Source: Gemmatimonadota bacterium (GTDB taxonomy: Bacteria > Gemmatimonadota > Gemmatimonadetes > Palauibacterales > Palauibacteraceae). From it: a stretch of 64,000 nucleotides of DNA. A model generated the notes under the pieces. That model did not search any database. It saw nothing but the letters and a program-made list of their open reading frames with translations, and had not been told where the DNA came from. Numbering within the stretch: position 1 is the stretch's first letter; each line of letters starts with the position of its first letter. Position numbers and translations under genes: made by a program. The stretch is taken from the NCBI GenBank assembly GCA_039585235.1, contig JBDGWG010000001.1, positions 1,022-65,021 of the forward strand. Direction: 5' to 3'. Of the stretch, positions 1 to 64,000 are shown one piece after another.

Positions 1-622
1 CCGCGTGACAGGTGCCACAGAAGTCGCGCGCGGACGGCTTACCAGGTCGCACCGCTCGCGGCGCTGACTTGTGCTCATCCGGCGCGTCGTGGCACGTGAG
101 GCACGGCAGAGTGGCGTGGTGCGACACCGCCTTCTGGCTTGCGATCTGTCCATGGCACGCCCGGCAGGCACCCGGGATCACGGGAGGCTCAGGCGCATGC
201 GGGTCATGGCACGTCATGCACGGGACGGTCGGGTTGTGGGCCACCGGATCGATCTGCGGAAATCCGGACGGCCGGGAGGCGTCATAGCCGTGGCACAGAG
301 GGCAGAACCCCCTCTCACGGGGAGCAGGCGGTTTCACCGACCCGGGAGCGGCTACGTGGCCGGCCGCCGGCCCGTGACAAACCTCGCACGAAACCCCAGC
401 GTGGTTCGAATCACCTCGTTTCTCGGCGATCGGCCGATGACAAAGAGTACACTCTTCGTGTCCGGCGTACTGGAGTGGGTACGCCGCGATCGTATCGACA
501 GCTGCGGCACGGTAATGGCCCAGTTCGCCGAACGTGTCCGGCACCAGCCTCTGCCGCACCGCCAGGAAGACGACGGCCAGGACGGCGAAGGCGATGCCGA
601 GGCGCGTAACCTGTTGGGGCAT
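1..622 (-). CDS. Multiheme cytochrome c, N-terminal membrane anchor; partial (C-terminus beyond window start)
   Basis: Manual minus-strand translation from ATG at 622: MPQQVTRLGIAFAVLAVVFLAV (TM helix), then seven CXXCH motifs (CTLCH, CEVCH, CPLCH, CMTCH, CRACH, CLTCH, CGTCH) with no stop before position 1. Not in the ORF track because it has no stop in the window. Confidence 0.6.
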   Translation of the reverse strand, partial: MPQQVTRLGIAFAVLAVVFLAVRQRLVPDTFGELGHYRAAAVDTIAAYPLQYAGHEECTLCHRPIAEKRGDSNHAGVSCEVCHGPAAGHVAAPGSVKPPAPRERGFCPLCHGYDASRPSGFPQIDPVAHNPTVPCMTCHDPHAPEPPVIPGACRACHGQIASQKAVSHHATLPCLTCHDAPDEHKSAPRAVRPGKPSARDFCGTCHA

Positions 623-839
623 GGCGCGCTCGTTTGTCTGGAGAGTGCCCCCGCCTCAGGGGCTCAGTTTGTAGCGCGCAACATCGATGCCAGTGTCGGA
701 TTCCCTAACGGATCGCGGCAAATGGCCTTATGCGGGGAAGGTCGGCCACCGCGGCGGTGGGACACATTGAACCGGTAGCTTCCTCGTCGTGGGACAGTCC
801 GTCTCGGCGAAATCGGCCGGTATCCGCCCTACGCACCCC

Positions 840-1937
840 CTACTGGATCGGATTCGCCGTGTATCCCATCACGGTCAGGATGATGATGTAGGCGATCATC
901 GCCAGAGCGATCACGGTCATCAGTCGACTGGCTTCTCCGGGGGCTCTCCTCCTGTCCAGGAAAGGCACGAGCAACAGGAACAGTCCTGCGAGAGCAAAGG
1001 CCATCACGCCCAACATCTCGCCTTCGAGTCCGAGGATGTGCGAAGGAAGCAGCTTGAGCGTGTGGAACATGTACATGAAGTACCACTCGGGCTTGATCCC
1101 GATCGGCGCCGGCGCGAAGGGGTCGGCCTTCTCCCCCAGGTGCGCGGGGAAGAACGCCGCGAGCGCGCCGAGGACCGCCAGGGCGACCAGCCAACCGACG
1201 GCGTCCCGCATGAGGAAACTGGGGACGAACTTCATGGCGCCGCGTTTCGATCCATCCCTCTCGACGTCCGGCGGCACGCTCATGCCGTGTCGTTGGACCA
1301 GGAAGAGGTGCAGCCCGACGAACAGAATGATAACGGCCGGGAGGAGTGCCACGTGGATAGCGTAGAATCGGGTCAGGGTCGCGCCGGTGACGTCCGTGCC
1401 TCCACGTGCCAGGTCCCGCACGAAGCTACCGATCAACGGGACCACTCCCACGATCTCCGTACCCACCTTGGTCGCGAAGTATGCGAGTTCGTTCCACGGA
1501 AGGAGGTAACCCGTGAATCCGAAGGCGAGAGTGAGCACGAACAGGATCACCCCGGTGATCCACGTCAGGTCTCTGGGAGCCCGGTACGCTTTCAGAAGAA
1601 ACACGCTGAACATGTGGATGAGCACGGTGAACACCATCAGGTTCGCCGCCCACGCGTGAATCGACCGGATCAGCCACCCGAACTGTACTTCGGCCATGAG
1701 GAACTGAACGGACTCGTAGGCCTCCTCGGCACTGGGTCTGTAGTAGAAGAGAAGAAGGACGCCCGTGCTCAACTGGATCAGGAAGAGGAAGAGGGTCATG
1801 CCTCCCAGGTAGTACCAGATCGTGTGCCGGTGCAGCGGCACATCCTTCTTTCGGGCCATTTCCGACAGGGGCGCGAGCCCGATACGATCGTCGAGCCAGT
1901 TTCCGAGCTTCTCGTACCAGCGGCTCTTCCCGGTCAT
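840..1937 (-). CDS. petB: Cytochrome b (bc1/b6f-type, full-length ~8 TM)
   Basis: 365 aa with multiple TM helices, conserved His pairs ([19 protein letters not shown]; [16 protein letters not shown]) and the PEWY motif (KPEWYF) typical of cytochrome b. Its start overlaps the stop of the upstream Rieske gene at 1937. Confidence 0.9.
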
Positions 1938-2389
1938 CAGGTCCTCTTGCTCACGACGATCTCGTCACCCCGGACATTGACGTCGAATGCGTCGAGCGGC
2001 CGCGGAGGAGGACCCTGAATGTTGCGTCCCGTCAGATCGAAATGGCCGTTGTGGCACGCGCACCAGATGTGCGAGATGTCGTCACGGAACTGCACGGTGC
2101 AGTCCAGGTGGGTGCACACGGCGGAGAACGCGCGCAACTCACCGGACTCGGTGCGCACCAGGATGCCGGGCTTGTTGCCGAAGCGGAACGCCTTCGCCGA
2201 GTTGAGACCGATCTCGTCCGGGCCGAACGGGAGAGCGACGCTCGAGGCGGACGACTCTCCCGCCTCGGGCGGGATGAGGTAGCGCGTCACGGGATACAGC
2301 ATGGCCACCGCGAAACTCCCGGCGCTGGTTCCCAGCAGCCAGTTCACGAAGGCCCGGCGCGACGACTTTGGCGAATCCGTCCCGGCCAT
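1937..2389 (-). CDS. petA: Rieske [2Fe-2S] iron-sulfur protein with Tat signal
   Basis: Canonical box I CTHLDC and box II CACHNGH. N-terminus [20 protein letters not shown] is a twin-arginine signal/TM anchor. The upstream 144 aa of the listed ORF is R/G-rich low complexity, so the start is taken at the internal ATG, giving about 150 aa. Confidence 0.85.
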
Positions 2390-2421
2390 GCGATTTCTCC
2401 CGTCTGACTCAGGCTCGCGGC

Positions 2422-3675
2422 TCACGTCGGTCGCTCGATTTCCCGGATCTTGAGCACCAGGCCTACGATCAGTGCTCCGATTATGATCACCGACACCGCG
2501 AGGCCCATACGGCGAATCTGAAGATCCCGGAGAGCCTCGTGCCCGCTGGCCAGGGCCTCCCCCGATATCTCCATTCCCGGCTCCACTGCCTCCCGCACGG
2601 CCTCCACGTCGAAGGCGTGGATCGCCGCCCTCGATTTCACCAGCGCGCTCTGCCCGTCGTTGAGGCTGACCAGTGCCTCGCTCACTTCCATGCCCGAATC
2701 CTCGGCATGGAGCAACACGGCGCGAGCCGTGTCGAGTCCCACCCTCAAGCCATCGATCAGGTTGCGCATCTCGAGTGCCACCGTGCCCCCGGCATCCGCC
2801 TCGCGGTGGCACTTCGAGCACACGGAGGCCTCCCCGACGCCCAGCATCTCGTCTCCCGCCGGCTCCACGTCATGGTTCTGGTGGCAAACGGCGCAGCCGG
2901 GCACCCCCAGCATGGTGAAGGTCTCCGAGTGGTGGCTCTCCTCGAAGTAGTCGGCCATTACGACGTGACACTGCCCGCACACGTTGCCGACCCAGGAAAC
3001 CCCGGGCGGCGCCGCGCCGTGATTCCCGTGGCAGTCGTTGCACGTGGGCGCGGACGTGTCACCCCCCTCACTCATCGTCTCCCAGTGGACGCTGCGTCGG
3101 TATTCCGCGCCCTGGTCCGTCGGGATGCCGTAGGGCTCCATGTGAGCCGGGTCCGAGTGACAGCCCTCGCACGTGTCCGCCACGTTGAGCGGGTGGACCG
3201 CGGAACGGGGGTCCGAGGCCGGACGGATGCCGTGCGCCCCGTGGCAGCTGGCGCACGTGGCGACGGCCGTATCGGCCGCGCCGAGCAGTCGCTGCCCGTG
3301 AACGGATGTGACGTACTCCGCCACCTGGTCGACCCGGAGCGCCGGGTCGTATTGCCGCATGAAACCGGCATTCGAGTGACAGCGGCCGCAAACATCCGGT
3401 ACCTGTTCGGGCGAGGGCCGGCCGATATAGCCCTTCGCCAAGTCCATGGCGGCCGGACCCTGGACGGTGGGGTCACCACCGTGGCAAGCCGCACACCCGA
3501 ATCCCGCCTCCGCGTGCACGTCTTCAGCGAAGGCCGCTGCGGGCTCGCCCAGTCGGCCGGAGAGCATCTCGTGACACGAAATGCAACTGTCCGTTCCCTC
3601 CTGGGCTGCCGAGTGATCCGGCGAGGCCAGAATCGCCACCATCACCAAGGCGATCGCGCCGCTGCGTAGGTTCAT
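2422..3675 (-). CDS. Nonaheme c-type cytochrome with signal peptide and C-terminal TM anchor
   Basis: Nine CXXCH motifs (CISCH, CAACH, CGRCH, CASCH, CEGCH, CNDCH, CGQCH, CAVCH, CSKCH). N-terminal signal AILASPDHSAAQ and C-terminal helix GLAVSVIIIGALIVGLVL. Sits directly upstream of the Rieske/cytochrome b genes, in the position of cytochrome c1. Confidence 0.85.
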   Translation of the reverse strand: MNLRSGAIALVMVAILASPDHSAAQEGTDSCISCHEMLSGRLGEPAAAFAEDVHAEAGFGCAACHGGDPTVQGPAAMDLAKGYIGRPSPEQVPDVCGRCHSNAGFMRQYDPALRVDQVAEYVTSVHGQRLLGAADTAVATCASCHGAHGIRPASDPRSAVHPLNVADTCEGCHSDPAHMEPYGIPTDQGAEYRRSVHWETMSEGGDTSAPTCNDCHGNHGAAPPGVSWVGNVCGQCHVVMADYFEESHHSETFTMLGVPGCAVCHQNHDVEPAGDEMLGVGEASVCSKCHREADAGGTVALEMRNLIDGLRVGLDTARAVLLHAEDSGMEVSEALVSLNDGQSALVKSRAAIHAFDVEAVREAVEPGMEISGEALASGHEALRDLQIRRMGLAVSVIIIGALIVGLVLKIREIERPT

Positions 3676-4889
3676 GGAGCGCTCGCTTGGAAGAAAGCCA
3701 TGAGATCTCCTATCTCACGACCGGTGAACGAAGGCCATTCAGCGCCAGATCTCTCTTCAGCCTCGAACAGGGCGAGGTGGTTCCACAGGGCGGCCGTAAT
3801 GGACGACGGATGATCCAGGCCCGGGATCGACGTCAGTTCGCCCGGGCCGTGGCAGTCCGTGCAACCCTTGCTGTCCATCAGGGTCCGGCCCCTGCTCGCT
3901 CGACCGCCGGCTGAGAAATAGTCCACGGAATACAGATAGGCGACGATGTTGGCGAAGTCCTGCGCCTCCAGGCGGGGGAACTCCAGGTCTCTCGCCCGCA
4001 GGGCCCCCACCATGGCCGGCGCCTTGTTCCACATCAGGGCCACGAATTCGACCAGGCTTGTGCCCCGGCTCAACCCCGCCAGATCGCGCGCGACACGTCC
4101 TCCCGCACCGGGGTCCCCATGGCACTCGGCGCATCTCTTATCCTCGACCACCCGCACCCCCGCGTCGGCATCACCGGGAAGGACGTAGAGGTTCTCGCCC
4201 GGGGTCTCACCGGTCGTGGATCTGAGAAAGGCGATCAGGTCAGTCAGGTCGTGACTGCTCATCACGGGTCGTGAGATGCCTCTGACCTCCGCTGCTTCGA
4301 TCATCGCCGGACCGTGGTTCCACATGGCGGCAGCGATCTCGATCGGCACGCCCCGCGCGCCGACGTGATCCAGAACAGGCCCCACGACTCCACCGACGCC
4401 TCGGACCTGGTGACACAGGATGCAGTTCATCTCGGTGAAGCGACGCTTTCCTCGTTCCGGATCCCCCGGAGTGTCGAAATACCCCAGCGTGTAGAGGTAC
4501 GCGAACAGATCGCCGGCCTCGCGCTCACTCAGGTGGGGTCTCTCGATTCCGAGCTCCGCCATGTGCCGGTTCATGTCCGGCAGGTGGTTCCACAGGGCCG
4601 CGGTGAGTTCCTGGAAGGTCCGGGGGGAGGCGATCGTCCGCAGGTCGGGCCCCAGAGACTGGCCGCTGCCGCTGACCGAGTGGCAGCGGATGCACCCCTT
4701 CTCCCCGAACACTTCGGCACCGGCCACGGCGTTCTGAGTAGGCGCGGGCAGGTCCTGGGCCACCAGAAAGCGCGCGCCCGGCACGGAGCCGGCCGCGAGG
4801 GCCAGAACGACATGCAACAATCGCCATGAGGATCGCGTTGCGCTGTGCACTGTGTCCTGTCTGCGACGATTGTGAGCGTTGCAGGCCAA
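3672..4889 (-). CDS. Four-domain class I cytochrome c (4 x monoheme domains)
   Basis: Four ~95-aa repeats, each with one CXXCH (CIRCH, CILCH, CAECH, CTDCH) followed by a conserved (M/L)WNH/K..P motif, plus an N-terminal signal. Stop/start overlaps the downstream gene by 4 nt. Confidence 0.8.
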   Translation of the reverse strand: MACNAHNRRRQDTVHSATRSSWRLLHVVLALAAGSVPGARFLVAQDLPAPTQNAVAGAEVFGEKGCIRCHSVSGSGQSLGPDLRTIASPRTFQELTAALWNHLPDMNRHMAELGIERPHLSEREAGDLFAYLYTLGYFDTPGDPERGKRRFTEMNCILCHQVRGVGGVVGPVLDHVGARGVPIEIAAAMWNHGPAMIEAAEVRGISRPVMSSHDLTDLIAFLRSTTGETPGENLYVLPGDADAGVRVVEDKRCAECHGDPGAGGRVARDLAGLSRGTSLVEFVALMWNKAPAMVGALRARDLEFPRLEAQDFANIVAYLYSVDYFSAGGRASRGRTLMDSKGCTDCHGPGELTSIPGLDHPSSITAALWNHLALFEAEERSGAEWPSFTGREIGDLMAFFQASAP

Positions 4890-4984
4890 GGGCGACTCTC
4901 AGGCCCGCCCCACGCGCCAACGCGGCGCGGCGGAGCCCCTGCCTATATCAGCGGCCTTCCCCTGCCTCGAAAGGGAGAGCGCGA

Positions 4985-5932
4985 TCAGTATCCGGTGTGG
5001 CAGATAGCGCACGACTGAGTGCTGCGGTCGGCGGCCCGCTCGGGATCGAAGTCCGGTCCGTGCGGATTCACGCGCCAGCCGGCCTTGGCCGAGTGACAGG
5101 CCAGACACTCGGTCTGCTGGTGGCAGGTAGTACAACTCTCCATGCCCTGCCGCGCCGCCACACCGTGCTGTTGAAGCCAGTTCGCTACGCCGTCGTGGTA
5201 CCCCCCGTTCTGGCGCCCGTTCTGCGCGACGCCCTGCGTGGAGTGGCAATCACGGCAGAAGACCTCCCGCGAGTGGCATTCGGCGCACTCCATCGGAGCG
5301 GCCCACGATTCCGCGCTGTGCCGCGTGACGAAGTTCGCCGGATGGTATTGAAAGTCAGAGTTCTTCGGTCCATCGTGACAGTCGACGCAGAACGTCTCCT
5401 TGTGGCATTGCGTGCAATTCGGGAGTCCCGCCGCTGCCGCGGTCGCGTGCTGCGTCTTGAAGTCGGGCGTATGTCCGGGCCCCGGATCGTAGTGACAGGT
5501 CTCGCACGGGTTGATTCCGACCTCGAAGTGGTCGGTCGCGCCGTTACCGTGACAGGCAAGGCATGTGTCACCCGAGGCTGCCTGGACGGCCATATCGCTT
5601 TCCGCCTCAGGGACGCCGTGACAGGTCTGGCACCCGAGCTTGGGGTGCGTGGCATGCTCGAACTTCAGGCCGCTTTCCTGTGGAGTGTATCCCTCCCAGT
5701 CCACCTCGACGACCATCTGACCGTTGTGACAGCCGGCGCACAGCGCCGGGTCCGCCGACACGTTCTGTGCCGCGTCTCCAGAGTAGATGCCCGCGTGGCA
5801 GCTCTCGCACCCGGCAGCTCCAAGCACCGCGTGCTTCTCGTGCGGAAACTCGAACGCTAAATGGGAGGCCGCGAGCAGCGCTCCGGCGCCGACCGTGAGA
5901 ACGAGGGCGCTCAGATAAGCGAGCCGCCTCAT
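4985..5932 (-). CDS. Dodecaheme periplasmic c-type cytochrome (MtrA/OmaB-like heme density)
   Basis: Twelve CXXCH in 315 aa (~26 aa per heme), with a signal peptide (MRRLAYLSALVLTVGAGALLAAS) and no lipobox. Its ATG overlaps the stop of the upstream beta-barrel gene at 5929-5932 (ATGA-type overlap). Confidence 0.85.
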   Translation of the reverse strand: MRRLAYLSALVLTVGAGALLAASHLAFEFPHEKHAVLGAAGCESCHAGIYSGDAAQNVSADPALCAGCHNGQMVVEVDWEGYTPQESGLKFEHATHPKLGCQTCHGVPEAESDMAVQAASGDTCLACHGNGATDHFEVGINPCETCHYDPGPGHTPDFKTQHATAAAAGLPNCTQCHKETFCVDCHDGPKNSDFQYHPANFVTRHSAESWAAPMECAECHSREVFCRDCHSTQGVAQNGRQNGGYHDGVANWLQQHGVAARQGMESCTTCHQQTECLACHSAKAGWRVNPHGPDFDPERAADRSTQSCAICHTGY

Positions 5933-7383
5933 CGGGTACCTCCAGTGTTGAAGCGCCAGCGCAGGCCGACCGTGGCGCGTCCTTCGCTCCAGGTGTCGGC
6001 AAGCGGCCGGTTCTTGTCTTCGATGCGGTAGAAGCCGAGGCTAGCGTCCAGCGTGAGATTCGCCTTGGCGATGTCATAAGCGCCCTCGACCGCGCCGCCC
6101 GTCACATAGCGCTCACCCTCGCGGAACTCGTACAGGGTCTCGGTCGAGGTTCCCCGAAGCGCCACATAGGAGGCGCCGGTCGGTCCGAGATAGCGCCCGA
6201 AGATCAGGTCGCCGCCGTATCGCGAGCCTCCGAATCCTTCTTCGGCCCTGTAGCGCGCGTCCACGTACCACTTGTCCGGGCTCCAGTAGACGCGACCGAA
6301 CCCACGCCAGCCGTCCTTCTTGACGGTCGTGTTGGCTGGACCCGCATTCGTGTCCTCGTACTCGCGGTACGCTCCGCCCGCTTCCACGAGGAGGGGCAGG
6401 TTTCTCGAAGTCCATGTCCCTGAAAGGCGCGCCTCGTTGAACCCGATGGGTGAGAATGCGCTCCAGATGGTCCAGTAATCGAAGAACGGAGTGTAATGAC
6501 GGCCCTGGGCGGCGAACCGGATTCCGAGGACCTGAGGAGTCGTGATTCGAAGCCGCGCGTCATTGATGTTGTCGAACGCGAAGTCGTAGCTCGCGGCGCC
6601 GTCGAACGCCCAGCCACCGACGAGCGCCCGCAGATCGACTGCGGCTCTCTCCGTATACAGGGCCAGGCGGTCCGTGCGAAGTTCCCTCTGGTAGGTCGCT
6701 GATCCCGAAAACACTTTTCCGCCGCGGAAGCCGAGCTCTCCTCCGAACAGCAGGCCGCGCCGGTCGGTGGCCAGGAGGTCCGACTCCGTGTACAGGCTGC
6801 CGTTGCGGGGAGCGTTAACGCCGCGGGCCAGGCTCCAACCGCCATATGCGTCAACCCACAACCAGCCGAGCCCGCGCCAGATGATCGACGCGCCGTCGAA
6901 GTTGTAGTAGCCGAGGCCTGAGGCCCGGTACATCCGTCCGGCTTTCACCTGGTAGGCTGCCCGATTGAAGCTCAGGTAGCCGGTCAGCAGGTCGAATTCC
7001 TGGTCCGTGCGTGGCCACAGCTCGTCGCTCCCGAAGCGCGTGCGCATCTGTCCGTGGAATGACAGGCCCTGCACCCCTGTCCAGCCGGCGAATCGCAGGT
7101 CCTGCGTGAACGGCATGATGTCCTGGCGCTGGCCTTTGTTCTCGTACCAGCGGCAGAAGTCGCCTTCGACGCACGATACTACCGTCCCGTCCGCGAGCTG
7201 GCGCTGGAGACCCGATCCAGAGACGTCTCCCTCGGGAACCGAATCCTGCTCGAACGGCTGGAGCTGCATCCAGCCCCAGTTGAGTCTGACGTCGCCGCGC
7301 ACGCCCTGGGCCTGGGCCTCTGACGGCAGCCACACCACGGCGCACGCGACTAACAAGAAGAACGGCCGGCGATGGACAGTCAT
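5929..7383 (-). CDS. Outer-membrane beta-barrel protein (putative porin partner of multiheme cytochrome)
   Basis: 484 aa with a signal peptide (FFLLVACAVVWLPSEAQAQG). Composition is Gly/Tyr/Trp/Arg-rich with alternating amphipathic strand patterns (YRASGLGYYNFDGASIIWRGLGWLWVDAYGGW) and no hydrophobic helices. Translationally coupled to the dodecaheme cytochrome. Confidence 0.6.
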   Translation of the reverse strand: MTVHRRPFFLLVACAVVWLPSEAQAQGVRGDVRLNWGWMQLQPFEQDSVPEGDVSGSGLQRQLADGTVVSCVEGDFCRWYENKGQRQDIMPFTQDLRFAGWTGVQGLSFHGQMRTRFGSDELWPRTDQEFDLLTGYLSFNRAAYQVKAGRMYRASGLGYYNFDGASIIWRGLGWLWVDAYGGWSLARGVNAPRNGSLYTESDLLATDRRGLLFGGELGFRGGKVFSGSATYQRELRTDRLALYTERAAVDLRALVGGWAFDGAASYDFAFDNINDARLRITTPQVLGIRFAAQGRHYTPFFDYWTIWSAFSPIGFNEARLSGTWTSRNLPLLVEAGGAYREYEDTNAGPANTTVKKDGWRGFGRVYWSPDKWYVDARYRAEEGFGGSRYGGDLIFGRYLGPTGASYVALRGTSTETLYEFREGERYVTGGAVEGAYDIAKANLTLDASLGFYRIEDKNRPLADTWSEGRATVGLRWRFNTGGTR

Positions 7384-7530
7384 GGTCCTGCTCCGACGCG
7401 CTTGAGGTTACCTGTCACGGAGCTTCCTGGACGGCACGATAAACATGGGTGGCCGGGCGAGTCGGATCAAGCCCGCCCCGAGGGTTCCCCGCAGACAGGC
7501 CCGGCCCTTTCGGCCGAGCCTGCCCGGTTC

Positions 7531-10425
7531 CTAGCGGTAGCCGATTAACGCCGAGTAGACGATGTGGAGAACCAGGAATATTCCGATCCCGAGCATCGTG
7601 AACCCCACGACCCCGAAGATCAACTCCACTCGGCGTGGGTACGGTGGCACGAGGCGCTCTTCGAACTCTCCTGAAGCCACCATGCGTTCGTATTCCCTCG
7701 GCTTGTCCCTCTTCAGCTCCTCCACGGGTACGCGCCCCGTGAAGATCACCGGATCCATAGGGAACTTGTCGAGCCGGAAGTGAGTGTTGAAGAAGTGGAT
7801 CGTGAAGATGAACGCCACGGCCAGCAGCGCCTCATCGCTGTGGATGATGGTCGCCACATTCACCAGCCAACCCGGCAGGATGATCGTGAACAGCTCGGGG
7901 AACCAGAGCAGAAGGCCCGTGGAGCCAATCACGAACATCCCCCAGAACACGGCGAAGTAGTCGAACTTCTCCCAATAGGTGTATCGTCCGTAGTCCGGCC
8001 GGGGTCCCCAGCCCATGAACCACCTCACGGAGGCCCTAAACTCCCGGACGTCCGTCTTGTTGAACACGAGCGAGTCGCGCGACGTGATGAACTGGAGCCA
8101 CGTCTGACCGGCGCGGATTCTCTGCTTGCGCGCGTCGAACAGATGGACGAAGAACACCGAGAACAGCGCGATGGCGCCGATCCTGTGCCACACCCCCATG
8201 GCCTCGTAGCCGCCGAGCAGCCAGGCGAGCGTCTGGGCCCATCCCATATACGAGAACTTCAGGGCCATGCCCGTCAGGGCGAGGAGCATGAAGCTGACCA
8301 TCATGACGCCGTGCATCGATCTCTGGAACTTCGTGAAGCGTCGGTACTGCAGCGGTGGATCCGCTCCTTCCTCTGCCGCCACCGGCTCGTGTTTCCAGTC
8401 CTCCGGCGATCGCCACAGGCGCCACAGCCAGGCGAAGGTGTGAATACTGGCGAAGGTCAGAGTCCCGATCAGAAGGCTCGCCATGAACCAGAAGGTCCAG
8501 AACAGCCAGGGGTATTGCTCCGGGTCGTGGTGCGTTGCGTGCGTCAGATACCCCGTGAAACGCCGGTTCGCCCCCGGATGGCACTGAGCGCATGTCTCGA
8601 CGATGTTCCGGCGACTGAGGGTCGACGCCGGTTCCGTCGTGGGGAGGACGTTGTGCGTGCCGTGGCAATCGTAGCACTTGGCCGCGGTGGCCGCCCCGGC
8701 TCTGGACACCTTCCCGTGGTACGTATCGAAGAAGGTCTCTGATTCGTCCTCGTGGCACCTTCCACACTGGCTCATCATCAGCATGCGAAAGTCGTCGCGA
8801 TCCGTACGGCTGATCGTGTGCGACGTGTGGCAATCCTCGCACGTCGGGTAGTTGTGATCCCCCCCTCCGTTGGCGAAGTCGCCGTCTTCGGGCCAGTGCA
8901 CGCTTTCGCGGAACTGCTCTTCGATCCCGTGGTGACACTCGCCGCACGTCCCGGCGACGTTGTTCGGATTGATCGTAGAGGCGGCTTCCCCGGCGGGCAG
9001 CTCCGTGTGCGCCCCGTGACAGTCGGTGCAGGTCGCCGTGACTACGAGTCCGCTCTGGAGCAGTCCCTTGCCGTGGATGCTCATCTCGTAGCCCTGGACG
9101 ATATCGGCTCCGGTGCGCTCAATCCGCCGCGCCGCCGGTTCTCCCGCCATATGGCACCGGGAGCACAGGTCCGGAACGTTGCGCGGATAGATCGGCGAGG
9201 ATGGATTCGTTTGCTCGAACTCCGCGTGGCGCTCGTGGCAGTCGCCGCACGTGGGCGCGTCTGCGTCGCCTTGAGCCGCCAGCGTTCCGTGCATGCTGGA
9301 GCCGAATTCCTCTATCTGCACCGGGTGGCAGATGGCACAGTCAACCTCGGGCTCGATCGCCTCACACGGCCGTTCCTCGTAGATCGGTGTCACGTCGACG
9401 TGACACTGGGAGCACCCCGTCTCGGCATGCCCGGACTCGGCCCTCACCGACTGGTCTACGAAGAGGGATCGCTGCACCCCCCCCTCCTCTTCGACCACCA
9501 ACTCGGGGTCTCCGTGGCATTCCAGGCAGTCCTGTGTCGCGACCCCGGCGTCGTAGAACACGCGGCGGATCTTGTGCGGTTGATGGCAATCCACGCAGGG
9601 CGGGATTTTGTGCGGCTCTTCCTCCCACAGGCGTCCCTCGATGGCCTGCAGGTGAACCTCCTCGATCCTGCCGTGGCACTGCATGCACGTTCCGGCCACG
9701 TTCTCGGCGTGGATGCTGGATCGGTCGTCGGTGTGGGGAAGGATGAAGTGCGATGTGTGACAGGACGTGCAGACGGCCGTGACCGTCAGTCCCTGCTGGA
9801 ACAGTCCCGCCCCATGAATGGAAAGAGAGTAGTTCTCCAGGATCCGGTCCTGGGGGATGTCGAGTCTCTCCGACACCTCCGTACCTTCCTGGTGGCACTC
9901 GCCGCACAGGAAGGGGATGTTCATCACCGACGTGGACGAGGCCGGATCGCGGGAGGAGCGTACGTCATGTGTGCCGTGGCAGGTCGCACACGAGGGCGCG
10001 AGCGGGTCGCGCCGCGCGGCTGCCTGCCCGTGCAGGGACTGGTTGTGTTCAGCCCGCTGCGTGCCATGACACCGACCGCAGGTCGCGGGCGCCCGGTCTT
10101 CCGGGTGCGGGAACGTGAGGCCCTCGTGACAGTCCACACACCGCAGGCGGCCGTGGATCGAAGCGTCCAGCGTCTCACGTGTGACCACGAATCGGTCGCC
10201 GTCATCCCGGCTTTCCCAGAAAGCAGGGTTCGCGTGGCACATGAGGCAGTCGACTTCCTGTGCCTCCACTCGGTCCGGGAGGAGAGCGACCAGCCCGATC
10301 GCCAGGGCGATCCCGATCGTGCCTCGATATGCGGTCAGAGTCCGCAAGTCCATCGGATCTCCGGATATGTGGTATGTGTGAGTTCGTTTCCTTGGCCCGG
10401 ACACACCGCGACGCTCGACCGGCAA
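7531..10425 (-). CDS. Fusion protein: ~19-heme c-type cytochrome domain + C-terminal dihaem cytochrome b (HydC/FdnI-like) membrane domain
   Basis: About 19 CXXCH in the first ~630 aa. The C-terminal ~330 aa has 4-5 TM helices with conserved His (WHRIGAIALFSVFFVHLF; IIHSDEALLAVAFIFTIHFF), typical of membrane cytochrome b of the formate dehydrogenase/hydrogenase gamma family. The start may be the internal ATG at 10353 (MDLRTLTAYRGTIGIALAIGLVALL). Confidence 0.85.
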   Translation of the reverse strand: MPVERRGVSGPRKRTHTYHISGDPMDLRTLTAYRGTIGIALAIGLVALLPDRVEAQEVDCLMCHANPAFWESRDDGDRFVVTRETLDASIHGRLRCVDCHEGLTFPHPEDRAPATCGRCHGTQRAEHNQSLHGQAAARRDPLAPSCATCHGTHDVRSSRDPASSTSVMNIPFLCGECHQEGTEVSERLDIPQDRILENYSLSIHGAGLFQQGLTVTAVCTSCHTSHFILPHTDDRSSIHAENVAGTCMQCHGRIEEVHLQAIEGRLWEEEPHKIPPCVDCHQPHKIRRVFYDAGVATQDCLECHGDPELVVEEEGGVQRSLFVDQSVRAESGHAETGCSQCHVDVTPIYEERPCEAIEPEVDCAICHPVQIEEFGSSMHGTLAAQGDADAPTCGDCHERHAEFEQTNPSSPIYPRNVPDLCSRCHMAGEPAARRIERTGADIVQGYEMSIHGKGLLQSGLVVTATCTDCHGAHTELPAGEAASTINPNNVAGTCGECHHGIEEQFRESVHWPEDGDFANGGGDHNYPTCEDCHTSHTISRTDRDDFRMLMMSQCGRCHEDESETFFDTYHGKVSRAGAATAAKCYDCHGTHNVLPTTEPASTLSRRNIVETCAQCHPGANRRFTGYLTHATHHDPEQYPWLFWTFWFMASLLIGTLTFASIHTFAWLWRLWRSPEDWKHEPVAAEEGADPPLQYRRFTKFQRSMHGVMMVSFMLLALTGMALKFSYMGWAQTLAWLLGGYEAMGVWHRIGAIALFSVFFVHLFDARKQRIRAGQTWLQFITSRDSLVFNKTDVREFRASVRWFMGWGPRPDYGRYTYWEKFDYFAVFWGMFVIGSTGLLLWFPELFTIILPGWLVNVATIIHSDEALLAVAFIFTIHFFNTHFRLDKFPMDPVIFTGRVPVEELKRDKPREYERMVASGEFEERLVPPYPRRVELIFGVVGFTMLGIGIFLVLHIVYSALIGYR

Positions 10426-10462
10426 GTGCGTCCGCCTCCTTCACTGCAAGAAGCGGACACAA

Positions 10463-10502
10463 GTGTATCTTTCTATAAAATGTTGGTATGATAGCAAGTT
10501 AC
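10463..10502 (-). promoter_or_regulatory. AT-rich island in the 115-bp gap upstream of the 964-aa cytochrome gene; candidate promoter
   Basis: gtgtatctttctataaaatgttggtatgatagcaagttac is ~75% AT in an otherwise ~70% GC context. Contains TATGAT/TATAAA-like hexamers and lies in the only sizeable intergenic gap (10426-10540) inside the cytochrome array. Confidence 0.35.
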
Positions 10503-10540
10503 GACGGAGGACCCGGAGTCGAGTCCTCCGCCACGATGGG

Positions 10541-12520
10541 TCAAGATGTCACATGTTCGGTGGGTGCGTCCGCTTCCCCGGACTCGGTCGCCACTTTGTC
10601 TTCGTGCCCTGAAAGGCCGTTCTGCGCGTCATCACCGCCCGCGAGCTCCTCGTCATACCAGCGGCCGTGCACCGCCCTGGCCTCATGCTCGGGCATCTTC
10701 CCCGTCAGCCAGATCCAGCTCATCGGATAGACCTCGGGGTGGAACAGCACGAAGAAGAAGTGCCACACCACGATGGCCAGCGTGGCCAGCCAAGCCTCAT
10801 AGAAGTGGATGGTTTCAGAAATGGACACGATCCACGTGGGGAACAGCCCGGTGGCCCAGGAGGGGAACCACAGGACCACACCGGTGAGCGCCATGAGAAC
10901 CGTACCCCACACCAGCGCCCAGTACTCCGCCTTCTGGGTGTAATCGTACCGTCCGAATCGAGCCCGATGCGGGGAGCGCCACGTGTAGAAGCGCATGTTG
11001 TCGACGAATTCCTTCGCGTCCCTGACGTTAGGCGTCATCGCCTGGAACTCTTCCCTGCCGCGTTTCATGAACATGATGTACAGAACGTGGACGATCCCGA
11101 ATAAGATCAACCCGACGCCCAGCACGCGGTGCAGGGTCGATCGCACGGGTTCCGCCAGATAGGCGAGGCCCGTCACTCGCGCCCAGCCAGCTTCCGGGTA
11201 CCGGAGGGCGAATCCTGTGACGACCAGCAGGATGAAGGATGTGGCCAGCATGGCGTGCTGCGCGATCTGGATCCGGTCGAAGCGCAGGAAGCCTCGCTCG
11301 GCTCCATCCCGCCGCCGCTTCTCGACCATGTAGTAATTGAAAATGATCGCGTTGTGGATCGCCATTCCTCCGATGACGACCGCAATCAACGCGATATAGA
11401 TCGCGCGCACGATCCGCCGGCCCTTGTTCGTCGCGATCGAGGCTGCCCGATGGTCCCCTTCGTGACATTGCCGGCACGTGGCCACCACGTTGCCTTCCGC
11501 GACCGACGACTCCGGGTCGTCTGCCGGGAGCACGAAGTGGGTCGTGTGGCAGCTCACGCACGTGGCCGAGGTCTGACTGGCCCGCCGAGTCGCCCACCCG
11601 TGGTAGCTGTCGCTGTAGGAGAGGACAACCTCCTCCTGCAGACTGTACTTGGTGATGATCACGGGGTCGTTATGGCAATCGCCGCACAGCTGGGCAGCAA
11701 GATGCCCGGAGTGCGTACCGGCGTCGGGGTTGGCCGGATGCAGAATGAGGTGCTCGCCGTGACAGTCCGTGCACGTGGGGCTGTCGCTCACGCCCGCCGC
11801 CACCGCCCTGCCGTGGATCGAGCGGTCGTAGATCTCCGTGATGTTCCCGTGACACGCCCCGCACGTCGCCGACACGTTCCGCCGGTTGATCCTGGACTCG
11901 GGGTCTGAGTGACCCCTGAGATCGTGGACGCCATGACAGTCCGTGCAAGTGGCGGCCTCCGAGGGGCCGTTTCCATTCGCGGTCCCGTGCACGGAGCGGG
12001 CGTACTGCAGAGCCGGCGCCGGCAACTTCAGGTACTGATCGGTCAGCAGGCCACCCGTGCTGTGACACTCCGTGCACGTCTCGGCCACCCGCGCGTGGTA
12101 CGTGTGCGACTCCGGGTCGGTGCTCCGACGAATGTCGTGCGCCCCGTGGCAACCGGCACACGTCGGAGCCCGCGGGTTGCCGCGCTCCAGTGCGTACCCG
12201 TGCACGCTACCGGAATACTCTCGGCCTTCCCCGCCGTGGCACCCGCCGCAGCGAACCGGGGTGTACTCCTCGGGGTGGGGGTAGTTGAAGGCCTGGTGAC
12301 AGGTGATACAGGACATTCCGAAGCCGCCGTGCACCGAGCCGGCGAACTCTTCCTGCGTGACGACGAGGCGGGCGGAGTCTGCCCGTCCGGCGAAGTTGGC
12401 GGTATCTCCGTGGCAGGCGAGACAGAAACGGTTCTCCTGCGCGGAGAGACTGGTGGCGAATATGGCAACGCCAAGACCGGCCACCAGAATACGGGCTGGA
12501 TGGGGCCAATGGCTCAACAT
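10541..12520 (-). CDS. Fusion protein: 11-heme c-type cytochrome domain + C-terminal dihaem cytochrome b membrane domain (CbcL-like architecture)
   Basis: Signal peptide, eleven CXXCH in the N-terminal ~350 aa, then a ~300-aa polytopic domain with conserved His in TM helices (IAQHAMLATSFILLVVTGFAL; LHRVLGVGLILFGIVHVLYIMF; ETIHFYEAWLATLAIVVWHFFF). A paralogous architecture to 7531-10425. Confidence 0.85.
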   Translation of the reverse strand: MLSHWPHPARILVAGLGVAIFATSLSAQENRFCLACHGDTANFAGRADSARLVVTQEEFAGSVHGGFGMSCITCHQAFNYPHPEEYTPVRCGGCHGGEGREYSGSVHGYALERGNPRAPTCAGCHGAHDIRRSTDPESHTYHARVAETCTECHSTGGLLTDQYLKLPAPALQYARSVHGTANGNGPSEAATCTDCHGVHDLRGHSDPESRINRRNVSATCGACHGNITEIYDRSIHGRAVAAGVSDSPTCTDCHGEHLILHPANPDAGTHSGHLAAQLCGDCHNDPVIITKYSLQEEVVLSYSDSYHGWATRRASQTSATCVSCHTTHFVLPADDPESSVAEGNVVATCRQCHEGDHRAASIATNKGRRIVRAIYIALIAVVIGGMAIHNAIIFNYYMVEKRRRDGAERGFLRFDRIQIAQHAMLATSFILLVVTGFALRYPEAGWARVTGLAYLAEPVRSTLHRVLGVGLILFGIVHVLYIMFMKRGREEFQAMTPNVRDAKEFVDNMRFYTWRSPHRARFGRYDYTQKAEYWALVWGTVLMALTGVVLWFPSWATGLFPTWIVSISETIHFYEAWLATLAIVVWHFFFVLFHPEVYPMSWIWLTGKMPEHEARAVHGRWYDEELAGGDDAQNGLSGHEDKVATESGEADAPTEHVTS

Positions 12521-12735
12521 ATGGTGCCGCGTCCCTATTTGTGGTGGAGCGAGGGGGCTCCGGGCGGGAAACGCAGCACCATTCGTGCCGCGACGACGGC
12601 TCGCCGACCCGCTGCCTGGCGCGGAGATGCGAGCGAGGTGAAGTGCCTGCGTCAGAGCAAGTTACGGGAAGGCAGCCCCGAGTTTGGCAGGGCGGTCAGC
12701 GCAGGCCGCTCCGCCGGCTACGCCCAGAGGCCGGC

Positions 12736-14703
12736 CTATTGTCCCAGCGCCGGGACCTCATGGCACATCTCGCACGCTACCGGGGCGTTGTGCTCCACCC
12801 GGTCGGCATGGCACACCGTGCACACGTTGCGCGACCAGGCGGCCACGCCTTCGATTGCCTCACCGTGGCAGACGGCGCATCCCTGGTGAGCCCCGACGGG
12901 ATGGATCTGCAGGACGCCTCCCCGATGGCAGCTCAGGCACGTGGCTTCCGGCTGATGATGAGCGCCGTGACAGTTCTCGCACACATCAGCGCTCGGTGAG
13001 CCCGGGCTGTCGCCGTGGCACGTGGCGCACGCGAATCCGAGGGCCACGTGTGTCGGGTGAGGGAAATCTCCCGTGGCAGTGGTAATCGTGCCAGTCGGAG
13101 CGCGGGCGCCGCCCGCGTGGCACCGTTCGCACCCGATGGCTCCGCTGTGGTGACAGTCGGAGCACGCCGCCCGCGAGCCGAGAGCCATCCCGCCGTGCTC
13201 CTCCAGGCCCGTGTGACAGGCCGAGCACGGGAGGTTCGCCTCCTTCACATGCGGCTGATGCGAGAAGCGCGTACCCTGCCACACGCCTTCCTGGCGATCC
13301 ACGCCCAGGTGGCAGCCCAAACATGCGTTCTCCGCAACCGGTGTGCCGAGGCTCACCGTGGGCGGACGGTAGTCAAGACCGCCGCTTCGGGCGGCCCGAT
13401 CCACGTACTCCACGACCGCGCGCAGAAGCGCATCCGCATACCCTATGTTGTGTGCGCTCTGTCCCACCGAGACGAGTTCGACGTTGTCGGCCGCCAGGGC
13501 CAGCAAGCTGTCGGCCGTGGCGCGCTGCGCGAAAGAGCCGGTCCGGGGTGCCGAGGAGGCCGCTCGCACGATCGACGACACTCGCTTCAGCTTGCCGTCC
13601 ATCTCCGCCTGCCACGACGGCAGGATGTTGGCGTACTTGGTCCCGTGGCACGCCAGACAAGTAGCCTCCCCCGCCGCCTGGACCTGTTCGTGACCGGCGA
13701 TTTCACGTGGGAGGCCGTGGCAGCTCCCGCACGAGACACGGGCCTCGTACATGGCGCTCGGATCGTCCTCGGCGCCATGGCCTCCCGTGCCAGTGTACAG
13801 GTTGCGTTGCGCTGCGTGCGTACCCTGGTGGCAGGCCGTGCAGTCGAGCTCGAACGTGTCGGCGTGTGAGACCACCTCGTGCGCGATCGGCCGGTGACAC
13901 AGCTGACACTCCACGTTGTGCTCCCCGAGGTGCACCTCGTGCACAAGGGTCGCATCCGCGAACAGGGCGACCCTCTCCGGCTCGTTGTGACACCCGAAGC
14001 ACCGATCCTGCTCGGCCGCCCCGTCGCCCGACGTCACGCGGTCGTGACACGAGATGCACGATACCATGTCCCGCACGTACTGCGGATGATCGATCACGCC
14101 CGTCGCAGTGGTGATGAGCGGCGGTTCCACGTGGCAGCCCGTGCACCCGGCGATGGGCTCGCCTTCAGGGCGTCCCCGAAAGTGGCACAGAAAGCAGGTG
14201 CTCTTCGTGACCGCGACGTGATCTCCCTGCACGATCTGCGAGTGGCAGCTCGTGCACCGAAGCTGCTTGCCGCGCCGATGTGCAATCAGGTGATGCCGAT
14301 GGTCGAAGCGGACGCCGAGGAAAGTGAGCTCGCCCTCGATCTTGCGTGTCGAGTGGCACCCCGAACGCAGACACGCCGCATCCTCGATCTCGGCCCATGG
14401 CTTCGTCCCGTAGGTGCCCGTGACGTACTTCACGACCTGGTTGGCCGCCTGCATCTTTCCCATCGCCTCGGCCTTGATCCCGGGGGCGTAATGGCACTTG
14501 ATGCAGGGCACATCCTGGTGAGTGGAGGTCGTCCACGAATCGTAGTAAGGCTGCATGTTGTGGCAGTTCTTACAGAAACTGGGCCGCGCCGCGTACTCGA
14601 TGAACCCTACGGTCCCGAGCCCGGCCAACAGGATGAGGAGAATGATCCCCTGGACGACTACTCGAAGCAATCGCCTCCGCTTCTCGGGGTCGTGGCGGGT
14701 CAT
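12736..14703 (-). CDS. NapC/NirT/NrfH-family membrane quinol dehydrogenase module fused to a ~21-22-heme cytochrome c domain
   Basis: N-terminal TM (LLRVVVQGIILLILLAGLGTVGF) followed by the NrfH/NapC signature PSFCKNCHNMQPYYDSWTTSTHQDVPCIKCHY. The remaining ~580 aa carry ~19 more CXXCH plus one CX4CH (CLRSGCH). The internal ATG at 14703 is chosen as start (MTRHDPEKRRRLL) because it overlaps the TGA of the upstream gene as ATGA; the ORF track extends to 14799. Confidence 0.85.
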   Translation of the reverse strand: MTRHDPEKRRRLLRVVVQGIILLILLAGLGTVGFIEYAARPSFCKNCHNMQPYYDSWTTSTHQDVPCIKCHYAPGIKAEAMGKMQAANQVVKYVTGTYGTKPWAEIEDAACLRSGCHSTRKIEGELTFLGVRFDHRHHLIAHRRGKQLRCTSCHSQIVQGDHVAVTKSTCFLCHFRGRPEGEPIAGCTGCHVEPPLITTATGVIDHPQYVRDMVSCISCHDRVTSGDGAAEQDRCFGCHNEPERVALFADATLVHEVHLGEHNVECQLCHRPIAHEVVSHADTFELDCTACHQGTHAAQRNLYTGTGGHGAEDDPSAMYEARVSCGSCHGLPREIAGHEQVQAAGEATCLACHGTKYANILPSWQAEMDGKLKRVSSIVRAASSAPRTGSFAQRATADSLLALAADNVELVSVGQSAHNIGYADALLRAVVEYVDRAARSGGLDYRPPTVSLGTPVAENACLGCHLGVDRQEGVWQGTRFSHQPHVKEANLPCSACHTGLEEHGGMALGSRAACSDCHHSGAIGCERCHAGGARAPTGTITTATGDFPHPTHVALGFACATCHGDSPGSPSADVCENCHGAHHQPEATCLSCHRGGVLQIHPVGAHQGCAVCHGEAIEGVAAWSRNVCTVCHADRVEHNAPVACEMCHEVPALGQ

Positions 14704-16016
14704 CCTGCCACCCGGCTCGGATCCGAGCCCGGTTCGGTGCCCCGGAGACGCCACAGCCGGGAGCCGGCCAATACGATCGTGGCGAGCGCCAGGAACCACA
14801 CGGGGATGAGGAAGAGCTTGTGCTCCCAGCGCTCCTCGGCACTCACCTCGGCCTCCGCGACGATGTCACGCGAGATGGAGCCGACGACTCGCTCGAGGTC
14901 CTCGAGCCGCTCCAGATCCAGCGCGTGCTGCGCCGACGCCAGCTGCCGGTATTGAGTGAGGGCCGTGCGATAACGGAACCGCGTATCGCTGACCTCGTGC
15001 CCGGCCCGCACCAGCTCGTGGATCGCCTCCGCGGCCGCATCCATCTCCCGCTCGGCGCGCACGAGGATCTTCTCGATTTCCTCGCCCAGCACGGCGGGCG
15101 CGCTCGCCGGGGCGTGGCAGCCGGTGCACGTCGTGGCCACCAGATCCGGTGGGATTCGCTCCGTAAGGTGACTGCTGTGGCACGCCGTGCAGCCGAGAAG
15201 GACCCCCTCGGCCGTGGCCCTTCCGTGTGGCCCTTCATCGAGGGCCTTTCTCGTTCCGACGTGACACCGGCCGCACACGTTCGAGATCTCGCTCACATTC
15301 GGGGGCAGGGCCGCGTGAGACCCGTGGCACCCGATGCAGCTCGGCGCCGCGAAATTCAGATCCTCGAACAGGGCTGCGCCGTGCGCGCTCCGTCGGTGGC
15401 TGCGGACCTGATCCGTGGGGATGCCGTACGGTTCCATCAAGGCGTCGTCCTCGTGGCATACGGCGCACAAGGTCGGGATATTCAGAGGGTACGCACTGCT
15501 GCGAGCGTCGTCCGCTCGAAGCGTGGTGTGCGGATCGTGGCAGTCAGAGCACGTGGGGGCGTCCTCACTGCCTCGTTCCAGGAGGAGCATGCCATGTCGG
15601 CTGGTGCGCAGCTCGGCGATCTGGTCTGCGGGAAGACCGTACTGACGCATCGCGTCGGGATCAGCGTGACAGCTGGAGCACACCTCGACCGTAGCCAGCT
15701 TGCCCAGAGACCCGCGGAAGTCACCGCCGTGCGCCCCGGGAATCTCGAACGAGTCCGGGTCTCCTCCGTGACAGTCGTGGCACCGGACGTTTCTGTCGGA
15801 GTGCACTCCGAGCAGATACGCCCTCCTCTTGTCCGCGTGACAGATGAGGCAGCCGTACTGCGGGTCGATCCCGCCGGCTTCCTGCGGGACGGCCTCGCCA
15901 GAAACGACGTGCGCGCTGACGGACGCCTCTACCATGGGTGCGCGATCGAAGCCGGTAGCCGAAAAGATGCCTGCCATGACGAGGACAAAGCCGGCCTTCT
16001 TGAGCGTCGCGCTCAT
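14700..16016 (-). CDS. Nonaheme c-type cytochrome with C-terminal TM anchor (paralog of 2422-3675)
   Basis: Nine CXXCH (CLICH, CHDCH, CSSCH, CSDCH, CAVCH, CIGCH, CGRCH, CTACH, CTGCH). C-terminal helix LFLIPVWFLALATIVLAG. Blocks are collinear with the 417-aa nonaheme protein (e.g. EPYGIPTDQ conserved in both). Start overlaps the stop of the cytochrome b gene (16013-16016). Confidence 0.85.
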   Translation of the reverse strand: MSATLKKAGFVLVMAGIFSATGFDRAPMVEASVSAHVVSGEAVPQEAGGIDPQYGCLICHADKRRAYLLGVHSDRNVRCHDCHGGDPDSFEIPGAHGGDFRGSLGKLATVEVCSSCHADPDAMRQYGLPADQIAELRTSRHGMLLLERGSEDAPTCSDCHDPHTTLRADDARSSAYPLNIPTLCAVCHEDDALMEPYGIPTDQVRSHRRSAHGAALFEDLNFAAPSCIGCHGSHAALPPNVSEISNVCGRCHVGTRKALDEGPHGRATAEGVLLGCTACHSSHLTERIPPDLVATTCTGCHAPASAPAVLGEEIEKILVRAEREMDAAAEAIHELVRAGHEVSDTRFRYRTALTQYRQLASAQHALDLERLEDLERVVGSISRDIVAEAEVSAEERWEHKLFLIPVWFLALATIVLAGSRLWRLRGTEPGSDPSRVAG

Positions 16017-17278
16017 TCTCCGGGACCCTCCTCCCCCGCCTCGGCTTCCGCCGCTTCACCCTCAGCCTCATCGACCGGTTCTGACGAGGGCGGCGCAGGG
16101 ATGGCCCTTTCCTCCAGGATGCGGGACTCGACCCCGGCGCTCGGTGTGACCGAATCGACGCGGCTGCCGAGCGCCCAGAACACGAGAAAACCGAGGAAGA
16201 AAGCCAGACCGATCGCCGCCGCCACAGGACGCTTGCGCAAGGCAGCCGCACTGCCCCGGTCGACGAGCGGGAGAAGCACGAGCATCATGCCGAGCGCCGA
16301 GAAGCCAACGAAGCCCCACACCCCCAGGTAACGGATCAACCCGAGCGACACGTCGACCACGATCCACGTCGACACCAGCTCTCCCGGGAGCTCGAACGGA
16401 GTTGCTGGGTCTCCGACGGGCCGTGGGAACAGCGCGGCGAGCGAGATCGCAATGGCCAGTACGAGGGCGCTCACGATCACGATGCGCAGAAGATGGTTGG
16501 GGAAGAACGGCACGCCCCCTCCATCCCGTTCGGCGAAGCCCGGTGGTGGGGCGACCCCGTGCTTGCGGACCACCACGAAGTGCAGCACCAGGAGTCCGAA
16601 TACGAACCAGGGCAGCACGATTACGTGCAGCGCGAAGAAGCGGCTCAGCGTTGCGCCGGACACGAACACGTCACCCGTCAGGAAGCTGGCTGCTGCTCCC
16701 CCGATCAGTGGTGCGGAGCGCGCGACATCCATCACCTCGGTAGTCGTCCAGTAGGCCCACTGGTCCCAAGGGAGGAGGTAACCCGTCGCCCCAAAGGCCA
16801 GCACGCCGAACAGGAGCAGGACGCCCACCAGCCAGCTCGTCTCCCTCGGCGGCTTGTAGGCGCCGGCGAAGAAGACGCGGGCCATGTGCGCCATGAGCGC
16901 CACGACGATCAGGTTGGCCGACCACACGTGCAGGTCGCGCAACAGCCACCCGAAGGGGACCTCCGTCGCGATGTACTGTATGCTATGGTAGGCCTCGTCG
17001 ACGGACGGACGGTAGTAGAAGGAGAGCAGAACCCCCGAAGCGACGAGGACCATGAACAGAAGATACGCGACTCCACCGAACGCGTGTTTCCAACTCACAT
17101 ATGAGGGCAGACGTCGGCTCCAGGCCTCACGCAACGCTTCGTCGATGGGAAGGCTTCGGTCGATCCGTCCGTACAGGAGGCCGACCAGCCGGAGGCCGGC
17201 GAGCAGGCTTGCGTCCGTGCTCTCCTTGATGTCGGCTCCGATCTGTCTGAGCCAGGTGCGCCCCCGTTTCTCTGCCAT
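16013..17278 (-). CDS. petB: Cytochrome b (second bc-type complex)
   Basis: 421 aa, polytopic, with the conserved His quartet (LHVWSANLIVVALMAHMARVFF; FALHVIVLPWFVFGLLVLHFVVV) and a Glu/Ala-rich acidic C-terminal tail. Confidence 0.9.
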   Translation of the reverse strand: MAEKRGRTWLRQIGADIKESTDASLLAGLRLVGLLYGRIDRSLPIDEALREAWSRRLPSYVSWKHAFGGVAYLLFMVLVASGVLLSFYYRPSVDEAYHSIQYIATEVPFGWLLRDLHVWSANLIVVALMAHMARVFFAGAYKPPRETSWLVGVLLLFGVLAFGATGYLLPWDQWAYWTTTEVMDVARSAPLIGGAAASFLTGDVFVSGATLSRFFALHVIVLPWFVFGLLVLHFVVVRKHGVAPPPGFAERDGGGVPFFPNHLLRIVIVSALVLAIAISLAALFPRPVGDPATPFELPGELVSTWIVVDVSLGLIRYLGVWGFVGFSALGMMLVLLPLVDRGSAAALRKRPVAAAIGLAFFLGFLVFWALGSRVDSVTPSAGVESRILEERAIPAPPSSEPVDEAEGEAAEAEAGEEGPGE

Positions 17279-17287
17279 GTCCTTACC

Positions 17288-17740
17288 TCAGTCCCGCGTC
17301 ACGTATACGGCGCCGTCCCTCACGAAGACGTCGTAGCGCTGAAGCGGCTCGGTCGTAAGGCCCTCGACCGCCTGGCCGCGAAGGTTGTACAACATGTGCC
17401 CGCAAGGTGAGGTCACGCGCATGGCCGCGGCGTCCCACTCGAGTAGGCACCCGTCCACTGGAGATGCCCCCTGGAGCGCCGCAAAATTGCTCTCACCGCT
17501 CCGCACCACGAGGATGGCCTGCTCCCCCCAGCTTGCCATGCGGCTGCTGCCTACGGTGAAGTCCTCGGCGCGCGCCACCCGGACTGCTACCTCGCGCTGT
17601 GCTATGATCAAGTGCTCCGGGGGGACGGTGTAGATCGCCGCGATCGCCGCCGCGATCAGGAACACGACGCCGAGTACGGCATTCAACAAGAACGTGCCGA
17701 AGTCGCGCTTGCGACCCGGTTCCGAGTGCTCTGGAGACAT
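17288..17740 (-). CDS. Rieske-fold protein with degenerate [2Fe-2S] ligand boxes, TM-anchored
   Basis: 151 aa from the internal ATG at 17740 (MSPEHSEPGRKRDFGTFLLNAVLGVVFLIAAAIAAIY...). The C-terminal half aligns with the canonical Rieske at 1937-2389, but box I reads SPVDGC (canonical CTHLDC) and box II reads SPCGHM (canonical CACHNGH), so two or three of the four cluster ligands are missing. Sits immediately upstream of the cytochrome b gene, as petA does. Confidence 0.55.
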   Translation of the reverse strand: MSPEHSEPGRKRDFGTFLLNAVLGVVFLIAAAIAAIYTVPPEHLIIAQREVAVRVARAEDFTVGSSRMASWGEQAILVVRSGESNFAALQGASPVDGCLLEWDAAAMRVTSPCGHMLYNLRGQAVEGLTTEPLQRYDVFVRDGAVYVTRD

Positions 17741-17997
17741 TGGGCTCGCAGCCTCGATAGTTGATCGCCCCGGTCGGGAAGAATCAGCAGCTCCCCCGGG
17801 CGGCTCGTGCGGGCGCTGAAAAGCTACGGCCGGTGGGGACACGATGCCAGAACGTCGGTTGGCCTGTGGAACGCGTCCAAACTCGCGTGGGGGGACGCGG
17901 TGTCCTAATTTCAAAACCACTTCGGTCGAGCGCCGGGAGAGGCTTTGTGCGTTTTCGTGCGCGCCTGGCGTGATACCAATCGCAAGGAGAGCGTAGG

Positions 17998-18384
17998 ATG
18001 ATTCGAAATGTCGTGATCACCGCCGCCGCGCTGCTGTTCGTCGCGGCCGGCTCGGCCTTCGCACAGGACGCGAAGCCGCCGGTCATGTCGCATGACCTAG
18101 AGGGCAAAGACAACTGCGTCATGTGTCACTCGGGGGCGATGGAGGGCATTCCGGCGCAGCCGGCGGACCATGAAGGTCGTGCGGTCGAGACGTGCGTCCA
18201 GTGCCATGCAGCCGACGCCGAGATGCAAACGTCTACCGCGAATGCAATTCCTCATGACCTGGAAGGCAAGGACAACTGCTCCATGTGCCATTCCGGGGCA
18301 ATGGAAGGCATGCCAGCGGCTCCGGCGAGCCACGAGGGCCGGGGAGCTGACACCTGTGAGATGTGCCACAAGCCGGCCGGCTGA
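17998..18384 (+). CDS. Small periplasmic tetraheme cytochrome c built from a tandem duplication
   Basis: 128 aa with a signal peptide (AALLFVAAGSAFAQD) and four CXXCH. Two ~45-aa repeats are nearly identical (HDLEGKDNCVMCHSGAMEGIPAQPADHEGRAVETCVQCH / HDLEGKDNCSMCHSGAMEGMPAAPASHEGRGADTCEMCH). Good SD AAGGAG 8 nt upstream of the ATG. Confidence 0.85.
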   Translation: MIRNVVITAAALLFVAAGSAFAQDAKPPVMSHDLEGKDNCVMCHSGAMEGIPAQPADHEGRAVETCVQCHAADAEMQTSTANAIPHDLEGKDNCSMCHSGAMEGMPAAPASHEGRGADTCEMCHKPAG

Positions 18385-18433
18385 CAACGGCAGGCAGGCT
18401 GTCGAAGAAGGCAAAGAAGCCCTTTCCTGAACG

Positions 18434-18472
18434 GAGAGACCCGCGGAAGCCACAGGCCTCCGCGGGTCTCTC
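18434..18472. terminator. Bidirectional intrinsic-terminator-like hairpin between convergent cytochrome genes
   Basis: Perfect 14-bp stem GAGAGACCCGCGGA / TCCGCGGGTCTCTC with an 11-nt loop, followed by a C/T-rich tract (gtcttcctc). Lies between the stop of 17998-18384 (+) and the stop of 18522-20006 (-). Confidence 0.55.
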
Positions 18473-18521
18473 GTCTTCCTCGATCTGACGACCCGTGCTG
18501 CCGGGCCGCCTGCCTGTGAGC

Positions 18522-20006
18522 TTACGGCGCGCTCACGCCGTACTCGTCCTCGACGGCGACGATGCTCGCTTCCAGCAGGTCCCTGATCCACGGTGGGTTG
18601 TGGGTCGTAGAGCCATACACATCCCCGCCATGGGTTGCCAGGTGGTAGTTGAAGAAGCCACCCTCGGCCACGGTGAACGTGGAGACGGTCGCGTCGATCT
18701 CGCCGCCCGGCTCGTCGAGATTGGGATCCACCTGCTCGAGCAGGGCGAGCAAAATGTCCGCCTGTGCGCGCGCGAAATCGGCCCTGACGTTCAGGATCGC
18801 GGCGGCGCCGTCCTCAGATGAGTGACAACCGGAGTCCACGCAACCCACGAATGATCGAGCCTCGGTCGTGACCGCACAGTCTGTCTCTCCGTCCGGGATG
18901 CCGTTCTCGTCCACGCAGGGGATGGCGTCGAACGTGTGCCCCACCGACTGGAACTGGAATTCGCCAGTGGCCTCGTCGGTGACCGTGTACATAGCCACGT
19001 GGCACGTCGCGCACAGCTTCTCGTTGCTGGTCGATCCGTGTGTCGCGACGACCGAACCGAGAGCCAGGCCGGAACCTGGCGGAATCCAGCCGGCCTCTCC
19101 AATCAGCAGTTCGGCCTCGGGAGCGTGCGGCTCGAGGCCGTGTGACGAGTTGGGATCCGCGACCGAACGTCGGTTGTGGCACCGCGCGCACAGGTGAACC
19201 TGCACGTCCGGCGTGGCCACCGGGAATCGAAGCTGACCATCGAAAGTGGCGTCATGCATCGAGTGGCACACGCCACAGACCACCGCGAGGGGTTCCTCGC
19301 TGTCCCTTTCCAAGTAGTCCGAGCGGACGCCCCAGGCCAGCAACGTGCCCTGGCCCCGGTGGCAACCGGCGCACTCGAGGTTGCTGGCCGCGAAACCGAC
19401 GACCTCGGAGTGTTTCGACAGCTCCCACTGCTCGACGAAGGGGTGATGCGTCCCGTTATGGCATTCACCGCATCCGTTCGTCAGGTCCGTGCCCACTGCC
19501 AGCGATGGGAGCGGCTTGGTTGCTTCGGGGTTGAGCACGTGAGCCTCGCCGGCGCCGTGACACGACTCGCATTGCACGTCGATGTATCGAAGCGTGTCGC
19601 CGGTGGCGGTGAAGGCCACGTCCTCGGTTTCCGCGTTGCCGAGCTGGCTGACCGTATGGCAGGCCTTGCAGAACTTCTGTGCATGTCCGCTCTCTTGCAG
19701 CCCCTCCCACGCCCTCGCGTGTGCCGTCGCCATCCAGCTGGAGCTCGGAGTCGCATGGCACTGCGCACAGGTCGGGTCGCCCACGCGACCCTGCACATAG
19801 CCGAGGAAGCCCCCGGCCTCCACGGGCGGGTCATCGCCGAACGGACGGTCGTTGAACACGGTGTCCTCGTCCACGCAGCCGCCCGCTAGAACGGCAAGGA
19901 AGAGCACGGCGAGGCTGGCTCTCACGGTCCGACGGAAGGAGCCGCGACGGAAGTCGGAGTCGCCCACGGTGACCTCTCCTGAAGTTGAAACTGCCGGGTC
20001 CGGCAC
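18522..20006 (-). CDS. Lipoprotein multiheme c-type cytochrome (8 CXXCH + 1 CX4CH)
   Basis: Lipoprotein signal RASLAVLFLAVLAGGC (lipobox LAGGC). Motifs are CAQCH, CKACH, CESCH, CGECH, CAGCH, CGVCH, CARCH, CATCH plus CVDSGCH. Confidence 0.85.
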   Translation of the reverse strand: MPDPAVSTSGEVTVGDSDFRRGSFRRTVRASLAVLFLAVLAGGCVDEDTVFNDRPFGDDPPVEAGGFLGYVQGRVGDPTCAQCHATPSSSWMATAHARAWEGLQESGHAQKFCKACHTVSQLGNAETEDVAFTATGDTLRYIDVQCESCHGAGEAHVLNPEATKPLPSLAVGTDLTNGCGECHNGTHHPFVEQWELSKHSEVVGFAASNLECAGCHRGQGTLLAWGVRSDYLERDSEEPLAVVCGVCHSMHDATFDGQLRFPVATPDVQVHLCARCHNRRSVADPNSSHGLEPHAPEAELLIGEAGWIPPGSGLALGSVVATHGSTSNEKLCATCHVAMYTVTDEATGEFQFQSVGHTFDAIPCVDENGIPDGETDCAVTTEARSFVGCVDSGCHSSEDGAAAILNVRADFARAQADILLALLEQVDPNLDEPGGEIDATVSTFTVAEGGFFNYHLATHGGDVYGSTTHNPPWIRDLLEASIVAVEDEYGVSAP

Positions 20007-20174
20007 GACGCCGGCCCGACGCGTCGACGTTCTTACAAAAGCTGGCCCCTCGCCGGCGAATGTGCAAGCTTCCGGTCGTCAACTCCGCGTCGGTTCGCCA
20101 GAGGTTGCGTCAGGCCACGGGGCGGCGAGATTCAAGCCTCCGAGGAACGATGCGGCGGAAGCGGAGAAGCGCGA

Positions 20175-20402
20175 ATGAGTGACCGAACTTTCCTGATACT
20201 TCTGATAGTTGCAAGCGCGTTGGCGCTGGCGATCGGCGTGTGGATCGGCCTCGGCTACCCGGGACTGTACGATCGTTACGAGGACACCGGCGCGAAGGCC
20301 CCCCGGAAGGCTCCCATCCGCATCCTCCTCGATCGGTTCGGGGGTTCCCGGCGCAGGGGGAGCGGTCGAAGGCCCGGAACCGGGCGGTGGTCCCGCCGGT
20401 GA
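20175..20402 (+). CDS. Small membrane protein (one TM) possibly translationally coupled to the CDF transporter
   Basis: MSDRTFLILLIVASALALAIGVWIGLGY is a clean TM helix, with a GGAG SD 6 nt upstream. The TGA overlaps the candidate GTG start of the CDF gene (gGTGA). The C-terminal half is Arg/Gly-rich low complexity, so the call is uncertain. Confidence 0.3.
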   Translation: MSDRTFLILLIVASALALAIGVWIGLGYPGLYDRYEDTGAKAPRKAPIRILLDRFGGSRRRGSGRRPGTGRWSRR

Positions 20403-21292
20403 TCGAAGACCGACACGTCGCCGTTCGACGAGTCCTGTGGGCCGTTCTTTTCGCCAACCTCGTTGTGATTGCCGCCAAAGTATGGGTTGGCGTGCGCTCC
20501 GGATCGCTGGCCGTCCTCGGAGACGCCGCACACTCCGGCGTGGACGCTCTCAACAACGTGGTCGGGCTCGCGGCCGTGAAAGTTGCGTCAGCCCCCCCGG
20601 ACGAGGAGCATCCCTACGGCCACGCCAAGTTCGAGGTGCTCGGCGCGCTGGCTGTCGTCGCATTCCTGTCCATCACCTGCTTCGAGCTGGTGAGCGCTGC
20701 GATCGGCAGGCTGCTCGGAGATCCGGCACCGCCCCGCCTCGAGGCCCTCACGTTCGTGGTCCTCGCCGCGACCATGGTGATCAACGTCGCCGTGGCCCGG
20801 ACGGAGAATCGAGCAGGTAAGCGGTTGAACAGCGTCCTCCTGGCCGCCGACGCCCGCCACACGGGCGCCGATGTGCTGGTCACTGCCTCCGTCCTCGGCG
20901 GCCTGTTCATGGTGAGCCGAGGCTGGTCGGCCGCTGACGCGTGGCTCGGGATCATCGTCGCCGTTCTCATCGCGCGAAGCGGTTGGGAGATCCTGCAGCA
21001 CTCCGTTCCCCCCCTCGTGGATCGCGCCGCCGTGGAGGCAACCAGGATTCGCCGATTCGTCTCAGACGTTCCGGGCGTGCGCAACGTCACCGATGTGCGG
21101 AGCCGAGGGGACCTCGAGGGTGCCGCGTTCATCGAGCTCACCGTCGAGGTGGAGGGCGAGAACAGTGTGGCGGACGGTCACCGAATTGCCGATGCCGTGG
21201 AGCGGAAACTCGTTCAGGAAGGGGGCTTCTCAACGGCCGTGGTGCACGTCGAACCGTGGGGCAGGAACGACAGCGAGACCAGTGTACGCTGA
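20399..21292 (+). CDS. Cation diffusion facilitator (CDF) family divalent-metal efflux transporter
   Basis: Six TM helices with CDF signature blocks (SGSLAVLGDAAHSGVDALNNVVGL; HPYGHAKFEVLGALAVVAFL) and a C-terminal cytoplasmic domain. The ORF track starts at 20240 in an Arg-rich leader; the GTG at 20399 gives a typical ~297-aa CDF. Confidence 0.75.
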   Translation: MIEDRHVAVRRVLWAVLFANLVVIAAKVWVGVRSGSLAVLGDAAHSGVDALNNVVGLAAVKVASAPPDEEHPYGHAKFEVLGALAVVAFLSITCFELVSAAIGRLLGDPAPPRLEALTFVVLAATMVINVAVARTENRAGKRLNSVLLAADARHTGADVLVTASVLGGLFMVSRGWSAADAWLGIIVAVLIARSGWEILQHSVPPLVDRAAVEATRIRRFVSDVPGVRNVTDVRSRGDLEGAAFIELTVEVEGENSVADGHRIADAVERKLVQEGGFSTAVVHVEPWGRNDSETSVR

Positions 21293-21304
21293 TCGAAACC
21301 GGTC

Positions 21305-21940
21305 CTACTGCTCCAGCGGCGCCACCTCCCACCGGCACGAGTCGTCTCCACGACTCTCGCAGGACGGATGGTGCACCGGCGTCGATTCTCCGAGGCCGTG
21401 GGCGCACGCCGTGAACGCCGCCGTGATGATCCCACAGGCGGATCCCGTATCGTCCACGACCGCCGGGAGGCAGCAGGCCACGGAGATGGACGGATCCGCC
21501 CGATCGAATCGGATGGCACTGCCGGGGCTAAGGGAAGCGGCCACCCGGCTGAGGTGGCGAAGCAACGATCGCGTGCGGAATCTGGCGGGAGCCAGACGTC
21601 TCGCGAGGCCTGCGGCGCGTGGAGTCCGGGAAACGTACTCCGACCCGAGTCGGTCGCCCGCGGCCTCGAACACCATCCGCGCGTCCGGTCGGCGAGCGAT
21701 GAGGCGCAGAAGATCCAGGAACTCGCTGGCCTCCAGCTGACGCCGGCGTTTGTTCATATCGGCGTAGCGACGCATCTGCCCGTCGATCACGTCACTCAAG
21801 CCAAGGCGTCGCGGAAGACTGACGCGAAACGCCTCGTCCTCGAGCACCTCGGCCGGAGTGTCCACGTCGCGCAGGGACTCGAGCAGCACCAGCGCCACGC
21901 TGGGGCTGAGCCAGCCGTCGATTTCCGCTGTTGGTTTCAT
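21305..21940 (-). CDS. Hypothetical protein, possible V4R-type (Cys-containing small-molecule-binding) C-terminal domain
   Basis: Internal ATG at 21940 (MKPTAEIDGWLSPSVALVLLESLRDV...). C-terminal Cys pattern CCLPAVVDDTGSACGIITAAFTACAHGLGE. The upstream 80 aa of the listed ORF looks non-coding. Confidence 0.4.
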   Translation of the reverse strand: MKPTAEIDGWLSPSVALVLLESLRDVDTPAEVLEDEAFRVSLPRRLGLSDVIDGQMRRYADMNKRRRQLEASEFLDLLRLIARRPDARMVFEAAGDRLGSEYVSRTPRAAGLARRLAPARFRTRSLLRHLSRVAASLSPGSAIRFDRADPSISVACCLPAVVDDTGSACGIITAAFTACAHGLGESTPVHHPSCESRGDDSCRWEVAPLEQ

Positions 21941-22130
21941 ATAGGAGCCTACGCTAGGGAGGACATGGGGTTGGAGCAAGACTAGCCCCGCGGTCCATTC
22001 AGCTTGTGACCCGGGAAGGGCCGTCCCATAATCCCCCGCTCGACTTACGAGCGCTTTGGGCCGGGTCGTTCGGAACCCGGCGGTGTTTACAGTACGGACC
22101 CAACCAGGCCGGATGATCCGGCAGTGAGAC

Positions 22131-24593
22131 ATGTACGACCCGACGACGGTGGAAGAGAAGTGGCAGGCTTTCTGGGCCACGAAGCGGACGAACGAGCCCG
22201 ACCTCGATGCGGCGCCGAGTCCGTTCTATAACCTGATGATGTTCCCGTACCCCTCGGCCGAGGGGCTTCACGTCGGGAACCTGTATGCCTTCACGGGTGC
22301 CGACTTTCACGCGCGCTACCAGCGACTGAGGGGCCATGACGTGTTCGAGCCTATCGGGTTCGACGCGTTCGGGATTCACTCGGAGAACTACGCGCTCAAG
22401 GTCAACGCTCACCCGATGGACTTGATCCCGAAGAGCATCGCGAACTTCACTCGGCAGCTGGAGCGCTCCGGGATCATGTATGACTGGTCGCACACGGTCG
22501 AAACCACGGATCCCGATTATTACCGGTGGACTCAGTGGATCTTCCTGCAGCTCTACCACGCCGGTCTCGCGGTCAAGAAGGAGGCCCCGGTCAACTGGTG
22601 CCCTTCCTGCAAGACTGTGCTGGCCAACGAGCAGGTGGAGGACGGGAAGTGCGAGCGTTGCGGCACCGAGGTCGGGCAGCGCTTGCTCAGCCAGTGGTTC
22701 TTCCGGATCACGGAGTACGTCGAGCGCCTGCTCGCGAACCTGGACTGGATCGATTGGTCGCCCTCCACGCTCACCGCGCAGCGGAACTGGATCGGACGCT
22801 CGGAGGGAGCGCTTCTCCGATTCCGCCTGGCCGACAGCCCCGACGACACGCTCGAGGTGTTCACGACCCGGCCCGACACGGTTTTCGGCGCAACGTTCAT
22901 GGTCCTCGCTCCCGAGCACCCGCTCGTCGAGCAGCTCGCATCGGACGACCGGAGTGCGGAGGTCGAGGCGTACCGGGCGGCGGCCGTGGCCGTCGACCTG
23001 GTAGAGCGGCGGAAGGCGGATGACAGGACGAAGACGGGCGTGTTCACGGGCGGCTACGCCGTGAATCCGGCGACCGCGGAAGATATTCCCGTGTGGATAG
23101 CCGACTACGTCCTGATGGAGTACGGGACGGGCGCGATCATGGCCGTGCCCGGACACGACCAGCGGGACTTCGAGTTCGCCCGTCAGTTCGGACTGGAGAT
23201 CCGGCCCGTGGTGGCGCCTGCCGCGGTGGTCGAGGCCGCGGCGGACACGTCGTCCGTCGAACTGGATCTTGGAGACGGGGCCTTCGTCGAGCACTCCGAG
23301 GACGAGCGCCTGATCAACTCCGGCGAGTTCAGCGGCCTCCCGGCGACGGAGGGCGCGGCACGGATCGTGGAGTGGCTCGGGGAGCGGGCGCTCGGTGAGC
23401 CTGAGGTGAATTACCGACTGCACGACTGGTGCATCTCCCGCCAGCGTTACTGGGGGCCGCCGATTCCGATTCTGTACTGCGAAGCGTGCGGAATCGTCCC
23501 CGTACCGGAGGAAGACCTCCCGGTGGTGCTGCCGCACCTGGAGGACTTCAAGCCGGGCGACGACGGAATCGCTCCGCTCGCGAAGGACGAGTCGTTCTAC
23601 CGGGCCACGTGTGCGTCCTGCGGCGGTGAGGCACTCCGGGAGACCGATGTTTCGGATACGTTCCTTGACAGCTCGTGGTATTTCCTGCGGTATCCGAGCA
23701 CTGACTTCGACGACCGTCCGATGGACCCCGAGCGCACGGACCGCTGGTTGCCGGTGGACATGTACATCGGCGGGGAGGAGCACGCCGTGCTCCACCTCCT
23801 GTACTCCCGGTTCATCACGATGGCTCTCCACGATCTCGGACACGTGCCGTTCGCAGAACCGTACGTGCGGTTCCGGAAGCACGGGCTGATCATCCGGGAA
23901 GGCGCCAAGATGTCCAAGACGAAGGGCAACGTCGTGAATCCGGACGAGTACATCGAGCGGTACGGCGCGGACACGTTCCGCACATACCTGATGTTTCTCG
24001 GGCCCTACCAGGAAGGCGGCGACTTCAGGGACAGCGGAATCGTCGGGCCACAGCGTTTCCTGTCGCGCGTGTCCGATGCCGTGGTGGCCGCGGTGGAGCA
24101 GGGCACGACCGGCTGGCCGGACCCCACCGTTGAGCGCGTCATTCACCAGACGATCAGTCAGGCTACGGACGACTTCGAGAGCCTGGCGTTCAACACGGCG
24201 ATCGCTGCCTTGATGGAGCTCCTCAACACACTTCGAGCAGCCGGAAGGGTACCCACGCTGGACGAGGTCAAACCGCTCGTGATCATGCTCGGCCCCATCG
24301 CGCCACACCTCGCGGAGGAGCTGTGGCAGAAGCTCGGCGGCGAGCCGAGCCTGTTCGAGCACGGTGCGTGGCCGACGTTCGACCCCTCCAAGCTCGCCAC
24401 GGATACGGTGGAGATCCCAGTCCAGGTGAACGGCAAACTGCGGGCGACGATATCGCTGGAACGGGGCGCGAGCGAAGAAGCCGCATCCGCCGTGGCACTG
24501 GCGAACGAGGCAGTCCAGCGTCACATCGGGCGAGCTTCCATCCGAAAGACGATCTACGTCCCGGATCGGTTACTGAATCTGGTCGTAGGCTAA
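22131..24593 (+). CDS. leuS: Leucine--tRNA ligase
   Basis: 820 aa. N-terminus MYDPTTVEEKWQAFW; HIGH-region variant PYPSAEGLHVGNLYAFTGADF; KMSKS motif AKMSKTKGNVV; CP1 editing domain and anticodon-binding C-terminus. Confidence 0.95.
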   Translation: MYDPTTVEEKWQAFWATKRTNEPDLDAAPSPFYNLMMFPYPSAEGLHVGNLYAFTGADFHARYQRLRGHDVFEPIGFDAFGIHSENYALKVNAHPMDLIPKSIANFTRQLERSGIMYDWSHTVETTDPDYYRWTQWIFLQLYHAGLAVKKEAPVNWCPSCKTVLANEQVEDGKCERCGTEVGQRLLSQWFFRITEYVERLLANLDWIDWSPSTLTAQRNWIGRSEGALLRFRLADSPDDTLEVFTTRPDTVFGATFMVLAPEHPLVEQLASDDRSAEVEAYRAAAVAVDLVERRKADDRTKTGVFTGGYAVNPATAEDIPVWIADYVLMEYGTGAIMAVPGHDQRDFEFARQFGLEIRPVVAPAAVVEAAADTSSVELDLGDGAFVEHSEDERLINSGEFSGLPATEGAARIVEWLGERALGEPEVNYRLHDWCISRQRYWGPPIPILYCEACGIVPVPEEDLPVVLPHLEDFKPGDDGIAPLAKDESFYRATCASCGGEALRETDVSDTFLDSSWYFLRYPSTDFDDRPMDPERTDRWLPVDMYIGGEEHAVLHLLYSRFITMALHDLGHVPFAEPYVRFRKHGLIIREGAKMSKTKGNVVNPDEYIERYGADTFRTYLMFLGPYQEGGDFRDSGIVGPQRFLSRVSDAVVAAVEQGTTGWPDPTVERVIHQTISQATDDFESLAFNTAIAALMELLNTLRAAGRVPTLDEVKPLVIMLGPIAPHLAEELWQKLGGEPSLFEHGAWPTFDPSKLATDTVEIPVQVNGKLRATISLERGASEEAASAVALANEAVQRHIGRASIRKTIYVPDRLLNLVVG

Positions 24594-24657
24594 GGCTGAA
24601 ACCCTCAGCGGCACGCCTTTCAGGACCCCCCGGGACGCCTGATCCCCGGGGCGCTCG

Positions 24658-24966
24658 TCACCAGCTGACCTCGCCTTCCCTGGACGTGTCGATGTCCGCT
24701 TGGTCCTCGCCCTCCGCGAACAGGAACGAGCGCAGGTTGGTCACCAGGAACTCGCGGGCGCGAGGCTCCCGCACGTTGAGTCCGTAGTGGTTGATCAGCA
24801 ACATCTGGCGCTGCTTCCACTCCTCCCAGCATTCGGCGCAAATCTCGGACACCAGGCGGTGTCCCAGATCGTTCGGGAAAGGCGGGCGGGAGATCGGCTC
24901 CCGGTCCGGTTTGGCGCACCGCACGCACTGGAGCCCACCTTCGGGAGCCGGGTCGGAAGCAGCCAC
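24658..24966 (-). CDS. yggX: Fe(2+)-trafficking protein YggX family
   Basis: Core CVRCAKPDREPISRPPFPNDLGHRLVSEICAECWEEWKQRQMLLINHYGLNVREPRAREFLVTNLRSFLF matches the YggX fold (conserved Cys, W..W..Q.MLINE). Start taken at GTG 24966, giving ~102 aa; the longer ORF to 25032 is low complexity. Confidence 0.65.
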   Translation of the reverse strand: MAASDPAPEGGLQCVRCAKPDREPISRPPFPNDLGHRLVSEICAECWEEWKQRQMLLINHYGLNVREPRAREFLVTNLRSFLFAEGEDQADIDTSREGEVSW

Positions 24967-24970
24967 CGCG

Positions 24971-25843
24971 TCAGACCGGAACCGTGAGGACGGAGCAGTT
25001 CGCTCCCTGGATGATCTGCCTGGTGATCCCACCCAGGATGACCCGCCCCTTGAGCCCGGGTGCGTGGTACTTGCCGATGACGATCAGGTCCGCGGCCTCG
25101 GCTTCGGCGGAGGTAAGGAGGTGGTGCACGATCGGTCGGCCGCGGACGACGGACACCTGAACCTCGATCCCCTCCCTGAATTCCTCGGGCAGACGGTCCA
25201 GGGCCTCGGCCCGTGCCCGTTGCTCGAGAAGCCTGACCGTCTCTTCGGTCTTCGTCGGGGAGCTGACCGCCCTCACGTACGCCTGCAATGTGCCCGGCAT
25301 CGCGTGCAACAGCAGCAGGCGCGCGCCGAAATAGGCACTATACTGCGCCGCAGTGGCGGCGATCGGCGCGCTGCCGTCGCGCAGGTCGAGCGCCGCGAGA
25401 ATCGTCTTGTTCCTCTCGTGGCGGATGGGCCTCCACACCAGCACGGGCACGGTGGCCTTTCGAACGATCGCGACACACGTGTTACCGACCTCATCCGACG
25501 GCCAGACGCGTTTTTGGTGCGCACCGACCACGACGAGCTCCGCCCTGATCTCTTCCGCCACCGCCACCAGCGCCTCAGGCGTCCAGCCCGCTCGAACCTC
25601 CACCCTCACGTCGATGCCGCACTGTTCCGCTATTTCTTCGAGGTTGGCCCGGGCGTCCAGCTCCCGCTCGCGGACGATCTCGAGCTTAGATCCAAGCTCC
25701 CGGGTCAGGTAACCCGGGATGCCCAGCGGCTCGATGGCATGAAACAGCGTGAAGTCCGCGTCGGGGAATCGGGAGACGGCCCACCGTACGGTCTCTACGG
25801 AGGTGTCGGAGAAGTCGATTCCGATAAGGATACTCTGATACAT
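24971..25843 (-). CDS. Universal stress protein, tandem UspA domains
   Basis: From the internal ATG (MYQSILIGIDFSDTS...): two Usp domains, each with a GxxG..G(S/T) ATP-binding-like C-terminus (VVVGAHQKRVWPSDEVGNTCVAIVRKATVPVLVW; IVIGKYHAPGLKGRVILGGITRQIIQGANCSVLTVPV). Confidence 0.8.
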   Translation of the reverse strand: MYQSILIGIDFSDTSVETVRWAVSRFPDADFTLFHAIEPLGIPGYLTRELGSKLEIVRERELDARANLEEIAEQCGIDVRVEVRAGWTPEALVAVAEEIRAELVVVGAHQKRVWPSDEVGNTCVAIVRKATVPVLVWRPIRHERNKTILAALDLRDGSAPIAATAAQYSAYFGARLLLLHAMPGTLQAYVRAVSSPTKTEETVRLLEQRARAEALDRLPEEFREGIEVQVSVVRGRPIVHHLLTSAEAEAADLIVIGKYHAPGLKGRVILGGITRQIIQGANCSVLTVPV

Positions 25844-25854
25844 GGCGCTCGAAC

Positions 25855-26934
25855 CTAGCGGGCCGCCGTCTCGACCGCACCACCGGACGGGCGGGCTAGA
25901 AGCCGGTCGAGCGCCTCCCACGCGTCTCCGCTTCCAGTCTCCCGGATGAGCTCCCGCACCGTGGTCATCAGGTCGCCGTAACTGTCGTACAGAGCTTCCA
26001 TGTCCTCCAGCCGCGTGTAGTAGAGCATCCGTGACAAGAGCCATGCGTTGTTGACACGCTCGGGGTCCAGGCCGCTGTATCGGCCGGACCGGAACTCGGG
26101 CTGGACCTCCGAGTCGAACCGCTCGGCCGCCTCCCCGAGGATTCTCTGCTTCTCCTCGCGCATCTCTTCTGCCGGGAGGCCTGACGCGTACAGCGCTTCG
26201 AGCGGATCGAGCACGGAGTGGAAGAATCGGCCGAACACGCGCATGTCGTGCCAGCGGTCCTCGGCTGCCTCACACAGCACCTCATCGGCGACGGCGTCAC
26301 AGAAGAACGAGATCGCACCACGATGGCCGACGAAGTTGGCGAAGCTCTCGTTGAATCGAGCCTGGCCCTTCGGAAAGAAGGTGCTGTGGGTGATCTCGTG
26401 AATCACGGTCTCCACGACACCCAGGCTGTCGGCGCGCAGTGTCGTCGACATGAGGGGGTCCGGGAACCAGCCGAGCGTGCTGAACGCGCTCGACGGCCGC
26501 ACCCACGTGTCGTATCCCTGCGCGTCCAGCTTCTCGGCCTCACGCGCGGCCTTGTCGAAATCGAAATATCCTTTGTACGGCAGCCGTCCGACGATCGGGA
26601 ACCACCAGGTCTTCCATCGGAGCTGCAGCTCGCTTGCCGCGTTGACCACCATCACGAGGGTGTCCCGTTCCAGCTCCACGTAGCTGGTGAACGCGTCTCC
26701 CGGATCGAGCTCCAGGGTCCGGTCGGCGTACTCGCGCGCGTGCTGCACCAGCCGGAGCTTCTCGCGCAACTCCGCCGCGGTGGTCGTGTCGTGCACGACT
26801 TCATGAATCGGCCGGCGAGCCGAGAGGATCTTTGCTTCCTCCCATCCGGCGCGGAGCACATAGCCGGGGGAGCAGGCCGAGACTGATATCATGGCGGCAG
26901 CGCACGTGAACCAGGGTATGCGATTTCGGGTCAT
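25855..26934 (-). CDS. Putative zinc metallopeptidase lipoprotein (HEXXH; predicted-aminopeptidase family)
   Basis: Lipoprotein signal AAMISVSAC. Zincin motif VIHEITHSTFF, with a downstream E (NESFANFVGH) as a possible third ligand. Confidence 0.55.
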   Translation of the reverse strand: MTRNRIPWFTCAAAMISVSACSPGYVLRAGWEEAKILSARRPIHEVVHDTTTAAELREKLRLVQHAREYADRTLELDPGDAFTSYVELERDTLVMVVNAASELQLRWKTWWFPIVGRLPYKGYFDFDKAAREAEKLDAQGYDTWVRPSSAFSTLGWFPDPLMSTTLRADSLGVVETVIHEITHSTFFPKGQARFNESFANFVGHRGAISFFCDAVADEVLCEAAEDRWHDMRVFGRFFHSVLDPLEALYASGLPAEEMREEKQRILGEAAERFDSEVQPEFRSGRYSGLDPERVNNAWLLSRMLYYTRLEDMEALYDSYGDLMTTVRELIRETGSGDAWEALDRLLARPSGGAVETAAR

Positions 26935-26988
26935 GCTCCCTATACGTTCCGACCGCTCATTGGTGCCTCTTTCGTATACCGGGCCTCC

Positions 26989-28077
26989 TCACGGTCTCTT
27001 CACGTAATACACCCTCTCGCGTACTGCGTCCCCCCGGTATTGCCGACGAGGTCCGTCCGAGTCGCTCCGGTACCGGCGATAATCGCGAGTGAACAGCCGG
27101 AAACTGTCCGGGTCGCCAGTCTCGCGAAAAGCGCTTTCGATACTGTCACGGGGGAGCAAACCCTCGTCGTTGTAGCTGAGCAGAATATGCCGGGCATCGG
27201 CAACGTCCAGGAGTGAGTGCAGCGCAGCCTCGCAACGACCTCGGCGACACCAGTCCGAGCGCAGGTCGTCGTCCGGTATCAGCCCGGTCTTCCCCCGCAG
27301 CTCCGGCGGCGGATCCCATCCCTGCGCCAGGAGCTCCGGCAAGTGGTAATAGCCCGGATACTGGCGCTCGTTGTAGGGAGGGTCGATGTACAGGAGGTCG
27401 ATTGCCCCCGCTTCGCCCAGCAGGGCCTCCGCACGCCCTCGGAACGCGGAGCAGCCGAGGGCCGAGTCAGTCGGCGGAACGGTAGGCCTGATGGGTCTCA
27501 ACTCGATCCGCCGACTGGCGTTCGGTTGCCAGCTCTTCACGAAAGAGGCGTACACTCCGGTCGTGTTCGCCACTCGGTCTGCGGCCTGGATGAGGGTGGC
27601 GAGAAGCAGCTGTTCGCGGGCCCGGTCGATCAACTCCTCTGTGTGCCAACGGCCGATCCGCTCACGGACCGCATCGATCGCCGCACCATTCTCGGGGGTA
27701 AAGTACATTCGGCCGTGCTCACTACCGTCCTCACCCGCTGGCGTATAGTGCTCGGTCACGAAACCGGGTGAGGGAGGCAGCGCCTCGAGCACGCGGAGAG
27801 CCGCCTGGTAGCTCAGATGTCGGCGCCCCCGGCTCCCTCCTGCGAGGGCTCCCGAATACCGGGGCGTCCGATCGAGCTCCACCCGGGCCACCTGGTAGGC
27901 GTAGGAAGCGGCCATCACATCGCCGCTGTGCACCCGCCAGCCAGCCGACTTCAGCGCCCGTCCGACGCTCGCGGTCCCGGCGAACGGATCACACGCCACG
28001 CCCGGAGACAGGCCCAGATCGCCCAGAGTCTCCAGGAGGAACGGGACGAGTTTCGTCTTGTTTCCTATGTAGCGCAC
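26989..28077 (-). CDS. Orphan Dam-like N6-adenine DNA methyltransferase (D12 class) with long C-terminal extension
   Basis: Motif I DPFAGTASVG and motif IV LLYIDPPYNERQY, with a Dam-like N-terminus RYIGNKTKLVPFL. Start taken at GTG 28077; the ORF to 28236 is Arg-rich and unlikely to be coding. No restriction-endonuclease-like ORF is adjacent. Confidence 0.7.
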   Translation of the reverse strand: MRYIGNKTKLVPFLLETLGDLGLSPGVACDPFAGTASVGRALKSAGWRVHSGDVMAASYAYQVARVELDRTPRYSGALAGGSRGRRHLSYQAALRVLEALPPSPGFVTEHYTPAGEDGSEHGRMYFTPENGAAIDAVRERIGRWHTEELIDRAREQLLLATLIQAADRVANTTGVYASFVKSWQPNASRRIELRPIRPTVPPTDSALGCSAFRGRAEALLGEAGAIDLLYIDPPYNERQYPGYYHLPELLAQGWDPPPELRGKTGLIPDDDLRSDWCRRGRCEAALHSLLDVADARHILLSYNDEGLLPRDSIESAFRETGDPDSFRLFTRDYRRYRSDSDGPRRQYRGDAVRERVYYVKRP

Positions 28078-28298
28078 GCATTCCTCGCGAGTGTCTGATC
28101 GGAAGGGAATGATACGGCCGCTCCGATGAGTGCAGCGAGTCCCGCGCCGCGCGGCCGAAAGCGACCGGGTCAGATCAGGTAGCGCGCGGGGAAAGGTGCC
28201 GTACCTTACAGGCAGTACCTGGCCGGCCACATCCACCCGCTCCCCACCTGGACGGGGGCGCGAGCCGCTGGCCGGGGCAACCAGACCGCGGAGGATCG

Positions 28299-29648
28299 GT
28301 GAGCCTGCTCGAGAACCTCTACAACGTGGCCGTCAACGTTCTGAGGCCGTTGCTTCCGGCTTTCGGTGCGGCTTCGCCGAAGGTATCCGCCGCGGTGGAA
28401 GGCCGGCGAGTCGCGGCCGGCGAGATCGCCCGGTGGGCAGAACGGGAGAGGGATCCGTTCCGACCCCTGCTGTGGCTGCACGGCTCTTCGGCGGGGGAGC
28501 TCGCGGGCGCGATTCCGGTGGTGGAGCGCGTGCGCTCCGAACGGCCGGAACTTCAGCTTCTCGTCACCTACTCGTCACCGTCCGCCGAGAGCGTTCTCGA
28601 CGAGCTGGCTCCGGATCACGCCGGATACCCGCCCCTCGAGACGATGACGGACTGCCGCGCAGCGATCGAAGGTTCGCGGCCGGACGCCCTGGTGTTCGCC
28701 AAGCTGGATGCATGGCCGGCTCTGACCCGGGCCGCGGCGGACGCCGAAGTTCGACTCGGCATGATCAACGCGACCGTGCGTCCGAGCAGCACGCGGCTAC
28801 GGGGCCCCGGCAGGCAGCTCCTGGTTCCAAGCTACGGCCGGCTCGACGGAGTGGGCGCGGTCGCCGAAGGGGAGATCGAACGGCTCGAGATGCTGGGGAC
28901 GAGGACCGAGTCGATCCGAGTCACGGGCGACGCTTCGTTCGAGCGAGCGCTGGAGAGAGTGGACCGGGCCCGGGACGCGGAGTTGACTGGCGCACGCCGG
29001 CTGCCGCAGAAGTCTACGAACCGCGTTCGCCTGTGCGCTGGATCCACATGGCCGGAAGACGAGAGGGTGTTGGTCGAGGGGGCCGCCACCCTGGCGCGGT
29101 CACAGACCGAGGCCGAAGACGGCGCCGGGCTGGACCTCGTTCTCGTGCCCCACGAGCCGAACGCTTCGGCGTTGAAACGAATCCGCGAGCTGTGCGTGCG
29201 GCATCTCGGGGTCGAGCCCCGTCTATGGTCGGAGGGGCCGGACCCGGTGGCCGGAGGTAGCTCCGGTGTCGAGACGCCGGCTCCGCTGGTGGTGGATGCC
29301 GTAGGTTTCCTGGCGGAGGTGTACCTCGAGTGCGACCTGGCCTGGGTCGGCGGAGGGATCGGAGGCGAGGGCTTACATTCGGTGGTCGAGCCCGCCGCGG
29401 TGGGCCTTCCCGTGCTGTTCGGGCCGGTGCACGATCGCTGGGAAGCTCGTGAAATGGTCCGGCAAGGGGTCGCAATCGAGGTTCCGCCCGAGGAGGTGGC
29501 CCCTGTCCTCGCGGATCTTCTCGCCGATTCACAGCGCCGTGCTGACATGGGCGCGGGGGCCCGCCTCTACGTGGAGAGCGGCCGCGGCGCCACCGAGGCG
29601 TCCGCTCGACTCGTGCTCGATCTGCTGGACGGGAGTCCCGCGAGGTAG
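28299..29648 (+). CDS. waaA: 3-deoxy-D-manno-octulosonic acid (Kdo) transferase
   Basis: N-terminal LWLHGSSAGELAGAIPVVERV resembles the KdtA motif (WxHxxSxGE), and the C-terminal half has a GT-B glycosyltransferase fold. 449 aa is typical of WaaA/KdtA. Confidence 0.75.
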   Translation: MSLLENLYNVAVNVLRPLLPAFGAASPKVSAAVEGRRVAAGEIARWAERERDPFRPLLWLHGSSAGELAGAIPVVERVRSERPELQLLVTYSSPSAESVLDELAPDHAGYPPLETMTDCRAAIEGSRPDALVFAKLDAWPALTRAAADAEVRLGMINATVRPSSTRLRGPGRQLLVPSYGRLDGVGAVAEGEIERLEMLGTRTESIRVTGDASFERALERVDRARDAELTGARRLPQKSTNRVRLCAGSTWPEDERVLVEGAATLARSQTEAEDGAGLDLVLVPHEPNASALKRIRELCVRHLGVEPRLWSEGPDPVAGGSSGVETPAPLVVDAVGFLAEVYLECDLAWVGGGIGGEGLHSVVEPAAVGLPVLFGPVHDRWEAREMVRQGVAIEVPPEEVAPVLADLLADSQRRADMGAGARLYVESGRGATEASARLVLDLLDGSPAR

Positions 29649-29649
29649 C

Positions 29650-29880
29650 TCAGTGTTCGGCCGCGCGCGCCTTCGGGACCGGCTTCGGCCCGAGGGCGTA
29701 CCAGAACAGCAGCCCGATGATCGGGCACAGCACGATGATCGTGCTCCACAGTAGGCCCACGCGTCGGGCCGGCCGTGCGCGGATGATCATTCCGATGGCC
29801 CACGCGTCGAGCACGACGAGCAGCCCCGCCAACACCCACCGCGAGTCCAGCCCGATCACGAACTCCAGGATTTCGGTCAT
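29650..29880 (-). CDS. Small two-TM membrane protein (PLD-N/cardiolipin-synthase N-terminal-like domain)
   Basis: 76 aa with two hydrophobic helices flanking WAIGMIIRARPARR. The ATG overlaps the msbA-like stop as ATGA (29877-29880). Confidence 0.45.
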   Translation of the reverse strand: MTEILEFVIGLDSRWVLAGLLVVLDAWAIGMIIRARPARRVGLLWSTIIVLCPIIGLLFWYALGPKPVPKARAAEH

Positions 29881-31697
29881 GCGGCACTCGGCGATCCGGC
29901 GAACTGGAGCCGGTGCAGGCGGGTATAGAGCCCGCCCAGTCCAAGGAGCTCTTCGTGAGTTCCGGTTTCCCGGATCTCACCATGATGCATCACGAGGATG
30001 CGGTCGGCGTTTCGGATCGTCGAGAGTCGGTGGGCGATCACGAGACTGGTGCGACCCAGCATCAGCTCTTCCAATGCCCTCTCGATCCGCGCCTCGATCT
30101 CGGAATCGACGGCACTCGTGGCCTCGTCCAGGATCAGGAGGTCGGGGTCGCCCGCGAGCGCTCGCGCGAAACTGAGAAGTTGGCGCTCGCCGGCGCTGAG
30201 GTTGCTGCCACGCTCGCCCAGTCGTTGCTCGAATCCACCCGGCAGCCGGTCAACGTACTGGGCCACGCCCACCCGTCTCGCCGACTCACGGACCCGCTCC
30301 TCCGTGACTTCCGGTCGGCCGAGGTGGATGTTCCGACTCACGGTGTCCGAGAACAGGTATACATCCTGGAGGACGAGCCCGATCCGCCGCCTTACCTCCG
30401 ATGCCGGGACCGTGGAGATGTCCGTGCTATCCAGGAGAATGGCGCCCCGCTGTGGTCGGTAGAAGCGCATCAACAGGTTGATGAGCGTGGACTTTCCGGC
30501 TCCCGTGGCGCCGACGATCGCGACCCGCTGTCCCGGCTCGACCGCGAACGTCACGTCTTCGAGGACCCAGTCGGCCTCATCCGCGTCCACCGGCGGAGCA
30601 TCCGCTTCCATCTCACCATATCGGAACCACACGTCGCGGAATTCGATCCGTCCGCCACGCGCCGGGACGACCGGCACACCGCCATCGTCATCGGATTCCG
30701 CACCTGGTCCCACGAGAACAGTCGCCTCGACCGCGGGCTCGGACTCTACCGGGTGGGGCTCCCGATCCAGCAGCTTGAATACCCGTTCCGAGCTCGCCAT
30801 TGCGCTCTGAAGGATATTGTACTTTTCCGACAGGTCCTGGATCGGTCGGAAGAAGCGCCGGGCGTACTGGAGAAAGGCGGCGATCGTGCCGACCGTCATC
30901 GCCCCGCGCAACGACTCGGAACCGCCGTACCAGATGATCAGCGCCATGGCCACGGCGGCCAGAATCTCCACCGTCGGGAAGAACAGGGCGTAGTAAGTGA
31001 TCGACTTCAGGTGAGCGGACAGGTGGTCCCGGTTGATCTCATCGAACCGGTCGAACGTCGATTCTTCCTGCCGGAAGAGCTGCGTCACGCTCATCCCGGT
31101 GATCCGCTCCTGCAGGAACGCGTTGATCCGGGCGAGCCGCAGCCGGATGTCCCGGTACGCCCGACGCACCCTCGTGCGGAACAGCCAGGCGGACGCGAAC
31201 ACGAGCGGAAGCACCGTGAACGTCACCAGGGCGAGCTGCCAATCCAGAATCAGCATTGCCGTGACGATCGCGCCGATCGTGAACACGTCGCCGAAGATCG
31301 TCACCACACCCGACGTGAACATCTCGTTGAGGGCCTCGACGTCGCTCGTGACGCGCGTCATGAGGCGGCCCACCGGGTTTCGATCGAAGAACGCCAGTTC
31401 GAGGCGCTGCAGATGGCCGAAAACCTGTCCCCGCAGGTCTTCCATCACCCGCTGGCCGATCCATGTCGTCAGCAGGGTGCGCGCGTACTCGAAGGCAGCG
31501 GCGACGAGAAGCGACCCGACGTAGATGGCGGCCAGGATGCCCAGCAGCCGGAGGTCGCCGGACGGGAACGCCTCGTCGATCGCGATCTTGGTAAGCCACG
31601 GTCCGACCAGCGCGAGCCCGGAGGCCGCGATGAGGATCCCGATCGCCGCCGCTACGTGCCACCGGTAGGGCCGCAGGTAGGCGAGAAGACGCTGCAT
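29877..31697 (-). CDS. msbA: ABC transporter, fused permease/ATPase (MsbA-like lipid A exporter)
   Basis: Six-TM domain, Walker A GATGAGKST, signature LSAGERQLLSFARAL, Walker B LLILDEAT. Start chosen at ATG 31697 (MQRLLAYLRPYRW, typical ABC-exporter N-terminus); the ORF track extends to 31832. Confidence 0.8.
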   Translation of the reverse strand: MQRLLAYLRPYRWHVAAAIGILIAASGLALVGPWLTKIAIDEAFPSGDLRLLGILAAIYVGSLLVAAAFEYARTLLTTWIGQRVMEDLRGQVFGHLQRLELAFFDRNPVGRLMTRVTSDVEALNEMFTSGVVTIFGDVFTIGAIVTAMLILDWQLALVTFTVLPLVFASAWLFRTRVRRAYRDIRLRLARINAFLQERITGMSVTQLFRQEESTFDRFDEINRDHLSAHLKSITYYALFFPTVEILAAVAMALIIWYGGSESLRGAMTVGTIAAFLQYARRFFRPIQDLSEKYNILQSAMASSERVFKLLDREPHPVESEPAVEATVLVGPGAESDDDGGVPVVPARGGRIEFRDVWFRYGEMEADAPPVDADEADWVLEDVTFAVEPGQRVAIVGATGAGKSTLINLLMRFYRPQRGAILLDSTDISTVPASEVRRRIGLVLQDVYLFSDTVSRNIHLGRPEVTEERVRESARRVGVAQYVDRLPGGFEQRLGERGSNLSAGERQLLSFARALAGDPDLLILDEATSAVDSEIEARIERALEELMLGRTSLVIAHRLSTIRNADRILVMHHGEIRETGTHEELLGLGGLYTRLHRLQFAGSPSAA

Positions 31698-31876
31698 GAG
31701 CCTGGCGTCATACGCCTTGCCCAGCGCCTCTTCCTCGTGGACGGGCCCTTCCGGGGATGTCTGCAGTGTCGATTCTCCAGTGCTCGAGTCTCGGGCTCCC
31801 CGAAGATACCCGGCACTCCGGTCCCTTTCCACCCGGGTCGTTTGACGCTCCTCCTGCGCGGGCTCATCATCGCGCC

Positions 31877-34762
31877 ATGCTGACCTCCATTCGAGTTCGA
31901 GGCGCCCGGCAGAACAATCTCAAAGGTGTGGACGTCGAGATCCCCCACCGGGCGATGACCGTACTCACCGGGCCGAGCGGCTCCGGGAAGTCCAGCCTCG
32001 CGTTCGACACGGTGTACGCTGAAGGGCAGCGCAGGTACGTCGAGTCGCTCTCCACCTACGCGAAACAGTTCCTCGAGCGCATGCCGAAACCATCGGTGGA
32101 TTGGATCGACGGCGTGGCGCCGTCCGTGGCGATCGACCAGAGAAACACGGTGCAGACGAGTCGCTCGACGGTTGGAACCGTGACCGAGACGTACGATCAC
32201 ATGCGCCTCCTGTGGAGCCGGGTGGGACACACCATGTGTTCGGAATGCGGCGTGCGCGTTCTCCCCGACACCGTCCAGTCGGCTACGGACGAAATCCTGA
32301 ACCTCGGCGCGGGCACGCCCGTCTACGTGACCTTCCCGCTCGAAAGAAGCACCGGACTCACGCACGAGGCGGCGGTGGAGAACCTCCGGGCTCGCGGATA
32401 CGTGCGGGTCATGATCGACGGCGGCGAACACCACGTCGACGACCTGGACTATGGTGACGAGTCGATGCCGGCCAGCGCGTCCCGGCTCGATTCCGCCCGC
32501 GAAGTGCTCGTGGTCGTCGATCGGGTGTCCGTGGCGCACGAGACACGCGAGCGCCTGTCCGACTCGCTGGCCTCCGCGTTTGCCGAAGGGCACGGCCACG
32601 CCGAGGTCCTCGTCGTACGACGTACCGAGGACCAGCGTGTGGAGATCGGCCGACGCATCCCGTTCGCCGAGGGCTTTCGCTGTTCGGACTGCGGCCGCGA
32701 GTTTCCCGATCCGACGCCGATTCTGTTCAGCTTCAACCACCCCACGGGCGCCTGCCCGGAGTGTAACGGGTTCGGAGCCACGCTCGAGTACGCGGTCGAC
32801 CTCATAGTGCCCGACACAGGCCGCTCGCTGGCGGACGGCGCGCTGGACCCGTGGACCAAGCCCCGCTACTACCGCGAGGCAGCCGAGGTCCTGGACCTCG
32901 CCGTGCGCCGGGGAGTCGGCCCGACCGTTCCGTGGATCGAGTTGCCGGAGTCCTTCCGCGACGAGCTGCTCCACGGGGCGCCGGACTTCATCGGGATGGT
33001 CCCGTTCCTTCGTTCACGAGAGCGGAAACGATATAAGCAGTACATCCGCGTCTTCCTGCGTCAGTACCAGCTCCCGAAAACCTGTCGGGCGTGCGGCGGG
33101 GCGCGACTGCAGCCCGAGGCGCTGCACGTCCGGGTGGGCGAGCTCAGTATCGCCCGGGCGGCGGCCCTGTCCGTGGACGGGCTGAGAGAGTGGCTGGCGG
33201 AACTCGTCCTTTCCCCGTTCGAGGCGCGCGTCTCGGAGACCGTCGTGCGCGAGCTCACGGATCGGCTCGAATTCATGTCCGCGGTCGGCCTCGGATACGT
33301 GTCGTTGGATCGCCAGGCACGGACGCTGTCCGGCGGTGAAATGCAGCGAATCCGCCTGGCCAGCAGCCTGGGGAGCCGACTGGTGGACACTCTCTACGTG
33401 CTGGACGAGCCGACGATCGGGCTGCACGCCCGAGACGTGGAACGGTTCCTCACGGTGCTCCGAAAGTTGCGGGACAGGGGAAACACGGTGCTCGTGGTCG
33501 AGCACGAGACCTCCGTCATGCGTGAGGCCGACCGGATCCTCGAGCTGGGTCCCGGGGCGGGTGAGCACGGCGGAGAGCTCGTGTTCGACGGGTCGTATGT
33601 CGGCCTGGTGGCCGCCGACACCGCCACGGGACGGGCCCTGCGTGAGGGGGTGACCGCCGGTCGTCGGCCTCCCGGTCCGCCGGGAGCGTGGTTGCGGTTG
33701 GAAGGCGCGTCCTTGCACAACATCCGCGATCTCGACGTGCAGATCCCCCTGCAGCGGCTCACGGTAGTCACGGGTGTATCCGGCTCGGGGAAGTCGACCC
33801 TGGTTCACGACGTGTTGTACCGGGCCCTGGAGAGGACGCTTCACGGCGGCTCATCGGCCCGGCGTCACCTGGGCGAAGCGTCCGGGGAGTGGCGGTCCCT
33901 GCGCGGGGCGGAGCTTCTCGAGGAAGCCGTCCTCGTCGATCAGAGCCCTATCGGCCGCACGCCACGCTCGAACCCGATCACCTACATTAAGGCGTACGGC
34001 GAGATCCGACGCCTGTTCGCAGAGCAGACCGAGGCAAAGCGCCTTGGTTTCGGGGCCGGGCACTTCAGCTTCAACGTGGAAGGCGGACGGTGCGAGGCCT
34101 GCAAAGGGGCCGGCGAGGAGCTCGTGGAAATGGTGTTCCTGGCTGACGTGTCCATGCCCTGCGAGGTGTGCGAGGGTCGGCGCTTCAAGCCGGAGATCCT
34201 CGAAGTGCGGTTCCGCGGCCGCAGCATTCGGGATGTACTCGACCTGACGGTGGATGAAGCGATCCGGTTCTTCATCCGGCGCGACCGGCTCGGACAGGCG
34301 TTGTGGCAGCTTCAACGGGTCGGACTGGGCTATCTGCGCCTCGGACAGCCGGCGACCACGCTGTCGGGAGGTGAGGCGCAACGGCTCAAGGTGGCACGCG
34401 AGCTTGCCCGGAGGTCCTCCGGGAAACAACGCATCTACCTCATGGACGAACCGACGGTCGGACTGGGCCTCGGCGAGATCGAGAGACTGCTGGGAGTCCT
34501 TCGGCAACTGGTGGAAGCCGGTAACACCGTGGTACTGGTCGAGCACGACCTGGACGTGATTGCCGCCGCTGACTGGGTCGTGGATCTTGGCCCCGAAGCC
34601 GCGGACGAGGGCGGACGTGTCGTCGCGAGCGGGACGCCAGCGGACGTGATCGCGACACCGGGGTCGCACACCGGCCGCCATCTCGCCCGGCATCTAGCGA
34701 CGGTGCCGGCTGATCGGAGCGTCTCTTCCCGCGCCGCCGGTCCCGGCACTCGGGCCGGATGA
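31877..34762 (+). CDS. uvrA: Excinuclease ABC subunit A
   Basis: [65 protein letters not shown]. Two ABC ATPase modules, zinc-finger Cys pairs, and a second Walker [14 protein letters not shown]. Start at the internal ATG 31877; the ORF track's 31757 adds 40 non-conserved residues. Confidence 0.9.
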
Positions 34763-35808
34763 GCTCAACAGTGCCCGGGGTCTCCGTGCTTCTTCCCTGC
34801 CGGGATGTCGCCGCCTGGCTGCCGGAGTGTATCGACAGCCTCGAGGCACAGTCACTTCGCGATTTCGAGGTGCTGGCAGTCAACGACGGCTCGACCGACG
34901 ACACCGGAGCCATCCTGCTTCGCTGGTCCGGCCTGGATGATCGGGTTCGGTATCTCGAGACCGCCGGATTGGCCGGGGCGGAAGTACCCGCGGGCGGCCT
35001 GGTGCCGGCGCTCAAACTGGCGGCTGCGGCCGCTCGTGCCCCGCTGCTGGCCCGAATGGATGGGGACGATGTCGCTGAACCCCGGCGCCTGGAGCTCCAG
35101 CGGGACCTCCTGGCTGCGCGCCGGGACCTCGCCGCGTGCGGCACCGCCGTCGAGCTGTTCCCACGTACCGAGGCAGGCGACGGTTACCAGCGATACGAGG
35201 CGTGGTTGAACGGGCTGGCCGGTCCCGAGGACCTGGCTCGCGACCTGTTCGTGGAGTGCCCGCTCGCCCACCCGACGCTGATGATCCGCCGCGCCGTGTT
35301 TTCGGCCCTCGGAGGCTACCGGGACCCGGGATGGCCGGAGGATTACGACCTGATCCTCCGGCTGCACGCGGCGGGGATGCGGGCCGCCAATCTGGACCGA
35401 CGGCTGCTGCGCTGGAGGGTACGACCGGATCGGCACTCGCTTTCGTCTGAGCGCTATACGGCGGCGGCGTTCCGGCGCTGCAAGGTCCACTTCCTCGACC
35501 GGGCCTTCCTCCCCGGCCGGCGCCCGATCGTCGTGTGGGGAGCGGGGAAGATGGGGAAGCCCCTGGCCCGGGAGCTCATCGAACAGGGACTCATGGTCTC
35601 GTCGTTCGTGGATCTCGACAGACGGAAGATCGGCCAGGAGATCCACGGCGCTCCCGTGCTGGACCCGGCCGGCTTCGAGGCCCTGCTCCAGGATACCGAT
35701 CCGTACGTTCTGGCGGCCGTCGGGTCGCCCGGAGCGCGCGCCGAGATCCGCGAGGCCCTGGACGCCCTTGGCCGGCGTGAGATCGACGACTACCGGATGT
35801 GCGCCTAG
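34759..35808 (+). CDS. Family 2 glycosyltransferase
   Basis: N-terminal GT-A fold: VSVLLPCRDVAAWLPECIDSLEAQSLRDFEVLAVNDGSTDDT...MDGDDV (DxD). The ATG overlaps the uvrA TGA (ATGA). Confidence 0.65.
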   Translation: MSSTVPGVSVLLPCRDVAAWLPECIDSLEAQSLRDFEVLAVNDGSTDDTGAILLRWSGLDDRVRYLETAGLAGAEVPAGGLVPALKLAAAAARAPLLARMDGDDVAEPRRLELQRDLLAARRDLAACGTAVELFPRTEAGDGYQRYEAWLNGLAGPEDLARDLFVECPLAHPTLMIRRAVFSALGGYRDPGWPEDYDLILRLHAAGMRAANLDRRLLRWRVRPDRHSLSSERYTAAAFRRCKVHFLDRAFLPGRRPIVVWGAGKMGKPLARELIEQGLMVSSFVDLDRRKIGQEIHGAPVLDPAGFEALLQDTDPYVLAAVGSPGARAEIREALDALGRREIDDYRMCA

Positions 35809-36033
35809 CTCTTCCAAGTCTTCTTCGCGCCCTCGCGCGGCCGCGGCTCAGCGGTCGCGCAAAGGGCCTCGATAGGCTATATTTTCAAGGTTATTCCAAG
35901 AATTCGGTGGCGATCCGAATACGCCGCCAGCCGGGGTCCGCGGCCGGGCTTGCCCGGCCGTCGTCACGACGAGGTGAAACGCCAAGAGTGAGCCTCGTCG
36001 GGGCTGCCGCAATCACTCTTCCAAGATGGACGC

Positions 36034-38571
36034 ATGGAAACGACTGAACGAACCGATCGGATTGAGCAGAGGCTGCTCGAAGACGAGATGAGAGAGTCGT
36101 TCATCGACTATTCGATGAGCGTCATCGTCCAGCGTGCGCTTCCCGACGTGCGCGACGGTCTGAAGCCCGTGCACCGACGCATTCTGTTCGCCATGCACGA
36201 GCTCGGCCTGTCTCCGAACCGGCCGTACAAGAAGAGCGCGACCGTCGTGGGTGACGTGCTGGGTAAGTATCACCCCCACGGTGACTCGGCAGTGTACGAC
36301 TCTCTCGTCCGCATGGTGCAGGACTTCTCGCTCCACTATCCACTGGTGGATGGACAGGGAAATTTCGGGTCGATCGACGGCGACGGAGCGGCGGCGTATC
36401 GGTACACGGAGGCCCGCCTGGCAGCACTCGCCGGTGAGATGCTGATCGACATCGACAAGGAGACAGTCGATTTCACGCCCAACTTCGACGATCGCCTGGA
36501 GGAACCGACCGTTCTCCCGTCGAGGCTGCCGAATCTTCTCGTGAACGGCTCTTCGGGCATCGCGGTGGGGATGGCCACCAACATCCCGCCCCACAATCTT
36601 CGCGAGATCGTCGCGGCGTGCGAGCGCATGATCGAGGATCCCGAAACGACGGTCGAGGACCTGCTCGAGTACGTGCCGGGACCCGATTTTCCGACCGGGG
36701 GGCTCGTATACGGGCGCACGGGAATTCGCGAGGCGTACACGACGGGACGGGGCCGTGTCGTGATGCGGGCGCGGGCCCACGTGGAGGAGCGACCGACCGG
36801 TGGCGAACGACTGATCGTCACCGAGATGCCCTTCATGGTGAACAAGTCCCGCCTCGTGGAGCAGATCGCCCAGCTCGTCCGGGACCGCCGGATCGAAGAC
36901 ATCTCGGACCTGAGAGACGAGTCGGCCCGTGACGGCATTCGCGTCGTCATCGACCTGAAGCGCGACGCGATCCCCGAGATCGTGCTCAACAAGCTGTACA
37001 AGCACACGCAGATGCAGAGCACGTTCGGTGTGATCATGCTGGCCCTCGTGGACGGGGTTCCGAGGGTCATGGACCTGAAGACCCTTCTCGGCCATTTCAT
37101 AGAACACCGGCACACGGTCGTGGTGCGGCGCACCGAGTACAGCCTCAGGGTAGCGCGCGAGCGCGAGCACATCCTCGAGGGGCTCAAGATAGCCGTAGAC
37201 AACATCGATGAGGTGGTGAAGATCATCCGTGGGTCCAAGACCACGGAGGAAGCGGCGGCCAACCTGCGTGAGCGGTTCGGCCTCAGTGAGAAGCAGTCCG
37301 AGGCCATTCTCGCGATGCGATTGTCCCGTCTCACGGGGCTGGAGATCGAGAAGCTGGAGGAAGAGCTCGAGGAGATCCGCGCGACGATCGAAGGTCTCGA
37401 GGCCCTCATGGCGTCCCGCGATGCGCGCATGACGACGGTGCGGGATGAATTGGTGGAGCTGGTGGCCCGCTACGGCGATGAGCGCCGGTCCGAGATCATC
37501 GACGCGGAGATCAGCTTCGACCCGGAAGACCTGATCGCCGACGAGCAGATGGTAATCACGATCAGTCACCAGGGCTATATCAAGCGTATCGCCCCGGCCG
37601 CATATCGCCAGCAGCGACGTGGCGGCCGCGGAATCGCCGGCATGGACACGAAGGAAGAGGACTGGGTCGAGCACCTGTTCCTCGCCTCCACGCACGACTA
37701 CCTGTGCGTCTTCACGGCGCGCGGCCAGGTATACTGGCTCAAGGTGCACGAGATTCCGCGCGCTTCCCGCACGTCGCGTGGCAAGCCGGTGGTCAACCTC
37801 CTCGACATCTCGAAGGACGAGAAGATCGCTTCGATCCTTCGGGTCCGAGAATTCGATCCCGACCGATCTGTGTTGTTCGCGACTCGCAGTGGCCAGGTGA
37901 AGAAGACTAGCCTGGCTGCGTACCGCCACGTGAGGGTGCGAGGAATCAACGCCATCAACATCGACGAGGGCGATCGCCTGATCGACGCGCGGCTCACGGA
38001 CGGAAACAACGACCTGATACTGGCGACGCGCAAGGGAATGGCCATCCGTTTCAGCGAGAAAGACGTGCGCGAGATGGGCCGCGCTGCCCGCGGCGTGCGA
38101 GGTATTCGCCTGAAGCCGGGTGACGAGGTCGTGGGAGCCGTTGTCGTTCGCGAGGGGGCCAGCCTCCTGACGGTCACGAGCCGTGGCGGAGGAAAGCGCA
38201 CGAAGGTGGAGGATTACCGGGTGCAGCGTCGCGGTGGTAAGGGGCTCATCAACTTCCGACTGACGGCGAAAACAGGAGAAGTGGTCGGCGTTCGAGAAGT
38301 GACGGACGACGACGAGCTGATGCTGGTGACCCGCGGGGGTGTCATCAACCGGCAGCCAGCCGGGCAGATCCGGGTGATCGGCCGGGCGACCCAGGGAGTC
38401 CGCGTCATCACGTTGGACGAGGGTGATGAGCTGATGGACATAGCCAAGGTCGCCACCGAATTGTACGAGGACATGGAGGACGGTGCCGAGGACACCGAAG
38501 TGGCGGTCATCGATGCCGCGGAAGTCGGGGGGGAGATCTCCGAGGCGCCGGAAGCGCAAACGGACGAGTAG
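36034..38571 (+). CDS. gyrA: DNA gyrase subunit A
   Basis: [34 protein letters not shown], the active-site Tyr region [10 protein letters not shown], six C-terminal beta-pinwheel repeats, and an acidic tail. Confidence 0.95.
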
Positions 38572-38580
38572 GGAGACTCC

Positions 38581-39624
38581 ATGCCTGCAGGCACGGGTCT
38601 GGTCACTCTGGATGAGATTCGCGCGGCGGCGCTCCGGATTCGGGGCGCCATCCGGCGCACGCCCCTGCTTCCCGCCGACCCGTCGGCGGGAGCGATCCCG
38701 GGGGCCGCATCCGACCTGTGGCTGAAGTGCGAGTGCCTGCAGTTCGCCGGGGCCTTCAAGCTTCGGGGCGCCTACAACTTTATCGCCTCTCTTGCGCCGG
38801 AAGCCCGAGAGGCCGGCGTGGTAACGTACTCGTCAGGAAACCACGCTCAGGGCGTGGCCTATGCGGCCCGCGCGTTCGGGGTACCCGCGATCGTCGTGAT
38901 GCCCGTGGATGCTCCCCTGGTCAAGGCCGCCGCGGTGCGGCGGCTCGGTGCTCGACTGGAGCAGGCCGGGCTCACCACCAACGAGCGCAAGGCACACGCA
39001 GAGGAACTTCTTGCCGAAGTCGGCGGCACCATGGTACCGCCGTTCGACCACCGCCATATCATCGCCGGGCAGGGTACGGTGGGTCTCGAGATCGTCGAGC
39101 AGCTCCGTGCGGCGTCGGAGCGGCGAGGTGAGGAAATCCGGGCGGCCAAGATCGTCGTTCCGATCGGCGGTGGAGGGCTCGTCTCGGGGGTGGCCGTGGC
39201 GATCCGGACGCTCGTTCCCGACGCGACGATCGTTGGAGTCGAGCCGGAGGGAGCGCCCAAGATGAGCCGGTCGCTGGACGCCGGTCAGCCCATCACCCTC
39301 GAGACCGTGGATACCATCGCCGACGGTCTGAAGCCCGTGCGGCCGGGCGACCTGACCTTCCAGCACACGCGGGATCTCGTGGAGCGCGTGACTACGGTGG
39401 ACGACGCGTCGATCCGTGATGCCGTGCTGTGGTGCCATCGGCAACGGCTCGTCGTCGAGCCGAGCGGCGCGGCGGCCATCGCGGCCATGGCTTCGGGAAG
39501 AGTGAAGCCTGCGAGCCGCGGCGCTACCGTCGCGGTCCTGTCGGGCGGCAACCTGGATCCGGCTATCCTGCACTCGTGGCTCGCGGACTCCGTCCGTGCC
39601 CGTGCCGATGGGGCGGCCGCGTGA
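38581..39624 (+). CDS. PLP-dependent threonine/serine dehydratase (threonine ammonia-lyase family)
   Basis: PLP lysine region ECLQFAGAFKLRGAYN; SGNHAQGVAYAA; glycine-rich PLP phosphate loop PIGGGGLVSGVAVA. 347 aa with no regulatory ACT domain. Confidence 0.8.
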   Translation: MPAGTGLVTLDEIRAAALRIRGAIRRTPLLPADPSAGAIPGAASDLWLKCECLQFAGAFKLRGAYNFIASLAPEAREAGVVTYSSGNHAQGVAYAARAFGVPAIVVMPVDAPLVKAAAVRRLGARLEQAGLTTNERKAHAEELLAEVGGTMVPPFDHRHIIAGQGTVGLEIVEQLRAASERRGEEIRAAKIVVPIGGGGLVSGVAVAIRTLVPDATIVGVEPEGAPKMSRSLDAGQPITLETVDTIADGLKPVRPGDLTFQHTRDLVERVTTVDDASIRDAVLWCHRQRLVVEPSGAAAIAAMASGRVKPASRGATVAVLSGGNLDPAILHSWLADSVRARADGAAA

Positions 39625-40367
39625 GCCACCCGCTCATTGCAGTTACCGCGCCTGTCCGGGACAGCGACATCGGGATGCCACGGGTTGTTCTGGAGGCGGG
39701 CTATCTTCAGGCTGTCCGGGTGGCCGGAGGTCTCCCGCTGGTACTCTCAGCACTGGATGACCCGGGGACGCGGGACCGCCTGTTCGACCTGGCGGCGGGA
39801 CTCATGCTGACGGGCGGAGAGGACGTGGACCCATCCCGGTATGACCAGGCCCCGGACGGAGCGCGCACGGTGTCCCCTGAACGGGATGCGATGGAGTTGG
39901 CCCTCCTGGAGCAGGCGCTCGCTCGCCGTGTGCCCGTGCTCGCGATCTGCCGCGGGATCCAGATTCTGAACGTGGCGCTGGGGGGCACACTATACCAGGA
40001 TCTGTTCACGCAGCGCGGCCAGGAGATCGATCACGACCGTTACCGTGAGTTCGACGGTCACATTCATACGGTCCGCACGGGTGATCCCTCTCTCCTGGCC
40101 GCTGTATTCGCGGTGGAGCAGTTCGTACAGAACTCGGCGCACCACCAGGGGATCCGAGATCTGTCGCCGGAACTTACGGCGGTGGCGTGGGCGCCGGACG
40201 GGCTGGTCGAGGCCGTCGAATACCGGGCTGCTGGATCGGCCTGGACGTGCGGGGTGCAGTGGCACCCGGAGCGCAAGATCGAGGAGACCACCGGCACGAA
40301 CGGCAGACTGTTCCGCGTGTTCGGCGAAGAAGTGCGGCAGGCGGCCCAGGCCGATCGGAGAGGTTGA
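39621..40367 (+). CDS. Class I glutamine amidotransferase-like hydrolase (gamma-glutamyl-GABA hydrolase/peptidase C26 family)
   Basis: Nucleophile elbow LAICRGIQILNVALGGTLYQDL and catalytic His region NSAHHQGI. GTG start overlaps the upstream TGA (GTGA). The ORF track's 39429 start is an out-of-context extension. Confidence 0.7.
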   Translation: MSHPLIAVTAPVRDSDIGMPRVVLEAGYLQAVRVAGGLPLVLSALDDPGTRDRLFDLAAGLMLTGGEDVDPSRYDQAPDGARTVSPERDAMELALLEQALARRVPVLAICRGIQILNVALGGTLYQDLFTQRGQEIDHDRYREFDGHIHTVRTGDPSLLAAVFAVEQFVQNSAHHQGIRDLSPELTAVAWAPDGLVEAVEYRAAGSAWTCGVQWHPERKIEETTGTNGRLFRVFGEEVRQAAQADRRG

Positions 40368-40370
40368 GAC

Positions 40371-41063
40371 TTGCGACTGGTTCTGTTCGACATCGATGGC
40401 ACGCTCGTGAACACGCTCGGCGCGGGCAAGGCGGCCCTCGAGTCGGCGATGCGGTCGGTGTACGGGGAAACCGGCCCCATCGACTCCTTCGACTTCCACG
40501 GAAGGACTGATCCGGCCATCGTGCGAGGCCTTCTTCGTGCGGCCGGACGGCGCGACGCTGAGATAGAGGCGGGCTTCGAGGCTACATGGGAGGCCTACCC
40601 GGGTATGCTGGGCCGCGAGCTGGTGGTCCGCGACGGTCGCGTTCATCCGTATCCCGGGGTTACGAAGCTCCTTGACGCGATCGAGGATGACGCGAGGTTC
40701 GCGCCGGGCCTCGTGACCGGTAATATGGAGGGCGGGGCGCGACGAAAGCTCGAGGCTTGCGGACTCGCCAGGCGGTTCGCCTTTGGAGCCTACGGCTCCG
40801 ACTCCGAACGGAGAGAGGACCTGCCCCCCATCGCGCGCGATCGGGCTGAGCGCCAGTATGGTCGTCCGTTCGGACTTCGCACGGCGATCGTAGTGGGTGA
40901 CACACCCGAGGACATCCGGTGCGCGCGAGCCAACGGCACCCGAGTGCTGGCGGTCTCGACTGGCCGCCACACCGTTGAGGAGCTGCGGGACCATGATCCC
41001 GACGTTGTGTTGGAGGACTTGAGCAACACCTCTCGAGTGATGCAGGTGCTGGCCGATGAGTAA
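40371..41063 (+). CDS. HAD-superfamily hydrolase (phosphoglycolate-phosphatase-like)
   Basis: Motif I LVLFDIDGTLV at the N-terminus (TTG start) and motif IV VVGDTPEDIRCARANG. Confidence 0.75.
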   Translation: MRLVLFDIDGTLVNTLGAGKAALESAMRSVYGETGPIDSFDFHGRTDPAIVRGLLRAAGRRDAEIEAGFEATWEAYPGMLGRELVVRDGRVHPYPGVTKLLDAIEDDARFAPGLVTGNMEGGARRKLEACGLARRFAFGAYGSDSERREDLPPIARDRAERQYGRPFGLRTAIVVGDTPEDIRCARANGTRVLAVSTGRHTVEELRDHDPDVVLEDLSNTSRVMQVLADE

Positions 41064-42465
41064 CAGTCAGTCGCTGATAACGGACGTGTTCGTCGAGGGA
41101 GAAGGCGTGCGCCGGGGCGCCCGCGTGACGGTAGCCGGTGTCGCGCTGCTGTGCGACGAGTTGATGGTCCCGTACGGCGAGGTGTTCTGGGTATCACGGC
41201 GCAGGGGCATGCTCCTGCTGTTCGCGGGTCGCGCGACCCTTGCCATCAAGGGCTCGTCCCAGGAGTTGGATCAGCTCTACAAGCTCCTCACAGAGCGTGT
41301 GGACTTGAGCGAGCTCCGCCGCAGCATCGTGAGACAGCTGGGTCACGAAGTCGTGCTCTTCACGGCCGGGTGCGCCGCGTCGGGCGAGGTCGATGGCGAG
41401 AAGGTCGGTGGTCTGTACGTGGCCGCGGTGACGCGCAGGGCGCTCTACCTCATCTCCGGTGACCGTCAGCTCACCGTGTCCTGGCCAGCCAGGGCGGCGA
41501 GCCGGCGGCCAGCAAAGAAGGCCGCTGACGGCGACCGGAGCGACGACTACCTGGTCGTCGGCCACAGCGGTACCTCTCTCACCGTTCGGTACCTGTTTCC
41601 CGAAGAACTCGGTGCCGTACTCTTCGCGGCTTCCCAGCAGCCGCCGCCGGGCCCCGAGAGCCGGTCCCTGGAGCTGTTCAGCCGCGGTGAAGTATCGCCG
41701 CCGCCCCAAGCCGAGCTCCCGCCCTTTTCGCTCGCCGCGGGCTCCTTGCACGAGGTAGCGGAGAGAGCGGCAGCCAACGTGCCGGGCGAGTTGCAGGTCA
41801 AGGTGGGAATGCGTGACTACTTCTTCGAGACGCATTTCCAGGAACTCGGTGAGATAGCGCTCGGCCCGCTCCTTCTGCGCAAGTCAGCCGCTGCCGGAGC
41901 GGACAGCCTCGAGAAGGCGATCGAGGCCATGAATTCGGGGGGGCTTCAGGAGGACACCCGGGCCGCGGTGGCAACGGCCGCGGATCGGCTGGCGAGCGTC
42001 TACGAGAGCGAACTCGAGCTGGTCGCCACATCCCGTGGCTTCAACCTCATCGGTGACAGGGGCCTGGCCCTCGGCTCCGCCGGCAGGGCTCTCCTCCTCG
42101 AGCGCATGCAGGGTCCGTTCGACCGGCTATGGGAGAGGTTCGGCGACCTGCGGCAGCAGGAGACCGAGCTGCGCGGTCGGATCGCCGAGCTGGAGGCCGG
42201 ACACCCGGACCAGGATGATTCGGTAATGCACGGCACGGCGGAGGAATGGCGCGCGTCGATGGTCCGGCTGGATCGAGGATATGAGGGGGCCTGGAGGGAG
42301 ATGGTAGAAGAAATCGAGCGCGCATGGTCGACCGATCTGTTACCGCGTCTGGAACGCGTCGGCCGAATCCAGAAGCCGCGTATCCCTGAGTGGGCTCAAC
42401 TCGCCGCCCTGGCCGCGGTCACCTTGCTGCTCGCGGCCATTCTGGTGTTCGTCCTCGGCCGTTGA
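41056..42465 (+). CDS. Hypothetical C-terminally TM-anchored protein with two N-terminal bacterial-PH-like repeats and coiled coil
   Basis: Two ~60-aa repeats (…YGEVFWVSRRRGMLLLFAGRATLAIK / …GEKVGGLYVAAVTRRALYLISGDRQLTVSW), a long helical E/R-rich region, and a terminal TM helix LAALAAVTLLLAAILVFVL. No recognisable catalytic motif. Confidence 0.45.
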   Translation: MSNSQSLITDVFVEGEGVRRGARVTVAGVALLCDELMVPYGEVFWVSRRRGMLLLFAGRATLAIKGSSQELDQLYKLLTERVDLSELRRSIVRQLGHEVVLFTAGCAASGEVDGEKVGGLYVAAVTRRALYLISGDRQLTVSWPARAASRRPAKKAADGDRSDDYLVVGHSGTSLTVRYLFPEELGAVLFAASQQPPPGPESRSLELFSRGEVSPPPQAELPPFSLAAGSLHEVAERAAANVPGELQVKVGMRDYFFETHFQELGEIALGPLLLRKSAAAGADSLEKAIEAMNSGGLQEDTRAAVATAADRLASVYESELELVATSRGFNLIGDRGLALGSAGRALLLERMQGPFDRLWERFGDLRQQETELRGRIAELEAGHPDQDDSVMHGTAEEWRASMVRLDRGYEGAWREMVEEIERAWSTDLLPRLERVGRIQKPRIPEWAQLAALAAVTLLLAAILVFVLGR

Positions 42466-42485
42466 TTCGGGCTTGCCCGGACCTG

Positions 42486-43391
42486 CTAGGGCACCTCGCA
42501 CGCAACGTCGAACACCGTGTAGGTCAATCCGCCGGACGGGACGTCCACCGACCGGGGATTCTCTCCGTTGACGGAGCAGTTGTCGGCCACGGAGGACTCG
42601 ACGAGGTGGACGCGATTGATACCCCCTGCCACCGACCCGACGGTCTTCGCGGCCGTGGACCGGATCGGAATCGGACCTCCGATCTCGATTACGACCTGGT
42701 AGCCGTCGGGATCGGGAAACAGGCCCGTGGTGGACGTGACGAGCCTGAGGTTGCCCACTCGATCCGTACAGAATACCTCGTACTTCGTCTCGACCAGGTC
42801 CTCGCTCGGCACGGTCACGTTTCGCTCGGGGTCTCCGGCCAGGCGGCAATTCAAGGCCATGTCTCCCAGCCGCACCGTGTGCTCTCCGGTCGCGAGGTCC
42901 GCCGTCTGAGCCGTGTCGTTGGCGCCTATGGTGACTGCATCGGAACCGTCCACTGCTAGCGTATACCCGTCGTCCGGATCCTCCCCGCTCGTGGACGTGA
43001 CGACCCGGAGAACTCCGGCCGTGCCGACGCAGGTCACCTCGAACGTCGTATCCGTATGGGAGTCGACGATCACCTGAAGCGGCCTGGGGTTGTCGCCATC
43101 CACGGTACAGTTGGTCGCCACGTCTGCGAGTCCTACGGAATAAGTGTCGACCGGACGGTTCCGGAATTCGAGGCTGTCGTTGACCCCGATCAAGCCAGCG
43201 AAGGTGTCGTTCACCCGGACCTCGTAGCCGTCGGCGTCGAGGTCGTCACCCGAGCTGACCGTCATGACCGAGTAGTCTCCCACGGGGCCAGGATCCGTTC
43301 CGCCGTCACCATCATCGCCGCACGCGCTCGCCGCCATGATCAGTGTGCTGCAGCAGGCGAGGGAGACTCTCTTCGATATTGATAACGCCAT
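42486..43391 (-). CDS. Lipoprotein composed of three ~95-aa tandem repeats, unknown function
   Basis: Lipobox LIMAASAC. Three repeats, each starting D(A/P)DGY and ending with a conserved Cys pair (..NC.V.G(D/E)NPR..V....TT(F/Y)EV.C). The acidic, Thr/Val-rich composition suggests Ig-like beta-sandwich domains. Confidence 0.55.
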   Translation of the reverse strand: MALSISKRVSLACCSTLIMAASACGDDGDGGTDPGPVGDYSVMTVSSGDDLDADGYEVRVNDTFAGLIGVNDSLEFRNRPVDTYSVGLADVATNCTVDGDNPRPLQVIVDSHTDTTFEVTCVGTAGVLRVVTSTSGEDPDDGYTLAVDGSDAVTIGANDTAQTADLATGEHTVRLGDMALNCRLAGDPERNVTVPSEDLVETKYEVFCTDRVGNLRLVTSTTGLFPDPDGYQVVIEIGGPIPIRSTAAKTVGSVAGGINRVHLVESSVADNCSVNGENPRSVDVPSGGLTYTVFDVACEVP

Positions 43392-43613
43392 GAATATCCG
43401 ATCCCGATGGGTATCTGGCTGTCACTGGAGAGCGATCGTATCGCGTTTCACCCACGAGGAGATGGTTCGTTCCCCCCGGGCGAAGCACTCAGATGAGCGA
43501 GGTCGCGCGAAACGCCGGCCATGTTATCTTGTGCGGCCGAGGTTGCGGTCTACCCGGCCGGTTGCCGGGGCCGATCATAGTCGTCCCAGTCGGTACTCGA
43601 CAAGGAGCTGATT

Positions 43614-44306
43614 TTGGCTGACGCAAAAGGCAAGGGTGGTAAGGGGTTCTATATCCTGATCGCTGCGGTGGTCGTCGTAGGCGGTCTTCTTCTGATGAAT
43701 GCGAGAAAGGGAGCCGACGAGGTCCCGGACCTCGCGCCCGTCGCACTCGCGGGCGGGGACTTCGCGGCGGACGTGTCTTCGGGCACGGCGCTCGGGGCGG
43801 ATGATTCTCCTGCCGTGATCATGGAGTTCTCGGATTTTCTGTGCCCGCACTGCCGCCGGTTCAATGGTTTGAGCGGCAAGCTGCTGCGGCAGAATTACGC
43901 GGGCTCCGGCTCTCTGAAGTGGATTTCGTTCGACTTCCCGCTATGGCCGGAGTCGTGGACCCCGGCGATCGCGGCGCGATGCGCGAAGCGGCAGGGCAAG
44001 TACTGGGAGATGAGGGATCTTCTGTTTGCCCGGGTGGATAGCTGGAGCGAGGAAAGCAGCCCGAACCGCAAGTTCATCGACTATGCCAGGGACCTGGGCC
44101 TCGACGCGGGCGCGTTCAAGAGCTGCGTGGACAACCGGGAGACCCTGGCCGAGGTGCAGGCGTCCAAGGCGTATGGCGAGTCCCTCGGCATCAACTCCAC
44201 TCCGACGATCTACTTCAATGGCGAGCCGCATGCCCTGACTGGAACGGACTACGGGTACGGAAGTCTCGAGGAGCAGATCAAGGTGGCCGCGACCGAAGGC
44301 GAGTAA
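43614..44306 (+). CDS. DsbA-family thiol:disulfide oxidoreductase (membrane-anchored, BdbD-like)
   Basis: N-terminal TM (FYILIAAVVVVGGLLLM), thioredoxin-fold CPHC active site (FSDFLCPHCRRF), and a cis-Pro region STPTIYFNG. Confidence 0.8.
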   Translation: MADAKGKGGKGFYILIAAVVVVGGLLLMNARKGADEVPDLAPVALAGGDFAADVSSGTALGADDSPAVIMEFSDFLCPHCRRFNGLSGKLLRQNYAGSGSLKWISFDFPLWPESWTPAIAARCAKRQGKYWEMRDLLFARVDSWSEESSPNRKFIDYARDLGLDAGAFKSCVDNRETLAEVQASKAYGESLGINSTPTIYFNGEPHALTGTDYGYGSLEEQIKVAATEGE

Positions 44307-44323
44307 CGGATCGGGGTTAGCGG

Positions 44324-44767
44324 ATGTCCTATGAAACGAGGTTGCGCGGGATCGCCCTGATCTCGCTGGTCGGCCTGTTCGTGGCCGTCTACCTGTTGCT
44401 CTACCAGATGGGTTTCTACGGGGCTCTGTTGTGCGGCGCCGGCTCGTGCGAGGTCGTTCAGGCCTCGAAGTACGCCCGATTCCTGGGTCAGCCAGTGCCG
44501 CTCTGGGGCACGCTGTGGTACGGCGGGGTGATCGTCCTGGCGTTCCTCGGCCTCGGTCCGGCGAGCGGCACGCGGTGGCTGGACGTCGTGCTAGCCCTGG
44601 CGGCCACCGGCGGGCTCCTGTTCTCGATCTACCTGACAGGAGTCGAGCTGCTCGTCCTGCATGCCGTGTGCATGTGGTGCGTGATCAGCGCAGTCCTCAC
44701 GGTGGCGATCTTCGTACTGGCCCAACCGTGGCGGTCGTTCATGGAGGCGGCGCAAACGACGGAATGA
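44324..44767 (+). CDS. Vitamin K epoxide reductase (VKOR) family protein
   Basis: Four to five TM helices, loop cysteines CGAGSC, and active-site CXXC in the last helix (AVCMWCVISAVL). Lies 17 nt downstream of the DsbA-like gene. Confidence 0.8.
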   Translation: MSYETRLRGIALISLVGLFVAVYLLLYQMGFYGALLCGAGSCEVVQASKYARFLGQPVPLWGTLWYGGVIVLAFLGLGPASGTRWLDVVLALAATGGLLFSIYLTGVELLVLHAVCMWCVISAVLTVAIFVLAQPWRSFMEAAQTTE

Positions 44768-44776
44768 AATCCGGAT

Positions 44777-44812
44777 GAACGAAGGGGCGACCGATCGGCC
44801 GCCCCTTCGTTC
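44777..44812. terminator. Strong hairpin between convergent VKOR and sigma-factor genes
   Basis: Perfect 13-bp stem GAACGAAGGGGCG / CGCCCCTTCGTTC with a 10-nt loop accgatcggc, 10 nt after the VKOR stop and 43 nt before the sigma-gene stop. Confidence 0.5.
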
Positions 44813-44854
44813 TCCAGGCGTTGACGAAACAGGTGCATGGGCGCTCTCAGGCGA

Positions 44855-45739
44855 TCATGCGCTGGCCCGCCAGAATCCTTCCAGCGCGCCGCCGTGCTCC
44901 GATCCGCGCAGCTTGTCGAACGCGCGGTTGCGAATCTGCCGGATGCGCTCCCGGGTGACGCCCAGAAGTTCGCCGATCTGCTCGAGCGTCATCTCTTCGC
45001 CGTCATCCAGCCCGTAGTACAGGACGAGGATCTTCCTCTCCCGCTCCGTGAGATAGCTCTCGAACATCTTCTCTAGGAACTCACGCCGGGCCTGAGCTTC
45101 GACGTCGATCTCTATGTCCCCCTCGTCGGCGCCCGAGAAACGCTCTCCGAACGAAGCGCTGTCCCGATCCGACTTGTCGAGCGGAGCATCGAGACTGAGC
45201 TCGGCCGAAGCCACGCGGCGGAGGGCGCGCACCGTCTCCACCGGCTCCTTCATCTCCTCCGCGATCTCCCGATCGGTAGGCGACCGACCGAGCTTCTGCG
45301 TGAGGGCGGTCTCGGTGCGGGACAGCTTCACCAGGTTCGAGTTCTGGTTCAGCGGGATCCGCACGGACCGCGTCTGCTCCGCCAGAGCCTGTAGGACGGT
45401 CTGGCGAATCCACCACACCGCGTAGGAGATGAACTTCACGCCCTTGTCGGGATCGAACTTCTTCACGGCCTTGAGAAGGCCCTCGTTCCCGATGCAGACG
45501 AGCTCCGCCAGGTTCAGGCCTCGTCCCTGGTACTTCTTCACGTACGAGATCACGAAACGCAGATTGGCCGTAACCAGCCGCTCCGCCGCGGCCCGGTCAC
45601 CGGCACGCGCCCGGCGCGCAATCTCGCGTTCCTCCATGGGATCCTCGATCAGCGGATAGCGTTCGACATCCTGCAGGTACTGATCGAACGAATCGAGCGC
45701 TCGCGCGTCGAAGAAGATCTGCTTTCTCGCAGCGTTCAT
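44855..45739 (-). CDS. RNA polymerase sigma factor, sigma-70 family (RpoD/RpoS-like regions 1.2-4, no region 1.1)
   Basis: Region 2 RFVISYVKKYQGRGLNLAELVCIGNEGLLKAVKKFDPDKGVKFISYAVWWIRQTV, region 3, and a region 4.2 HTH (TLEQIGELLGVTRERIRQIRNRAFDKLR). 294 aa. Confidence 0.85.
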   Translation of the reverse strand: MNAARKQIFFDARALDSFDQYLQDVERYPLIEDPMEEREIARRARAGDRAAAERLVTANLRFVISYVKKYQGRGLNLAELVCIGNEGLLKAVKKFDPDKGVKFISYAVWWIRQTVLQALAEQTRSVRIPLNQNSNLVKLSRTETALTQKLGRSPTDREIAEEMKEPVETVRALRRVASAELSLDAPLDKSDRDSASFGERFSGADEGDIEIDVEAQARREFLEKMFESYLTERERKILVLYYGLDDGEEMTLEQIGELLGVTRERIRQIRNRAFDKLRGSEHGGALEGFWRASA

Positions 45740-45840
45740 AGGCTCCGAATCTCTTGCTGTACGACGGCACTTGCTGCCATGCCGGGGCGGTCCCGACCGC
45801 CCTAAGCCCGCTTAATACACTGCATGTCCGTCAGGTTCCG

Positions 45841-46416
45841 TCAACCCTCGCGAAGGGCCTCTCGGAGCCACTGCTCGTCGTCGGCCCCGAGTTCGGCGGC
45901 CCCGTCGACGGCCGCTTCGGTTCCTCCGGCCCCTTCGGCGCGGGCCCACTTGCGCAGGCGGTTCCTCGCGAGGAAGAAGCCCAACACGAGGGCCACGACC
46001 GGAAGGCCGTACACGAGGAGGTTGATCCCCCTCGCCTGGGGTTGGAGGAGGATCCACTCCCCGTACCTGCTGACGAAGTAGGCTTCGATCTGCTCTGGCG
46101 TCTCACCGGCGGCAAGCTTGTCACGTACTACGCGGTGCATCTCACGTGACAGCTCAGCGTTGGACTCGACGATCGACTGGTTGCGGCACACCGGGCAGCG
46201 AAGACCTGACGCGACTTCGGCCGCCCGCGCGTCCAGTTCCTCTTCCTCGGGGTCTGTGAGCGCGTCGCGGTCCGTCTCCTCCACTGGAGGCGGCTCCGCC
46301 TCCTGGCCCACCGCTGCGGTCCCGGCGTCCGGTTGGACGTCCTGCGATAGCACCGCCGCCGGCCACGCCAGGGACGCGACCAGCAGGGCCAGTATCCAGG
46401 CGCGCCCGGGGCTCAC
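45841..46416 (-). CDS. ccmH: Cytochrome c-type biogenesis protein CcmH
   Basis: Signal peptide, then LRCPVCRNQSIVESNAELSREM (CcmH LRCxxC motif), and a C-terminal TM helix. Confidence 0.85.
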   Translation of the reverse strand: MSPGRAWILALLVASLAWPAAVLSQDVQPDAGTAAVGQEAEPPPVEETDRDALTDPEEEELDARAAEVASGLRCPVCRNQSIVESNAELSREMHRVVRDKLAAGETPEQIEAYFVSRYGEWILLQPQARGINLLVYGLPVVALVLGFFLARNRLRKWARAEGAGGTEAAVDGAAELGADDEQWLREALREG

Positions 46417-46979
46417 GGTGCGCCTCCCGCCCCACCGACTCCGGCAGCGGCCACTGGCGCCGCGAGCAGCGAATCCACCTGGTACTGCACCAGGTCCCAG
46501 GTGACGGGACCGACCTTCTTAAGCGAGATCTGACCATCCTGACCGATGAAGAAGGTCTCCGGCACCCCGTACACTCCGTAGTCGATGGCCGTGCGCTGCG
46601 AGGGATCGAAAACGTGTGTCCAGTCGCCCCCGTACTGGTTCAGAAAGCGCTCGGCGTTGGCCCGAGAGTCCTGGTATACCACTCCGAGGAGGACCACTTC
46701 GGTATCGTCCCACGTGCGCTCGGTCTGCACGAGCACCGGGTGCTCGGCGCGGCACGGGATGCACCAGGACGCCCAGAAGTTGAGGATCACTACCCGCCCG
46801 TGCAGGTCGGCCAGCTTAATGGTGTCGCCCTCGAAGCTGACGAGCTGGAAAGCCGGCGCCTCCACTCCCGCCATCGGGGACGGAAGAACGTATGTATCCC
46901 GGCCCATCCCCCAGTACAGCAGCCACAGGATGGGCAGCGCTGCCAACGGGAGGAGCCAGCGAAGCTGATTCTTCTTCAT
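46413..46979 (-). CDS. ccmG: Thiol:disulfide interchange protein CcmG/DsbE
   Basis: TlpA-like thioredoxin with ILNFWASWCIPCRAEHP and GVYGVPETFFIG. 4-nt overlap with ccmH. Confidence 0.85.
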   Translation of the reverse strand: MKKNQLRWLLPLAALPILWLLYWGMGRDTYVLPSPMAGVEAPAFQLVSFEGDTIKLADLHGRVVILNFWASWCIPCRAEHPVLVQTERTWDDTEVVLLGVVYQDSRANAERFLNQYGGDWTHVFDPSQRTAIDYGVYGVPETFFIGQDGQISLKKVGPVTWDLVQYQVDSLLAAPVAAAGVGGAGGAP

Positions 46980-47004
46980 GTCGTCTCTATACGTCCGGTT
47001 ACGA

Positions 47005-49035
47005 TCAGACGGTCACCGCCTCGAGCTCTTCCACGAGCTCGGCGGATTCCTCTTCGCGGATATCGGCCGCCGATACCGCGGGGCGGCCGCTGCCCCGCTG
47101 CGGCATCACAGCCAGGATGGCCCCGAGTGCCACGATCATGCCCCCGATCCACAACCACGGCACCGCCGGGTTGACGATCGCCCGGATCGTAGCGTGCGCG
47201 CCCTCCTCCTGGTCGAATGCCATCAGGGTCAGGTAAAGGTCCTCCTTCAAGGTTGACCGGACCGCCGGGGTTCCGATCGGCTGCTGCGAGTTCGGGTAGT
47301 ATTTCAGGCTGGGCTGCATGGTCCCGGCCTCGTTCCCCTTGTGGAAGATGCTGAACGTTCCACCCACGACGAACCGCTGGTCCTCTTCTTCGGCCCAGAC
47401 CTCGTCGAACACGACCCCATAGTCCCCGAGCTGCATCAAATCTCCGCGCTGCAGCGTGACCTCGCGCTCGAAGCGGTACGTGCCCGAGATCGCCAGGGCC
47501 ACGATGATGACCACGATGCCGGCGTGCACGATATAACCGCCGTAGCGCCGGTTGTTGCGCGTGAGGATCTGGCCCAGCGCCACGGGGGCCGAGACCCCGG
47601 CAATCCGCTGCCTGGCCCGCACGCCCTTCCGGAACTCCTCGACGATGGTTGCCATCACGAACCCGGCGAACGTGAACGTGATCAATGGCCAGATGCTTCG
47701 GGTGCCGAGGACGAACCCGAATAGACCGGAAACCAGCCCGACGGTGACCGGCACCAGGAACACCCGCTTCATTTTCCCGGGCGTCGTGCGCCGCCACGGT
47801 AGGGCCGGCCCTACCCCCATCAGGAAGAGAAGCAGTACGCCGATCGGAATCGACACCATGTTGAAGTACGGTGGTCCCACGCTCACACGATTCCCGTTGG
47901 CCGCTTCCACGATCAGTGGGAATGTCGTTCCGAGCAGCACCGTGAACGTGAACGCGACGAACAGCAGGTTATTCAGAATGAACATGCTCTCGCGAGACAC
48001 GACCGCGTCCAGCGACCCGGGGGCATGCAGGCGATCCGAGCGCCAGGCGATCAGAATGAGTGACGCGACCATGACCAGGGCGATGAACGCCAAGAACAGC
48101 GGACCGATCACCCCCTCGGTGAACGCGTGGACCGAGTCAAGAATTCCCGATCGGGTTAAGAATGTCCCGAACAGAGTGAGAAGGAACGTCCCAATGATCA
48201 GGGAAAGGTTCCATGTCTTCAGCATTCCTCGCCGCTCCTGGACCATCACGGAGTGGAGGAACGCCGTCGCGGTGAGCCAGGGCAGGAAGGACGCGTTCTC
48301 CACCGGATCCCACGCCCAGTAGCCTCCCCAGCCCAGGACCTCGTACGACCACCAGCCGCCCGCTACGATGCCGACCGAGAGGAAGGCCCACGCAGCCACC
48401 GTCCAACGCCGCGTCGAACGGATCCATTCGTCATCGACCTTTCCGCTCAGCAGTGCGCCGATCGCGAAAGCGAACGGAACCGCCAGTCCCACGTAGCCCA
48501 GATACAGCATGGGCGGATGCAGGCCCATCAACGGGTGGTTCTGGAGCAGCGGGTTCGGTCCCGGTCCATTGGCGGGCACCGGGAATACGGTCCCGAACGG
48601 ATTGGCCGGTCCGGTGAGGAGTCCGTAGAAGAACAGGCCTACGAATCCCATCACGCCTGCAGCGAACGGGACGAGGACGGACTCGGATCTCCGATTTACG
48701 AACGCCACGAGGGCACCGTAAGCGGAGAGGATCCAGCCCCAGAACAGGATCGAGCCCTCGAGGCTGCTCCATAGAGATATCGCCGTGTAGTACGTCGGCG
48801 TCTCGAGACTCCCTACCCGCGCCACGTAGGACACGCTGAAGTCGTGCGTGAGAAGCGCGGTCTCCATCGTGATGAACGCCGTCGACATGGCGGCGAACAC
48901 GAAGTAGGTGCCGTAGCGGGCCGCACGGATCAGACCCGGCTTGCGCGTGAATCCGCCAGCGATGCCCGTGACCATCACCACCAGGGCTCCGAGGAGAGCC
49001 GCGGCGATGGAAGTGCTGCCGATGAGATTCAGCAT
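47005..49035 (-). CDS. ccmF: Cytochrome c-type biogenesis protein CcmF (heme lyase)
   Basis: 676 aa with ~15 TM helices and the WWD domain GWGGYWAWDPVENASFLPWL. Confidence 0.9.
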   Translation of the reverse strand: MLNLIGSTSIAAALLGALVVMVTGIAGGFTRKPGLIRAARYGTYFVFAAMSTAFITMETALLTHDFSVSYVARVGSLETPTYYTAISLWSSLEGSILFWGWILSAYGALVAFVNRRSESVLVPFAAGVMGFVGLFFYGLLTGPANPFGTVFPVPANGPGPNPLLQNHPLMGLHPPMLYLGYVGLAVPFAFAIGALLSGKVDDEWIRSTRRWTVAAWAFLSVGIVAGGWWSYEVLGWGGYWAWDPVENASFLPWLTATAFLHSVMVQERRGMLKTWNLSLIIGTFLLTLFGTFLTRSGILDSVHAFTEGVIGPLFLAFIALVMVASLILIAWRSDRLHAPGSLDAVVSRESMFILNNLLFVAFTFTVLLGTTFPLIVEAANGNRVSVGPPYFNMVSIPIGVLLLFLMGVGPALPWRRTTPGKMKRVFLVPVTVGLVSGLFGFVLGTRSIWPLITFTFAGFVMATIVEEFRKGVRARQRIAGVSAPVALGQILTRNNRRYGGYIVHAGIVVIIVALAISGTYRFEREVTLQRGDLMQLGDYGVVFDEVWAEEEDQRFVVGGTFSIFHKGNEAGTMQPSLKYYPNSQQPIGTPAVRSTLKEDLYLTLMAFDQEEGAHATIRAIVNPAVPWLWIGGMIVALGAILAVMPQRGSGRPAVSAADIREEESAELVEELEAVTV

Positions 49036-49041
49036 GCGCCG

Positions 49042-49497
49042 CTACCCGTCCGACTTGATGAGAGACTCGTACATCTGCTCGGGTTTCTCTCCGTGCGGCG
49101 GCTCATACTCGTTGGAGTGCTTGACCATTAGGTTCGTGGACTCGAAGACCTCGTCGTGCGTATAGCGTCCCTCGACCACGACTCCGATTCCCTCCTTGAA
49201 CATGGCGGGCGGCGCTCCCGTACTGCGGACCGGCACCTCGCCGATGCTGTCGGACACCACGAAGCGCAGATCGAGCGCCTCCGCATCCCAGGTCAGCGAG
49301 CCGGGTTTCACCTGGCCCCCGAGGCGCAGGGGCTGATCGACGATCTCGTCGGCCCGCTGCGCGAGCTCGGCTCGAAGCTCGCTCGGCGTCAGGAAGTAAA
49401 CGACATTGCTGCTCAGCCCGCCCGCGATCAGCATGGCGATCCCACCGGCGATCGCGAGCACACCGAGGCCGGCCCACATCTTCTTGGACTTGCTCAT
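49042..49497 (-). CDS. ccmE: Cytochrome c-type biogenesis protein CcmE (heme chaperone)
   Basis: N-terminal TM, OB-fold, and heme-binding His region LMVKHSNEYEPP. Confidence 0.85.
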   Translation of the reverse strand: MSKSKKMWAGLGVLAIAGGIAMLIAGGLSSNVVYFLTPSELRAELAQRADEIVDQPLRLGGQVKPGSLTWDAEALDLRFVVSDSIGEVPVRSTGAPPAMFKEGIGVVVEGRYTHDEVFESTNLMVKHSNEYEPPHGEKPEQMYESLIKSDG

Positions 49498-49532
49498 GTG
49501 ACGGATTGTCCCTTGCTATATGAATCGGCGAG

Positions 49533-49751
49533 TCAGTCTCCGGTTCCCGCAACCTCGAACGACTCAACAGCGCGCGCCGTCGTCCGTCCGCGTGATTCCA
49601 GCCTGAACGCGTACCAGAGGAGCGCGCCCCAGGTGAGTCCGTAGCCCGCCACGACGAAGCCACGATTCTCCATTCCCACCCGGCCCGTGTACACCCACAG
49701 CAGGATCAGGGCCAAAACGTAGACCACGCTGACTGCGCTCCATTTACGCAT
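49533..49751 (-). CDS. ccmD: Heme exporter protein CcmD
   Basis: Small single-TM protein (SAVSVVYVLALILLWVY) between ccmC and ccmE. Internal ATG 49751 chosen; the ORF track extends to 49802. Confidence 0.5.
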   Translation of the reverse strand: MRKWSAVSVVYVLALILLWVYTGRVGMENRGFVVAGYGLTWGALLWYAFRLESRGRTTARAVESFEVAGTGD

Positions 49752-50415
49752 TGTACGCCATTCTCCTCTCGAGTTCCCCTTCGAGCTTCGCCAGCCGGAC
49801 ACGCCGTACCATCAGGTAGGCGTAGACGAGCGTGAAAGCGCCCAGATTCAGCATCAACGTCCACAGGATTTCGGGAGCCACGCTGCGCGGACTCGACGGC
49901 GGCTGATGCAGCGTGCGCCACCACGTGACCGACATGTAGACGATGGGCACATTCGCGAACCCGATCACCCCAACGATCGCTGACCAGCGGGCCCGCTTCT
50001 CTCCGTCGTCCGCGAAGCTCCTGAGCGCCAGGTAGCCTACGTATATGGCCAGCAGGATCGCCGTGGTCGTGAGCCGGGGGTCCCAGGTCCAGAACACGCC
50101 CCACGTCGGCTTGCCCCACATCATCCCGAGCAGGAGAGTGACGACCGTGAACACCACGCCGATCTCGGCCGAGCTGGCGGCCACCCGGTCCCAGCGCTCC
50201 TCCCTTTGAATCAGGTAGAGAACGCTCATCACGAACACGATGAAGAATGCGAGGAACGCGAGCCACGCCGCCGGAACGTGCACGTACATCAGTCTCTGCA
50301 CGTTGCCCTGGGCCGCGTCTGCCGGGACGACCACCAGGCCGACCCAACTCCCGACCAGCATGGCCAGGAGCGCCAGGATTCCGAGGACTTTCTCGACTGC
50401 CGTTCTTGGGCCCAC
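49744..50415 (-). CDS. ccmC: Heme exporter protein CcmC
   Basis: Six TM helices and the WWD motif GKPTWGVFWTWDPRLTTT. Confidence 0.85.
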   Translation of the reverse strand: MGPRTAVEKVLGILALLAMLVGSWVGLVVVPADAAQGNVQRLMYVHVPAAWLAFLAFFIVFVMSVLYLIQREERWDRVAASSAEIGVVFTVVTLLLGMMWGKPTWGVFWTWDPRLTTTAILLAIYVGYLALRSFADDGEKRARWSAIVGVIGFANVPIVYMSVTWWRTLHQPPSSPRSVAPEILWTLMLNLGAFTLVYAYLMVRRVRLAKLEGELERRMAYNA

Positions 50416-50416
50416 T

Positions 50417-51094
50417 TCACTCCTCCAGAGCGATTGGGAAGATCCAGATACAGATCACGAAGAAGATGATGTCAAACGCGCCCAGCACCCGCAGCCACAT
50501 CACGGCCTCTCCCATCAAGTTTCCCTGGAGGATCAACGTCGTGGCGTTCACCGCGCCGAGCAGAACCGGCACGAGCGCCGGGAACAGGAGCAGCGGGAGC
50601 ATGACCTCACGGGCCCGCAGGTTCACCGTGAGAGCCGAATAGAAGGTGCCCACGAGCGAAAAGCCGATCGTCCCGAGGACCGCGACGGCGATCAGCCCAC
50701 CCGCATACGGCCACAGGTTCGCCTGGAACAGTATCCCGGCCGCAGGAAACAGCACGGCCTCGACCAGGAGGAGCATCACGATGTTCCCGAGCAGCTTACC
50801 CAGGTAAATGGCGCGTGGATCGCCGGGGTAGGCCCGCAGGCCCTCGAGTCCGCCGCTCGTTTCCTCGTTTTGGTACGTGCGGCTCAGCGAAAGGAGGCCC
50901 GTGAAAGCGATACCTACCCACAGCAGGCCGCCGGCCACTCTCTGCAGAAGCTCGGTGTCCGGTCCGAGGGCGAAGCTGAAGATGAACAGCACGAGGGCGG
51001 CGAAGAACACCATCGCGTTGAAGCTCTGCTTGGTGCGGGCCTCGATGAGGAGGTCCTTCCACACGATGGCCCAGGCCCGATGGAAGACGGACAT
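50417..51094 (-). CDS. ccmB: Heme exporter protein CcmB
   Basis: Six-TM ABC-2 type permease with N-terminus MSVFHRAWAIVWKDLLIEARTKQSF, typical of CcmB. Confidence 0.85.
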   Translation of the reverse strand: MSVFHRAWAIVWKDLLIEARTKQSFNAMVFFAALVLFIFSFALGPDTELLQRVAGGLLWVGIAFTGLLSLSRTYQNEETSGGLEGLRAYPGDPRAIYLGKLLGNIVMLLLVEAVLFPAAGILFQANLWPYAGGLIAVAVLGTIGFSLVGTFYSALTVNLRAREVMLPLLLFPALVPVLLGAVNATTLILQGNLMGEAVMWLRVLGAFDIIFFVICIWIFPIALEE

Positions 51095-51726
51095 CAGTCC
51101 ATCTCCGGCGCGCCGGCCGGGCCGCCGACCGACAGGTGACGACTCAACGGCTCGGACTCGGGCAGGATCTCGAGGTGGCCCCTGCGCAGGATCCCGGTCT
51201 TTTCCGCCTCGCGCACCGCAGCGCCGTCCTGGTGTGAGGCCAGGAGCACCGTGGTGCCCACCTCCTTGAACTCGCTCACCACCTCGTCCACCAGGCGCAT
51301 GCCCTGCGAATCGAGTCCGGAGTACGGTTCGTCGAGCAGCGCTACCTGGATGGGACGCACGAGAAGCTGACCGAGTGCCAGGCGCTTCCGCATCCCGGTG
51401 GAGAACGTGCGCATCCGGTTATCCGCAACCTCGTCCAGGCCGATTCGCTCGAGCACTCCCGCGATCACCCCGCGGTCGGGCTTGAGGCCTGCCATCCGCA
51501 TGGTGAAATGGAGGTTCTCGGCGGCCGACAGATCGTCGTACAGGAAGCCGCGCACGGTAAGAAGGCCCGTGAGCATCCGGACCGCATCGGGGTCGCGCTT
51601 CAGCGAGTGACCCATTACGTGGCCATCGCCACTGGATGGGCGCAGCAAGGTCGCGACGAGCTTCAGGAGGGTGGTCTTGCCCGCTCCGTTCGGCCCGACG
51701 AGGCAAAGCGTCGTTCCGGGCTCCAC
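51094..51726 (-). CDS. ccmA: Heme exporter ATP-binding protein CcmA (annotated from GTG; true N-terminus probably extends to ~51825)
   Basis: Walker A GPNGAGKTTLLKL, signature YSGLDSQG-like, Walker B VALLDEPYSGLD. The 33 codons upstream of the GTG encode a conserved ABC N-terminus (AVELEGLSKRFGWKWALRDASVRV) but contain no ATG/GTG/TTG. Confidence 0.8.
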   Translation of the reverse strand: MEPGTTLCLVGPNGAGKTTLLKLVATLLRPSSGDGHVMGHSLKRDPDAVRMLTGLLTVRGFLYDDLSAAENLHFTMRMAGLKPDRGVIAGVLERIGLDEVADNRMRTFSTGMRKRLALGQLLVRPIQVALLDEPYSGLDSQGMRLVDEVVSEFKEVGTTVLLASHQDGAAVREAEKTGILRRGHLEILPESEPLSRHLSVGGPAGAPEMD

Positions 51727-51825
51727 GCGGACGCTGGCGTCGCGCAGAGCCCACTTCCACCCGAACCGCTTCGACAGTCCTTCCAGCTCGACGGCGGTCC
51801 GGGTCTCACGGTCTATTTGTATCGC

Positions 51826-52356
51826 TCAGCCCTCTGACGGTTCTTCGGTATCGAGCCGTCGCAACAGATTCTGCCCTAACACCTCGACGTATTGCCACGC
51901 CGGGTGCGTGCCCGGCACGGGCCGCATGAGCGACCACTGAACGGGCTCGGTCGGAAGGTCCATGGGATTGTACAGGGCTTCCACGTACAGCAGGGTGCCG
52001 CCCCGCTCCGGGTCCGCCCAGAAGAGCAGCTTGATGTACTTCTCCGGCTCCGACAGGTGGCCGAAAGTGGCCGTCTGGAGAACCCGTGGGACGTAGATCC
52101 AGTCCGACTCCATCGTCGCCATGTTGGTGCTGTCGTCCACAGTGCGGGAGAACCATCGAGGCTGGATCCCGTCGTTGCGCAGGACCTCCCAGGCCCTCTC
52201 CATCACCGTGTCCGGTGGAGCAGCCACCCGCACCACCGTCGCGTCCCTCGATGGCCCGCGACTGATACCGTGGCTCCCTGATCCGGACGCACATGCGGCC
52301 AGCATGCCGGCTACCAGCCCGGTCGCGAGCCATGTCGTTGTTCGGGGAGAGAGCAT
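51826..52356 (-). CDS. Lipoprotein, unknown function, first gene of the ccm operon
   Basis: Lipobox LVAGMLAACASG. Strong SD GAGGAGG 5 nt upstream of ATG 52356. Stop codon is in frame with, and directly abuts, the ccmA N-terminal coding sequence. Confidence 0.6.
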   Translation of the reverse strand: MLSPRTTTWLATGLVAGMLAACASGSGSHGISRGPSRDATVVRVAAPPDTVMERAWEVLRNDGIQPRWFSRTVDDSTNMATMESDWIYVPRVLQTATFGHLSEPEKYIKLLFWADPERGGTLLYVEALYNPMDLPTEPVQWSLMRPVPGTHPAWQYVEVLGQNLLRRLDTEEPSEG

Positions 52357-52534
52357 GTAACCTCCTCGGCCTCGGATGTGCTGGGCGCCCTCCGGCCTCA
52401 CACGAGCATTTGGTTATGCGGCCTGAGGCGTCCCGATGCAAGCTTTCGGTGCCGCTTCAGCACCTTCTGGAACCGGTACGTCGCACGCGATATGTTCGGC
52501 TCGGCGCTGGCCCGAAGCCAGGACAGTGAACGCA

Positions 52535-53770
52535 GTGGAAACGACCGGAGGAACCGTGGATCTCACCGATATCGCAGCGCTCGCTCAGCCGACGGGCGAG
52601 AAGATCCTGCTCCTGGTGCTCGACGGAGTCGGGGGGCTTCCGCTCGAGCCTGGCGGCCTGACGGAGCTGGAGACGGCCCGGACGCCCCGAATGGACGCGC
52701 TGCTCGCGTCCGGCGATGCGGGGCTTCACGTGCCGGTGGCGCGCGGCGTGACCCCCGGTAGCGGCCCGGGCCACCTGGCGCTGTTCGGATTCGATCCGCT
52801 GGAGTATCGGGTCGGCCGCGGGGCTCTCGCGGCCCTCGGTGTCGAGTTTCCCCTCCAGCCCGGCGACGTCGCGGTCCGCGGGAATCTATGCACGATCGAC
52901 GGCCAGGGCGTCGTCTCCGATCGAAGGGCCGGGCGCATACCGACGGAAGAGGCCCAGCCGGTACTGGAGCTGCTGGACGGCATCCGGATCGCCGGTGCGC
53001 AGACGTTCGTCAGACCCGTGAAGGAACATCGCTTTCTTCTGGTTCTTCGCCCCGAAGAGGCGACGGGGGCCGACATCGAAGACACGGATGCCGGAGTCAC
53101 CGGCGTCCCGCCACTGGACGTCGTGGCCCGCTCCCCGGGCTCGGAGCCGGCGGCGCGGATCACACGCGAATGGCTCGCACAGGCGTCCAGCGTGCTCGCA
53201 GGTCAGACGCGAGCGAACATGGCCCTCCTGCGCGGCTTCGCGGCGCTGCCCGACTGGCCACGCTTCCCGGACGTGTATCGGATGCGCTCGCTCGCCGTGG
53301 CCGCCTATCCTATGTACCGCGGTGTGGCCCGGCTCGTGGGAATGGATGCGGTCGGGGTCGAGGATGACCCTGCTGCCCTCGTACCGGCGCTGTGTGACCG
53401 GATCGACGACTACGACTTCTTCTTCCTGCATGTGAAGGGCACGGACAAGGCGGGCGAGGACGGCGACTTTCAGAGAAAAGTGGACATCATAGAGCGAGTG
53501 GACGAACTTCTGCCGGACCTCCTGGCGACGGGAATCGGGGTCACCTTGATTACCGGCGATCATTCGACGCCAGCCAGAATGAGTGCCCACAGCTGGCACC
53601 CCGTGCCATTCCTCCTGCACGGTGGTCCTGGCCGAGGGCACCGGAGCGAGGGCACGGCGGGGTTCGGCGAGTCGGAGTGTGCCCGCGGATCGATCGGCTT
53701 CATCCGCGGGTGCGAGCTCATGCCGCTCGCGATGTCGTGGGCCGGACGACTCGCGAAGTACGGAGCCTGA
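52535..53770 (+). CDS. apgM: 2,3-bisphosphoglycerate-independent phosphoglycerate mutase, archaeal-type (ApgM family metalloenzyme)
   Basis: KILLLVLDGVGGLP N-terminal metal-binding motif and the C-terminal block ITGDHSTPARMSAHSWHPVPFLL. GTG start at 52535 (or 52556); the ORF track's 52436 start adds a non-conserved leader. Confidence 0.75.
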   Translation: METTGGTVDLTDIAALAQPTGEKILLLVLDGVGGLPLEPGGLTELETARTPRMDALLASGDAGLHVPVARGVTPGSGPGHLALFGFDPLEYRVGRGALAALGVEFPLQPGDVAVRGNLCTIDGQGVVSDRRAGRIPTEEAQPVLELLDGIRIAGAQTFVRPVKEHRFLLVLRPEEATGADIEDTDAGVTGVPPLDVVARSPGSEPAARITREWLAQASSVLAGQTRANMALLRGFAALPDWPRFPDVYRMRSLAVAAYPMYRGVARLVGMDAVGVEDDPAALVPALCDRIDDYDFFFLHVKGTDKAGEDGDFQRKVDIIERVDELLPDLLATGIGVTLITGDHSTPARMSAHSWHPVPFLLHGGPGRGHRSEGTAGFGESECARGSIGFIRGCELMPLAMSWAGRLAKYGA

Positions 53771-53831
53771 CACGAACGGAGCTTTCAACGCGTCGCCTCG
53801 GATGAGGAGAGCGCTCGTGAGAGGAGATGAG

Positions 53832-54647
53832 ATGCGGTGTCCGAAGTGCGGTAGCGACGAGAGCGGAAAATTCTGTTCGAAGTGCGGAACCGAGGTGCGC
53901 CGGAAGGCCGGTGGCACCAAGTGCTCGAAGTGCGGCAAGGGCCTCGAGCCGGGGGCCATGTTCTGTGCCGAGTGCGGCGAGCCGACCGGTCACCGCCCCG
54001 CCAAGGGTGCCTCTGCCTACCTTCCATGGGTCCTCTCTGGTCTGGCGCTCGTCGCGTTCGCCGTGGCCCTCACGATGTTCATCCAGGGCCAGACCGCGAG
54101 TCGAGTTGGCGACATGCCGCTGAGCGGAGCTCTTCCGGAGGCGGAGCGTGTCAGCCCGGACGGCACACCGCTGGCGCCTGCCGGGGCCGGACCGGGGGGT
54201 ATCGACCTCGGCTCAATGTCTCCCCGCCAGGCGGCGGACCGCCTGTTCGACCGCGTGATGCGCGAGGACGAGGCGGGCAACGAGGCCCAGGCACAGCAGT
54301 TCGCCACCATGGCGATCCAGGCCTACGGAATGCTGCCTCCGGCCGAGGTGGATGCCGACGCCCACTTCCATCTGGGATTGCTGAACCTGGTGCTCGACGA
54401 TGCGGATGCCGCGGACCAGGAAGCGAACCTCATCCTCGCGCTGGACAATCAGCACCTTCTGGCACTGTCTATCAAGGCGAGGGTCGCGGAGGCGCGGGGA
54501 GACAGCGCGGGCCAGACCGCCGCCTACGATCAGTTCCTCGATGCGCTTCCCGCGGGCCTGGCCTCGGGCAAGGCCGAGTACCAGATGCACGACAACATGC
54601 TGGAGGCTGAATCCGTGCGGGCCCGGGAAGCCACGGGCAGGAACTGA
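53832..54647 (+). CDS. Double zinc-ribbon membrane protein with periplasmic/helical-repeat C-terminal domain
   Basis: MRCPKCGSDESGKFCSKCG...KCSKCGKGLEPGAMFCAECG gives two CxxC..CxxC ribbons, followed by a TM helix (WVLSGLALVAFAVALTMF) and an Ala/Asp-rich helical domain. SD AGGAG 6 nt upstream. Confidence 0.6.
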   Translation: MRCPKCGSDESGKFCSKCGTEVRRKAGGTKCSKCGKGLEPGAMFCAECGEPTGHRPAKGASAYLPWVLSGLALVAFAVALTMFIQGQTASRVGDMPLSGALPEAERVSPDGTPLAPAGAGPGGIDLGSMSPRQAADRLFDRVMREDEAGNEAQAQQFATMAIQAYGMLPPAEVDADAHFHLGLLNLVLDDADAADQEANLILALDNQHLLALSIKARVAEARGDSAGQTAAYDQFLDALPAGLASGKAEYQMHDNMLEAESVRAREATGRN

Positions 54648-54653
54648 GTCCGA

Positions 54654-56990
54654 TCAGCCCGCAGGGGAGGCAGATGGTGGATCTATGCTGGCGCCTCGCA
54701 GGCGGTTCGCGTTGGTGACCACGGTGATCGAGCTCAGGGCCATCGCCGCCTCGGCGAGGATCGGGTGCAGCAGGCCGAGGACGGCCACCGGGATGGCTAT
54801 CGTGTTGTAGAAGTAGGCCCAGAACAGGTTCTGCCGGATCTTCCTGAACGTGGCGCGCGCCAGGAGGACCGCTCGAACGACCGACGTCAGACTGCCGTGC
54901 ACGAGCGTCATGTCCGCTGCCTCGATCGCGATGTCGGTGCCGGTCCCGATCGCTATGCCCACGTCGGCCTGCTTGAGCGACGGAGCGTCGTTGATCCCGT
55001 CTCCCACCATGGCCGTCACCGCTCCGGCCGCCTGGAGCTCCCGGATTGCGTTCACCTTGCCGTCCGGAAGGAGTCCTGCCCTGACTTCGTCGATGCCGAC
55101 CTCATCGGCGACGGCTCGCGCCGTGCGCTCGTTGTCACCCGTGAGCATGATGGTCCTGAGACCGAGGGCGGACAGATCCCGGATCGCCCGCCGGCTGTCG
55201 TCCTTGATCCGATCGGCCACGGCCAACAGGCCCTGGGCCTGTTCCCCGGCCGCCACAAACATGGCCGTGTGCCCGCGCGCCTCGAGCTCCTCGGCCGCTC
55301 CGGCCAGGCTGCCCACGTCCACCTCCCGCTCCTGCATCAGGCGCCCGCTGCCCACGAGGACCGGTGTGCCTTCCACGACGCCCGAGACTCCGAGTCCGGT
55401 GAGGGCCTGGAAGCCGATTGCCGGCGCGAGCTGGAGGCCCCGATTCACGGCGGCCCCCGCGATCGCCTGACCGAGCGGGTGCTCCGAGCCGTGCTCCACC
55501 GAGGCGGCCAGGCGGAGCACATCTTCCTCCGATAGGCCGCGCGTCGCGACGATCTCCGTCACCGACGGTTCTCCGCGCGTAATCGTCCCCGTCTTGTCGA
55601 AAACGATGACGTCGGCCCCTTCGAGGGTCTGGATGGCGGCTCCGTCACGGATCAGGATACCGTTCTCCGCTCCGAGTCCAGTGCCGACCATGAGCGCCGT
55701 GGGCGTCGCGAGGCCGAGGGCACACGGGCAGGCGATGACCAGTACGGCCAGGGCGGCGAACAAGGCCAGCGAGGCCCGTCCCAGGTCGGGCTGCACCCAC
55801 GGTACGAATGCGGCCGCCCACTCGACCACGGCGTGGAACAACTCCGGAAACAGGAGCCAGCCCAGCAACGTGGCGAGCGAGATCGCGAGGACGACGGGAA
55901 CGAATACGGCGGTAACCCGATCGGCGAACTCTTGGATCGGCACCTTGCTTCCCTGGGCCTGCTCGACCATCCGGACCACGCCCGCCAGGAAGGTGTTCTC
56001 GCCAACGCCCGTCGCCCGCACACGGAGCAGTCCCTGCCGGTTGACCGTGGATCCGATGACCCGGTCGCCCTTAGTCTTGTCGACCGGCATCGACTCGCCC
56101 GTGGCCAGCGATTCGTCTACCGCGCTGTACCCGGACTCGACCAGGCCGTCGGTGGGGATCTTCTCTCCCGGACGAACGACCATCAGGTCTCCGACTGCCA
56201 CGGCAGAGATCGGGATCTCGACCTCCTGCCCCTCGCGCAGTACCCGGGCGGTCCTAGCTTCCAGCGACAGCAGTTTTTGAATTGCCGCCGAGGTGCGACC
56301 GCGCGCCTTGGTCTCCACGAACCGGCCGGTCAGGTGGATGGCCATGATCATGGCGCCCACGCCGGCGTAATTCATGATCATCGGTCCGGCGCCGAAATGA
56401 TGTGGCAGCCCGCCGAGGCCTGTCAGGACGGCCGCCCCGCTCCCGAGGGCGATCAGGCTGTCCATGTTGGGACGCCGGCCGGCCAGGGCCCGCAGCCCGC
56501 TGGCCATCGTCTCGCGCCCGGGTCCCAGGAGAACCGGGAGCGCGAGGATCACCAGGCCGAGGTCGAACGCGACGGCGCTCGGCCAGGGGGCCCCGAAGAA
56601 CATCTCCGGGATCATCCACACCATGATGGGCACGGTGACGGCCCAGGCGAAGAACATCCGTCGTCGCGCCCGGGTTACCTTCGCCTCGTCCCGCCGCAGG
56701 CGCTCGCGTTCGCGCTCGGCCCTGTCCTCGAGGGGATCTCTGGCCACCAGCGTGAACCCGGCGTCGGCCACGGTTCGTTCGAGCTCTTCGAAGGCAACGT
56801 AGGGCTCCGCAAAGCGCACGGTCGCGGTCTCGGCCGGGAGACTGACGGCAGCCTCGATGCCCTCCACCCGGTTCAGGGCCCGCTCTACGGCGGCGCTGCA
56901 CGCACCGCAGTGCATACCCTCGATCGCGTATACCTCGATGCGCTGGTCCGACCCGGCCGCGTCACCGTTCTGTGCATGGGAGTCTCGCAT
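54654..56990 (-). CDS. copA: Copper-translocating P1B-type ATPase
   Basis: N-terminal HMA domain [18 protein letters not shown] ion-translocation motif [12 protein letters not shown], phosphorylation site DKTGTIT, and the [12 protein letters not shown] hinge. Confidence 0.9.
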
Positions 56991-57114
56991 GTCTCCGCCC
57001 TGGCCTCGGAACCCTGGTTCATGCCGCAGCGCCGGTCCAACCGTGGCTCAATCGCTGCGACTGGATGGTACCCGCACGGGTTCCACCGGGACACCCTCGG
57101 CGTTAGACTCATGC

Positions 57115-57786
57115 ATGTTCAAGAAGCTGAAAGAAGCCATCGAGTCAGCGCTCGGCGCCCTCGAAGGGCGTGCGGGCGACACGACCCGGGAGGATGTCGA
57201 GAAGTTACTCGACGGGATGCGTGAAGAGCTGATCGAAACGAAAGCCCGGATCCCGGTGCTCGAAGACCAGGTGGAGAAGCTGAAGCTCGCGCACAGTCGA
57301 GAGATCAAGCAAGCGGAAGACTGCCACCGCCGTGCGGTTCAGGCTCAGAGCATCGGCGACGAGGAAACCGTCGATGTCGCTCTGCGATTCGAGGCCAAGC
57401 ACCGGGTGGCGGTGGACGTGTGGGTTCAGAAGATCGAGGCGGCCGAGGCCGAGCTCGCCATGCAGCAGCAGACGGTCGAGGAGCAGACAGAGCAGCTGAA
57501 GGAAGCCCGGGCCCAGAAGGACGTGCTCGCGATCCAGGCGCGGCGGGCAGGGAGCACCGAGCGGATGAGGGGAGGGGGTCGTTCGAGCGTGGATGAATTC
57601 GACCGGCTCGCGGACGCGATCGAGCGCGAAGATGATCTCGGCGCGGCCAGCCGTGCGGTCGAGAGTGACCTGGACGGCGGGTACGATCCGGACGACCTGG
57701 GCGACGAGCGTCCGAGTCTGTCGAAGGAAGAGCTCGCGGAGCTTCAGCTGGAGCGGCTGAAGCGCCAGATGAAGGAAGACGCCTGA
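57115..57786 (+). CDS. pspA: PspA/IM30 family protein
   Basis: MFKKLKEAIESALGALEGRAGD..., all-helical coiled-coil with heptad E/K/Q/A repeats, ~223 aa. No pspBC follow. Confidence 0.75.
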   Translation: MFKKLKEAIESALGALEGRAGDTTREDVEKLLDGMREELIETKARIPVLEDQVEKLKLAHSREIKQAEDCHRRAVQAQSIGDEETVDVALRFEAKHRVAVDVWVQKIEAAEAELAMQQQTVEEQTEQLKEARAQKDVLAIQARRAGSTERMRGGGRSSVDEFDRLADAIEREDDLGAASRAVESDLDGGYDPDDLGDERPSLSKEELAELQLERLKRQMKEDA

Positions 57787-57823
57787 CGGGCCCAGGAAGG
57801 ATGCTGGCTTCTTCCACAGCCCT

Positions 57824-58846
57824 CTAGGCCTGAGCGCTCCGTGTCAGACGGTCGATCTGTTCCTCCCTTCCCATCACAATCAGAACGTCTCCCGCCTGGA
57901 TCCGGTGCTCTGGACCGGGATTGTAGGACCAGGGGCCGACTCGGCCCGGCGCGTCCGCGTGCCGGGCCGCGATCACGATCAAGCCTGTCTTTTGTGGGAT
58001 CCTGGCCTGGGCCAGCGTCTGCTCTTCGAACGGCGACCCTACCGGCACGTGCACTTCCTCGAGTCTGAGGTCGAGTTCCTCGCTCCGCGTGGCCACGTCC
58101 AGAAAGCTGACCACCTCGGGCTGCAGGAGCATGGCTGCCATGCGCATGCCGCCGGTGAGATTCGGGCTCACCACGTGGTCCGCTCCGGCGACGTAGAGCT
58201 TCTGCAGAGTCTGTTCGTTGTACGCCCGGGCCACGATCGTGAGGCCCGGTTGCAGGTCACGCGCACTCAGGCATACGAACAGATTGTCCGTGTCGGCGCT
58301 CAGACAGGTGACGAGGCCCGTCGCGGTGCCGATCCTGGCTTCGATAAGCGATTCGTCTCGCGTCGCATCGGCGATCACGACCAGGACGTCGTCGAACTCG
58401 TCGCGCAGGACGTCGGCCTGGTCCGCTTCCTTTTCGACGACGACGTAGGACTTCCCGGCCGCCTCGAGCTCGCGAGCGACCTGGCGCCCCGTGCGTCCCG
58501 CGCCGCATACGATGTAGTGGTCTTTGAGCGTATCGATTTTCTTCATGGTTCGCCGGGTCAGGAAAGCGTGAGCGAGGTCCATCTCGACGATGGCGGACGT
58601 GACCAGCGCGAACCAGACGCCGAGCAGCGTCAGGCCGCCGAGGATGAGGAAGCTCGCAAGGATCCGCCCTCCCGTGTGCAGGTCGTGAACCTCTTCATAG
58701 CCCACGGCCGACAGGGTGATGACGGTCATGAAAAAGGCGTCCGACAGGTCGTACTCGGGGATCAGCAGGAATCCGACCGTGCCGAAGACGAGGAGCGCAA
58801 GGGCGCCGACCGCCATCCAGGCGAAACGCCGCCAGAATCTTCTCAC
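57824..58846 (-). CDS. Two-TM cation channel with tandem RCK/TrkA-N domains
   Basis: Pore region FFMTVITLSAVGYEEV (a GYE variant of the K+ filter), then two Rossmann-like RCK domains (YIVCGAGRTGRQVAREL; ...DVVFERIDFL...). Confidence 0.7.
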   Translation of the reverse strand: MRRFWRRFAWMAVGALALLVFGTVGFLLIPEYDLSDAFFMTVITLSAVGYEEVHDLHTGGRILASFLILGGLTLLGVWFALVTSAIVEMDLAHAFLTRRTMKKIDTLKDHYIVCGAGRTGRQVARELEAAGKSYVVVEKEADQADVLRDEFDDVLVVIADATRDESLIEARIGTATGLVTCLSADTDNLFVCLSARDLQPGLTIVARAYNEQTLQKLYVAGADHVVSPNLTGGMRMAAMLLQPEVVSFLDVATRSEELDLRLEEVHVPVGSPFEEQTLAQARIPQKTGLIVIAARHADAPGRVGPWSYNPGPEHRIQAGDVLIVMGREEQIDRLTRSAQA

Positions 58847-59004
58847 GTGCGATCGTCGGGTCGGTGTGATCGATGCATGGCCGGAATATAGGGGTGCCGC
58901 CGCCGCCCCGTCAGTACGTTTCGATCCGGCGGACCGGGCACGTCCATCGCCTTTCGGCCCCGGAAGCCGCTGCGCGAGACCGCGGGCCGACGGGAGCGGA
59001 CGGT

Positions 59005-60564
59005 TCAGCCACTCCGATCGTGCTTCACGGTCACCTCACGTCCGCGGATGGCGGTTCCGTTCAGTTTCTCTATGACCTGATCGACGACCTGCGAATCGAT
59101 CTCCACGAGCGAGAAGCTGCCCCGGATTTCGATCTTGCCGATCTGCGCGCCAGCGATTCCCGTCTCCCCGGTGATCGCTCCCACCAGGTCTCCGACGCGC
59201 ACCGAATCACGATTACCGGCCCCGATGAACACGCGTGACCAGGCTCCTCGAGCTCCGCGGTGCGCGGCCCCCCGGGCTGCGCCCGAGCTTCGGTCAGCCG
59301 ACCGGTGCCCGACTCGCGTCGGCTCGCCGCCCCGTGAGGCGGCCTCCACGTCGGCCCAAGGGCGCACGGTGGGGTCCCCTCCGCCGGATCGCCGCAGCAG
59401 ATCTGACAGCGCAGCCGCAACGCGAGCGGTCCCGAACTCCTTCACCAGCGGCTCGAGGACCAGGAGCTCCGCGTCCGTCCCTCCGCGTTCGACGCGCGCC
59501 CGCACGAGCGACCGGTACCGGCCCACCGGGTTGAGCTCGGCCGTCGGAAGGAAGTCCGGGAGTAACCGGACCGATATGCCCGCGCGGGCGGCGAGAATCT
59601 CCATCTGCGCCCGGTGCGACGGATCCAGGATCACCACCGCGTGGTCGCTCGATCCGGCGGCCAGAGACTCGATGGACAGCGGAAGGCCGAGCCAGGCCCG
59701 TGCCGTGCCCGCTCCTTCACCGGCGTCTGGCAGAGTCGCCACGACGTCCCAGCCGTCCCCGGGTTCCGCGAGAGTGAATCCCGCGCTCTCGAGGGCCGCC
59801 GCCACGTTCTGAACGGAAGACTCCGACCGGCAGCGCACCCGCGCCTCCGCACGTCCGGAAAGCGCTCCAATCAGAAGGGAGAGGCGCTCCCTGGCGGACG
59901 CACCCAGCCCGGCGGCGACCCGCTCAGGGTAGCCTCCCCCCACGGGGTCGGGCGAGTCTCCTTCCTCGAAGGCGCTTTCAGGCCATCGGCGACCCCTCGG
60001 AAGCTGTCGCTGCACCAGCTCGCGGAATGTTCCGTCAACCCTTCGTGTTACGGCGATGCGCTTGGCGTCACCGCTGAGCGTGTCGAGCAGGGGCTCGACC
60101 GAGGCCCACTCGTCCAGATCCTCGAGGTCTGCGACTCCGTCGAGGATCAGAAGACGCAGATCGCCTAGGCCAAGCCGGCCCAGTCGGATTTCGGGGAGGA
60201 GCAATGACGGTCGTGCCACCAGGCACTGTACGGCGGTCGCCCCGACGTCGAGGCTTCCGTCCGTCCGCAGCCGCGCGACCCCGGCCCGCAGCCCCTGCGG
60301 ACCGATCGCACGCTGCACGGCGAGGGCCAGCTCGGTGGCGCGGTCACGTGTCGAAACGAGAACGAGAGCCTGGAGACCCGGTTCCGGGTCGCACGAGGCG
60401 CTGACTGCGAGCGCGTACACGGACTCGACCGCCGAGCCCCGCCCGGCAGCCAGGGCGAGATGATGGCCTCGCCGGATCGGCGTGTCAGCCGCGCCGAGGA
60501 TCTCGGGCACTTCCCGATACCCCATTCGGCCCGCGATTTCGGTCAGACTGGGCTCGTTCGACAT
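59005..60564 (-). CDS. DEAD-box-helicase-like protein with degenerate ATPase motifs and C-terminal DbpA-type RNA-binding domain
   Basis: C-terminal 75 aa (RVFIGAGNRDSVRVGDLVGAITGETGIAGAQIGKIEIRGSFSLVEIDSQVVDQVIEKLNGTAIRGREVTVK) matches the DbpA/YxiN RBD. The N-terminal two RecA-like domains keep helicase spacing, but motif I is AAGRGSAVE (no GKT), Ia is STRDRATEL, and II is DGVAD instead of DEAD. Confidence 0.6.
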   Translation of the reverse strand: MSNEPSLTEIAGRMGYREVPEILGAADTPIRRGHHLALAAGRGSAVESVYALAVSASCDPEPGLQALVLVSTRDRATELALAVQRAIGPQGLRAGVARLRTDGSLDVGATAVQCLVARPSLLLPEIRLGRLGLGDLRLLILDGVADLEDLDEWASVEPLLDTLSGDAKRIAVTRRVDGTFRELVQRQLPRGRRWPESAFEEGDSPDPVGGGYPERVAAGLGASARERLSLLIGALSGRAEARVRCRSESSVQNVAAALESAGFTLAEPGDGWDVVATLPDAGEGAGTARAWLGLPLSIESLAAGSSDHAVVILDPSHRAQMEILAARAGISVRLLPDFLPTAELNPVGRYRSLVRARVERGGTDAELLVLEPLVKEFGTARVAAALSDLLRRSGGGDPTVRPWADVEAASRGGEPTRVGHRSADRSSGAARGAAHRGARGAWSRVFIGAGNRDSVRVGDLVGAITGETGIAGAQIGKIEIRGSFSLVEIDSQVVDQVIEKLNGTAIRGREVTVKHDRSG

Positions 60565-60684
60565 ATCAAGTCACGCTCTCTCTTACCGGTCCTGGATACC
60601 CGGATCGTGGTTGACGAGGCCACCGGATCGCCCCTAGTCTACCCGGCGCTCTTCGCGTCCACATGCACCCCCGATCGGAACGCC

Positions 60685-62100
60685 ATGATCAGGTTCGCGA
60701 ACTTGCCAGCCCTCCTGTCGCAGACCGTGGACGGCGGAGTCCTCGAGCGGGTGACCGCGGTGAGAGACGCGGTGTGGGGCGTGCCGCTCATCGTGCTGCT
60801 CGTGGGAACCGGAGTATATCTAACCCTGCTCCTCCGGGGCCTGCAATTCCGCCAGCTACGGCGTGCCCTTCATCTGGCGTTCTTCAGGCGCCGGGAGGAA
60901 GGCGCTGACGGCGACATCTCGCACTTCCAAGCCCTCACGACGGCTCTCGCGGCGACAGTGGGGGCCGGCAACATCGTGGGTGTTGCGACCGCGATCTCCG
61001 CCGGAGGTCCCGGAGCCCTGTTCTGGATGTGGGTCGCGGGTCTCGTCGGGATGGCCACCAAGTACGCGGAGGCGGTGCTTGGCGTTCGCTTCCGGGAAAC
61101 GGACGCCCGAGGCGAGAAATCCGGCGGTCCGATGTACTACCTGGAGAACGGAATCCGGTGGGGGCGCCTGGGACGGATCCTGGCGATCGGCTTTGCCCTG
61201 TTCGCGACTCTCGCGGCCTTCGGGATCGGCAATGGCGCTCAGTCCAATTCTATCGCGGAGGCAGTCGGCAACGTCACCGGACTCTCGCGCCTGACGGTCG
61301 GGCTGGCGACCGCGTTCCTCGTCTCCATAGTCATACTGGGCGGTGTTCGGTCGATCGGCAGGTTCACGGCCGGGTTCGTGCCGGCGATGATCCTCCTCTA
61401 TATGGCTGCGGCGGGCCTGGTTCTTCTGCTCAATATCGACCGCGTTCCCGACGCGTTCCGCCTCGTGTTCGAGCACGCGTTCAGCGGCCGGGCCGCGGCG
61501 GGCGGCGCCGTCGGGTATACGATCGGCCAGGCCATCCGACACGGCTTATCCCAGGGCGTGTTCTCGAACGAGTCCGGGCTCGGAACCGGAGCGATCGCCG
61601 CCGCCGCGGCGCAGACTCGCGAACCCGTTCGCCAGGCCCTGATCTCGATGACGCAAGTGTTCATCGACACGCTCGTGGTGTGTACGTTCACCGGCATCGT
61701 GATCCTGGCAACGGGGGCCTGGGACACAGGACTCGACGGCGCCACCCTTACGCAGCAAGCGTTCTCGGCCGGCCTTCCGGGCGCATGGGGGCACCGCGTG
61801 GTGGCCGCGTGCCTCAGCTTCTTCGCCTTCAGCACGATCCTGGGCTGGTCTTACTACGGGGAGCGGAACCTGCAGTACCTGGTGGGCGTGAAAGCGATCG
61901 TGCCGTACCGGCTATTATTCGTGGCTGTGACAGCGGTAGCCGCGGTAGTCGAGCTCGATATCGTGTGGGCGGTGTCCCACGTGATGAACGGCCTGATGGC
62001 ACTGCCGAACCTGATCGGACTCCTGTTGCTTTCGGGGATCGTGTTCCGCGAGACGCGCTCGTACTTTGGCCGTTTCGGGAAAGAGCCCCCGCGCGCCTGA
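60685..62100 (+). CDS. Sodium:alanine (amino acid) symporter, AGCS family
   Basis: N-terminal block ISHFQALTTALAATVGAGNIVGVATAISAGGPGALFWMWVAGLVGMATKYAE, typical of AlsT/AgcS, and ~11 TM helices. Start at internal ATG 60685. Confidence 0.8.
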   Translation: MIRFANLPALLSQTVDGGVLERVTAVRDAVWGVPLIVLLVGTGVYLTLLLRGLQFRQLRRALHLAFFRRREEGADGDISHFQALTTALAATVGAGNIVGVATAISAGGPGALFWMWVAGLVGMATKYAEAVLGVRFRETDARGEKSGGPMYYLENGIRWGRLGRILAIGFALFATLAAFGIGNGAQSNSIAEAVGNVTGLSRLTVGLATAFLVSIVILGGVRSIGRFTAGFVPAMILLYMAAAGLVLLLNIDRVPDAFRLVFEHAFSGRAAAGGAVGYTIGQAIRHGLSQGVFSNESGLGTGAIAAAAAQTREPVRQALISMTQVFIDTLVVCTFTGIVILATGAWDTGLDGATLTQQAFSAGLPGAWGHRVVAACLSFFAFSTILGWSYYGERNLQYLVGVKAIVPYRLLFVAVTAVAAVVELDIVWAVSHVMNGLMALPNLIGLLLLSGIVFRETRSYFGRFGKEPPRA

Positions 62101-62130
62101 CCGGTCTGCGCGGAAACGCGTTCGCCGGAA

Positions 62131-62451
62131 TCAGCCCTCGAACGCCCGGTAGTGTCCCAGGTCGTAGGCCCTGATGCAGAGGATGTCCCGGGACCGGAAC
62201 CCTATCGTACCGAGGGTGGCAGTCTCGTCCGGGACCTTCCGCTCGGCGTACTCGACATAGAAGTCGGCCGGATCATCCGTTTCCCGCAGAAGCATGGCCT
62301 GAAGGCCCATCCGCTTCGCGTCTTTCACGGTCGTCAACGTCGGAAGCTCCGCTACGTGCTCCAGCCAGCGATCCGGCATGGCCAACCGCACAGTGACCGT
62401 TCCAGCAGAGTCCACCGACCCTGCGGTGTCTCCCGAGGCCGCTTCGCTCAT
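62131..62451 (-). CDS. Small hypothetical protein (106 aa), translationally coupled to upstream small ORF
   Basis: MSEAASGDTAGSVDSAGTVTVRLAMPDRWLEHVAELPTLTTVKDAKRMGLQAMLLRETDDPADFYVEYAERKVPDETATLGTIGFRSRDILCIRAYDLGHYRAFEG. The ATG overlaps the TGA of 62448-62708 (ATGA). Confidence 0.4.
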   Translation of the reverse strand: MSEAASGDTAGSVDSAGTVTVRLAMPDRWLEHVAELPTLTTVKDAKRMGLQAMLLRETDDPADFYVEYAERKVPDETATLGTIGFRSRDILCIRAYDLGHYRAFEG

Positions 62452-62708
62452 ACGTGCTCCAACGTGTACAGGAACCGTTTGGTGACGTCCGTGACGTCGA
62501 GTCCTACGACCCGGTCGGTCTCGGCGTGTACGTTCGTGTGCCCGTGCTCCCGGTCGACCCGGATCGCCGCGGTCCCGATGACGCCCTCGAAACGAATCGT
62601 GTCCGCCGATTCGTCGGCGACCTGGAGGAGCGTGTGAGCGGCGTAGAACTCCCTTGCCCGCCGGAGCACATCTTCCGGCGGAACGTGGGTCATGACGAGA
62701 TATCGCAT
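62448..62708 (-). CDS. Small hypothetical protein (86 aa)
   Basis: MRYLVMTHVPPEDVLRRAREFYAAHTLLQVADESADTIRFEGVIGTAAIRVDREHGHTNVHAETDRVVGLDVTDVTKRFLYTLEHV. Coding-like composition and coupled to the downstream ORF; no recognisable motif. Confidence 0.35.
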   Translation of the reverse strand: MRYLVMTHVPPEDVLRRAREFYAAHTLLQVADESADTIRFEGVIGTAAIRVDREHGHTNVHAETDRVVGLDVTDVTKRFLYTLEHV

Positions 62709-62927
62709 CGAACAGGCTCGCTGGTGAATGGCCCGGGTCCGTCCTCGCCCGGCGCGGCGTCTCCGCCCACCGGAGCGTCAACTTCGGACTACCCGACGGC
62801 CGCGTCAACCTCAAGTAGCGCCGCTTCCGAGGCCGCTTGCCCGCCGGGCCGAACCGCAGGATCTTGGGCTGATCCACCGCGCTCGGACAACGGCAGGCGC
62901 GGATACCCGATCCAGTTGAAACCGAGC

Positions 62928-64000
62928 ATGAGACAGTCCACGGAGTTCGGCAGGTTCTTCCTTCCCGGCCCCACCGAAGTCCGCCCGGAAGTGCTCGCGG
63001 CGATGGTCCGACCCGTGATCGGACATCGGGGGGCCGACATGGAACGACTCCTCGGCGGGATGGACCCGGCGCTCCGCCAGCTGTTTCGTACCAGGCGGCC
63101 AGTGTATGTCTCGACGTCGTCCGCTACCGGGTTCATGGAAGCCGCGATCACCAACCTGAGCCGGCGCAGAATCCTGTGCCTGGTGGGCGGGGCCTTCGGG
63201 GCCAGGTTCCGTGAGATCGCGGAGCGCTGCGGCCGCCCGGCGGACACCCTCGACGTGGAGTGGGGGACCCCGCACACACCGGAGCTCCTCCGTCGAGCGC
63301 TGGAAGCCGACCTCGGGACGTACGACCTCGTGACGGTGGTGCACTCCGAGACCTCGACCGGGGTCCTCAACCCGGTGGGCGAGTTGGGGGCCGTCGTTCG
63401 GGCCTACGAGGACGTGCTGATCGCTGTGGACGGCGTGACTTCCGTGGGCGGCGCCCCGGTCGAGTTCGATCGATGGGACCTCGATTTCCTGCTGGCTGGC
63501 TCGCAGAAGGCACTGGCTCTTCCCCCGGGCTTGGCTCTGGCAGCCGCCTCCGTCCGGGCCGTGCAGCGGGCGCAAGAGATCGAGGCCCGAAGCTACTACT
63601 TCGATCTCCTCGAGTTCGAACGCAGGGCCGCGGAGTTCCAGACGACGAACACACCCGCCGTCAACCTGTTGTACGCCCTCGAGGAGCAGCTCGAGCGCAT
63701 CATGAGAGAGGAACTGGAGAACCGCTGGGCGCGGCACCGGGAGATGGCCGAGCGAACCTGGGCCTGGGTCGACGACCTGGCGGCGCGAACCGGCCTCGAG
63801 TTCTCGGTGCTCGCGTCCGAGGGCTACCGCTCTCCGACCGTGACCGCAGTGAGACTTCCCGAAGGTCTGTCCGGTCCGGCGATCGTCGCAGCCGCGGCGG
63901 CAAGGGATTTCACGCTCGCAGCCGGATACGGGAAGCTCAAGCCTTCGACCATTCGGATCGGCCACATGGGCGACCATACGCTGGCCGAGCTGGATGACCT
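62928..64000 (+). CDS. Class V aminotransferase (serine--pyruvate/alanine--glyoxylate aminotransferase family), partial (3' end beyond window)
   Basis: Manual translation from ATG 62928: MRQSTEFGRFFLPGPTEVRPEVLAAMVRPVIGHRGADMERLL...VHSETSTGVLNP...LLAGSQKALALPPGLA...RIGHMGDHT with no stop to the window end. LPGPT..V, SETSTG and (S/G)xQK(PLP-Lys) are class-V aminotransferase hallmarks. Absent from the ORF track because no stop lies in the window. Confidence 0.7.
   Translation, partial: MRQSTEFGRFFLPGPTEVRPEVLAAMVRPVIGHRGADMERLLGGMDPALRQLFRTRRPVYVSTSSATGFMEAAITNLSRRRILCLVGGAFGARFREIAERCGRPADTLDVEWGTPHTPELLRRALEADLGTYDLVTVVHSETSTGVLNPVGELGAVVRAYEDVLIAVDGVTSVGGAPVEFDRWDLDFLLAGSQKALALPPGLALAAASVRAVQRAQEIEARSYYFDLLEFERRAAEFQTTNTPAVNLLYALEEQLERIMREELENRWARHREMAERTWAWVDDLAARTGLEFSVLASEGYRSPTVTAVRLPEGLSGPAIVAAAAARDFTLAAGYGKLKPSTIRIGHMGDHTLAELDD

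Follow-up and report, generated by a model that had tools for sequence, protein, structure and literature searches.

The 64,000-nucleotide stretch of DNA analysed here (the window) carries a locus that probably encodes a modular system for extracellular electron transfer (EET). The host is a Gemmatimonadota bacterium of Palauibacterales type (PAUC43f marine benthic group). The locus is best read as a new variant within the porin-cytochrome class, the combination of porin, multihaem cytochromes, Rieske protein and cytochrome b being already known in Geobacter. The proposed core is a three-part porin-cytochrome unit made of the barrel I, the 12-haem wire J inside it and the outward-facing lipoprotein A, around which up to six modules for the quinone pool would be stacked.

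Gene content of the locus

An initial interpretation made from the letters alone (the sequence-only reading) had proposed a cluster of thirteen minus-strand genes between positions 1 and 17740 with about 100 c-type haems. What it observed was largely real, while its interpretation was supported in part. All thirteen open reading frames were recovered in place, together with the overlaps of 1–4 nt at 1937, 3672–3675, 5929–5932, 14700–14703 and 16013–16016. The haem estimate was about 8% too high: 92 CXXCH motifs and one CX4CH motif were counted in this range (CXXCH per gene from left to right: 7 in the partial gene, 9, 4, 12, 19, 11, 21 and 9). The entire cluster with its flanks contains 106–107 haem motifs. 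Gaps above 100 bp had been reported only at 10426–10540 and 12521–12735, which was wrong, as at least two further spacers exceed this length, at 623–839 (217 bp) and 7384–7530 (147 bp). With likelier start codons, this also applies to 4821–4984 (164 bp) and 10354–10540 (187 bp).

A Pfam search confirmed the domains that had been claimed, i.e. two Cytochrome_B proteins, a Rieske protein with PetC anchor, Ni_hydr_CYTB in both c/b fusions, a NapC/NirT N-terminus, four class-I cytochrome c units and a weak Rieske_2 match on the ligand-less protein. A complete ccm maturation operon is located in the same window. All features given below with coordinates are on the minus strand, with the exception of gene B.

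The barrel and its cytochrome partner

Gene I (5929..7383) codes for an outer-membrane beta-barrel with a signal peptide and, according to the structure model, about 22–24 strands. It represents a new family for which neither Pfam nor NCBIfam has a model. No sequence kinship with MtrB/PioB or ExtI was detected by Pfam, NCBIfam and structure comparison, which revealed generic barrel similarity alone; the Pfam MtrB_PioB search proposed with the sequence-only reading gave no match. The start of the next gene, J (4985..5932), overlaps the stop of I by 4 nt. From the CXXCH count, J is a dodecahaem cytochrome of 315 aa with one haem per 26 residues, and it could be the haem wire housed in barrel I. 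An ORF with 12 or 16 haems directly follows the barrel in all 78 related loci that have downstream sequence. The barrel family was found in about 445 species-level genomes, and nearly all of the matches listed are Gemmatimonadota. The phylum is itself widespread; the habitat of the present host is marine sediment.

It is quite unlikely that the locus forms no wire across the outer membrane and consists of juxtaposed ordinary respiratory modules, namely a complex III variant, quinol dehydrogenases of the NrfH/NapC, CbcL and NrfCD types and periplasmic multihaem stores or reductases. The barrel would then be a channel for substrate or product, or a factor for assembly or anchoring of J. Consistent with such a channel, the nearest structural neighbours of modelled I are substrate-specific Occ porins, and ExtI of the analogous Geobacter cluster has been interpreted as an oxyanion porin, proposed for selenite/tellurite uptake (PMC5877670). 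K is weakly similar to ExtS and both cytochromes b are similar to ExtP. Soluble oxyanions of N and S are further substrates of OcwA-family and NrfA-like multihaem proteins (PMC6703420). However, barrel I with its 22–24 strands is larger than the 18-strand Occ type and the 16-strand general porins, it has no match in NCBIfam (which may or may not include ExtI), and it is no detectable ExtI homologue. The invariant coupling by a 4-nt overlap to a cytochrome with 26 aa per haem (78/78 loci) is a hallmark of porin-cytochrome systems, and so is a recurrent lipoprotein cytochrome.

Cytochromes upstream of the main gene cluster

The cluster is not confined to positions 1–17740: two cytochrome genes (A and B) are located upstream, and genes for NrfC-like and NrfD-like proteins lie beyond the left edge of the window. 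Gene A (18522..20006) codes for a lipoprotein nonahaem cytochrome with eight CXXCH motifs, one CX4CH motif and the lipobox LAGGC (translation; Pfam Cytochrome_C554/C7). It is a candidate terminal cytochrome of the cell surface, predicted to face outward. The lipobox Cys and all nine haem sites are invariant across 46 homologues, and A adjoins the barrel-J pair in minimal loci. The existence of one A homologue standing alone in another genome counts against the EET reading. Among PDB sequences, the sole match of A was OcwA (6i5b, E 7e-11) of Thermincola potens, a characterised cell-surface nonahaem terminal reductase (PMC6703420). Both proteins are nonahaem, but their similarity is patchy, with the haem motifs at its centre; OcwA comes from a Gram-positive host and, unlike A, is not a barrel-associated lipoprotein. 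The AF2 model of A (pLDDT 57) was too poor for a fold comparison with OcwA. Gene B (17998..18384, plus strand) codes for a small periplasmic tetrahaem cytochrome of 128 aa with signal peptide and internal duplication (six-frame translation, haem positions), whose homologues adjoin the barrel-J pair in 16 loci.

The conduit had been called complete within 1–17740. This does not hold, since the sole candidate surface cytochrome, lipoprotein A, lies outside that range as a separate unit. The minimal A-I-J loci share the three-component architecture of Shewanella MtrCAB (PDB 6R2Q) and Geobacter OmaB-OmbB-OmcB, but without sequence homology: in NCBIfam, J and A stay far under the DmsE/MtrA cut-off and reach no curated cut-off of MtrA/DmsE/OmcB type. 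The barrel has about 22–24 strands and its partner 12 or 16 haems; MtrB has 26 strands and MtrA 10 haems.

Quinone-linked modules

The module K-L-M-N would be a canonical Rieske/cytochrome b complex in which c1 is replaced by a TM-anchored nonahaem cytochrome, plus a four-domain cytochrome c. M (1937..2389) is a canonical PetC-type Rieske [2Fe-2S] subunit (CTHLDC...CACH; Pfam Rieske and TM_PetC) with ligands invariant across 22 homologues. N (840..1937) is a cytochrome b of fused cytochrome b6/subunit IV type that has four His and an invariant KPEWYF (Pfam, motif alignment); in NCBIfam its cytochrome b6 and ExtP-like matches were both below cut-off. M and N thus carry all defining ligands and the PEWY of bc1/b6f-type complexes. 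L (2422..3675), a nonahaem cytochrome and paralogue of E, has the topology of cytochrome c1 (signal peptide, C-terminal TM anchor; haem/TM map) and may be the c1-equivalent of the M-N complex. K (3672..4889) consists of four tandem class-I (monohaem) cytochrome c domains (Pfam Cytochrom_C E 4e-30, NCBIfam) resembling c550/c551/CcoP/SoxX (NCBIfam); its likely start codon is at 4820 and the JGI gene call has 382 aa. As soluble high-potential chains are the usual context of Rieske/cytochrome b complexes and of class-I cytochromes c, K-L-M-N could simply be the complex III of the cell, which speaks against the EET reading.

In contrast, the second Rieske/cytochrome b copy lacks both the [2Fe-2S] ligands and PEWY and is fixed to a NapC-type 21-haem cytochrome. 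C (17288..17740) is a membrane-anchored subunit with Rieske fold (Pfam Rieske_2 E 2e-4), and HHalign aligned it in full length with the true Rieske family (98.5% probability, E 3e-15). At its four ligand positions the Cys are replaced by Ser and the His are variable, while both disulfide cysteines are retained. D (16013..17278) is a cytochrome b with b6-like N-domain and subunit-IV-like C-domain (Pfam; PDB cytochrome b6 E 5e-54). An alignment of 20 D-type and 43 N-type homologues revealed that D keeps the four haem-b His, with a conserved xS(T/S)W(V/I) in place of the PEWY Qo motif. The loss of all four Fe-S ligands and of PEWY is conserved among homologues of the C-D module. E (14700..16016) is a nonahaem cytochrome with N-terminal signal peptide and C-terminal TM anchor (haem/TM map); its haem spacing parallels that of L, and it could serve as c1-equivalent of C-D. 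F (12736..14703) is a membrane-anchored NapC/NirT/NrfH-type cytochrome with one TM helix, 21 CXXCH motifs, one CX4CH motif and CKNCHNM at haem 1. It scored 35.6 bits on Pfam Cytochrom_NNT (cut-off 24.1) and 48 bits on NrfH TIGR03153, which is below cut-off. C, D, E and F always occur together and in the same order, in either orientation, wherever a contig spans the block. No described equivalent of the C-D block with its NapC-type 21-haem partner was found in the literature searched.

Two further modules are the CbcL-like fusions G and H. G (10541..12520) joins a HydC/FdnI-type dihaem cytochrome b to a periplasmic domain with 11 haems (Pfam Ni_hydr_CYTB 71.6 bits; TM and haem map), and its NCBIfam matches are formate-dehydrogenase gamma-like and below cut-off. 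H (7531..10353) has a 19-haem domain and a HydC/FdnI-type cytochrome b (41.3 bits on the same model; haem spacing); it is a paralogue of G in which the haem domain has expanded internally. O (5' part at 1..622) is a membrane-anchored octahaem cytochrome of 242 aa when completed with off-window sequence. It is followed off-window by P and Q, a NrfC-like 4Fe-4S protein and a NrfD-like membrane protein (NCBIfam similarity to TtrB/DsrO/NrfC and DsrP/NrfD), so that O-P-Q would be an octahaem-NrfC-NrfD module.

Modularity of the locus

The gene-order search in Gemmatimonadota revealed that the modules recur beside an invariant pair of barrel and multihaem cytochrome in dozens of genomes. The blocks CDEF, G, H, KLMN and OPQ are gained, lost and inverted around the I-J core. 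In most of 82 loci, the barrel-J pair has CbcL-like, NapC-like and Rieske/cytochrome b modules next to it, and their combination varies. Six loci (L061, L063, L069, L073, L083, L086) are reduced to A-I-J, and a circular 4.58-Mb MAG has a compact set of five genes (c/b fusion, multihaem cytochrome, barrel, multihaem cytochrome, A-like).

One probable transcription unit had been proposed, which was overstated: the locus is composed of translationally coupled blocks with spacers of 147–217 bp and hairpins, and the blocks move independently. A conserved RNA stem-loop (10503..10532; 13-bp stem, z -4.06) starts 9 nt past the stop codon of G; it recurs in 7 loci, with compensatory changes in 5 of 12 pairs. 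A GC-rich stem-loop (7492..7526; 15-bp stem, z -2.74) starts 5 nt past the stop codon of H. Comparable hairpins were found in about 17 other loci; where the barrel start codon lies within about 8–40 nt past the CbcL-like gene, as in some lineages, no such hairpin is present. A single operon is unproven, because conserved hairpins separate some of the blocks. Taken literally, thirteen genes in one obligatory operon for a single fixed supercomplex would agree with the common strand, the five overlapping junctions and spacers in which no sigma-70-like promoter or coding-strand T-tract terminator was found above chance. The full order also recurs where the barrel is only 45–49% identical (L007, L042, L050, L054). 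However, in other genomes each of the blocks CDEF, GH, KLMN and OPQ may be present, missing or inverted independently of the others, the 147–217 bp spacers fall exactly on block borders, and the hairpin after G covaries, with further hairpins after H. Such an obligatory operon is very unlikely.

Direction of electron flow

The claimed elements, namely entry modules that interact with quinol, haem wires in the periplasm and a barrel in the outer membrane, are all present, and comparative genomics ties them together. In the preferred EET reading, electrons would pass from quinol through one membrane module to the periplasmic haems (E, F, L, K, B), then to J in the barrel and finally to A. The final acceptor would be insoluble or extracellular, e.g. 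Fe(III)/Mn(IV) oxides or humics. Several entry modules may allow energy conservation to be matched to the acceptor potential. In Geobacter, this is done by ImcH, CbcL and CbcBA.

The same hardware could run inward, with barrel, J and A taking up electrons from extracellular donors, which would be Fe(II) or Mn(II), reduced minerals, cathodes or partner cells. These electrons would go downhill via K to terminal oxidases or N-oxide reductases, and the Rieske/cytochrome b and CbcL-like modules would work in reverse, reducing quinone for NAD(P)H. Precedents of reverse flow are the Cyc2/rus/petI scheme of Acidithiobacillus and MtoAB-MtoC/CymA. The class-I domains of K are of high-potential type, and K is placed between J and the Rieske/cytochrome b complex. 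CbcL/MtoC homologues occur in Fe(II) oxidisers and Fe(III) reducers alike, with no distinguishing feature (PMC6295460), and the PCC3 and PCC4 clusters come from Fe(II) oxidisers (PMC5566968). For Palauibacterales, a facultatively aerobic and denitrifying metabolism has been predicted, but organoheterotrophy as well (PMC10469786). Moreover, the window has no marker of carbon fixation or Fe(II) oxidation, and several alternative modules of quinol-oxidase type resemble the potential-tiered reductive system of Geobacter. Inward flow is rather unlikely; direction is not readable from sequence, and outward and inward flow are not mutually exclusive.

Relation to known clusters

The claim that no described locus has this combination was too strong. 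The Geobacter sulfurreducens cluster extHIJKLMNOPQS (GSU2940-2930; its cytochrome bc-like part is also called Cbc6) encodes a porin-like outer-membrane protein, 5-, 12- and 10-haem cytochromes, a small lipoprotein cytochrome, a Rieske Fe-S protein and a b6-type cytochrome b with subunit-IV-like protein (PMC5877670). Both cytochromes b of the window score 216–226 bits on the NCBIfam ExtP model, below equivalog cut-offs. The window differs in host phylum and lacks the rhodanese and the selenoprotein ExtKL; it adds CbcL-like, NapC-like and NrfCD modules and the second, degenerate Rieske/cytochrome b block.

Quinol oxidases of the CbcL/MtoC and NapC types are known to cluster with porin-cytochrome genes (PMC6295460, PMC5566968, PMC13264449, PMC5877670). 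CbcL/MtrH/MtoC homologues (CbcL is Geobacter GSU0274) have 3–23 haems and are often encoded beside mtrAB/mtoAB or beside other genes for cytochromes (PMC6295460). With 11 and 19 haems, respectively, G and H fit the description of an N-terminal multihaem domain with a HydC/FdnI-type dihaem b, but are here two tandem paralogues, each after its own spacer of 187–215 bp. PCC3 and PCC4 of Fe(II) oxidisers and the PCC clusters of karst MAGs are likewise genome-predicted sets of porin, multihaem cytochromes and conserved inner-membrane redox protein, some including petB and petC (PMC5566968, PMC13264449). They belong to other porin and cytochrome families and other phyla (mainly Proteobacteria, Acidobacteriota and Planctomycetota), and none was reported with six quinone modules or a cluster-less Rieske block.

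A limited literature search found no report of EET in cultured Gemmatimonadota. The locus most likely links the respiratory chain with the cell surface, in a phylum without a reputation for such wiring.

Gene content and extent of the cytochrome locus

The thirteen minus-strand ORFs that the sequence-only reading had placed in positions 1-17740 were all present there, with the stop/start overlaps of 1-4 nt attributed to them. Their translations displayed 7, 9, 4, 12, 19, 11, 21 and 9 CXXCH motifs, giving a total of 92, plus one CX4CH. The domain labels proposed in the same reading were confirmed by Pfam analysis. On the minus strand, this identified a cytochrome b with both N- and C-domains (protein N, 840-1937), a Rieske protein with a PetC-type anchor (M, 1937-2389), four class-I cytochrome c units in one protein (K, 3672-4889), a cytochrome b matching the N-domain only (D, 16013-17278) and a sub-threshold Rieske_2 match (C, 17288-17740). 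Ni_hydr_CYTB was detected in both c/b fusions (G and H), and a NapC/NirT N-terminus on the 21-haem protein (F). Only two spacers had been thought to exceed 100 bp, which was wrong: those at 623-839 (217 bp) and 7384-7530 (147 bp) are longer too, and likewise 4821-4984 and 10354-10540, given likelier start codons.

The limits of 1-17740 were too narrow, as the real locus extends on either side with further cytochrome and NrfC/NrfD-like genes. The single-strand run holds for the 13-gene block; it is interrupted by a plus-strand gene (B, 17998-18384) which parts this block from gene A. According to its translation, B is a secreted tetrahaem cytochrome of 128 aa with an internal duplication, visible as two repeats (HDLEGKDNCxMCHSGAMEG...), and in 16 related loci a homologue of B is found next to the barrel pair. 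Gene A (18522-20006, minus strand) codes for a 494-aa cytochrome with a lipobox (LAGGC), eight CXXCH and one CX4CH. At the opposite end, the octahaem cytochrome O is complete on longer public contigs with the same sequence (242 aa, 8 haems), where it is followed by genes for an NrfC-like 4Fe-4S protein (P) and an NrfD-like membrane protein (Q), and then by a convergent peptidase gene. Lettered A-Q, with C-N in the order of transcription, the genes together account for 106-107 c-haem sites and four dihaem b domains.

At a distance of 30 kb, the cluster is accompanied by a complete System I operon for cytochrome c maturation (ccmABCEFGH, 45841-51726, minus strand). Adjacent genes code for a sigma-70 family protein (44855-45739) and a DsbA-like/VKOR pair (43614-44767), and the whole region 43614-51726 fits the needs of a heavy cytochrome c load. 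Beyond A, a CDF cation-efflux gene (20240-21292, plus strand) diverges from the cluster and is followed by leuS; this neighbourhood also flanks a reduced cluster in another genome (L009). Metal handling is represented, as by the CDF gene near the cytochrome locus, by a heavy-metal P-type ATPase gene at 54654-56990 (minus strand).

Conservation and block structure of the locus

All 17 proteins were compared by tblastn with 82 non-redundant related loci. The minimal arrangement consists of A, the barrel gene I and the dodecahaem cytochrome gene J. A compact set is found in a circular 4.58-Mb MAG, with a c/b fusion, a multihaem cytochrome, the barrel, a multihaem cytochrome and an A-like gene. 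The other genes behave as movable blocks, namely C-D-E-F, G/H, (K)-L-M-N and O-P-Q, which occur in many combinations across loci, C-D-E-F being occasionally inverted as a unit. The long spacers of the window match the block borders exactly, and genes within blocks overlap or stand 9-32 bp apart.

The search for the same gene order in other genomes, which had been suggested earlier, recovered the full order of the window in close relatives, and also in lineages with a barrel just 45-49% identical (L007, L042, L050, L054). The window proteins share 90% clusters with Candidatus Benthicola marisminoris (L019). Other homologues belong almost all to Gemmatimonadota MAGs of the order Palauibacterales (PAUC43f 'marine benthic group'). 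The paper describing this order makes no mention of haem or of the cytochrome cluster (PMC10469786). An A-F-G-H-I-J-B version of the cluster is borne by Candidatus Carthagonibacter metallireducens (L040), for which metal respiration was inferred from hydrogenase alone and haem proteins went unmentioned (PMC10469786).

The barrel and its cytochrome partners

Protein I displays the generic features of an outer-membrane beta-barrel, with a signal peptide, an all-beta closed barrel fold and no hydrophobic helices. Compared with the MtrB/PioB/MtoB porins, it gave no match to Pfam MtrB_PioB and no sequence homology to MtrB. A profile search of 1.84 billion representatives returned only 450 matches; the best 150 of these were all close family members. 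In the GTDB species set, 445 stretches (approximately 445 species-level genomes) encode a relative of the barrel, and the best 80 of the 445 are nearly all from Gemmatimonadota, with two from Eisenbacteria. The barrel family is small and restricted to a lineage.

A multihaem ORF starts directly after the barrel in all 78 loci that offer 1 kb or more of sequence downstream of it, and complete ORFs carry 12 or 16 CXXCH. The larger number prevails (55/78 loci), and 12 is found in 17 Benthicola-like loci, the lineage of the window. Judged from these counts, J would be a shortened wire relative to the 16-haem majority. The gene order is that of a porin-cytochrome complex (PCC), i.e. a barrel gene adjoining a multihaem gene and kept across genomes, as far as can be predicted from sequence. 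With its 12 haems (16 in most relatives), J differs from the MtrA/DmsE/MtoA family, in which ten are required. Against the model of that family (TIGR03508, cut-off 192.2 bits), J scored 21.5, the nonahaem cytochromes E and L 48.9 and 38.8, and A 36.0 bits.

Among proteins of solved structure, A has a single relative, OcwA, which has been characterised as a terminal reductase of the cell surface (PMC6703420). The sequence match (E 7e-11) is made of short patches, and the AF2 model of A (pLDDT 57) was too poor for a fold search. A homologue of A stands alone in a large unrelated genome (L091, 8.1-Mb contig) with no barrel nearby, suggesting that A-type cytochromes can work outside the barrel context.

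A Rieske/cytochrome b block devoid of the iron-sulfur cluster

Protein C aligns end-to-end, anchor included, with the true Rieske protein M (HHalign profile-profile comparison, 98.5% probability, E 3e-15). All four [2Fe-2S] ligands of C are replaced, both cysteines by serine and both histidines by variable residues, and the two disulfide cysteines are invariant in the family. The family counts approximately 300 members, all named ones from Gemmatimonadota, and in public databases they are annotated as 'Rieske (2Fe-2S) protein' or 'nitrite reductase/ring-hydroxylating ferredoxin subunit' despite the missing ligands. The possibility that C is a pseudogene was rejected, since these members share the substitutions as well as the two disulfide cysteines.

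Its partner D retains the four haem-b histidines and a b6-like fold. At the PEWY position, a conserved xS(T/S)W(V/I) was found in 18 of 20 aligned homologues and PEWY in none; the two most divergent homologues (L079 and L088) show unrelated sequence there. In N-type cytochromes b, KPEWYF is invariant. Measured against bc1/b6f complexes, the C-D module has therefore kept the Rieske fold and anchor, and both the [2Fe-2S] ligands and PEWY are missing. Genes C, D, E and F co-occur in the same order, in either orientation, wherever a contig spans the block, and in the window D/E and E/F each overlap by 4 nt. The sequence features suggest that C-D-E-F forms one complex, which would be incapable of Rieske-dependent bifurcation.

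Further quinone-linked modules

The M-N module corresponds to the Rieske/cytochrome b pair of bc1/b6f complexes, KPEWYF included, in agreement with Pfam: the ligand motifs CTHLDC and CACH of M are invariant, and the four histidines of N were read from the sequence as HX13H and HX14H. Both c/b fusions have the architecture of CbcL/MtrH/MtoC, with an N-terminal multihaem domain (11 CXXCH in G, 19 in H) and a HydC/FdnI-type cytochrome b with its TM segments and histidines (PF01292, 71.6 bits for G and 41.3 for H, cut-off 30.1).

Protein F belongs to the NapC/NirT/NrfH type (PF03264, 35.6 bits, cut-off 24.1), with a TM helix at residues 12-30 and the first haem motif, CKNCHNM, at residue 44. As an NrfH equivalog it reached 48 bits against a cut-off of 134. 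In ImcH, the N-terminus forms three TM helices, and an atypical CX3CH accompanies 5-9 CXXCH (PMC6295460). Assignment of F to ImcH was rejected, since F has a single TM helix, lacks a CX3CH and counts 21 CXXCH. The O-P-Q block consists of the octahaem cytochrome, a 267-aa NrfC/TtrB/DsrO-like FeS protein and one NrfD-like subunit. Alternative complex III contains the pentahaem ActA, ActB (molybdopterin-like and FeS), the two NrfD-like ActC/ActF, and ActE. This assignment was rejected for O-P-Q, which has no ActB-type large subunit and a single NrfD-like gene.

Transcriptional organisation

A consensus scan of 400-20350 for promoters and terminators gave sites no more frequent than chance, none of them on the coding strand within spacers, and was uninformative for this phylum; an Rfam scan of 1-21000 gave no matches. 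A 13-bp stem-loop (10503-10532, minus strand) starts 9 nt past the stop codon of G. Seven loci have kept this element, and 5 of its 12 pairs show compensatory changes; it may act as an attenuator within the cluster or on mRNA stability. Another stem-loop, of 15 bp (7492-7526, minus strand), starts 5 nt past the stop codon of H; similar GC-rich hairpins occupy the same place in approximately 17 other loci, and in lineages that lack one the barrel start codon follows H after approximately 8-40 nt. An 18-bp hairpin (18434-18472) lies between the convergent genes A and B. Considering the uninformative consensus scans and the hairpins after G and H, the one probable transcription unit proposed earlier is unproven as a single obligatory operon. 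The genes may form one polycistron in which internal hairpins attenuate or stabilise the transcript, or several separate units.

An identical 11-mer, CGTAACTTGCT, is present at 10493-10503 and 12656-12666 (minus strand), approximately 140 nt upstream of each paralogous c/b gene and nowhere else in the window. It was rejected as a conserved element or shared operator, being missing from all related loci.

Discussion

The closest described locus is extHIJKLMNOPQS of Geobacter, with a porin, multihaem cytochromes, a Rieske protein and a cytochrome b (PMC5877670). The curated equivalog cut-offs were reached by none of the cluster proteins of the window; with the NCBIfam Ext models, scores were 226 and 216 bits for ExtP (cut-off 290), 25 for ExtQ (150) and 45 for ExtS (100). 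The two sets of proteins thus appear to be homologous only at superfamily level. PCC clusters containing petB/petC (PMC13264449) and cbcL/mtoC adjoining mtrAB/mtoAB (PMC6295460) have already been published. In the literature searched for a Gemmatimonadota cluster, multihaem or Cyc2-like genes were mentioned only in passing. The earlier claim that no locus with such a combination had been described has therefore to be narrowed: a similar one exists in Geobacter, and no paper was found on the Gemmatimonadota cluster. On sequence evidence, the locus is real and conserved, and represents a previously undescribed variant of the porin-cytochrome kind, to which a function can be ascribed by prediction. 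Its notable features are the new barrel family, the spread across the phylum, the exceptional degree to which entry modules are stacked and the conserved cluster-less Rieske/cytochrome b block.

In the proposed path, one of as many as six membrane modules would oxidise quinol and hand the electrons to multihaem cytochromes of the periplasm, some anchored and some soluble. From these they would reach J inside the barrel, then lipoprotein A and finally the outside. The sequence is compatible with either direction of flow: K, with its class-I domains, and the Rieske complex would suit an inward, Fe(II)-oxidising reading equally well. In a third reading no wire would cross the membrane, for which the interpretation of Geobacter ExtI as a channel is a precedent (PMC5877670). 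A broader reading is put forward tentatively: the locus may be a phylum-wide, lineage-specific machine for extracellular electron transfer (EET) of Gemmatimonadota, with a barrel devoid of sequence kinship to MtrB or ExtI. A Rieske/cytochrome b complex which lost its Fe-S cluster and the PEWY glutamate would have been given a new role in it, and would act with a nonahaem and a 21-haem subunit of NapC type as a quinol:multihaem oxidoreductase incapable of bifurcation, with 30 c-type and 2 b-type haems. If this is true, C-D-E-F would represent a new class of cytochrome b complex.

Gemmatimonadota rank with the most abundant phyla of soil bacteria and are common in marine sediments, and their respiratory ecology is poorly known. 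To our knowledge, they have no recognised electroactivity. If the core of the locus is an EET conduit, they would be a major unrecognised player in Fe, Mn and humic cycling, also in metal-contaminated sediments, with a possible role in interspecies electron transfer. The epithet 'metallireducens', which its authors derived only from hydrogenase (PMC10469786), would then also have a genetic foundation. With as many as six quinone-linked entry modules stacked together, the locus would allow the matching of energy conservation to acceptor potential to be studied, and the cluster-less Rieske protein with its PEWY-less cytochrome b would show a possible fate of the Q-cycle architecture after loss of bifurcation.

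What the first reader, a model, noticed from the sequence alone, without database searches (positions are those of the whole stretch)
840..3675. bc-type complex in which cytochrome c1 is replaced by a C-terminally anchored nonaheme cytochrome
Established knowledge: canonical bc1 has Rieske, cytochrome b and monoheme c1, while b6f has cytochrome f. Seen here: gene order nonaheme cytochrome (signal peptide plus one C-terminal TM), Rieske with a Tat signal, then full-length cytochrome b with overlapping stop/start. A second copy of the same triad (14700-17740) has a collinear nonaheme paralog. Inference: these are two paralogous 'Rieske/cyt b + multiheme' complexes that feed multiheme wires rather than a soluble monoheme carrier.
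Basis: partly seen in the sequence, partly recalled or inferred. Interest (0 to 1): 0.55.

Follow-up and report, generated by a model that had tools for sequence, protein, structure and literature searches.

The report
Rieske/cytochrome b complex with nonaheme subunit
This is a real and very widespread but uncharacterised respiratory "complex III" variant in which a membrane-anchored nine-heme cytochrome sits where cytochrome c1 or f normally would; the supposed second copy nearby has lost its iron-sulfur cluster and quinol-oxidation motif.

Summary
The first triad is real. On the minus strand lie a 9-heme cytochrome (2422-3675; signal peptide, conserved C-terminal anchor), a Tat-exported Rieske protein with intact cluster ligands (1937-2389), and a 7-helix cytochrome b (840-1937; b6 fused to subunit IV, PEWY present).

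The order nonaheme-Rieske-cytochrome b recurs in 71/71 and 59/60 informative loci. These come from Gemmatimonadota, Methylomirabilota/NC10, Rokubacteria, Binatia, "Deltaproteobacteria", Acidobacteriota and Chloroflexota. A four-heme class-I cytochrome c usually lies just upstream (59/72). The family exceeds 7,000 protein clusters and 587 species genomes, all uncultured among the best matches listed.

Rieske/cytochrome b complexes with multiheme subunits are already known (Geobacter Cbc6/Ext cluster, anammox). The nonaheme does not match the NCBIfam ExtN model, Pfam gave it no c1 or f match, and no paper searched describes it. I rate it a new variant of a known kind.

The "second triad" is not a plain copy. 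Its gene order differs, its Rieske-fold protein has lost all four cluster ligands and the Tat motif, and its cytochrome b has LVSTW in place of PEWY. These changes are conserved across its orthologs.

Complex formation and electron path are inferred, not shown.

The parts
3672..4820 (-). Four-heme class-I cytochrome c ('c4x'). Secreted, with four tandem domains of about 90 aa, each carrying CxxCH and a WNHxPxM motif. First gene of the conserved four-gene module.
   Evidence: Has 4 CxxCH motifs. Pfam Cytochrom_C E 4e-30 with 3 stretches. The public gene call is 382 aa; the open reading frame extends to 4889. Its stop overlaps the nonaheme start by 4 nt. Present directly upstream of the nonaheme in 59/72 informative loci. 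Weak NCBIfam hits to SoxX, ExtS, CcoP and QcrC.
2422..3675 (-). Nonaheme c-type cytochrome, 417 aa. Signal peptide, nine-heme periplasmic domain, three long helices (295-414), the last of which forms the C-terminal membrane anchor. Proposed counterpart of cytochrome c1/f.
   Evidence: Has 9 CxxCH motifs and a hydrophobic helix at 390-408. Nine motifs plus H54, H126, H148, H197, H219, H249, H268, H353 and M179 are invariant in 63 homologs. AlphaFold2 model has pLDDT 88. The membrane anchor is the most conserved segment, 0.82 against 0.75 for the heme domain. More than 7,188 homologous clusters and at least 587 species genomes.
1937..2389 (-). Rieske [2Fe-2S] protein, 150 aa, Tat-exported with an N-terminal membrane anchor.
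   Evidence: Pfam Rieske (E 1e-12) plus TM_PetC (E 1.5e-11). Twin-arginine motif SRRAFV; CTHLDC at residue 92 and CACH at 110. Best NCBIfam match is the b6f iron-sulfur subunit (81 bits, below cutoff). Follows the nonaheme in 71/71 loci.
840..1937 (-). Cytochrome b, 365 aa. A fusion of b6 and subunit IV with about seven helices, two b-heme ligand pairs and a PEWY Qo motif. No heme-ci cysteine.
   Evidence: Pfam PF00033 E 6e-54 and PF00032 E 1.6e-11. H94/H108 (Hx13H), H195/H210 (Hx14H), PEWY at 283, and YLGG where b6 has CxGG. The N-terminal half matches cytochrome b6 best in the PDB (E 4e-63). Start shares one base with the Rieske stop. Present in 59/60 loci.
17288..17740 (-). Cluster-less Rieske-fold protein ('pseudo-Rieske'), 150 aa, with an N-terminal membrane helix. 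First gene of the core trio of module 2.
   Evidence: Box I CTHLDC is replaced by SPVDGC and box II CACH by SPCGH. Only the two disulfide cysteines (C98, C113) are invariant, and there is no twin-arginine motif. AlphaFold2 pLDDT 84. Best PDB match is the Chlorobaculum Rieske domain 8hn2, E 5e-8. Small family: 77 clusters at 90% identity, and about 17 representatives at 50% identity ahead of the first ligand-bearing Rieske.
16013..17278 (-). Cytochrome b paralog, 421 aa. Heme ligands retained, Qo motif lost.
   Evidence: 36% identical to cytochrome b 1. H117/H131 and H218/H233 are kept. PEWY is replaced by LVSTW, which is conserved in 12 orthologs. Pfam finds only the N-terminal domain.
14700..16016 (-). 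Nonaheme paralog, 438 aa, with signal peptide and C-terminal anchor. Third gene of the core trio of module 2.
   Evidence: Has 9 CxxCH motifs and a hydrophobic helix at 401-419. 34% identical and collinear to the nonaheme of module 1. Follows cytochrome b 2 in the orthologous loci.
18522..20006 (-). Eight-heme cytochrome, 494 aa, with an N-terminal hydrophobic segment ending ...LAGGC. Lies upstream of the pseudo-Rieske gene.
   Evidence: Has 8 CxxCH motifs and Pfam multiheme families. The order mh494, pseudo-Rieske, cytochrome b 2 recurs in Gemmatimonadota loci.
12736..14799 (-). NapC/NirT-like membrane-anchored cytochrome with 21 CxxCH motifs, downstream of nonaheme 2.
   Evidence: Pfam Cytochrom_NNT at residues 43-137. 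Has 21 CxxCH motifs and one N-terminal hydrophobic helix. NCBIfam NrfH E 1.6e-12.
4985..7383 (-). Accessory pair upstream of module 1. A 484-aa secreted protein with no family match (putative outer-membrane barrel, not verified) and a 12-heme periplasmic cytochrome (4985-5932), with overlapping stop and start.
   Evidence: No Pfam, NCBIfam or PDB sequence match for the 484-aa protein. The 315-aa protein has 12 CxxCH motifs. The 484-aa gene lies upstream of the nonaheme in 19/56 informative loci, always followed by the 12-heme gene in the loci listed, and all but one (the Akkermansiaceae-labelled L003) are labelled Gemmatimonadota or unclassified.
7531..12520 (-). Two CbcL-like fusions of a multiheme c domain to a FdnI/HydC-type cytochrome b (7531-10425 with 19 CxxCH; 10541-12520 with 11 CxxCH).
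   Evidence: Pfam Ni_hydr_CYTB plus multiheme families. NCBIfam formate dehydrogenase gamma subunit. The heme domain of the 659-aa protein is 31% identical to the nonaheme (E 4e-24).

Best explanation
Module 1 (four-heme class-I cytochrome c, nonaheme, Rieske, cytochrome b) most likely encodes a quinol-oxidising Rieske/cytochrome b complex of the b6-like lineage. Its third redox subunit is the nonaheme cytochrome.

The nonaheme has the topology of cytochrome c1 and f: a cleaved signal peptide, a periplasmic heme domain and a single C-terminal membrane helix.

Proposed path:
1. Quinol, probably menaquinol, is oxidised at a PEWY-type Qo site.
2. One electron goes to the b hemes and one to the Rieske cluster.
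3. The Rieske head passes its electron to a membrane-proximal heme of the nonaheme.
4. The nine-heme chain (about eight bis-His hemes and one possible His/Met heme) carries it to the secreted four-heme class-I cytochrome.
5. From there it reaches terminal reductases or oxidases. In this genome, further candidates are the surrounding multiheme proteins and a putative outer-membrane protein.

Shown by sequence: all cofactor ligands, the export signals, the topology, the operon structure and the cross-phylum synteny.

Inferred: physical assembly, which heme accepts from the Rieske cluster, the redox potentials and the direction of flow.

Module 2 is a derived paralog. It keeps the cytochrome b hemes, a Rieske-fold protein and a nonaheme, but it has lost the [2Fe-2S] ligands and the PEWY motif. 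It therefore cannot use the canonical bifurcating mechanism.
For: - Cofactor and topology features are listed.
- Nine CxxCH motifs, eight extra histidines and M179 are invariant in 63 homologs.
- The membrane anchor is the most conserved part of the nonaheme (0.82 against 0.41 for the signal peptide and 0.75 for the heme domain). This suggests specific helix packing rather than a mere tether.
- Coding regions overlap or are tightly spaced.
- The order nonaheme, Rieske, cytochrome b holds in 71/71 and 59/60 informative loci from Gemmatimonadota, NC10/Methylomirabilota, Rokubacteria, Binatia, Deltaproteobacteria/Syntrophobacteraceae, Acidobacteriota and Chloroflexota.
- The class-I tetraheme lies upstream in 59/72 loci, and a natural fusion joins a nonaheme to two such domains.
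- No Pfam c1 or f match among the proteins scanned, and no CxxCH-containing ORF in the window outside the first 20 kb.
- Precedents: Geobacter Cbc6/Ext (10-heme ExtN, Rieske ExtO, cytochrome b ExtP, ExtQ, with 4-heme ExtS). Anammox complexes have a hexa- or octaheme c in place of cytochrome f, and in the authors' AlphaFold models its membrane helix takes the same position in both complexes.
- Box II of the Rieske protein reads CACHNGHF. It lacks the Ser and Tyr hydrogen-bond donors that raise Rieske potential (the effect is described in PMC12954380). This fits a low-potential, menaquinol-type enzyme, but is an inference.
Against: - There is no biochemical, expression or co-purification evidence. 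All the best-matching carriers listed are uncultured.
- The related Chlorobi-type Rieske/cytochrome b complex works without any bound c subunit (my own knowledge). The nonaheme could therefore be a tethered acceptor rather than a subunit.
- The class-I tetraheme, not the nonaheme, could be the direct Rieske partner.
- A nonaheme paralog occurs beside a 4Fe-4S/NrfD-type module, which shows the protein family is modular.
- Fold comparison gives only weak matches, the best to HAO and NrfA enzymes.
- A c1 gene or an alternative complex III elsewhere in the genome could not be excluded.
Confidence: 0.65

Rival explanations
1. The Rieske/cytochrome b pair is a complete two-subunit enzyme without a c1 equivalent, as in green sulfur bacteria. 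The nonaheme is then a separate, membrane-tethered periplasmic electron hub that is merely co-expressed. It would collect electrons from this and other quinol oxidases, such as NrfD-type or CbcL-type modules.
For: The cluster-less paralog of the Rieske protein matches the Chlorobaculum Rieske structure best. Literature places the M. oxyfera cytochrome b with Chlorobi and Chloracidobacterium. A nonaheme paralog fused to class-I domains sits next to a 4Fe-4S/NrfD module rather than a Rieske/cytochrome b pair. The nonaheme heme domain is homologous to the heme domain of CbcL-like quinol oxidases in the same island.
Against: Adjacency to the Rieske gene is strict (71/71) and coding regions overlap. 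The membrane anchor is more conserved than the heme domain, which would be unexpected for a free tether. The contig carrying the fused paralog also carries a standard nonaheme-Rieske-cytochrome b operon.
Confidence: 0.2
2. The nonaheme is a catalytic multiheme enzyme of the NrfA/HAO/OcwA superfamily, for example a reductase of a nitrogen or sulfur oxyanion or of a metal. It would be wired directly to the Rieske/cytochrome b complex, like the HAO-like Kuste4574 of anammox bacteria. The class-I tetraheme would then be the true c1 equivalent.
For: The best, though weak, fold matches are Kuenenia HAO 4n4j (TM 0.43, E 0.065) and NrfA. The only PDB sequence match below E 0.001 is the nonaheme OcwA, 6i5b (E 1e-5). 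C-terminal long helices are also typical of that superfamily (my own knowledge).
Against: All nine motifs are CxxCH, with no CxxCK. Eight invariant histidines plus invariant M179 and near-invariant M106 provide a candidate sixth ligand for every heme. The fold matches are not significant (none at E <= 0.001). The class-I tetraheme is absent from 13 of 72 loci, while the nonaheme is the fixed partner.
Confidence: 0.07
3. The complex has the same architecture but normally runs in the opposite or a branched direction. Electrons taken up from outside the cell, for example from Fe(II) through the putative barrel and the 12-heme cytochrome, would enter the multiheme and class-I cytochromes. Part would flow downhill to an oxidase, and part would be pushed uphill through the Rieske/cytochrome b complex to reduce quinone.
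For: In this genome the module lies inside an island with 104 CxxCH motifs. The island includes a putative outer-membrane protein paired with a 12-heme cytochrome. The operon also contains class-I cytochrome domains of the kind usually high-potential. Reverse operation of bc1 in iron oxidisers is established knowledge.
Against: The barrel and 12-heme pair is present in only 19/56 loci, so it is accessory. The barrel assignment is unverified. The Rieske sequence suggests a low-potential centre (inference). There are no physiological data.
Confidence: 0.12

Closest known systems
Geobacter sulfurreducens Cbc6 / ExtHIJKLMNOPQS cluster (GSU2930-2940)
   Same: The gene logic matches: multiheme c (10-heme ExtN, about 47 kDa), then Rieske (ExtO), then b6-like cytochrome b (ExtP) and a subunit-IV-like protein (ExtQ). 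The cluster also holds a 12-heme cytochrome (ExtM), a 4-heme cytochrome (ExtS) and a porin-like protein (ExtI). Here the counterparts are a 484-aa secreted protein, a 12-heme, a 4-heme, a 9-heme, Rieske and cytochrome b. Cytochrome b scores 226 bits on the ExtP model.
   Different: The nonaheme does not match the ExtN model (12 bits, cutoff 200). Cytochrome b is below the ExtP cutoff (290) and is fused to the subunit-IV part. The 4-heme protein here is a four-domain class-I cytochrome placed first rather than last. No rhodanese or selenoprotein gene is present. The taxonomic range is quite different and much wider. The Geobacter complex is itself biochemically uncharacterised.
Anammox Rieske/cytochrome b complexes (Kuenenia Kuste4569-4574, Kustd1480-1485)
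   Same: These are b6-type Rieske/cytochrome b cores in which a membrane-anchored hexa- or octaheme c replaces cytochrome f. In the published AlphaFold models, one such subunit has long helices that wrap around the complex. The nonaheme likewise has three long C-terminal helices.
   Different: The anammox complexes have split b6 and subunit IV, a heme cn, an NAD(P) oxidoreductase module and high-potential Rieske proteins that keep the serine hydrogen-bond donor. Here cytochrome b is fused, there is no heme-ci cysteine, no NAD(P) module is encoded nearby, and the Rieske protein lacks both the Ser and the Tyr.
Canonical cytochrome bc1 and b6f complexes
   Same: The Rieske protein has full ligands, a Tat signal and a membrane anchor. 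Cytochrome b has four heme-ligand histidines and PEWY. The third subunit has the c1/f topology of a signal peptide plus a C-terminal anchor.
   Different: There is no monoheme c1 and no cytochrome f. Cytochrome b has about seven helices with b6-type Hx14H spacing but is unsplit and lacks heme ci. The c subunit carries nine hemes.
Geobacter CbcL and CbcBA (bc-type menaquinol oxidases)
   Same: In both, a multiheme c domain is joined to a dihaem b-type quinol oxidase. CbcL has nine c hemes, and CbcA is anchored by a C-terminal helix. The nonaheme heme domain is homologous to that of the CbcL-like proteins in this window (E 4e-24).
   Different: CbcL and CbcB use FdnI/HydC-type or thiosulfate-reductase-like b subunits and have no Rieske protein. 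Module 1 uses a true Rieske/cytochrome b6-type core. Module 2 resembles them functionally, since it has no working Rieske cluster, but it keeps a b6-type cytochrome b and a vestigial Rieske fold.
Subfamily G / clade G' of cytochrome b (Dibrova et al. 2017, PMC5600118)
   Same: [quoted passage not shown] It uses M. oxyfera DAMO_0768 as a subfamily-G query. NC10/Methylomirabilota genomes carry the operon studied here.
   Different: Identity with that clade could not be checked, because the reference sequence was not retrievable. The paper states that it did not analyse the electron acceptors of the new subfamilies.

Membership tests
Rieske/cytochrome b complex superfamily (module 1) | Cytochrome b with two histidine pairs ligating hemes bL and bH | tested here: met
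   H94/H108 and H195/H210. Pfam PF00033 E 6e-54.
Rieske/cytochrome b complex superfamily (module 1) | Qo-site motif (PEWY or a variant) in the subunit-IV part of cytochrome b | tested here: met
   PEWY at residue 283, conserved in the orthologs aligned.
Rieske/cytochrome b complex superfamily (module 1) | Rieske protein with CxH...CxxH ligands, a disulfide pair, a Tat signal and an N-terminal anchor | tested here: met
   CTHLDC and CACH motifs, SRRAFV, Pfam Rieske plus TM_PetC.
Rieske/cytochrome b complex superfamily (module 1) | Physical assembly of the subunits and Q-cycle turnover | not testable with these tools
   Only synteny (71/71 and 59/60) and overlapping coding regions are available.
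Rieske/cytochrome b complex superfamily (module 2, 14700-17740) | Rieske [2Fe-2S] ligands | tested here: not met
   All four ligands are replaced in the window protein, in 11 locus orthologs and in 26 database homologs. Only the two disulfide cysteines are invariant. The Rieske fold is retained.
Rieske/cytochrome b complex superfamily (module 2, 14700-17740) | Qo motif | tested here: not met
   LVSTW replaces PEWY and is conserved in 12 orthologs. The heme-ligand histidines are kept.
Canonical cytochrome bc1 | Monoheme cytochrome c1 subunit | tested here: not met
   No Pfam c1 match among the c-type proteins scanned. All CxxCH-containing ORFs lie in 1-20 kb, and the operon's c-type proteins carry 4 and 9 hemes. 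The rest of the genome was not searched.
Canonical cytochrome bc1 | Eight-helix cytochrome b with Hx13H in helix D | tested here: not met
   About seven hydrophobic helices, and Hx14H (b6-type) in helix D.
Cytochrome b6f | Split b6 and subunit IV, heme ci bound by a CxGG cysteine, and cytochrome f | tested here: not met
   A single 365-aa fusion, YLGG where b6 has CxGG, and no cytochrome f match. NCBIfam b6 score is 249 bits, below the cutoff of 325.
Geobacter ExtN (NF040967) / ExtP (NF040969) equivalogs | Score above the curated NCBIfam cutoff | tested here: not met
   Nonaheme against ExtN: 12.2 bits, cutoff 200. Cytochrome b against ExtP: 226 bits, cutoff 290.
NrfA/HAO/OcwA catalytic multiheme enzymes | A five-coordinate or specially ligated catalytic heme (CxxCK, a Tyr cross-link or a missing distal ligand), plus significant fold similarity | tested here: inconclusive
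   No CxxCK motif. Candidate distal ligands exist for all nine hemes. Foldseek gives at best E 0.05-0.07 and TM 0.43. OcwA phmmer E is 1e-5. Heme coordination cannot be read from sequence.

The most novel reading that the evidence does not exclude
Module 2 (pseudo-Rieske 17288-17740, cytochrome b 16013-17278, nonaheme 14700-16016) could be a previously undescribed type of membrane complex. It would be a Rieske/cytochrome b6-type scaffold that has discarded the iron-sulfur cluster and the PEWY Qo site, while keeping the Rieske fold as a structural subunit. It would couple its two b hemes directly to a nine-heme cytochrome. That would make it a non-bifurcating quinol:multiheme oxidoreductase or a transmembrane electron conduit. 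It would also be an evolutionary intermediate between Rieske/cytochrome b complexes and Rieske-less Cbc-type oxidases.
Probability: 0.45. Interest if true: 0.7.

Novelty: new variant of a known kind. Interest (0 to 1): 0.55.

Why it matters
If the nonaheme really is the third subunit, then several abundant lineages run their quinol:acceptor step through a complex that no one has purified. These lineages are mostly uncultured soil, sediment and groundwater bacteria: Gemmatimonadota, Rokubacteria, NC10, Binatia, Vicinamibacterales and others.

The output of that complex would be a nine-heme wire rather than a single c1 heme. This changes how their respiratory chains should be annotated. Automated pipelines call the protein a 'cytochrome c3 family protein', 'predicted CXXCH cytochrome family protein' or 'hypothetical protein'.

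It also adds a widespread case to the evolutionary argument that early bc complexes used multiheme acceptors.

The cluster-less derivative offers a natural experiment on what a cytochrome b6 scaffold can do without the Rieske centre.

Tried and rejected
1. ExtN orthology. The NCBIfam ExtN model scores the nonaheme at only 12 bits, so orthology to the Geobacter subunit is rejected. The resemblance is architectural.

2. Apparent counter-example. The fused nonaheme P0252 lies next to an NrfD/4Fe-4S module. Extending the locus showed a standard class-I cytochrome, nonaheme, Rieske, cytochrome b operon on the same contig, with the public gene call truncated. It is a second paralog, not an exception to the synteny.

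3. Co-evolution test. I correlated percent identities of nonaheme against cytochrome b and Rieske across loci. The correlation is driven only by close relatives (r about 0.1-0.2 below 65% identity) and is uninformative.

4. The 484-aa putative barrel. The barrel assignment stays unverified.

5. Cultured carriers. None appeared among the best 120 hits of two searches or the 80 best genome loci.

6. Literature. Searches for a nine-heme cytochrome with Rieske, for a cluster-less Rieske protein in a cytochrome b complex, and for a cryo-EM structure of such a complex found nothing specific. Dibrova et al. 2013 (PMC3839093) is not held.

7. Cytochrome b phylogeny against reference clades.

Full report
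**What is in the sequence.** All genes of the finding lie on the minus strand.

- The 417-aa protein at 2422-3675 has nine CxxCH motifs, an N-terminal signal peptide and one C-terminal hydrophobic helix at residues 390-408.
- The Rieske gene starts at the ATG at 2389, preceded by GGGAGA, and gives a 150-aa protein. It has an SRRAFV twin-arginine motif, the Pfam PetC membrane anchor, a Rieske domain, and intact CTHLDC and CACH boxes.
- Its TGA stop shares one base with the ATG of the 365-aa cytochrome b at 840-1937.
- That cytochrome b matches Pfam Cytochrome_B (E 6e-54) and Cytochrom_B_C (E 1.6e-11). It has about seven hydrophobic helices by my reading of the hydropathy output, heme-ligand pairs H94/H108 and H195/H210, and PEWY at residue 283.
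- Helix D has the b6-type Hx14H spacing, and YLGG stands where b6 has the heme-ci motif CxGG. The N-terminal half is closest to cytochrome b6 in the PDB (E 4e-63), and full-length matches to bc1 cytochromes b are weaker.
- So 'full-length cytochrome b' is really an unsplit fusion of b6 and subunit IV without heme ci.

Immediately upstream, overlapping the nonaheme start by 4 nt, is a secreted four-domain class-I cytochrome c (3672-4820; four CxxCH).

**Is the association real?** The nonaheme family is very large. More than 7,188 protein clusters score E <= 1e-5 among the 8,000 candidates examined.

In an alignment of 63 members, the nine heme motifs are invariant. So are eight further histidines (H54, H126, H148, H197, H219, H249, H268, H353) and M179. 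This is enough to give every heme a sixth ligand.

I scanned the 80 best genome loci by tblastn with the window's proteins:

| Feature | Loci with it / loci where the contig is long enough |
|---|---|
| Rieske gene after the nonaheme | 71 / 71 |
| Cytochrome b after that | 59 / 60 |
| Class-I tetraheme upstream | 59 / 72 |

The loci come from Gemmatimonadota (the majority), NC10/Methylomirabilota, Rokubacteria, Binatia, Deltaproteobacteria/Syntrophobacteraceae, Acidobacteriota/Vicinamibacterales and Chloroflexota.

The membrane anchor is the most conserved segment of the nonaheme. Its mean majority-residue fraction is 0.82, against 0.75 for the heme domain and 0.41 for the signal peptide. I read this as a sign of specific helix packing in a complex.

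Pfam gave no cytochrome c1 or f match for the c-type proteins scanned. Every CxxCH-containing ORF of the window lies in its first 20 kb.

A natural fusion protein also exists (P0252, 622 aa). It consists of a nonaheme, a second hydrophobic segment and two class-I domains of the same WNHxPxM type. This supports a functional link between the nonaheme and the class-I cytochrome.

**Structure.** AlphaFold2 on the 63-sequence alignment gives a confident model (pLDDT 88, pTM 0.77). It has a mostly helical heme domain followed by three long helices (295-326, 332-354, 357-414), the last of which runs into the membrane.

Foldseek against the PDB finds nothing significant. The best matches are Kuenenia HAO (TM 0.43, E 0.065) and NrfA. 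By sequence, the only PDB match below E 0.001 is the nonaheme OcwA (E 1e-5).

Within the window, the heme domain is clearly homologous to that of a CbcL-like fusion protein (31% identity, E 4e-24). The nonaheme is therefore built from the same two-heme repeat modules as those quinol oxidases.

**Most likely mechanism.** Module 1 is a quinol-oxidising Rieske/cytochrome b complex. Its c1/f position is taken by the nonaheme, which has the same topology.

The proposed electron path is quinol, then the Rieske cluster, then the nine-heme chain, then the class-I tetraheme, then terminal acceptors.

Box II of the Rieske protein reads CACHNGHF in the window and the nine orthologs aligned. It lacks both the Ser and the Tyr whose hydrogen bonds raise the Rieske potential by about 130 and 65 mV (as summarised in PMC12954380). 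I therefore predict a low-potential, menaquinol-type centre. This is inference only.

Assembly, the accepting heme, the potentials and the direction of flow are all inferred.

**Comparison with what is known.** Rieske/cytochrome b cores with multiheme c subunits are established in the literature.

- The Geobacter Cbc6/ExtHIJKLMNOPQS cluster encodes porin-like ExtI, 12-heme ExtM, 10-heme ExtN, Rieske ExtO, cytochrome b ExtP, membrane protein ExtQ and 4-heme ExtS.
- The gene content here is strikingly parallel: a 484-aa secreted protein, a 12-heme, a 4-heme, a 9-heme, Rieske, and a fused cytochrome b.
- However, the nonaheme scores only 12 bits on the ExtN model (cutoff 200), and cytochrome b stays below the ExtP cutoff (226 against 290). 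The resemblance is one of architecture, not orthology.
- Anammox bacteria have b6-type complexes with a hexa- or octaheme c in place of cytochrome f. One of these has long wrapping helices in the published AlphaFold models.
- Dibrova et al. 2017 mention a clade G' of long cytochromes b 'in large conserved operons ... of an unknown function', and use an M. oxyfera protein as a subfamily-G query.
- Kao and Hunte place the M. oxyfera cytochrome b with Chlorobi, with a PEWY motif.
- Whether those are the same clade as the one here could not be checked.
- No paper in the searchable library links a nine-heme cytochrome to a Rieske protein or reports a structure of such a complex.

**The second 'triad'.** The paralogy is real: nonaheme 34% identity (E 3e-56), cytochrome b 36%, and Rieske-like 20%. 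The unit is nevertheless different.

- Gene order is an 8-heme cytochrome, the Rieske-like protein, cytochrome b 2, nonaheme 2, then a 21-heme NapC/NirT-like protein.
- In the Rieske-like protein (150 aa, 17288-17740), box I is SPVDGC and box II is SPCGH. There is no twin-arginine motif.
- The same losses occur in 11 orthologs from Gemmatimonadota loci and in 26 database homologs. Only the two cysteines that correspond to the Rieske disulfide are invariant.
- Its predicted structure is still a Rieske fold on a membrane helix (pLDDT 84). The best PDB match is the Chlorobaculum Rieske domain (E 5e-8).
- A profile search of 1.84 billion representatives shows a small family. About 17 top representatives (E <= 1e-21) precede the first ligand-bearing Rieske at E about 1e-19. 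None of them shows the full ligand pattern, though several are short fragments. True Rieske proteins dominate from there on.
- Cytochrome b 2 and its 12 orthologs keep all four heme histidines but have LVSTW where PEWY should be.
- Module 2 therefore cannot perform Rieske-dependent bifurcated quinol oxidation.
- It may work like the Rieske-less Cbc oxidases of Geobacter, which pair a b-type dihaem subunit with an anchored multiheme c. It would do so on a b6 scaffold that retains a vestigial Rieske subunit. I found no description of such a thing.

**Context.** The first 20 kb of the window hold 104 CxxCH motifs. They include two CbcL-like fusions with 19 and 11 motifs. Module 1 is preceded by the 484-aa secreted protein with no family match, paired with the 12-heme cytochrome. 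That gene lies upstream of the nonaheme in only 19/56 loci, so it is accessory.

The rest of the window is housekeeping genes plus CcmF.

The window matches, at 99-100% protein identity, a JGI metagenome contig (3300041087) that carries an identical nonaheme gene. The nearest named relative is a Gemmatimonadetes MAG at 87% identity.

**Verdict.**
The nonaheme is the conserved c-type partner, but the concept has precedents, the operon also encodes a class-I tetraheme, and the second copy is a degenerate derivative.
- Novelty: a new variant of a known kind.
- Interest: moderate (0.55). It is raised by the breadth of distribution and by the cluster-less paralog, and limited by the lack of any experimental evidence and by the existing precedents.

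Noticed in passing
window 17288-17740 (-): This Rieske-fold membrane protein has lost all four [2Fe-2S] ligands and its Tat motif but keeps the two disulfide cysteines. The loss is conserved in every homolog examined. The family is small and, where hits are named, Gemmatimonadota.
   Followed up: yes
window 16013-17278 (-): This cytochrome b paralog keeps both heme-ligand pairs, but the Qo motif PEWY is replaced by a conserved LVSTW. It also has a long acidic, proline-rich C-terminal tail.
   Followed up: partly
window 7531-10425 and 10541-12520 (-): Two CbcL-like fusions join a multiheme c domain (19 and 11 CxxCH motifs) to a FdnI/HydC-type cytochrome b. The public gene call for the first is shorter (797 aa), but the 964-aa frame is conserved at 87% identity in locus L002.
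   Followed up: partly
window 4985-7383 (-): A 484-aa secreted protein has no match in Pfam, NCBIfam or the PDB. Its stop overlaps the start of a 12-heme cytochrome. The arrangement looks like a porin-cytochrome pair, but the barrel fold was not verified. The 484-aa gene is present in 19/56 related loci.
   Followed up: partly
window 1-20078 against 20079-64000: All 104 CxxCH motifs of the window, in ten ORFs, lie in the first 20 kb and none in the remaining 44 kb. A System-I maturation gene, ccmF, lies at 47005-49035.
   Followed up: partly
L083 10001-11869 (protein P0252): This is a natural fusion of a nonaheme, a second hydrophobic segment and two class-I cytochrome c domains. It is encoded next to a multiheme/4Fe-4S/NrfD/Fer4_5 module. 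The same contig also carries a standard nonaheme-Rieske-cytochrome b operon, in which the public gene call for the nonaheme is truncated to 239 aa.
   Followed up: yes
proteins P0286, P0287: These distant cluster-less Rieske-fold relatives carry an N-terminal CxxC...CxxC zinc-ribbon-like segment before the membrane helix. Other representatives (P0312, P0322, P0328, P0343) have CSY/CTY/CTL/CTF in place of CTH, so one cluster histidine is missing.
   Followed up: no
loci L002-L081: Identity to the window's operon is about the same for NC10, Rokubacteria, Binatia and 'Deltaproteobacteria' (nonaheme 53-61%, cytochrome b 64-72%) as for most other Gemmatimonadota. This hints at horizontal spread of the module. 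L003 is labelled Akkermansiaceae but is 81% identical, so it is probably a mis-binned contig.
   Followed up: no
window 18522-20006 (-): Residues 75-188 of this 8-heme protein match the C-terminal part of the NCBIfam 'UshA-like (seleno)protein' model (E 7e-18, far below cutoff). This adds a further parallel with selenoprotein-containing multiheme clusters such as the Geobacter Ext cluster.
   Followed up: no
window 17998-18384 (+): A small 4-heme c7/c3-like periplasmic cytochrome (128 aa) is encoded on the opposite strand between the 8-heme gene and the pseudo-Rieske gene. Homologs recur near the operon in several loci.
   Followed up: no

Follow-up and report, generated by a model that had tools for sequence, protein, structure and literature searches.

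Two adjacent genes of a Gemmatimonadota bacterium, one encoding a predicted outer-membrane beta-barrel and the other a 12-heme c-type cytochrome, probably form the outer-membrane core of a porin-cytochrome (Pcc) electron conduit. The conduit is most likely a lineage-specific version, with a barrel family that is unrelated in sequence to MtrB/PioB. A Pcc-type module had been proposed in a preliminary description of this DNA, and it was supported by a barrel model of about 24 strands and by the pairing of the two genes in all 83 related loci inspected amid changing flanks. The pair was located in the window, i.e., the whole stretch of 64,000 nucleotides that was analyzed, as follows:

5929-7383, minus strand: predicted outer-membrane beta-barrel, 484 aa, about 24 strands (ORF listing, AlphaFold2)
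5929-5932, minus strand: ATGA overlap of the barrel TGA and the cytochrome ATG (sequence; at least 34 related loci)
4985-5932, minus strand: c-type cytochrome of 315 aa and 12 hemes, signal peptide present, lipobox absent (CXXCH count, Pfam, synteny)

Predicted structure of the barrel protein

The 484-aa ORF had been described as a beta-barrel-type protein with a signal peptide, rich in glycine and aromatic residues and free of helices, and the ORF itself, its composition, and the AlphaFold2 model agreed with this description. The protein has a Sec signal peptide, which is probably cleaved after AQA at about residue 25, and contains 13% Gly, 3.9% Trp, 5.2% Tyr, and 5.8% Phe. After the signal peptide, AlphaFold2 predicted beta strands as the only secondary structure, and the model was confident, with a pLDDT of 84 and a pTM of 0.74. 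DSSP assigned 23 long strands and one bent strand to the model, and the strand number was taken to be 24 because the even-number topology rule was applied to this result. None of the loops was longer than about 25 residues, and no plug domain was present. The model points to a closed outer-membrane barrel that would be wide enough for a heme-wire cytochrome; a barrel of fewer than 16 strands, which had been named beforehand as evidence against a conduit, is not what AlphaFold2 predicted.

The highest TM-scores of the barrel model were obtained with 24-strand usher barrels (0.45-0.48 for FimD), and the model was alignable to MtrB and PhuR over 354-357 residues. The likeness to ushers was restricted to barrel size. 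At the sequence level, searches of Pfam, NCBIfam, and PDB with the single protein and with a 41-member profile returned zero matches, and cluster look-ups of ten distant homologues gave only the name "hypothetical protein". Within the barrel family, a loop at residues 299-312 is invariant, and members can be recognized by the motif F[ED][LY]WTIW[GS]. The 484-aa protein contains no CXXCH motif and thus does not have the architecture of a Cyc2-type fusion, in which a heme motif is located on the barrel N-terminus.

The 12-heme cytochrome and its junction with the barrel gene

The 315-aa cytochrome contains exactly 12 CXXCH motifs, corresponding to 26 aa per heme, whereas 2000 shuffles of its residues gave a mean of 0.13 motifs and a maximum of 2. 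It matched Cytochrome_C7, Paired_CXXCH_1, and MtrC/MtrF domain II/IV in Pfam and consists of c7/c3-type heme-packing modules only, with no recognizable catalytic domain. Twelve motifs in 315 aa, and 16 in most relatives, provide enough closely spaced hemes for a membrane span; MtrA crosses the outer membrane with 10 hemes (Mtr structure 6R2Q). In the AlphaFold2 model of the cytochrome, the C-terminal half was poor, and Foldseek yielded one non-significant match, to ActA.

The motif count, the signal peptide, the lack of a lipobox, and the overlap of the barrel stop codon with the cytochrome ATG were all as first described. A GGAGG sequence is located 8 nt 5' of this ATG. ATGA overlaps were also found at three further gene pairs of the operon (cytb2/9-heme, 9-heme/21-heme, and tetra-c/9-heme), so the overlap is nothing special for the barrel-cytochrome pair, and the evidential weight rests on conserved synteny rather than on the overlap. 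A scan for promoters and terminators around the pair gave nothing above chance, which is compatible with a long operon.

ActA-like anchoring of the cytochrome in the inner membrane, suggested by a 20-residue N-terminal hydrophobic helix and by the ActA match, was judged unlikely, because a small-residue GxGA motif (here AGA, residues 16-18) is conserved and fits a signal-peptidase site, and because distant homologues have canonical AQA/AQS sites just before the first heme motif. These canonical signal-peptidase sites indicate that the cytochrome is soluble and exported.

Conservation of the pair across related loci

We inspected 83 related loci with downstream sequence, which showed 36-90% identity and belonged to Gemmatimonadota almost throughout. 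In every one of them, a multiheme cytochrome of the same family was encoded 3' of the barrel gene on the same strand, with an ATGA overlap in at least 34 of the 83 loci. Most of the partner cytochromes have 16 hemes, and some have 12 or 14. In a reciprocal test that started from two distant cytochrome homologues on contigs of >200 kb, the gene ahead of each one was found to encode a protein of 492-495 aa without a Pfam match. The flanking genes were reshuffled while the pair remained intact: the upstream neighbor was a CbcL fusion, a bc module, or, in distant relatives, a quinol-linked inner-membrane cytochrome that has 17 hemes and two transmembrane helices. In many loci, a gene of the 19-heme c/b fusion type found in the window (see below) lies directly upstream of the barrel gene.

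Within the cytochrome family, the C-terminal six-heme half was the most conserved, with about 50-60% identity versus about 30% in the N-terminal half. The family tolerates the loss of central di-heme modules, 16-, 14-, and 12-heme forms all being found. The 12-heme form is derived from a 16-heme ancestor by shortening.

In GTDB species-representative genomes, the barrel-cytochrome module was detected in at least 445 loci, and nearly all of the matches listed were from Gemmatimonadota. Two of the modules were stand-alone and comprised four genes, encoding the lipoprotein cytochrome, a NapC/NirT-type cytochrome, the barrel, and a 16-heme cytochrome, so that every role for a path from the inner membrane to the surface is covered. 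One of these two modules adjoins an uptake-type NiFe hydrogenase.

Neighboring genes and a probable third component

The genes surrounding the pair in the window were assigned as follows:

840-4889, minus strand: Rieske/cytochrome b module 1, together with a 9-heme cytochrome anchored at its C-terminus and a cytochrome c of the 4x mono-heme type (respiratory context, outside the conduit core)
7531-10425, minus strand: 19-heme c domain with a C-terminal multi-helix FdnI/HydC-type cytochrome b, CbcL/MtrH/MtoC type (CXXCH, Pfam, NCBIfam)
10541-12520, minus strand: 11-heme c domain with a cytochrome b domain, a second CbcL-type protein (CXXCH, Pfam, NCBIfam)
12736-14799, minus strand: 21-heme cytochrome with an N-terminal NapC/NirT/NrfH-type membrane anchor (CXXCH, Pfam, NCBIfam; likely start Met33 at 14703)
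14700-17920, minus strand: Rieske/cytochrome b module 2 and a second 9-heme C-terminally anchored cytochrome (associated context)
17974-18384, plus strand: small c3/c7-type cytochrome with 4 hemes that may act as a periplasmic shuttle
18522-20006, minus strand: 8-heme lipoprotein-type cytochrome with a signal peptide ending in ...LAGGC (N-terminus, lipobox, PDB match)

The 19- and 11-heme c/b fusions had been reported to adjoin the pair, with the suggestion that they could feed it from the quinol pool, and their domain contents place them among quinol-linked cytochromes. Their matches to Ni_hydr_CYTB had E values of 1.8e-10 and 9e-20, respectively, with FdnI/HydC NCBIfam matches below the cut-off, and the C-terminal half of each protein contains four to five hydrophobic segments. 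Both proteins combine a multiheme c domain with a HydC/FdnI-type dihaem cytochrome b, which is the defining architecture of the CbcL/MtrH/MtoC family, and the published heme range of this family is 3-23. The 19-heme fusion likely starts at Met25, near position 10353. The 4x mono-heme cytochrome c in the first Rieske/cytochrome b region contains Cytochrom_C and cbb3-type domains.

For the 8-heme cytochrome, the lipobox Cys was conserved in 24 of the 35 homologues in a strict screen, and the closest PDB relative was the surface reductase OcwA (6I5B, E 7e-11). The gene is found 1-4 kb upstream of the barrel gene in about half of the loci and in both four-gene modules. This lipoprotein cytochrome is the probable third Pcc component, acting as an outer-membrane or surface partner of the pair. 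It had been omitted from the preliminary description. The genome also encodes CcmF, involved in cytochrome c maturation, and Kdo transferase, an LPS enzyme, indicating that c-type heme maturation is possible and that a true outer membrane is present.

Comparison with known porin-cytochrome systems

The Pcc and Ext systems of Geobacter sulfurreducens (OmbB-OmaB-OmcB; ExtABCD, ExtEFG) have in common with this cluster a barrel, a periplasmic multiheme cytochrome, and a lipoprotein outer-membrane cytochrome. Here, these three roles are represented by the barrel, the 12-heme cytochrome without a lipobox, and the 8-heme lipoprotein, and they occur together in the four-gene module. The periplasmic ExtA and ExtG of Geobacter also have 12 hemes, and the Geobacter systems have inner-membrane CbcL-type partners, as here. 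On the other hand, the Geobacter barrels, compared by description, have 18-21 predicted transmembrane segments versus about 24 here, the relatives of the present cytochrome mostly have 16 hemes, and the lipoprotein partner is OcwA/c554-like. In addition, the lipoprotein gene is often apart from the pair here, and the cluster includes Rieske/cytochrome b modules. The order of barrel gene and cytochrome gene had been put forward as different from that of MtrAB/PioAB; it does differ from that of mtrAB, in which the cytochrome gene comes first, but it is the same as in the OmbB, OmaB, OmcB listing of Geobacter.

MtrCAB, PioAB, and MtoAB follow the same logic, with a heme-dense cytochrome of about 300 aa, a large barrel, and a surface lipoprotein cytochrome, and MtrH/MtoC-type c/b fusions adjoin some mtr and mto clusters. 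The cytochromes of MtrAB, PioAB, and MtoAB have 10 hemes, whereas those found here have 12 or 16. Pfam PF11854 and the NCBIfam MtrB/PioB model, which we take to represent the MtrB/PioB barrel family, matched neither the window barrel nor any of the 41 family members at E up to 1, and MtrB (6R2Q_B) was absent from the PDB profile search with the barrel at E up to 10. The 12-heme cytochrome scored 21.5 bits against the DmsE/MtrA decaheme model TIGR03508, far below its cut-off of 192.2, and its profile match to MtrA (6R2Q_A; E 7e-4) covered short stretches only. The barrel had been regarded as small compared with those of MtrAB/PioAB. It is indeed short in residues, with 484 aa versus 649 aa in chain 6R2Q_B, but it is not narrow, the predicted strand number being about 24 versus 26 in MtrB.

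The view that the pair is a new Pcc module is supported for the barrel, which is unmatched to MtrB/PioB, but not for the general arrangement, given that the dodecahemes ExtA/ExtG and two-gene clusters in which a porin is paired with one large periplasmic cytochrome of 12 or 14 hemes had already been described, the latter in 2014. The authors of the 2014 study suggested that a cytochrome of this kind is able to cross the outer membrane with no need for an outer-membrane cytochrome in addition. Compared by description, these clusters resemble the present pair in combining a porin-like protein with a single large periplasmic cytochrome; they belong to another phylum, and the loci studied here usually include a lipoprotein cytochrome as well. 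The text of the 2014 paper does not mention Gemmatimonadetes.

PCC3 and PCC4 (He et al. 2017) and the PCCs with petBC reported in a Gemmatimonadota MAG (SAW209, 2026) are, like the present conduit, predictions from genome context. As in the present cluster, a porin is combined with large multiheme cytochromes and a b-type protein of the inner membrane, in some cases along with bc1 genes. PCC3 and PCC4 are mainly proteobacterial, and their inner-membrane protein, which has five helices, is of another type; the 2026 paper only catalogued the Gemmatimonadota cluster, leaving its barrel family undefined. FeGenie "DFE_0461-0465" matches reported for marine Gemmatimonadota were considered as the barrel-cytochrome cluster and were rejected, because DFE_0463 belongs to the NHL-repeat proteins and no porin-cytochrome conduit is apparent in D. 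ferrophilus.

Proposed electron path and alternative readings

In the proposed conduit, the 484-aa protein would form a wide barrel of about 24 strands without a plug of its own, and the co-translated 12-heme cytochrome would be exported by Sec and matured by Ccm. The conserved C-terminal six-heme half of the cytochrome may be held in the barrel lumen, with the more variable N-terminal half projecting into the periplasm. Electrons from the quinol pool would enter via inner-membrane multiheme proteins, namely the 19- and 11-heme CbcL-type fusions and the 21-heme NapC/NrfH-type protein, with the two Rieske/cytochrome b modules as further possible entry points, and would cross the outer membrane along the heme chain of the cytochrome. 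At the surface, they would probably be passed to the OcwA-like 8-heme lipoprotein cytochrome and from there to an insoluble or extracellular acceptor, e.g., Fe(III) or Mn(IV) oxides, humics, or a partner cell. Outward flow appears somewhat more likely than inward flow.

The same complex could also operate in reverse, taking up electrons from extracellular donors (Fe(II), reduced minerals, a cathode, or a partner cell) and delivering them to periplasmic c-type cytochromes and to terminal oxidases or N-oxide reductases, and uphill via the Rieske/cytochrome b modules. We consider this rather unlikely; it is nested in the conduit reading and differs from it solely in direction. The Rieske/cytochrome b modules, of which the cluster contains two, and its 4x mono-heme cytochrome c would suit uptake, and petB/petC are located beside porin-cytochrome genes in the Fe(II)-oxidizer candidate PCC4 and in the Gemmatimonadota MAG PCCs. 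The minimal four-gene module, however, has no bc genes and includes a NapC/NirT-type cytochrome, from a family commonly characterized as quinol dehydrogenases. CbcL/MtoC homologues are known from Fe(III) reducers and Fe(II) oxidizers alike, and members of the order have been described as facultative aerobes with N2O reduction, which would be compatible with uptake, whereas the uptake-type NiFe hydrogenase beside one module suits outward flow, as does the fact that OcwA, the closest solved relative of the lipoprotein, is a terminal reductase. None of the points against uptake is decisive.

A role of the barrel as a common diffusion pore or substrate channel, through which a soluble acceptor or donor would reach the periplasm and be acted on there by a cytochrome outside the barrel, is improbable. 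In its predicted topology, with about 24 strands, no loop of more than 25 residues, and neither a constriction nor a plug domain, the barrel would be far wider than 16-18-strand diffusion channels, and the top TM-scores were those of 24-strand translocation barrels. The strict one-to-one association with a single cytochrome family, maintained across deep divergence, is atypical for substrate porins, and a cytochrome made up of heme-packing modules offers no recognizable catalytic domain for such a function.

We regard it as highly improbable that the barrel serves as an exporter or assembly platform dedicated to bringing the cytochrome or the lipoprotein cytochrome to the surface without being part of the wire. 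Surface lipoprotein cytochromes require some export route, and the top TM-scores were those of usher translocation pores. However, POTRA, plug, and periplasmic chaperone-binding domains are all absent from the barrel, Pfam and NCBIfam gave no signature of the Omp85, TpsB, or usher families, and the barrel is like ushers in size only.

Implications for Gemmatimonadota

Gemmatimonadota are abundant in soils and coastal sediments, yet they are not regarded as electroactive. Genome surveys of marine lineages reported only rare MtrABC operons, Cyc2, and FeGenie "DFE" matches and did not mention the barrel. With a conserved, self-contained four-gene module, in which a quinol-linked multiheme protein of the inner membrane is combined with the barrel, a wire of 12 or 16 hemes, and a lipoprotein cytochrome, the phylum would have a concrete pathway by which to respire metals or take up electrons. 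More tentatively, the module may be a phylum-wide, independently evolved extracellular electron transfer system of Gemmatimonadota, a broader claim that we still consider doubtful; in its extreme form, a single 16-heme cytochrome would bridge the periplasm and the outer membrane alone, and the conduit would work in both directions via the attached Rieske/cytochrome b modules. If the system is phylum-wide, Gemmatimonadota would be major unrecognized players in Fe/Mn cycling or intercellular electron exchange in soils and marine sediments.

As neither Pfam nor NCBIfam contains a model for the barrel, its gene would provide a marker that current annotation pipelines miss. The conduit proposed here would add another independent solution for wiring electrons across the outer membrane, and the natural wire lengths of 12, 14, and 16 hemes provide a useful comparative series.

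Gene pair and its genomic setting

The 484-aa barrel ORF and the 315-aa cytochrome ORF, their stop/start overlap and the 12 CXXCH motifs claimed in the preliminary description were all confirmed by the ORF positions, the ATGA sequence and the motif count. Shuffling the cytochrome's own residues gave 0.13 CXXCH motifs on average and never more than two. The pair lies within a near-continuous run of minus-strand genes (840-20006), and nine ORFs between 2.4 and 20 kb of the window together contain 97 CXXCH motifs. The G+C content of the window is 63-69%. The features considered here are as follows.

Features of the window
840-3675 and 14700-17920, minus strand: two Rieske/cytochrome b modules, each followed by a 9-heme cytochrome
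3672-3675, minus strand: ATGA overlap of the gene for a 4x mono-heme cytochrome c and a 9-heme gene
4985-5932, minus strand: 12-heme cytochrome, 315 aa
5929-7383, minus strand: barrel, 484 aa
14700-14703, minus strand: probable ATGA overlap of a 9-heme gene and the 21-heme gene
16013-16016, minus strand: ATGA overlap of the second module's cytochrome b gene and a 9-heme gene
17974-18384, plus strand: divergent 4-heme c3/c7-type ORF, 136 aa, 4 CXXCH, between the second Rieske module and the lipoprotein cytochrome
18522-20006, minus strand: lipoprotein-type cytochrome, 8 CXXCH, signal peptide ending in LAGGC
20240-21292: cation-diffusion-facilitator efflux protein
28299-29648: Kdo transferase (LPS core)
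47005-49035: CcmF (cytochrome c maturation)
54654-56990: heavy-metal P-type ATPase

The TGA of the barrel gene and the ATG of the cytochrome gene form an ATGA overlap, with GGAGG 8 nt upstream of the ATG. The proposed translational coupling holds as far as this overlap goes, but because other gene pairs of the island have it as well, it is a sign of a densely packed operon and not of a specific bond between barrel and cytochrome. CcmF and the Kdo transferase indicate a machinery for cytochrome maturation and a true outer membrane with LPS. These two genes and the two metal-transport genes occur alongside housekeeping genes (LeuRS, GyrA and UvrA), which points to a chromosomal context and not to a mobile element.

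In all 83 related loci with downstream sequence, the next same-strand gene after the barrel encoded a multiheme cytochrome belonging to the family of the 4985-5932 protein, and the two genes shared an ATGA overlap in at least 34 of them. Conversely, two distant cytochrome homologues on contigs of >200 kb were each preceded by a 492-495-aa protein without a Pfam match. The surrounding genes were rearranged among loci, leaving barrel and cytochrome as the conserved unit. Depending on the locus, a 19-heme CbcL-type fusion (multiheme c domain fused to cytochrome b, as in the window), a bc-module cytochrome b, a divergent Rieske gene, or a 17-heme cytochrome whose N-terminus has two transmembrane helices was found upstream of the barrel.

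Predicted structure of the barrel

The barrel protein is rich in glycine and aromatic residues, contains no heme motif and had no match in Pfam, NCBIfam or PDB sequences. Forty-one homologues were aligned. The structure was predicted by AlphaFold2 (mean pLDDT, 84; pTM, 0.74), and the model consisted of a signal-peptide helix followed by beta strands only. DSSP assigned 23 long strands and a bent strand at residues 76-89. Combined with the rules that outer-membrane barrels have an even strand number, both termini in the periplasm and short periplasmic turns, this assignment suggests a 24-strand topology, with periplasmic turns of 2-7 residues and external loops of 2-25 residues. In Foldseek searches, the query-normalised TM-score was highest for the 24-strand usher FimD (0.45-0.48); 18-strand porins scored 0.36-0.41 and MtrB 0.41. 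The preliminary description had called the barrel small and had regarded fewer than ~16 strands as too narrow for a cytochrome; it was right about the length in residues, but the model of ~24 strands and the size agreement in Foldseek indicate a barrel that is short in residues and not narrow.

Known barrels of 22-26 strands are filled: TonB-dependent receptors and ushers by plug domains, LptD by LptE, and MtrB by MtrA. The model has no segment long enough for a plug, and a partner probably fills this barrel. Residues 51-75 form a 25-residue insertion between strands 2 and 3 on the periplasmic side and include invariant residues. In the alignment of the 41 homologues, residues 48-79 contain nine invariant residues, two of them cysteines (C71 and C77) at the end of the insertion. 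Upstream of residue ~80-90, a subset of shorter family members (~450-470 aa) aligned non-collinearly. The best-conserved motif of the family, P-F-F-x-x-W-T-I-W-x-A-F-S-P (residues 299-312, seven of them invariant), falls in the loop of lowest AlphaFold confidence (pLDDT ~45). On the deduced topology this loop would be external, and contact with a partner may be needed to order it.

The 12-heme cytochrome and its length variants

Pfam matches of the cytochrome were Cytochrome_C7 (E 1e-16), Paired_CXXCH_1 and the MtrC/MtrF pentaheme domain (E 7e-11, residues 141-313). Its profile matched PDB sequences of ActA of Alternative Complex III and the 16-heme Hmc (each E ~3e-9), c7 cytochromes and MtrA (E 7e-4), which, judged by sequence, are generic heme-packing relatives only. 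The DmsE/MtrA family model gave 21.5 bits, below its cut-off of 192. An AlphaFold2 model without hemes was good in the N-terminal half and poor in the C-terminal half (pLDDT <50), and a Foldseek search with it found nothing useful.

Most relatives carry 16 hemes in 460-520 aa. In the window's clade, ~150 central residues with two di-heme modules have been lost; a second, distant clade (37-40% identity) is also 12-heme, and a 14-heme intermediate was found. Comparison of five related loci (L072, L075, L082, L083 and L073) with the window protein showed that the 16-, 14- and 12-heme variants arose as paired-CXXCH modules were lost from the middle of the protein. The barrels of the two 12-heme clades are only 37-38% identical. 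Conservation was highest in the C-terminal six-heme part (~50-60% identity), compared with ~30% in the N-terminal part.

The cytochrome is taken to be exported and soluble. Its hydrophobic N-terminal stretch is long (~20 residues), so a retained anchor in the window's clade is conceivable, but a conserved small-residue motif (AGA here) is compatible with a signal-peptidase site, and in distant homologues a textbook AQA/AQS site immediately precedes the first F-P-H-x-x-H heme-ligand motif.

Candidate partners at the two membranes

For the protein at 18522-20006, the only significant solved relative was 6I5B (E 7e-11, several collinear segments), which is OcwA, a cell-surface terminal reductase of the Gram-positive electroactive bacterium Thermincola potens (PMC6703420). 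The canonical lipobox cysteine was present in 24 of 35 homologues under a strict screen, and roughly half of the loci had the gene at a distance of 1-4 kb on the upstream side of the barrel. This lipoprotein cytochrome is a probable third component of the conduit. In soil and other distant Gemmatimonadota, a four-gene module stands alone between unrelated flanks, in the order lipoprotein cytochrome, 17-heme membrane-anchored NapC/NirT-type cytochrome (two N-terminal transmembrane helices), barrel and 16-heme cytochrome. It was compact in L084 (834-7647) and L085 (941-7428), and also in L068, L079, L056 and L061. Ccm genes lie just upstream of the modules in L084 and L085, with CcmH adjoining the former, and a NiFe uptake hydrogenase is encoded downstream of the L084 module.

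The window encodes two fusions with 19 and 11 c-type hemes, each with an FdnI/HydC-type cytochrome b, and a 21-heme NapC/NrfH-type protein; these three would fill the inner-membrane role. The fusions have the CbcL/MtrH/MtoC architecture, which has been reported with 3-23 hemes and from 15 phyla; their previously proposed feeding from the quinol pool is a predicted role. The two Rieske/cytochrome b modules bracket the cytochrome cluster and are kept in many related loci. Both 9-heme cytochromes have a single C-terminal transmembrane helix, and the modules look like bc-type complexes with a nonaheme protein in place of cytochrome c1. The small cytochrome at 17974-18384 is a possible periplasmic shuttle; in L003, a similar 132-aa gene follows the cytochrome.

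Proposed electron route and direction

What the analysis shows is the parts list, the folds and the co-inheritance of these genes. A porin-cytochrome conduit is the best-supported reading of the pair, with insertion, localization, direction and substrate as inferences. The originally proposed Pcc-type module is supported, with corrections, by the ~24-strand model, the pairing in all 83 loci and the CbcL-type neighbours. Electrons from the quinol pool would be taken up by the inner-membrane multiheme proteins and reach the cytochrome at its N-terminal hemes, which would face the periplasm. They would then move down the heme chain, the conserved C-terminal half of which would lie inside the barrel, and exit to the OcwA-like lipoprotein cytochrome or straight to an acceptor. 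Outward flow is somewhat favoured: there are partners of NapC/NirT and CbcL type, the lipoprotein cytochrome resembles the reductase OcwA, and one module adjoins a hydrogenase. Inward flow is a little less probable; bc modules and mono-heme cytochromes c within the cluster are reminiscent of the clusters of Fe(II) oxidisers, such as PCC4. A plain substrate porin and a dedicated exporter both agree less well with the barrel size, the absence of accessory domains and the strict one-to-one linkage to the cytochrome.

Relation to known systems and distribution

In its mode of action the conduit proposed here would resemble MtrCAB and the Pcc and Ext conduits of Geobacter. The pair falls outside the MtrAB family, because neither protein passed the family models, the genes come in the opposite order, and the numbers of strands and hemes are different. 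It shares a three-role layout with the Geobacter OmbB-OmaB-OmcB and Ext clusters, and its genes follow the sequence used in listing the proteins OmbB, OmaB and OmcB. Periplasmic dodecahemes are known from Ext clusters, and the two-gene clusters of Anaeromyxobacter and Kuenenia, with a porin and a 12- or 14-heme cytochrome, resemble the window pair. Hence the reversed order relative to MtrAB/PioAB stands, but with these parallels several of the differences put forward earlier are not novel. What appears to be new is the barrel family, found mostly in one phylum, together with an ancestral wire of 16 hemes that has been truncated naturally and a lipoprotein partner resembling OcwA.

Within the open-access and bioRxiv literature, the cluster was not mentioned in the Palauibacterales paper or the global marine Gemmatimonadota survey, nor were Gemmatimonadetes in the 2014 pcc survey. 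A 2026 cave metagenome paper reported that one Gemmatimonadota MAG, SAW209, has porin-cytochrome clusters together with petBC, and placed them in groups that are distinguished by a decaheme, undecaheme or >20-heme cytochrome. The SAW209 cluster is probably of the same kind as that of the window and was only catalogued there. Another porin-cytochrome solution would not surprise specialists, but a conserved, unannotated module in hundreds of Gemmatimonadota species offers a way to test for extracellular electron transfer in a phylum to which it is not usually ascribed.

An exhaustive search of 1.84 billion representatives with the barrel profile yielded 428 clusters at E <= 1e-3, and all names retrieved were 'hypothetical protein'. 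Scanning a single genome for each GTDB species yielded 445 loci, the best 80 of which were nearly all from Gemmatimonadota, with two from Eisenbacteria. A few titles from other phyla (e.g. Akkermansiaceae and Tepidiformaceae) are probably binning errors. The nearest relatives (82-90% identity) were from marine-sediment Palauibacterales (PAUC43f), including 'Candidatus Benthicola marisminoris'. One related locus, L049, contains a second, divergent barrel paralogue (16329-17243; 33% identity), preceded by two further lipoprotein-cytochrome homologues and a 17-heme-type gene, which indicates that some genomes have two conduits.
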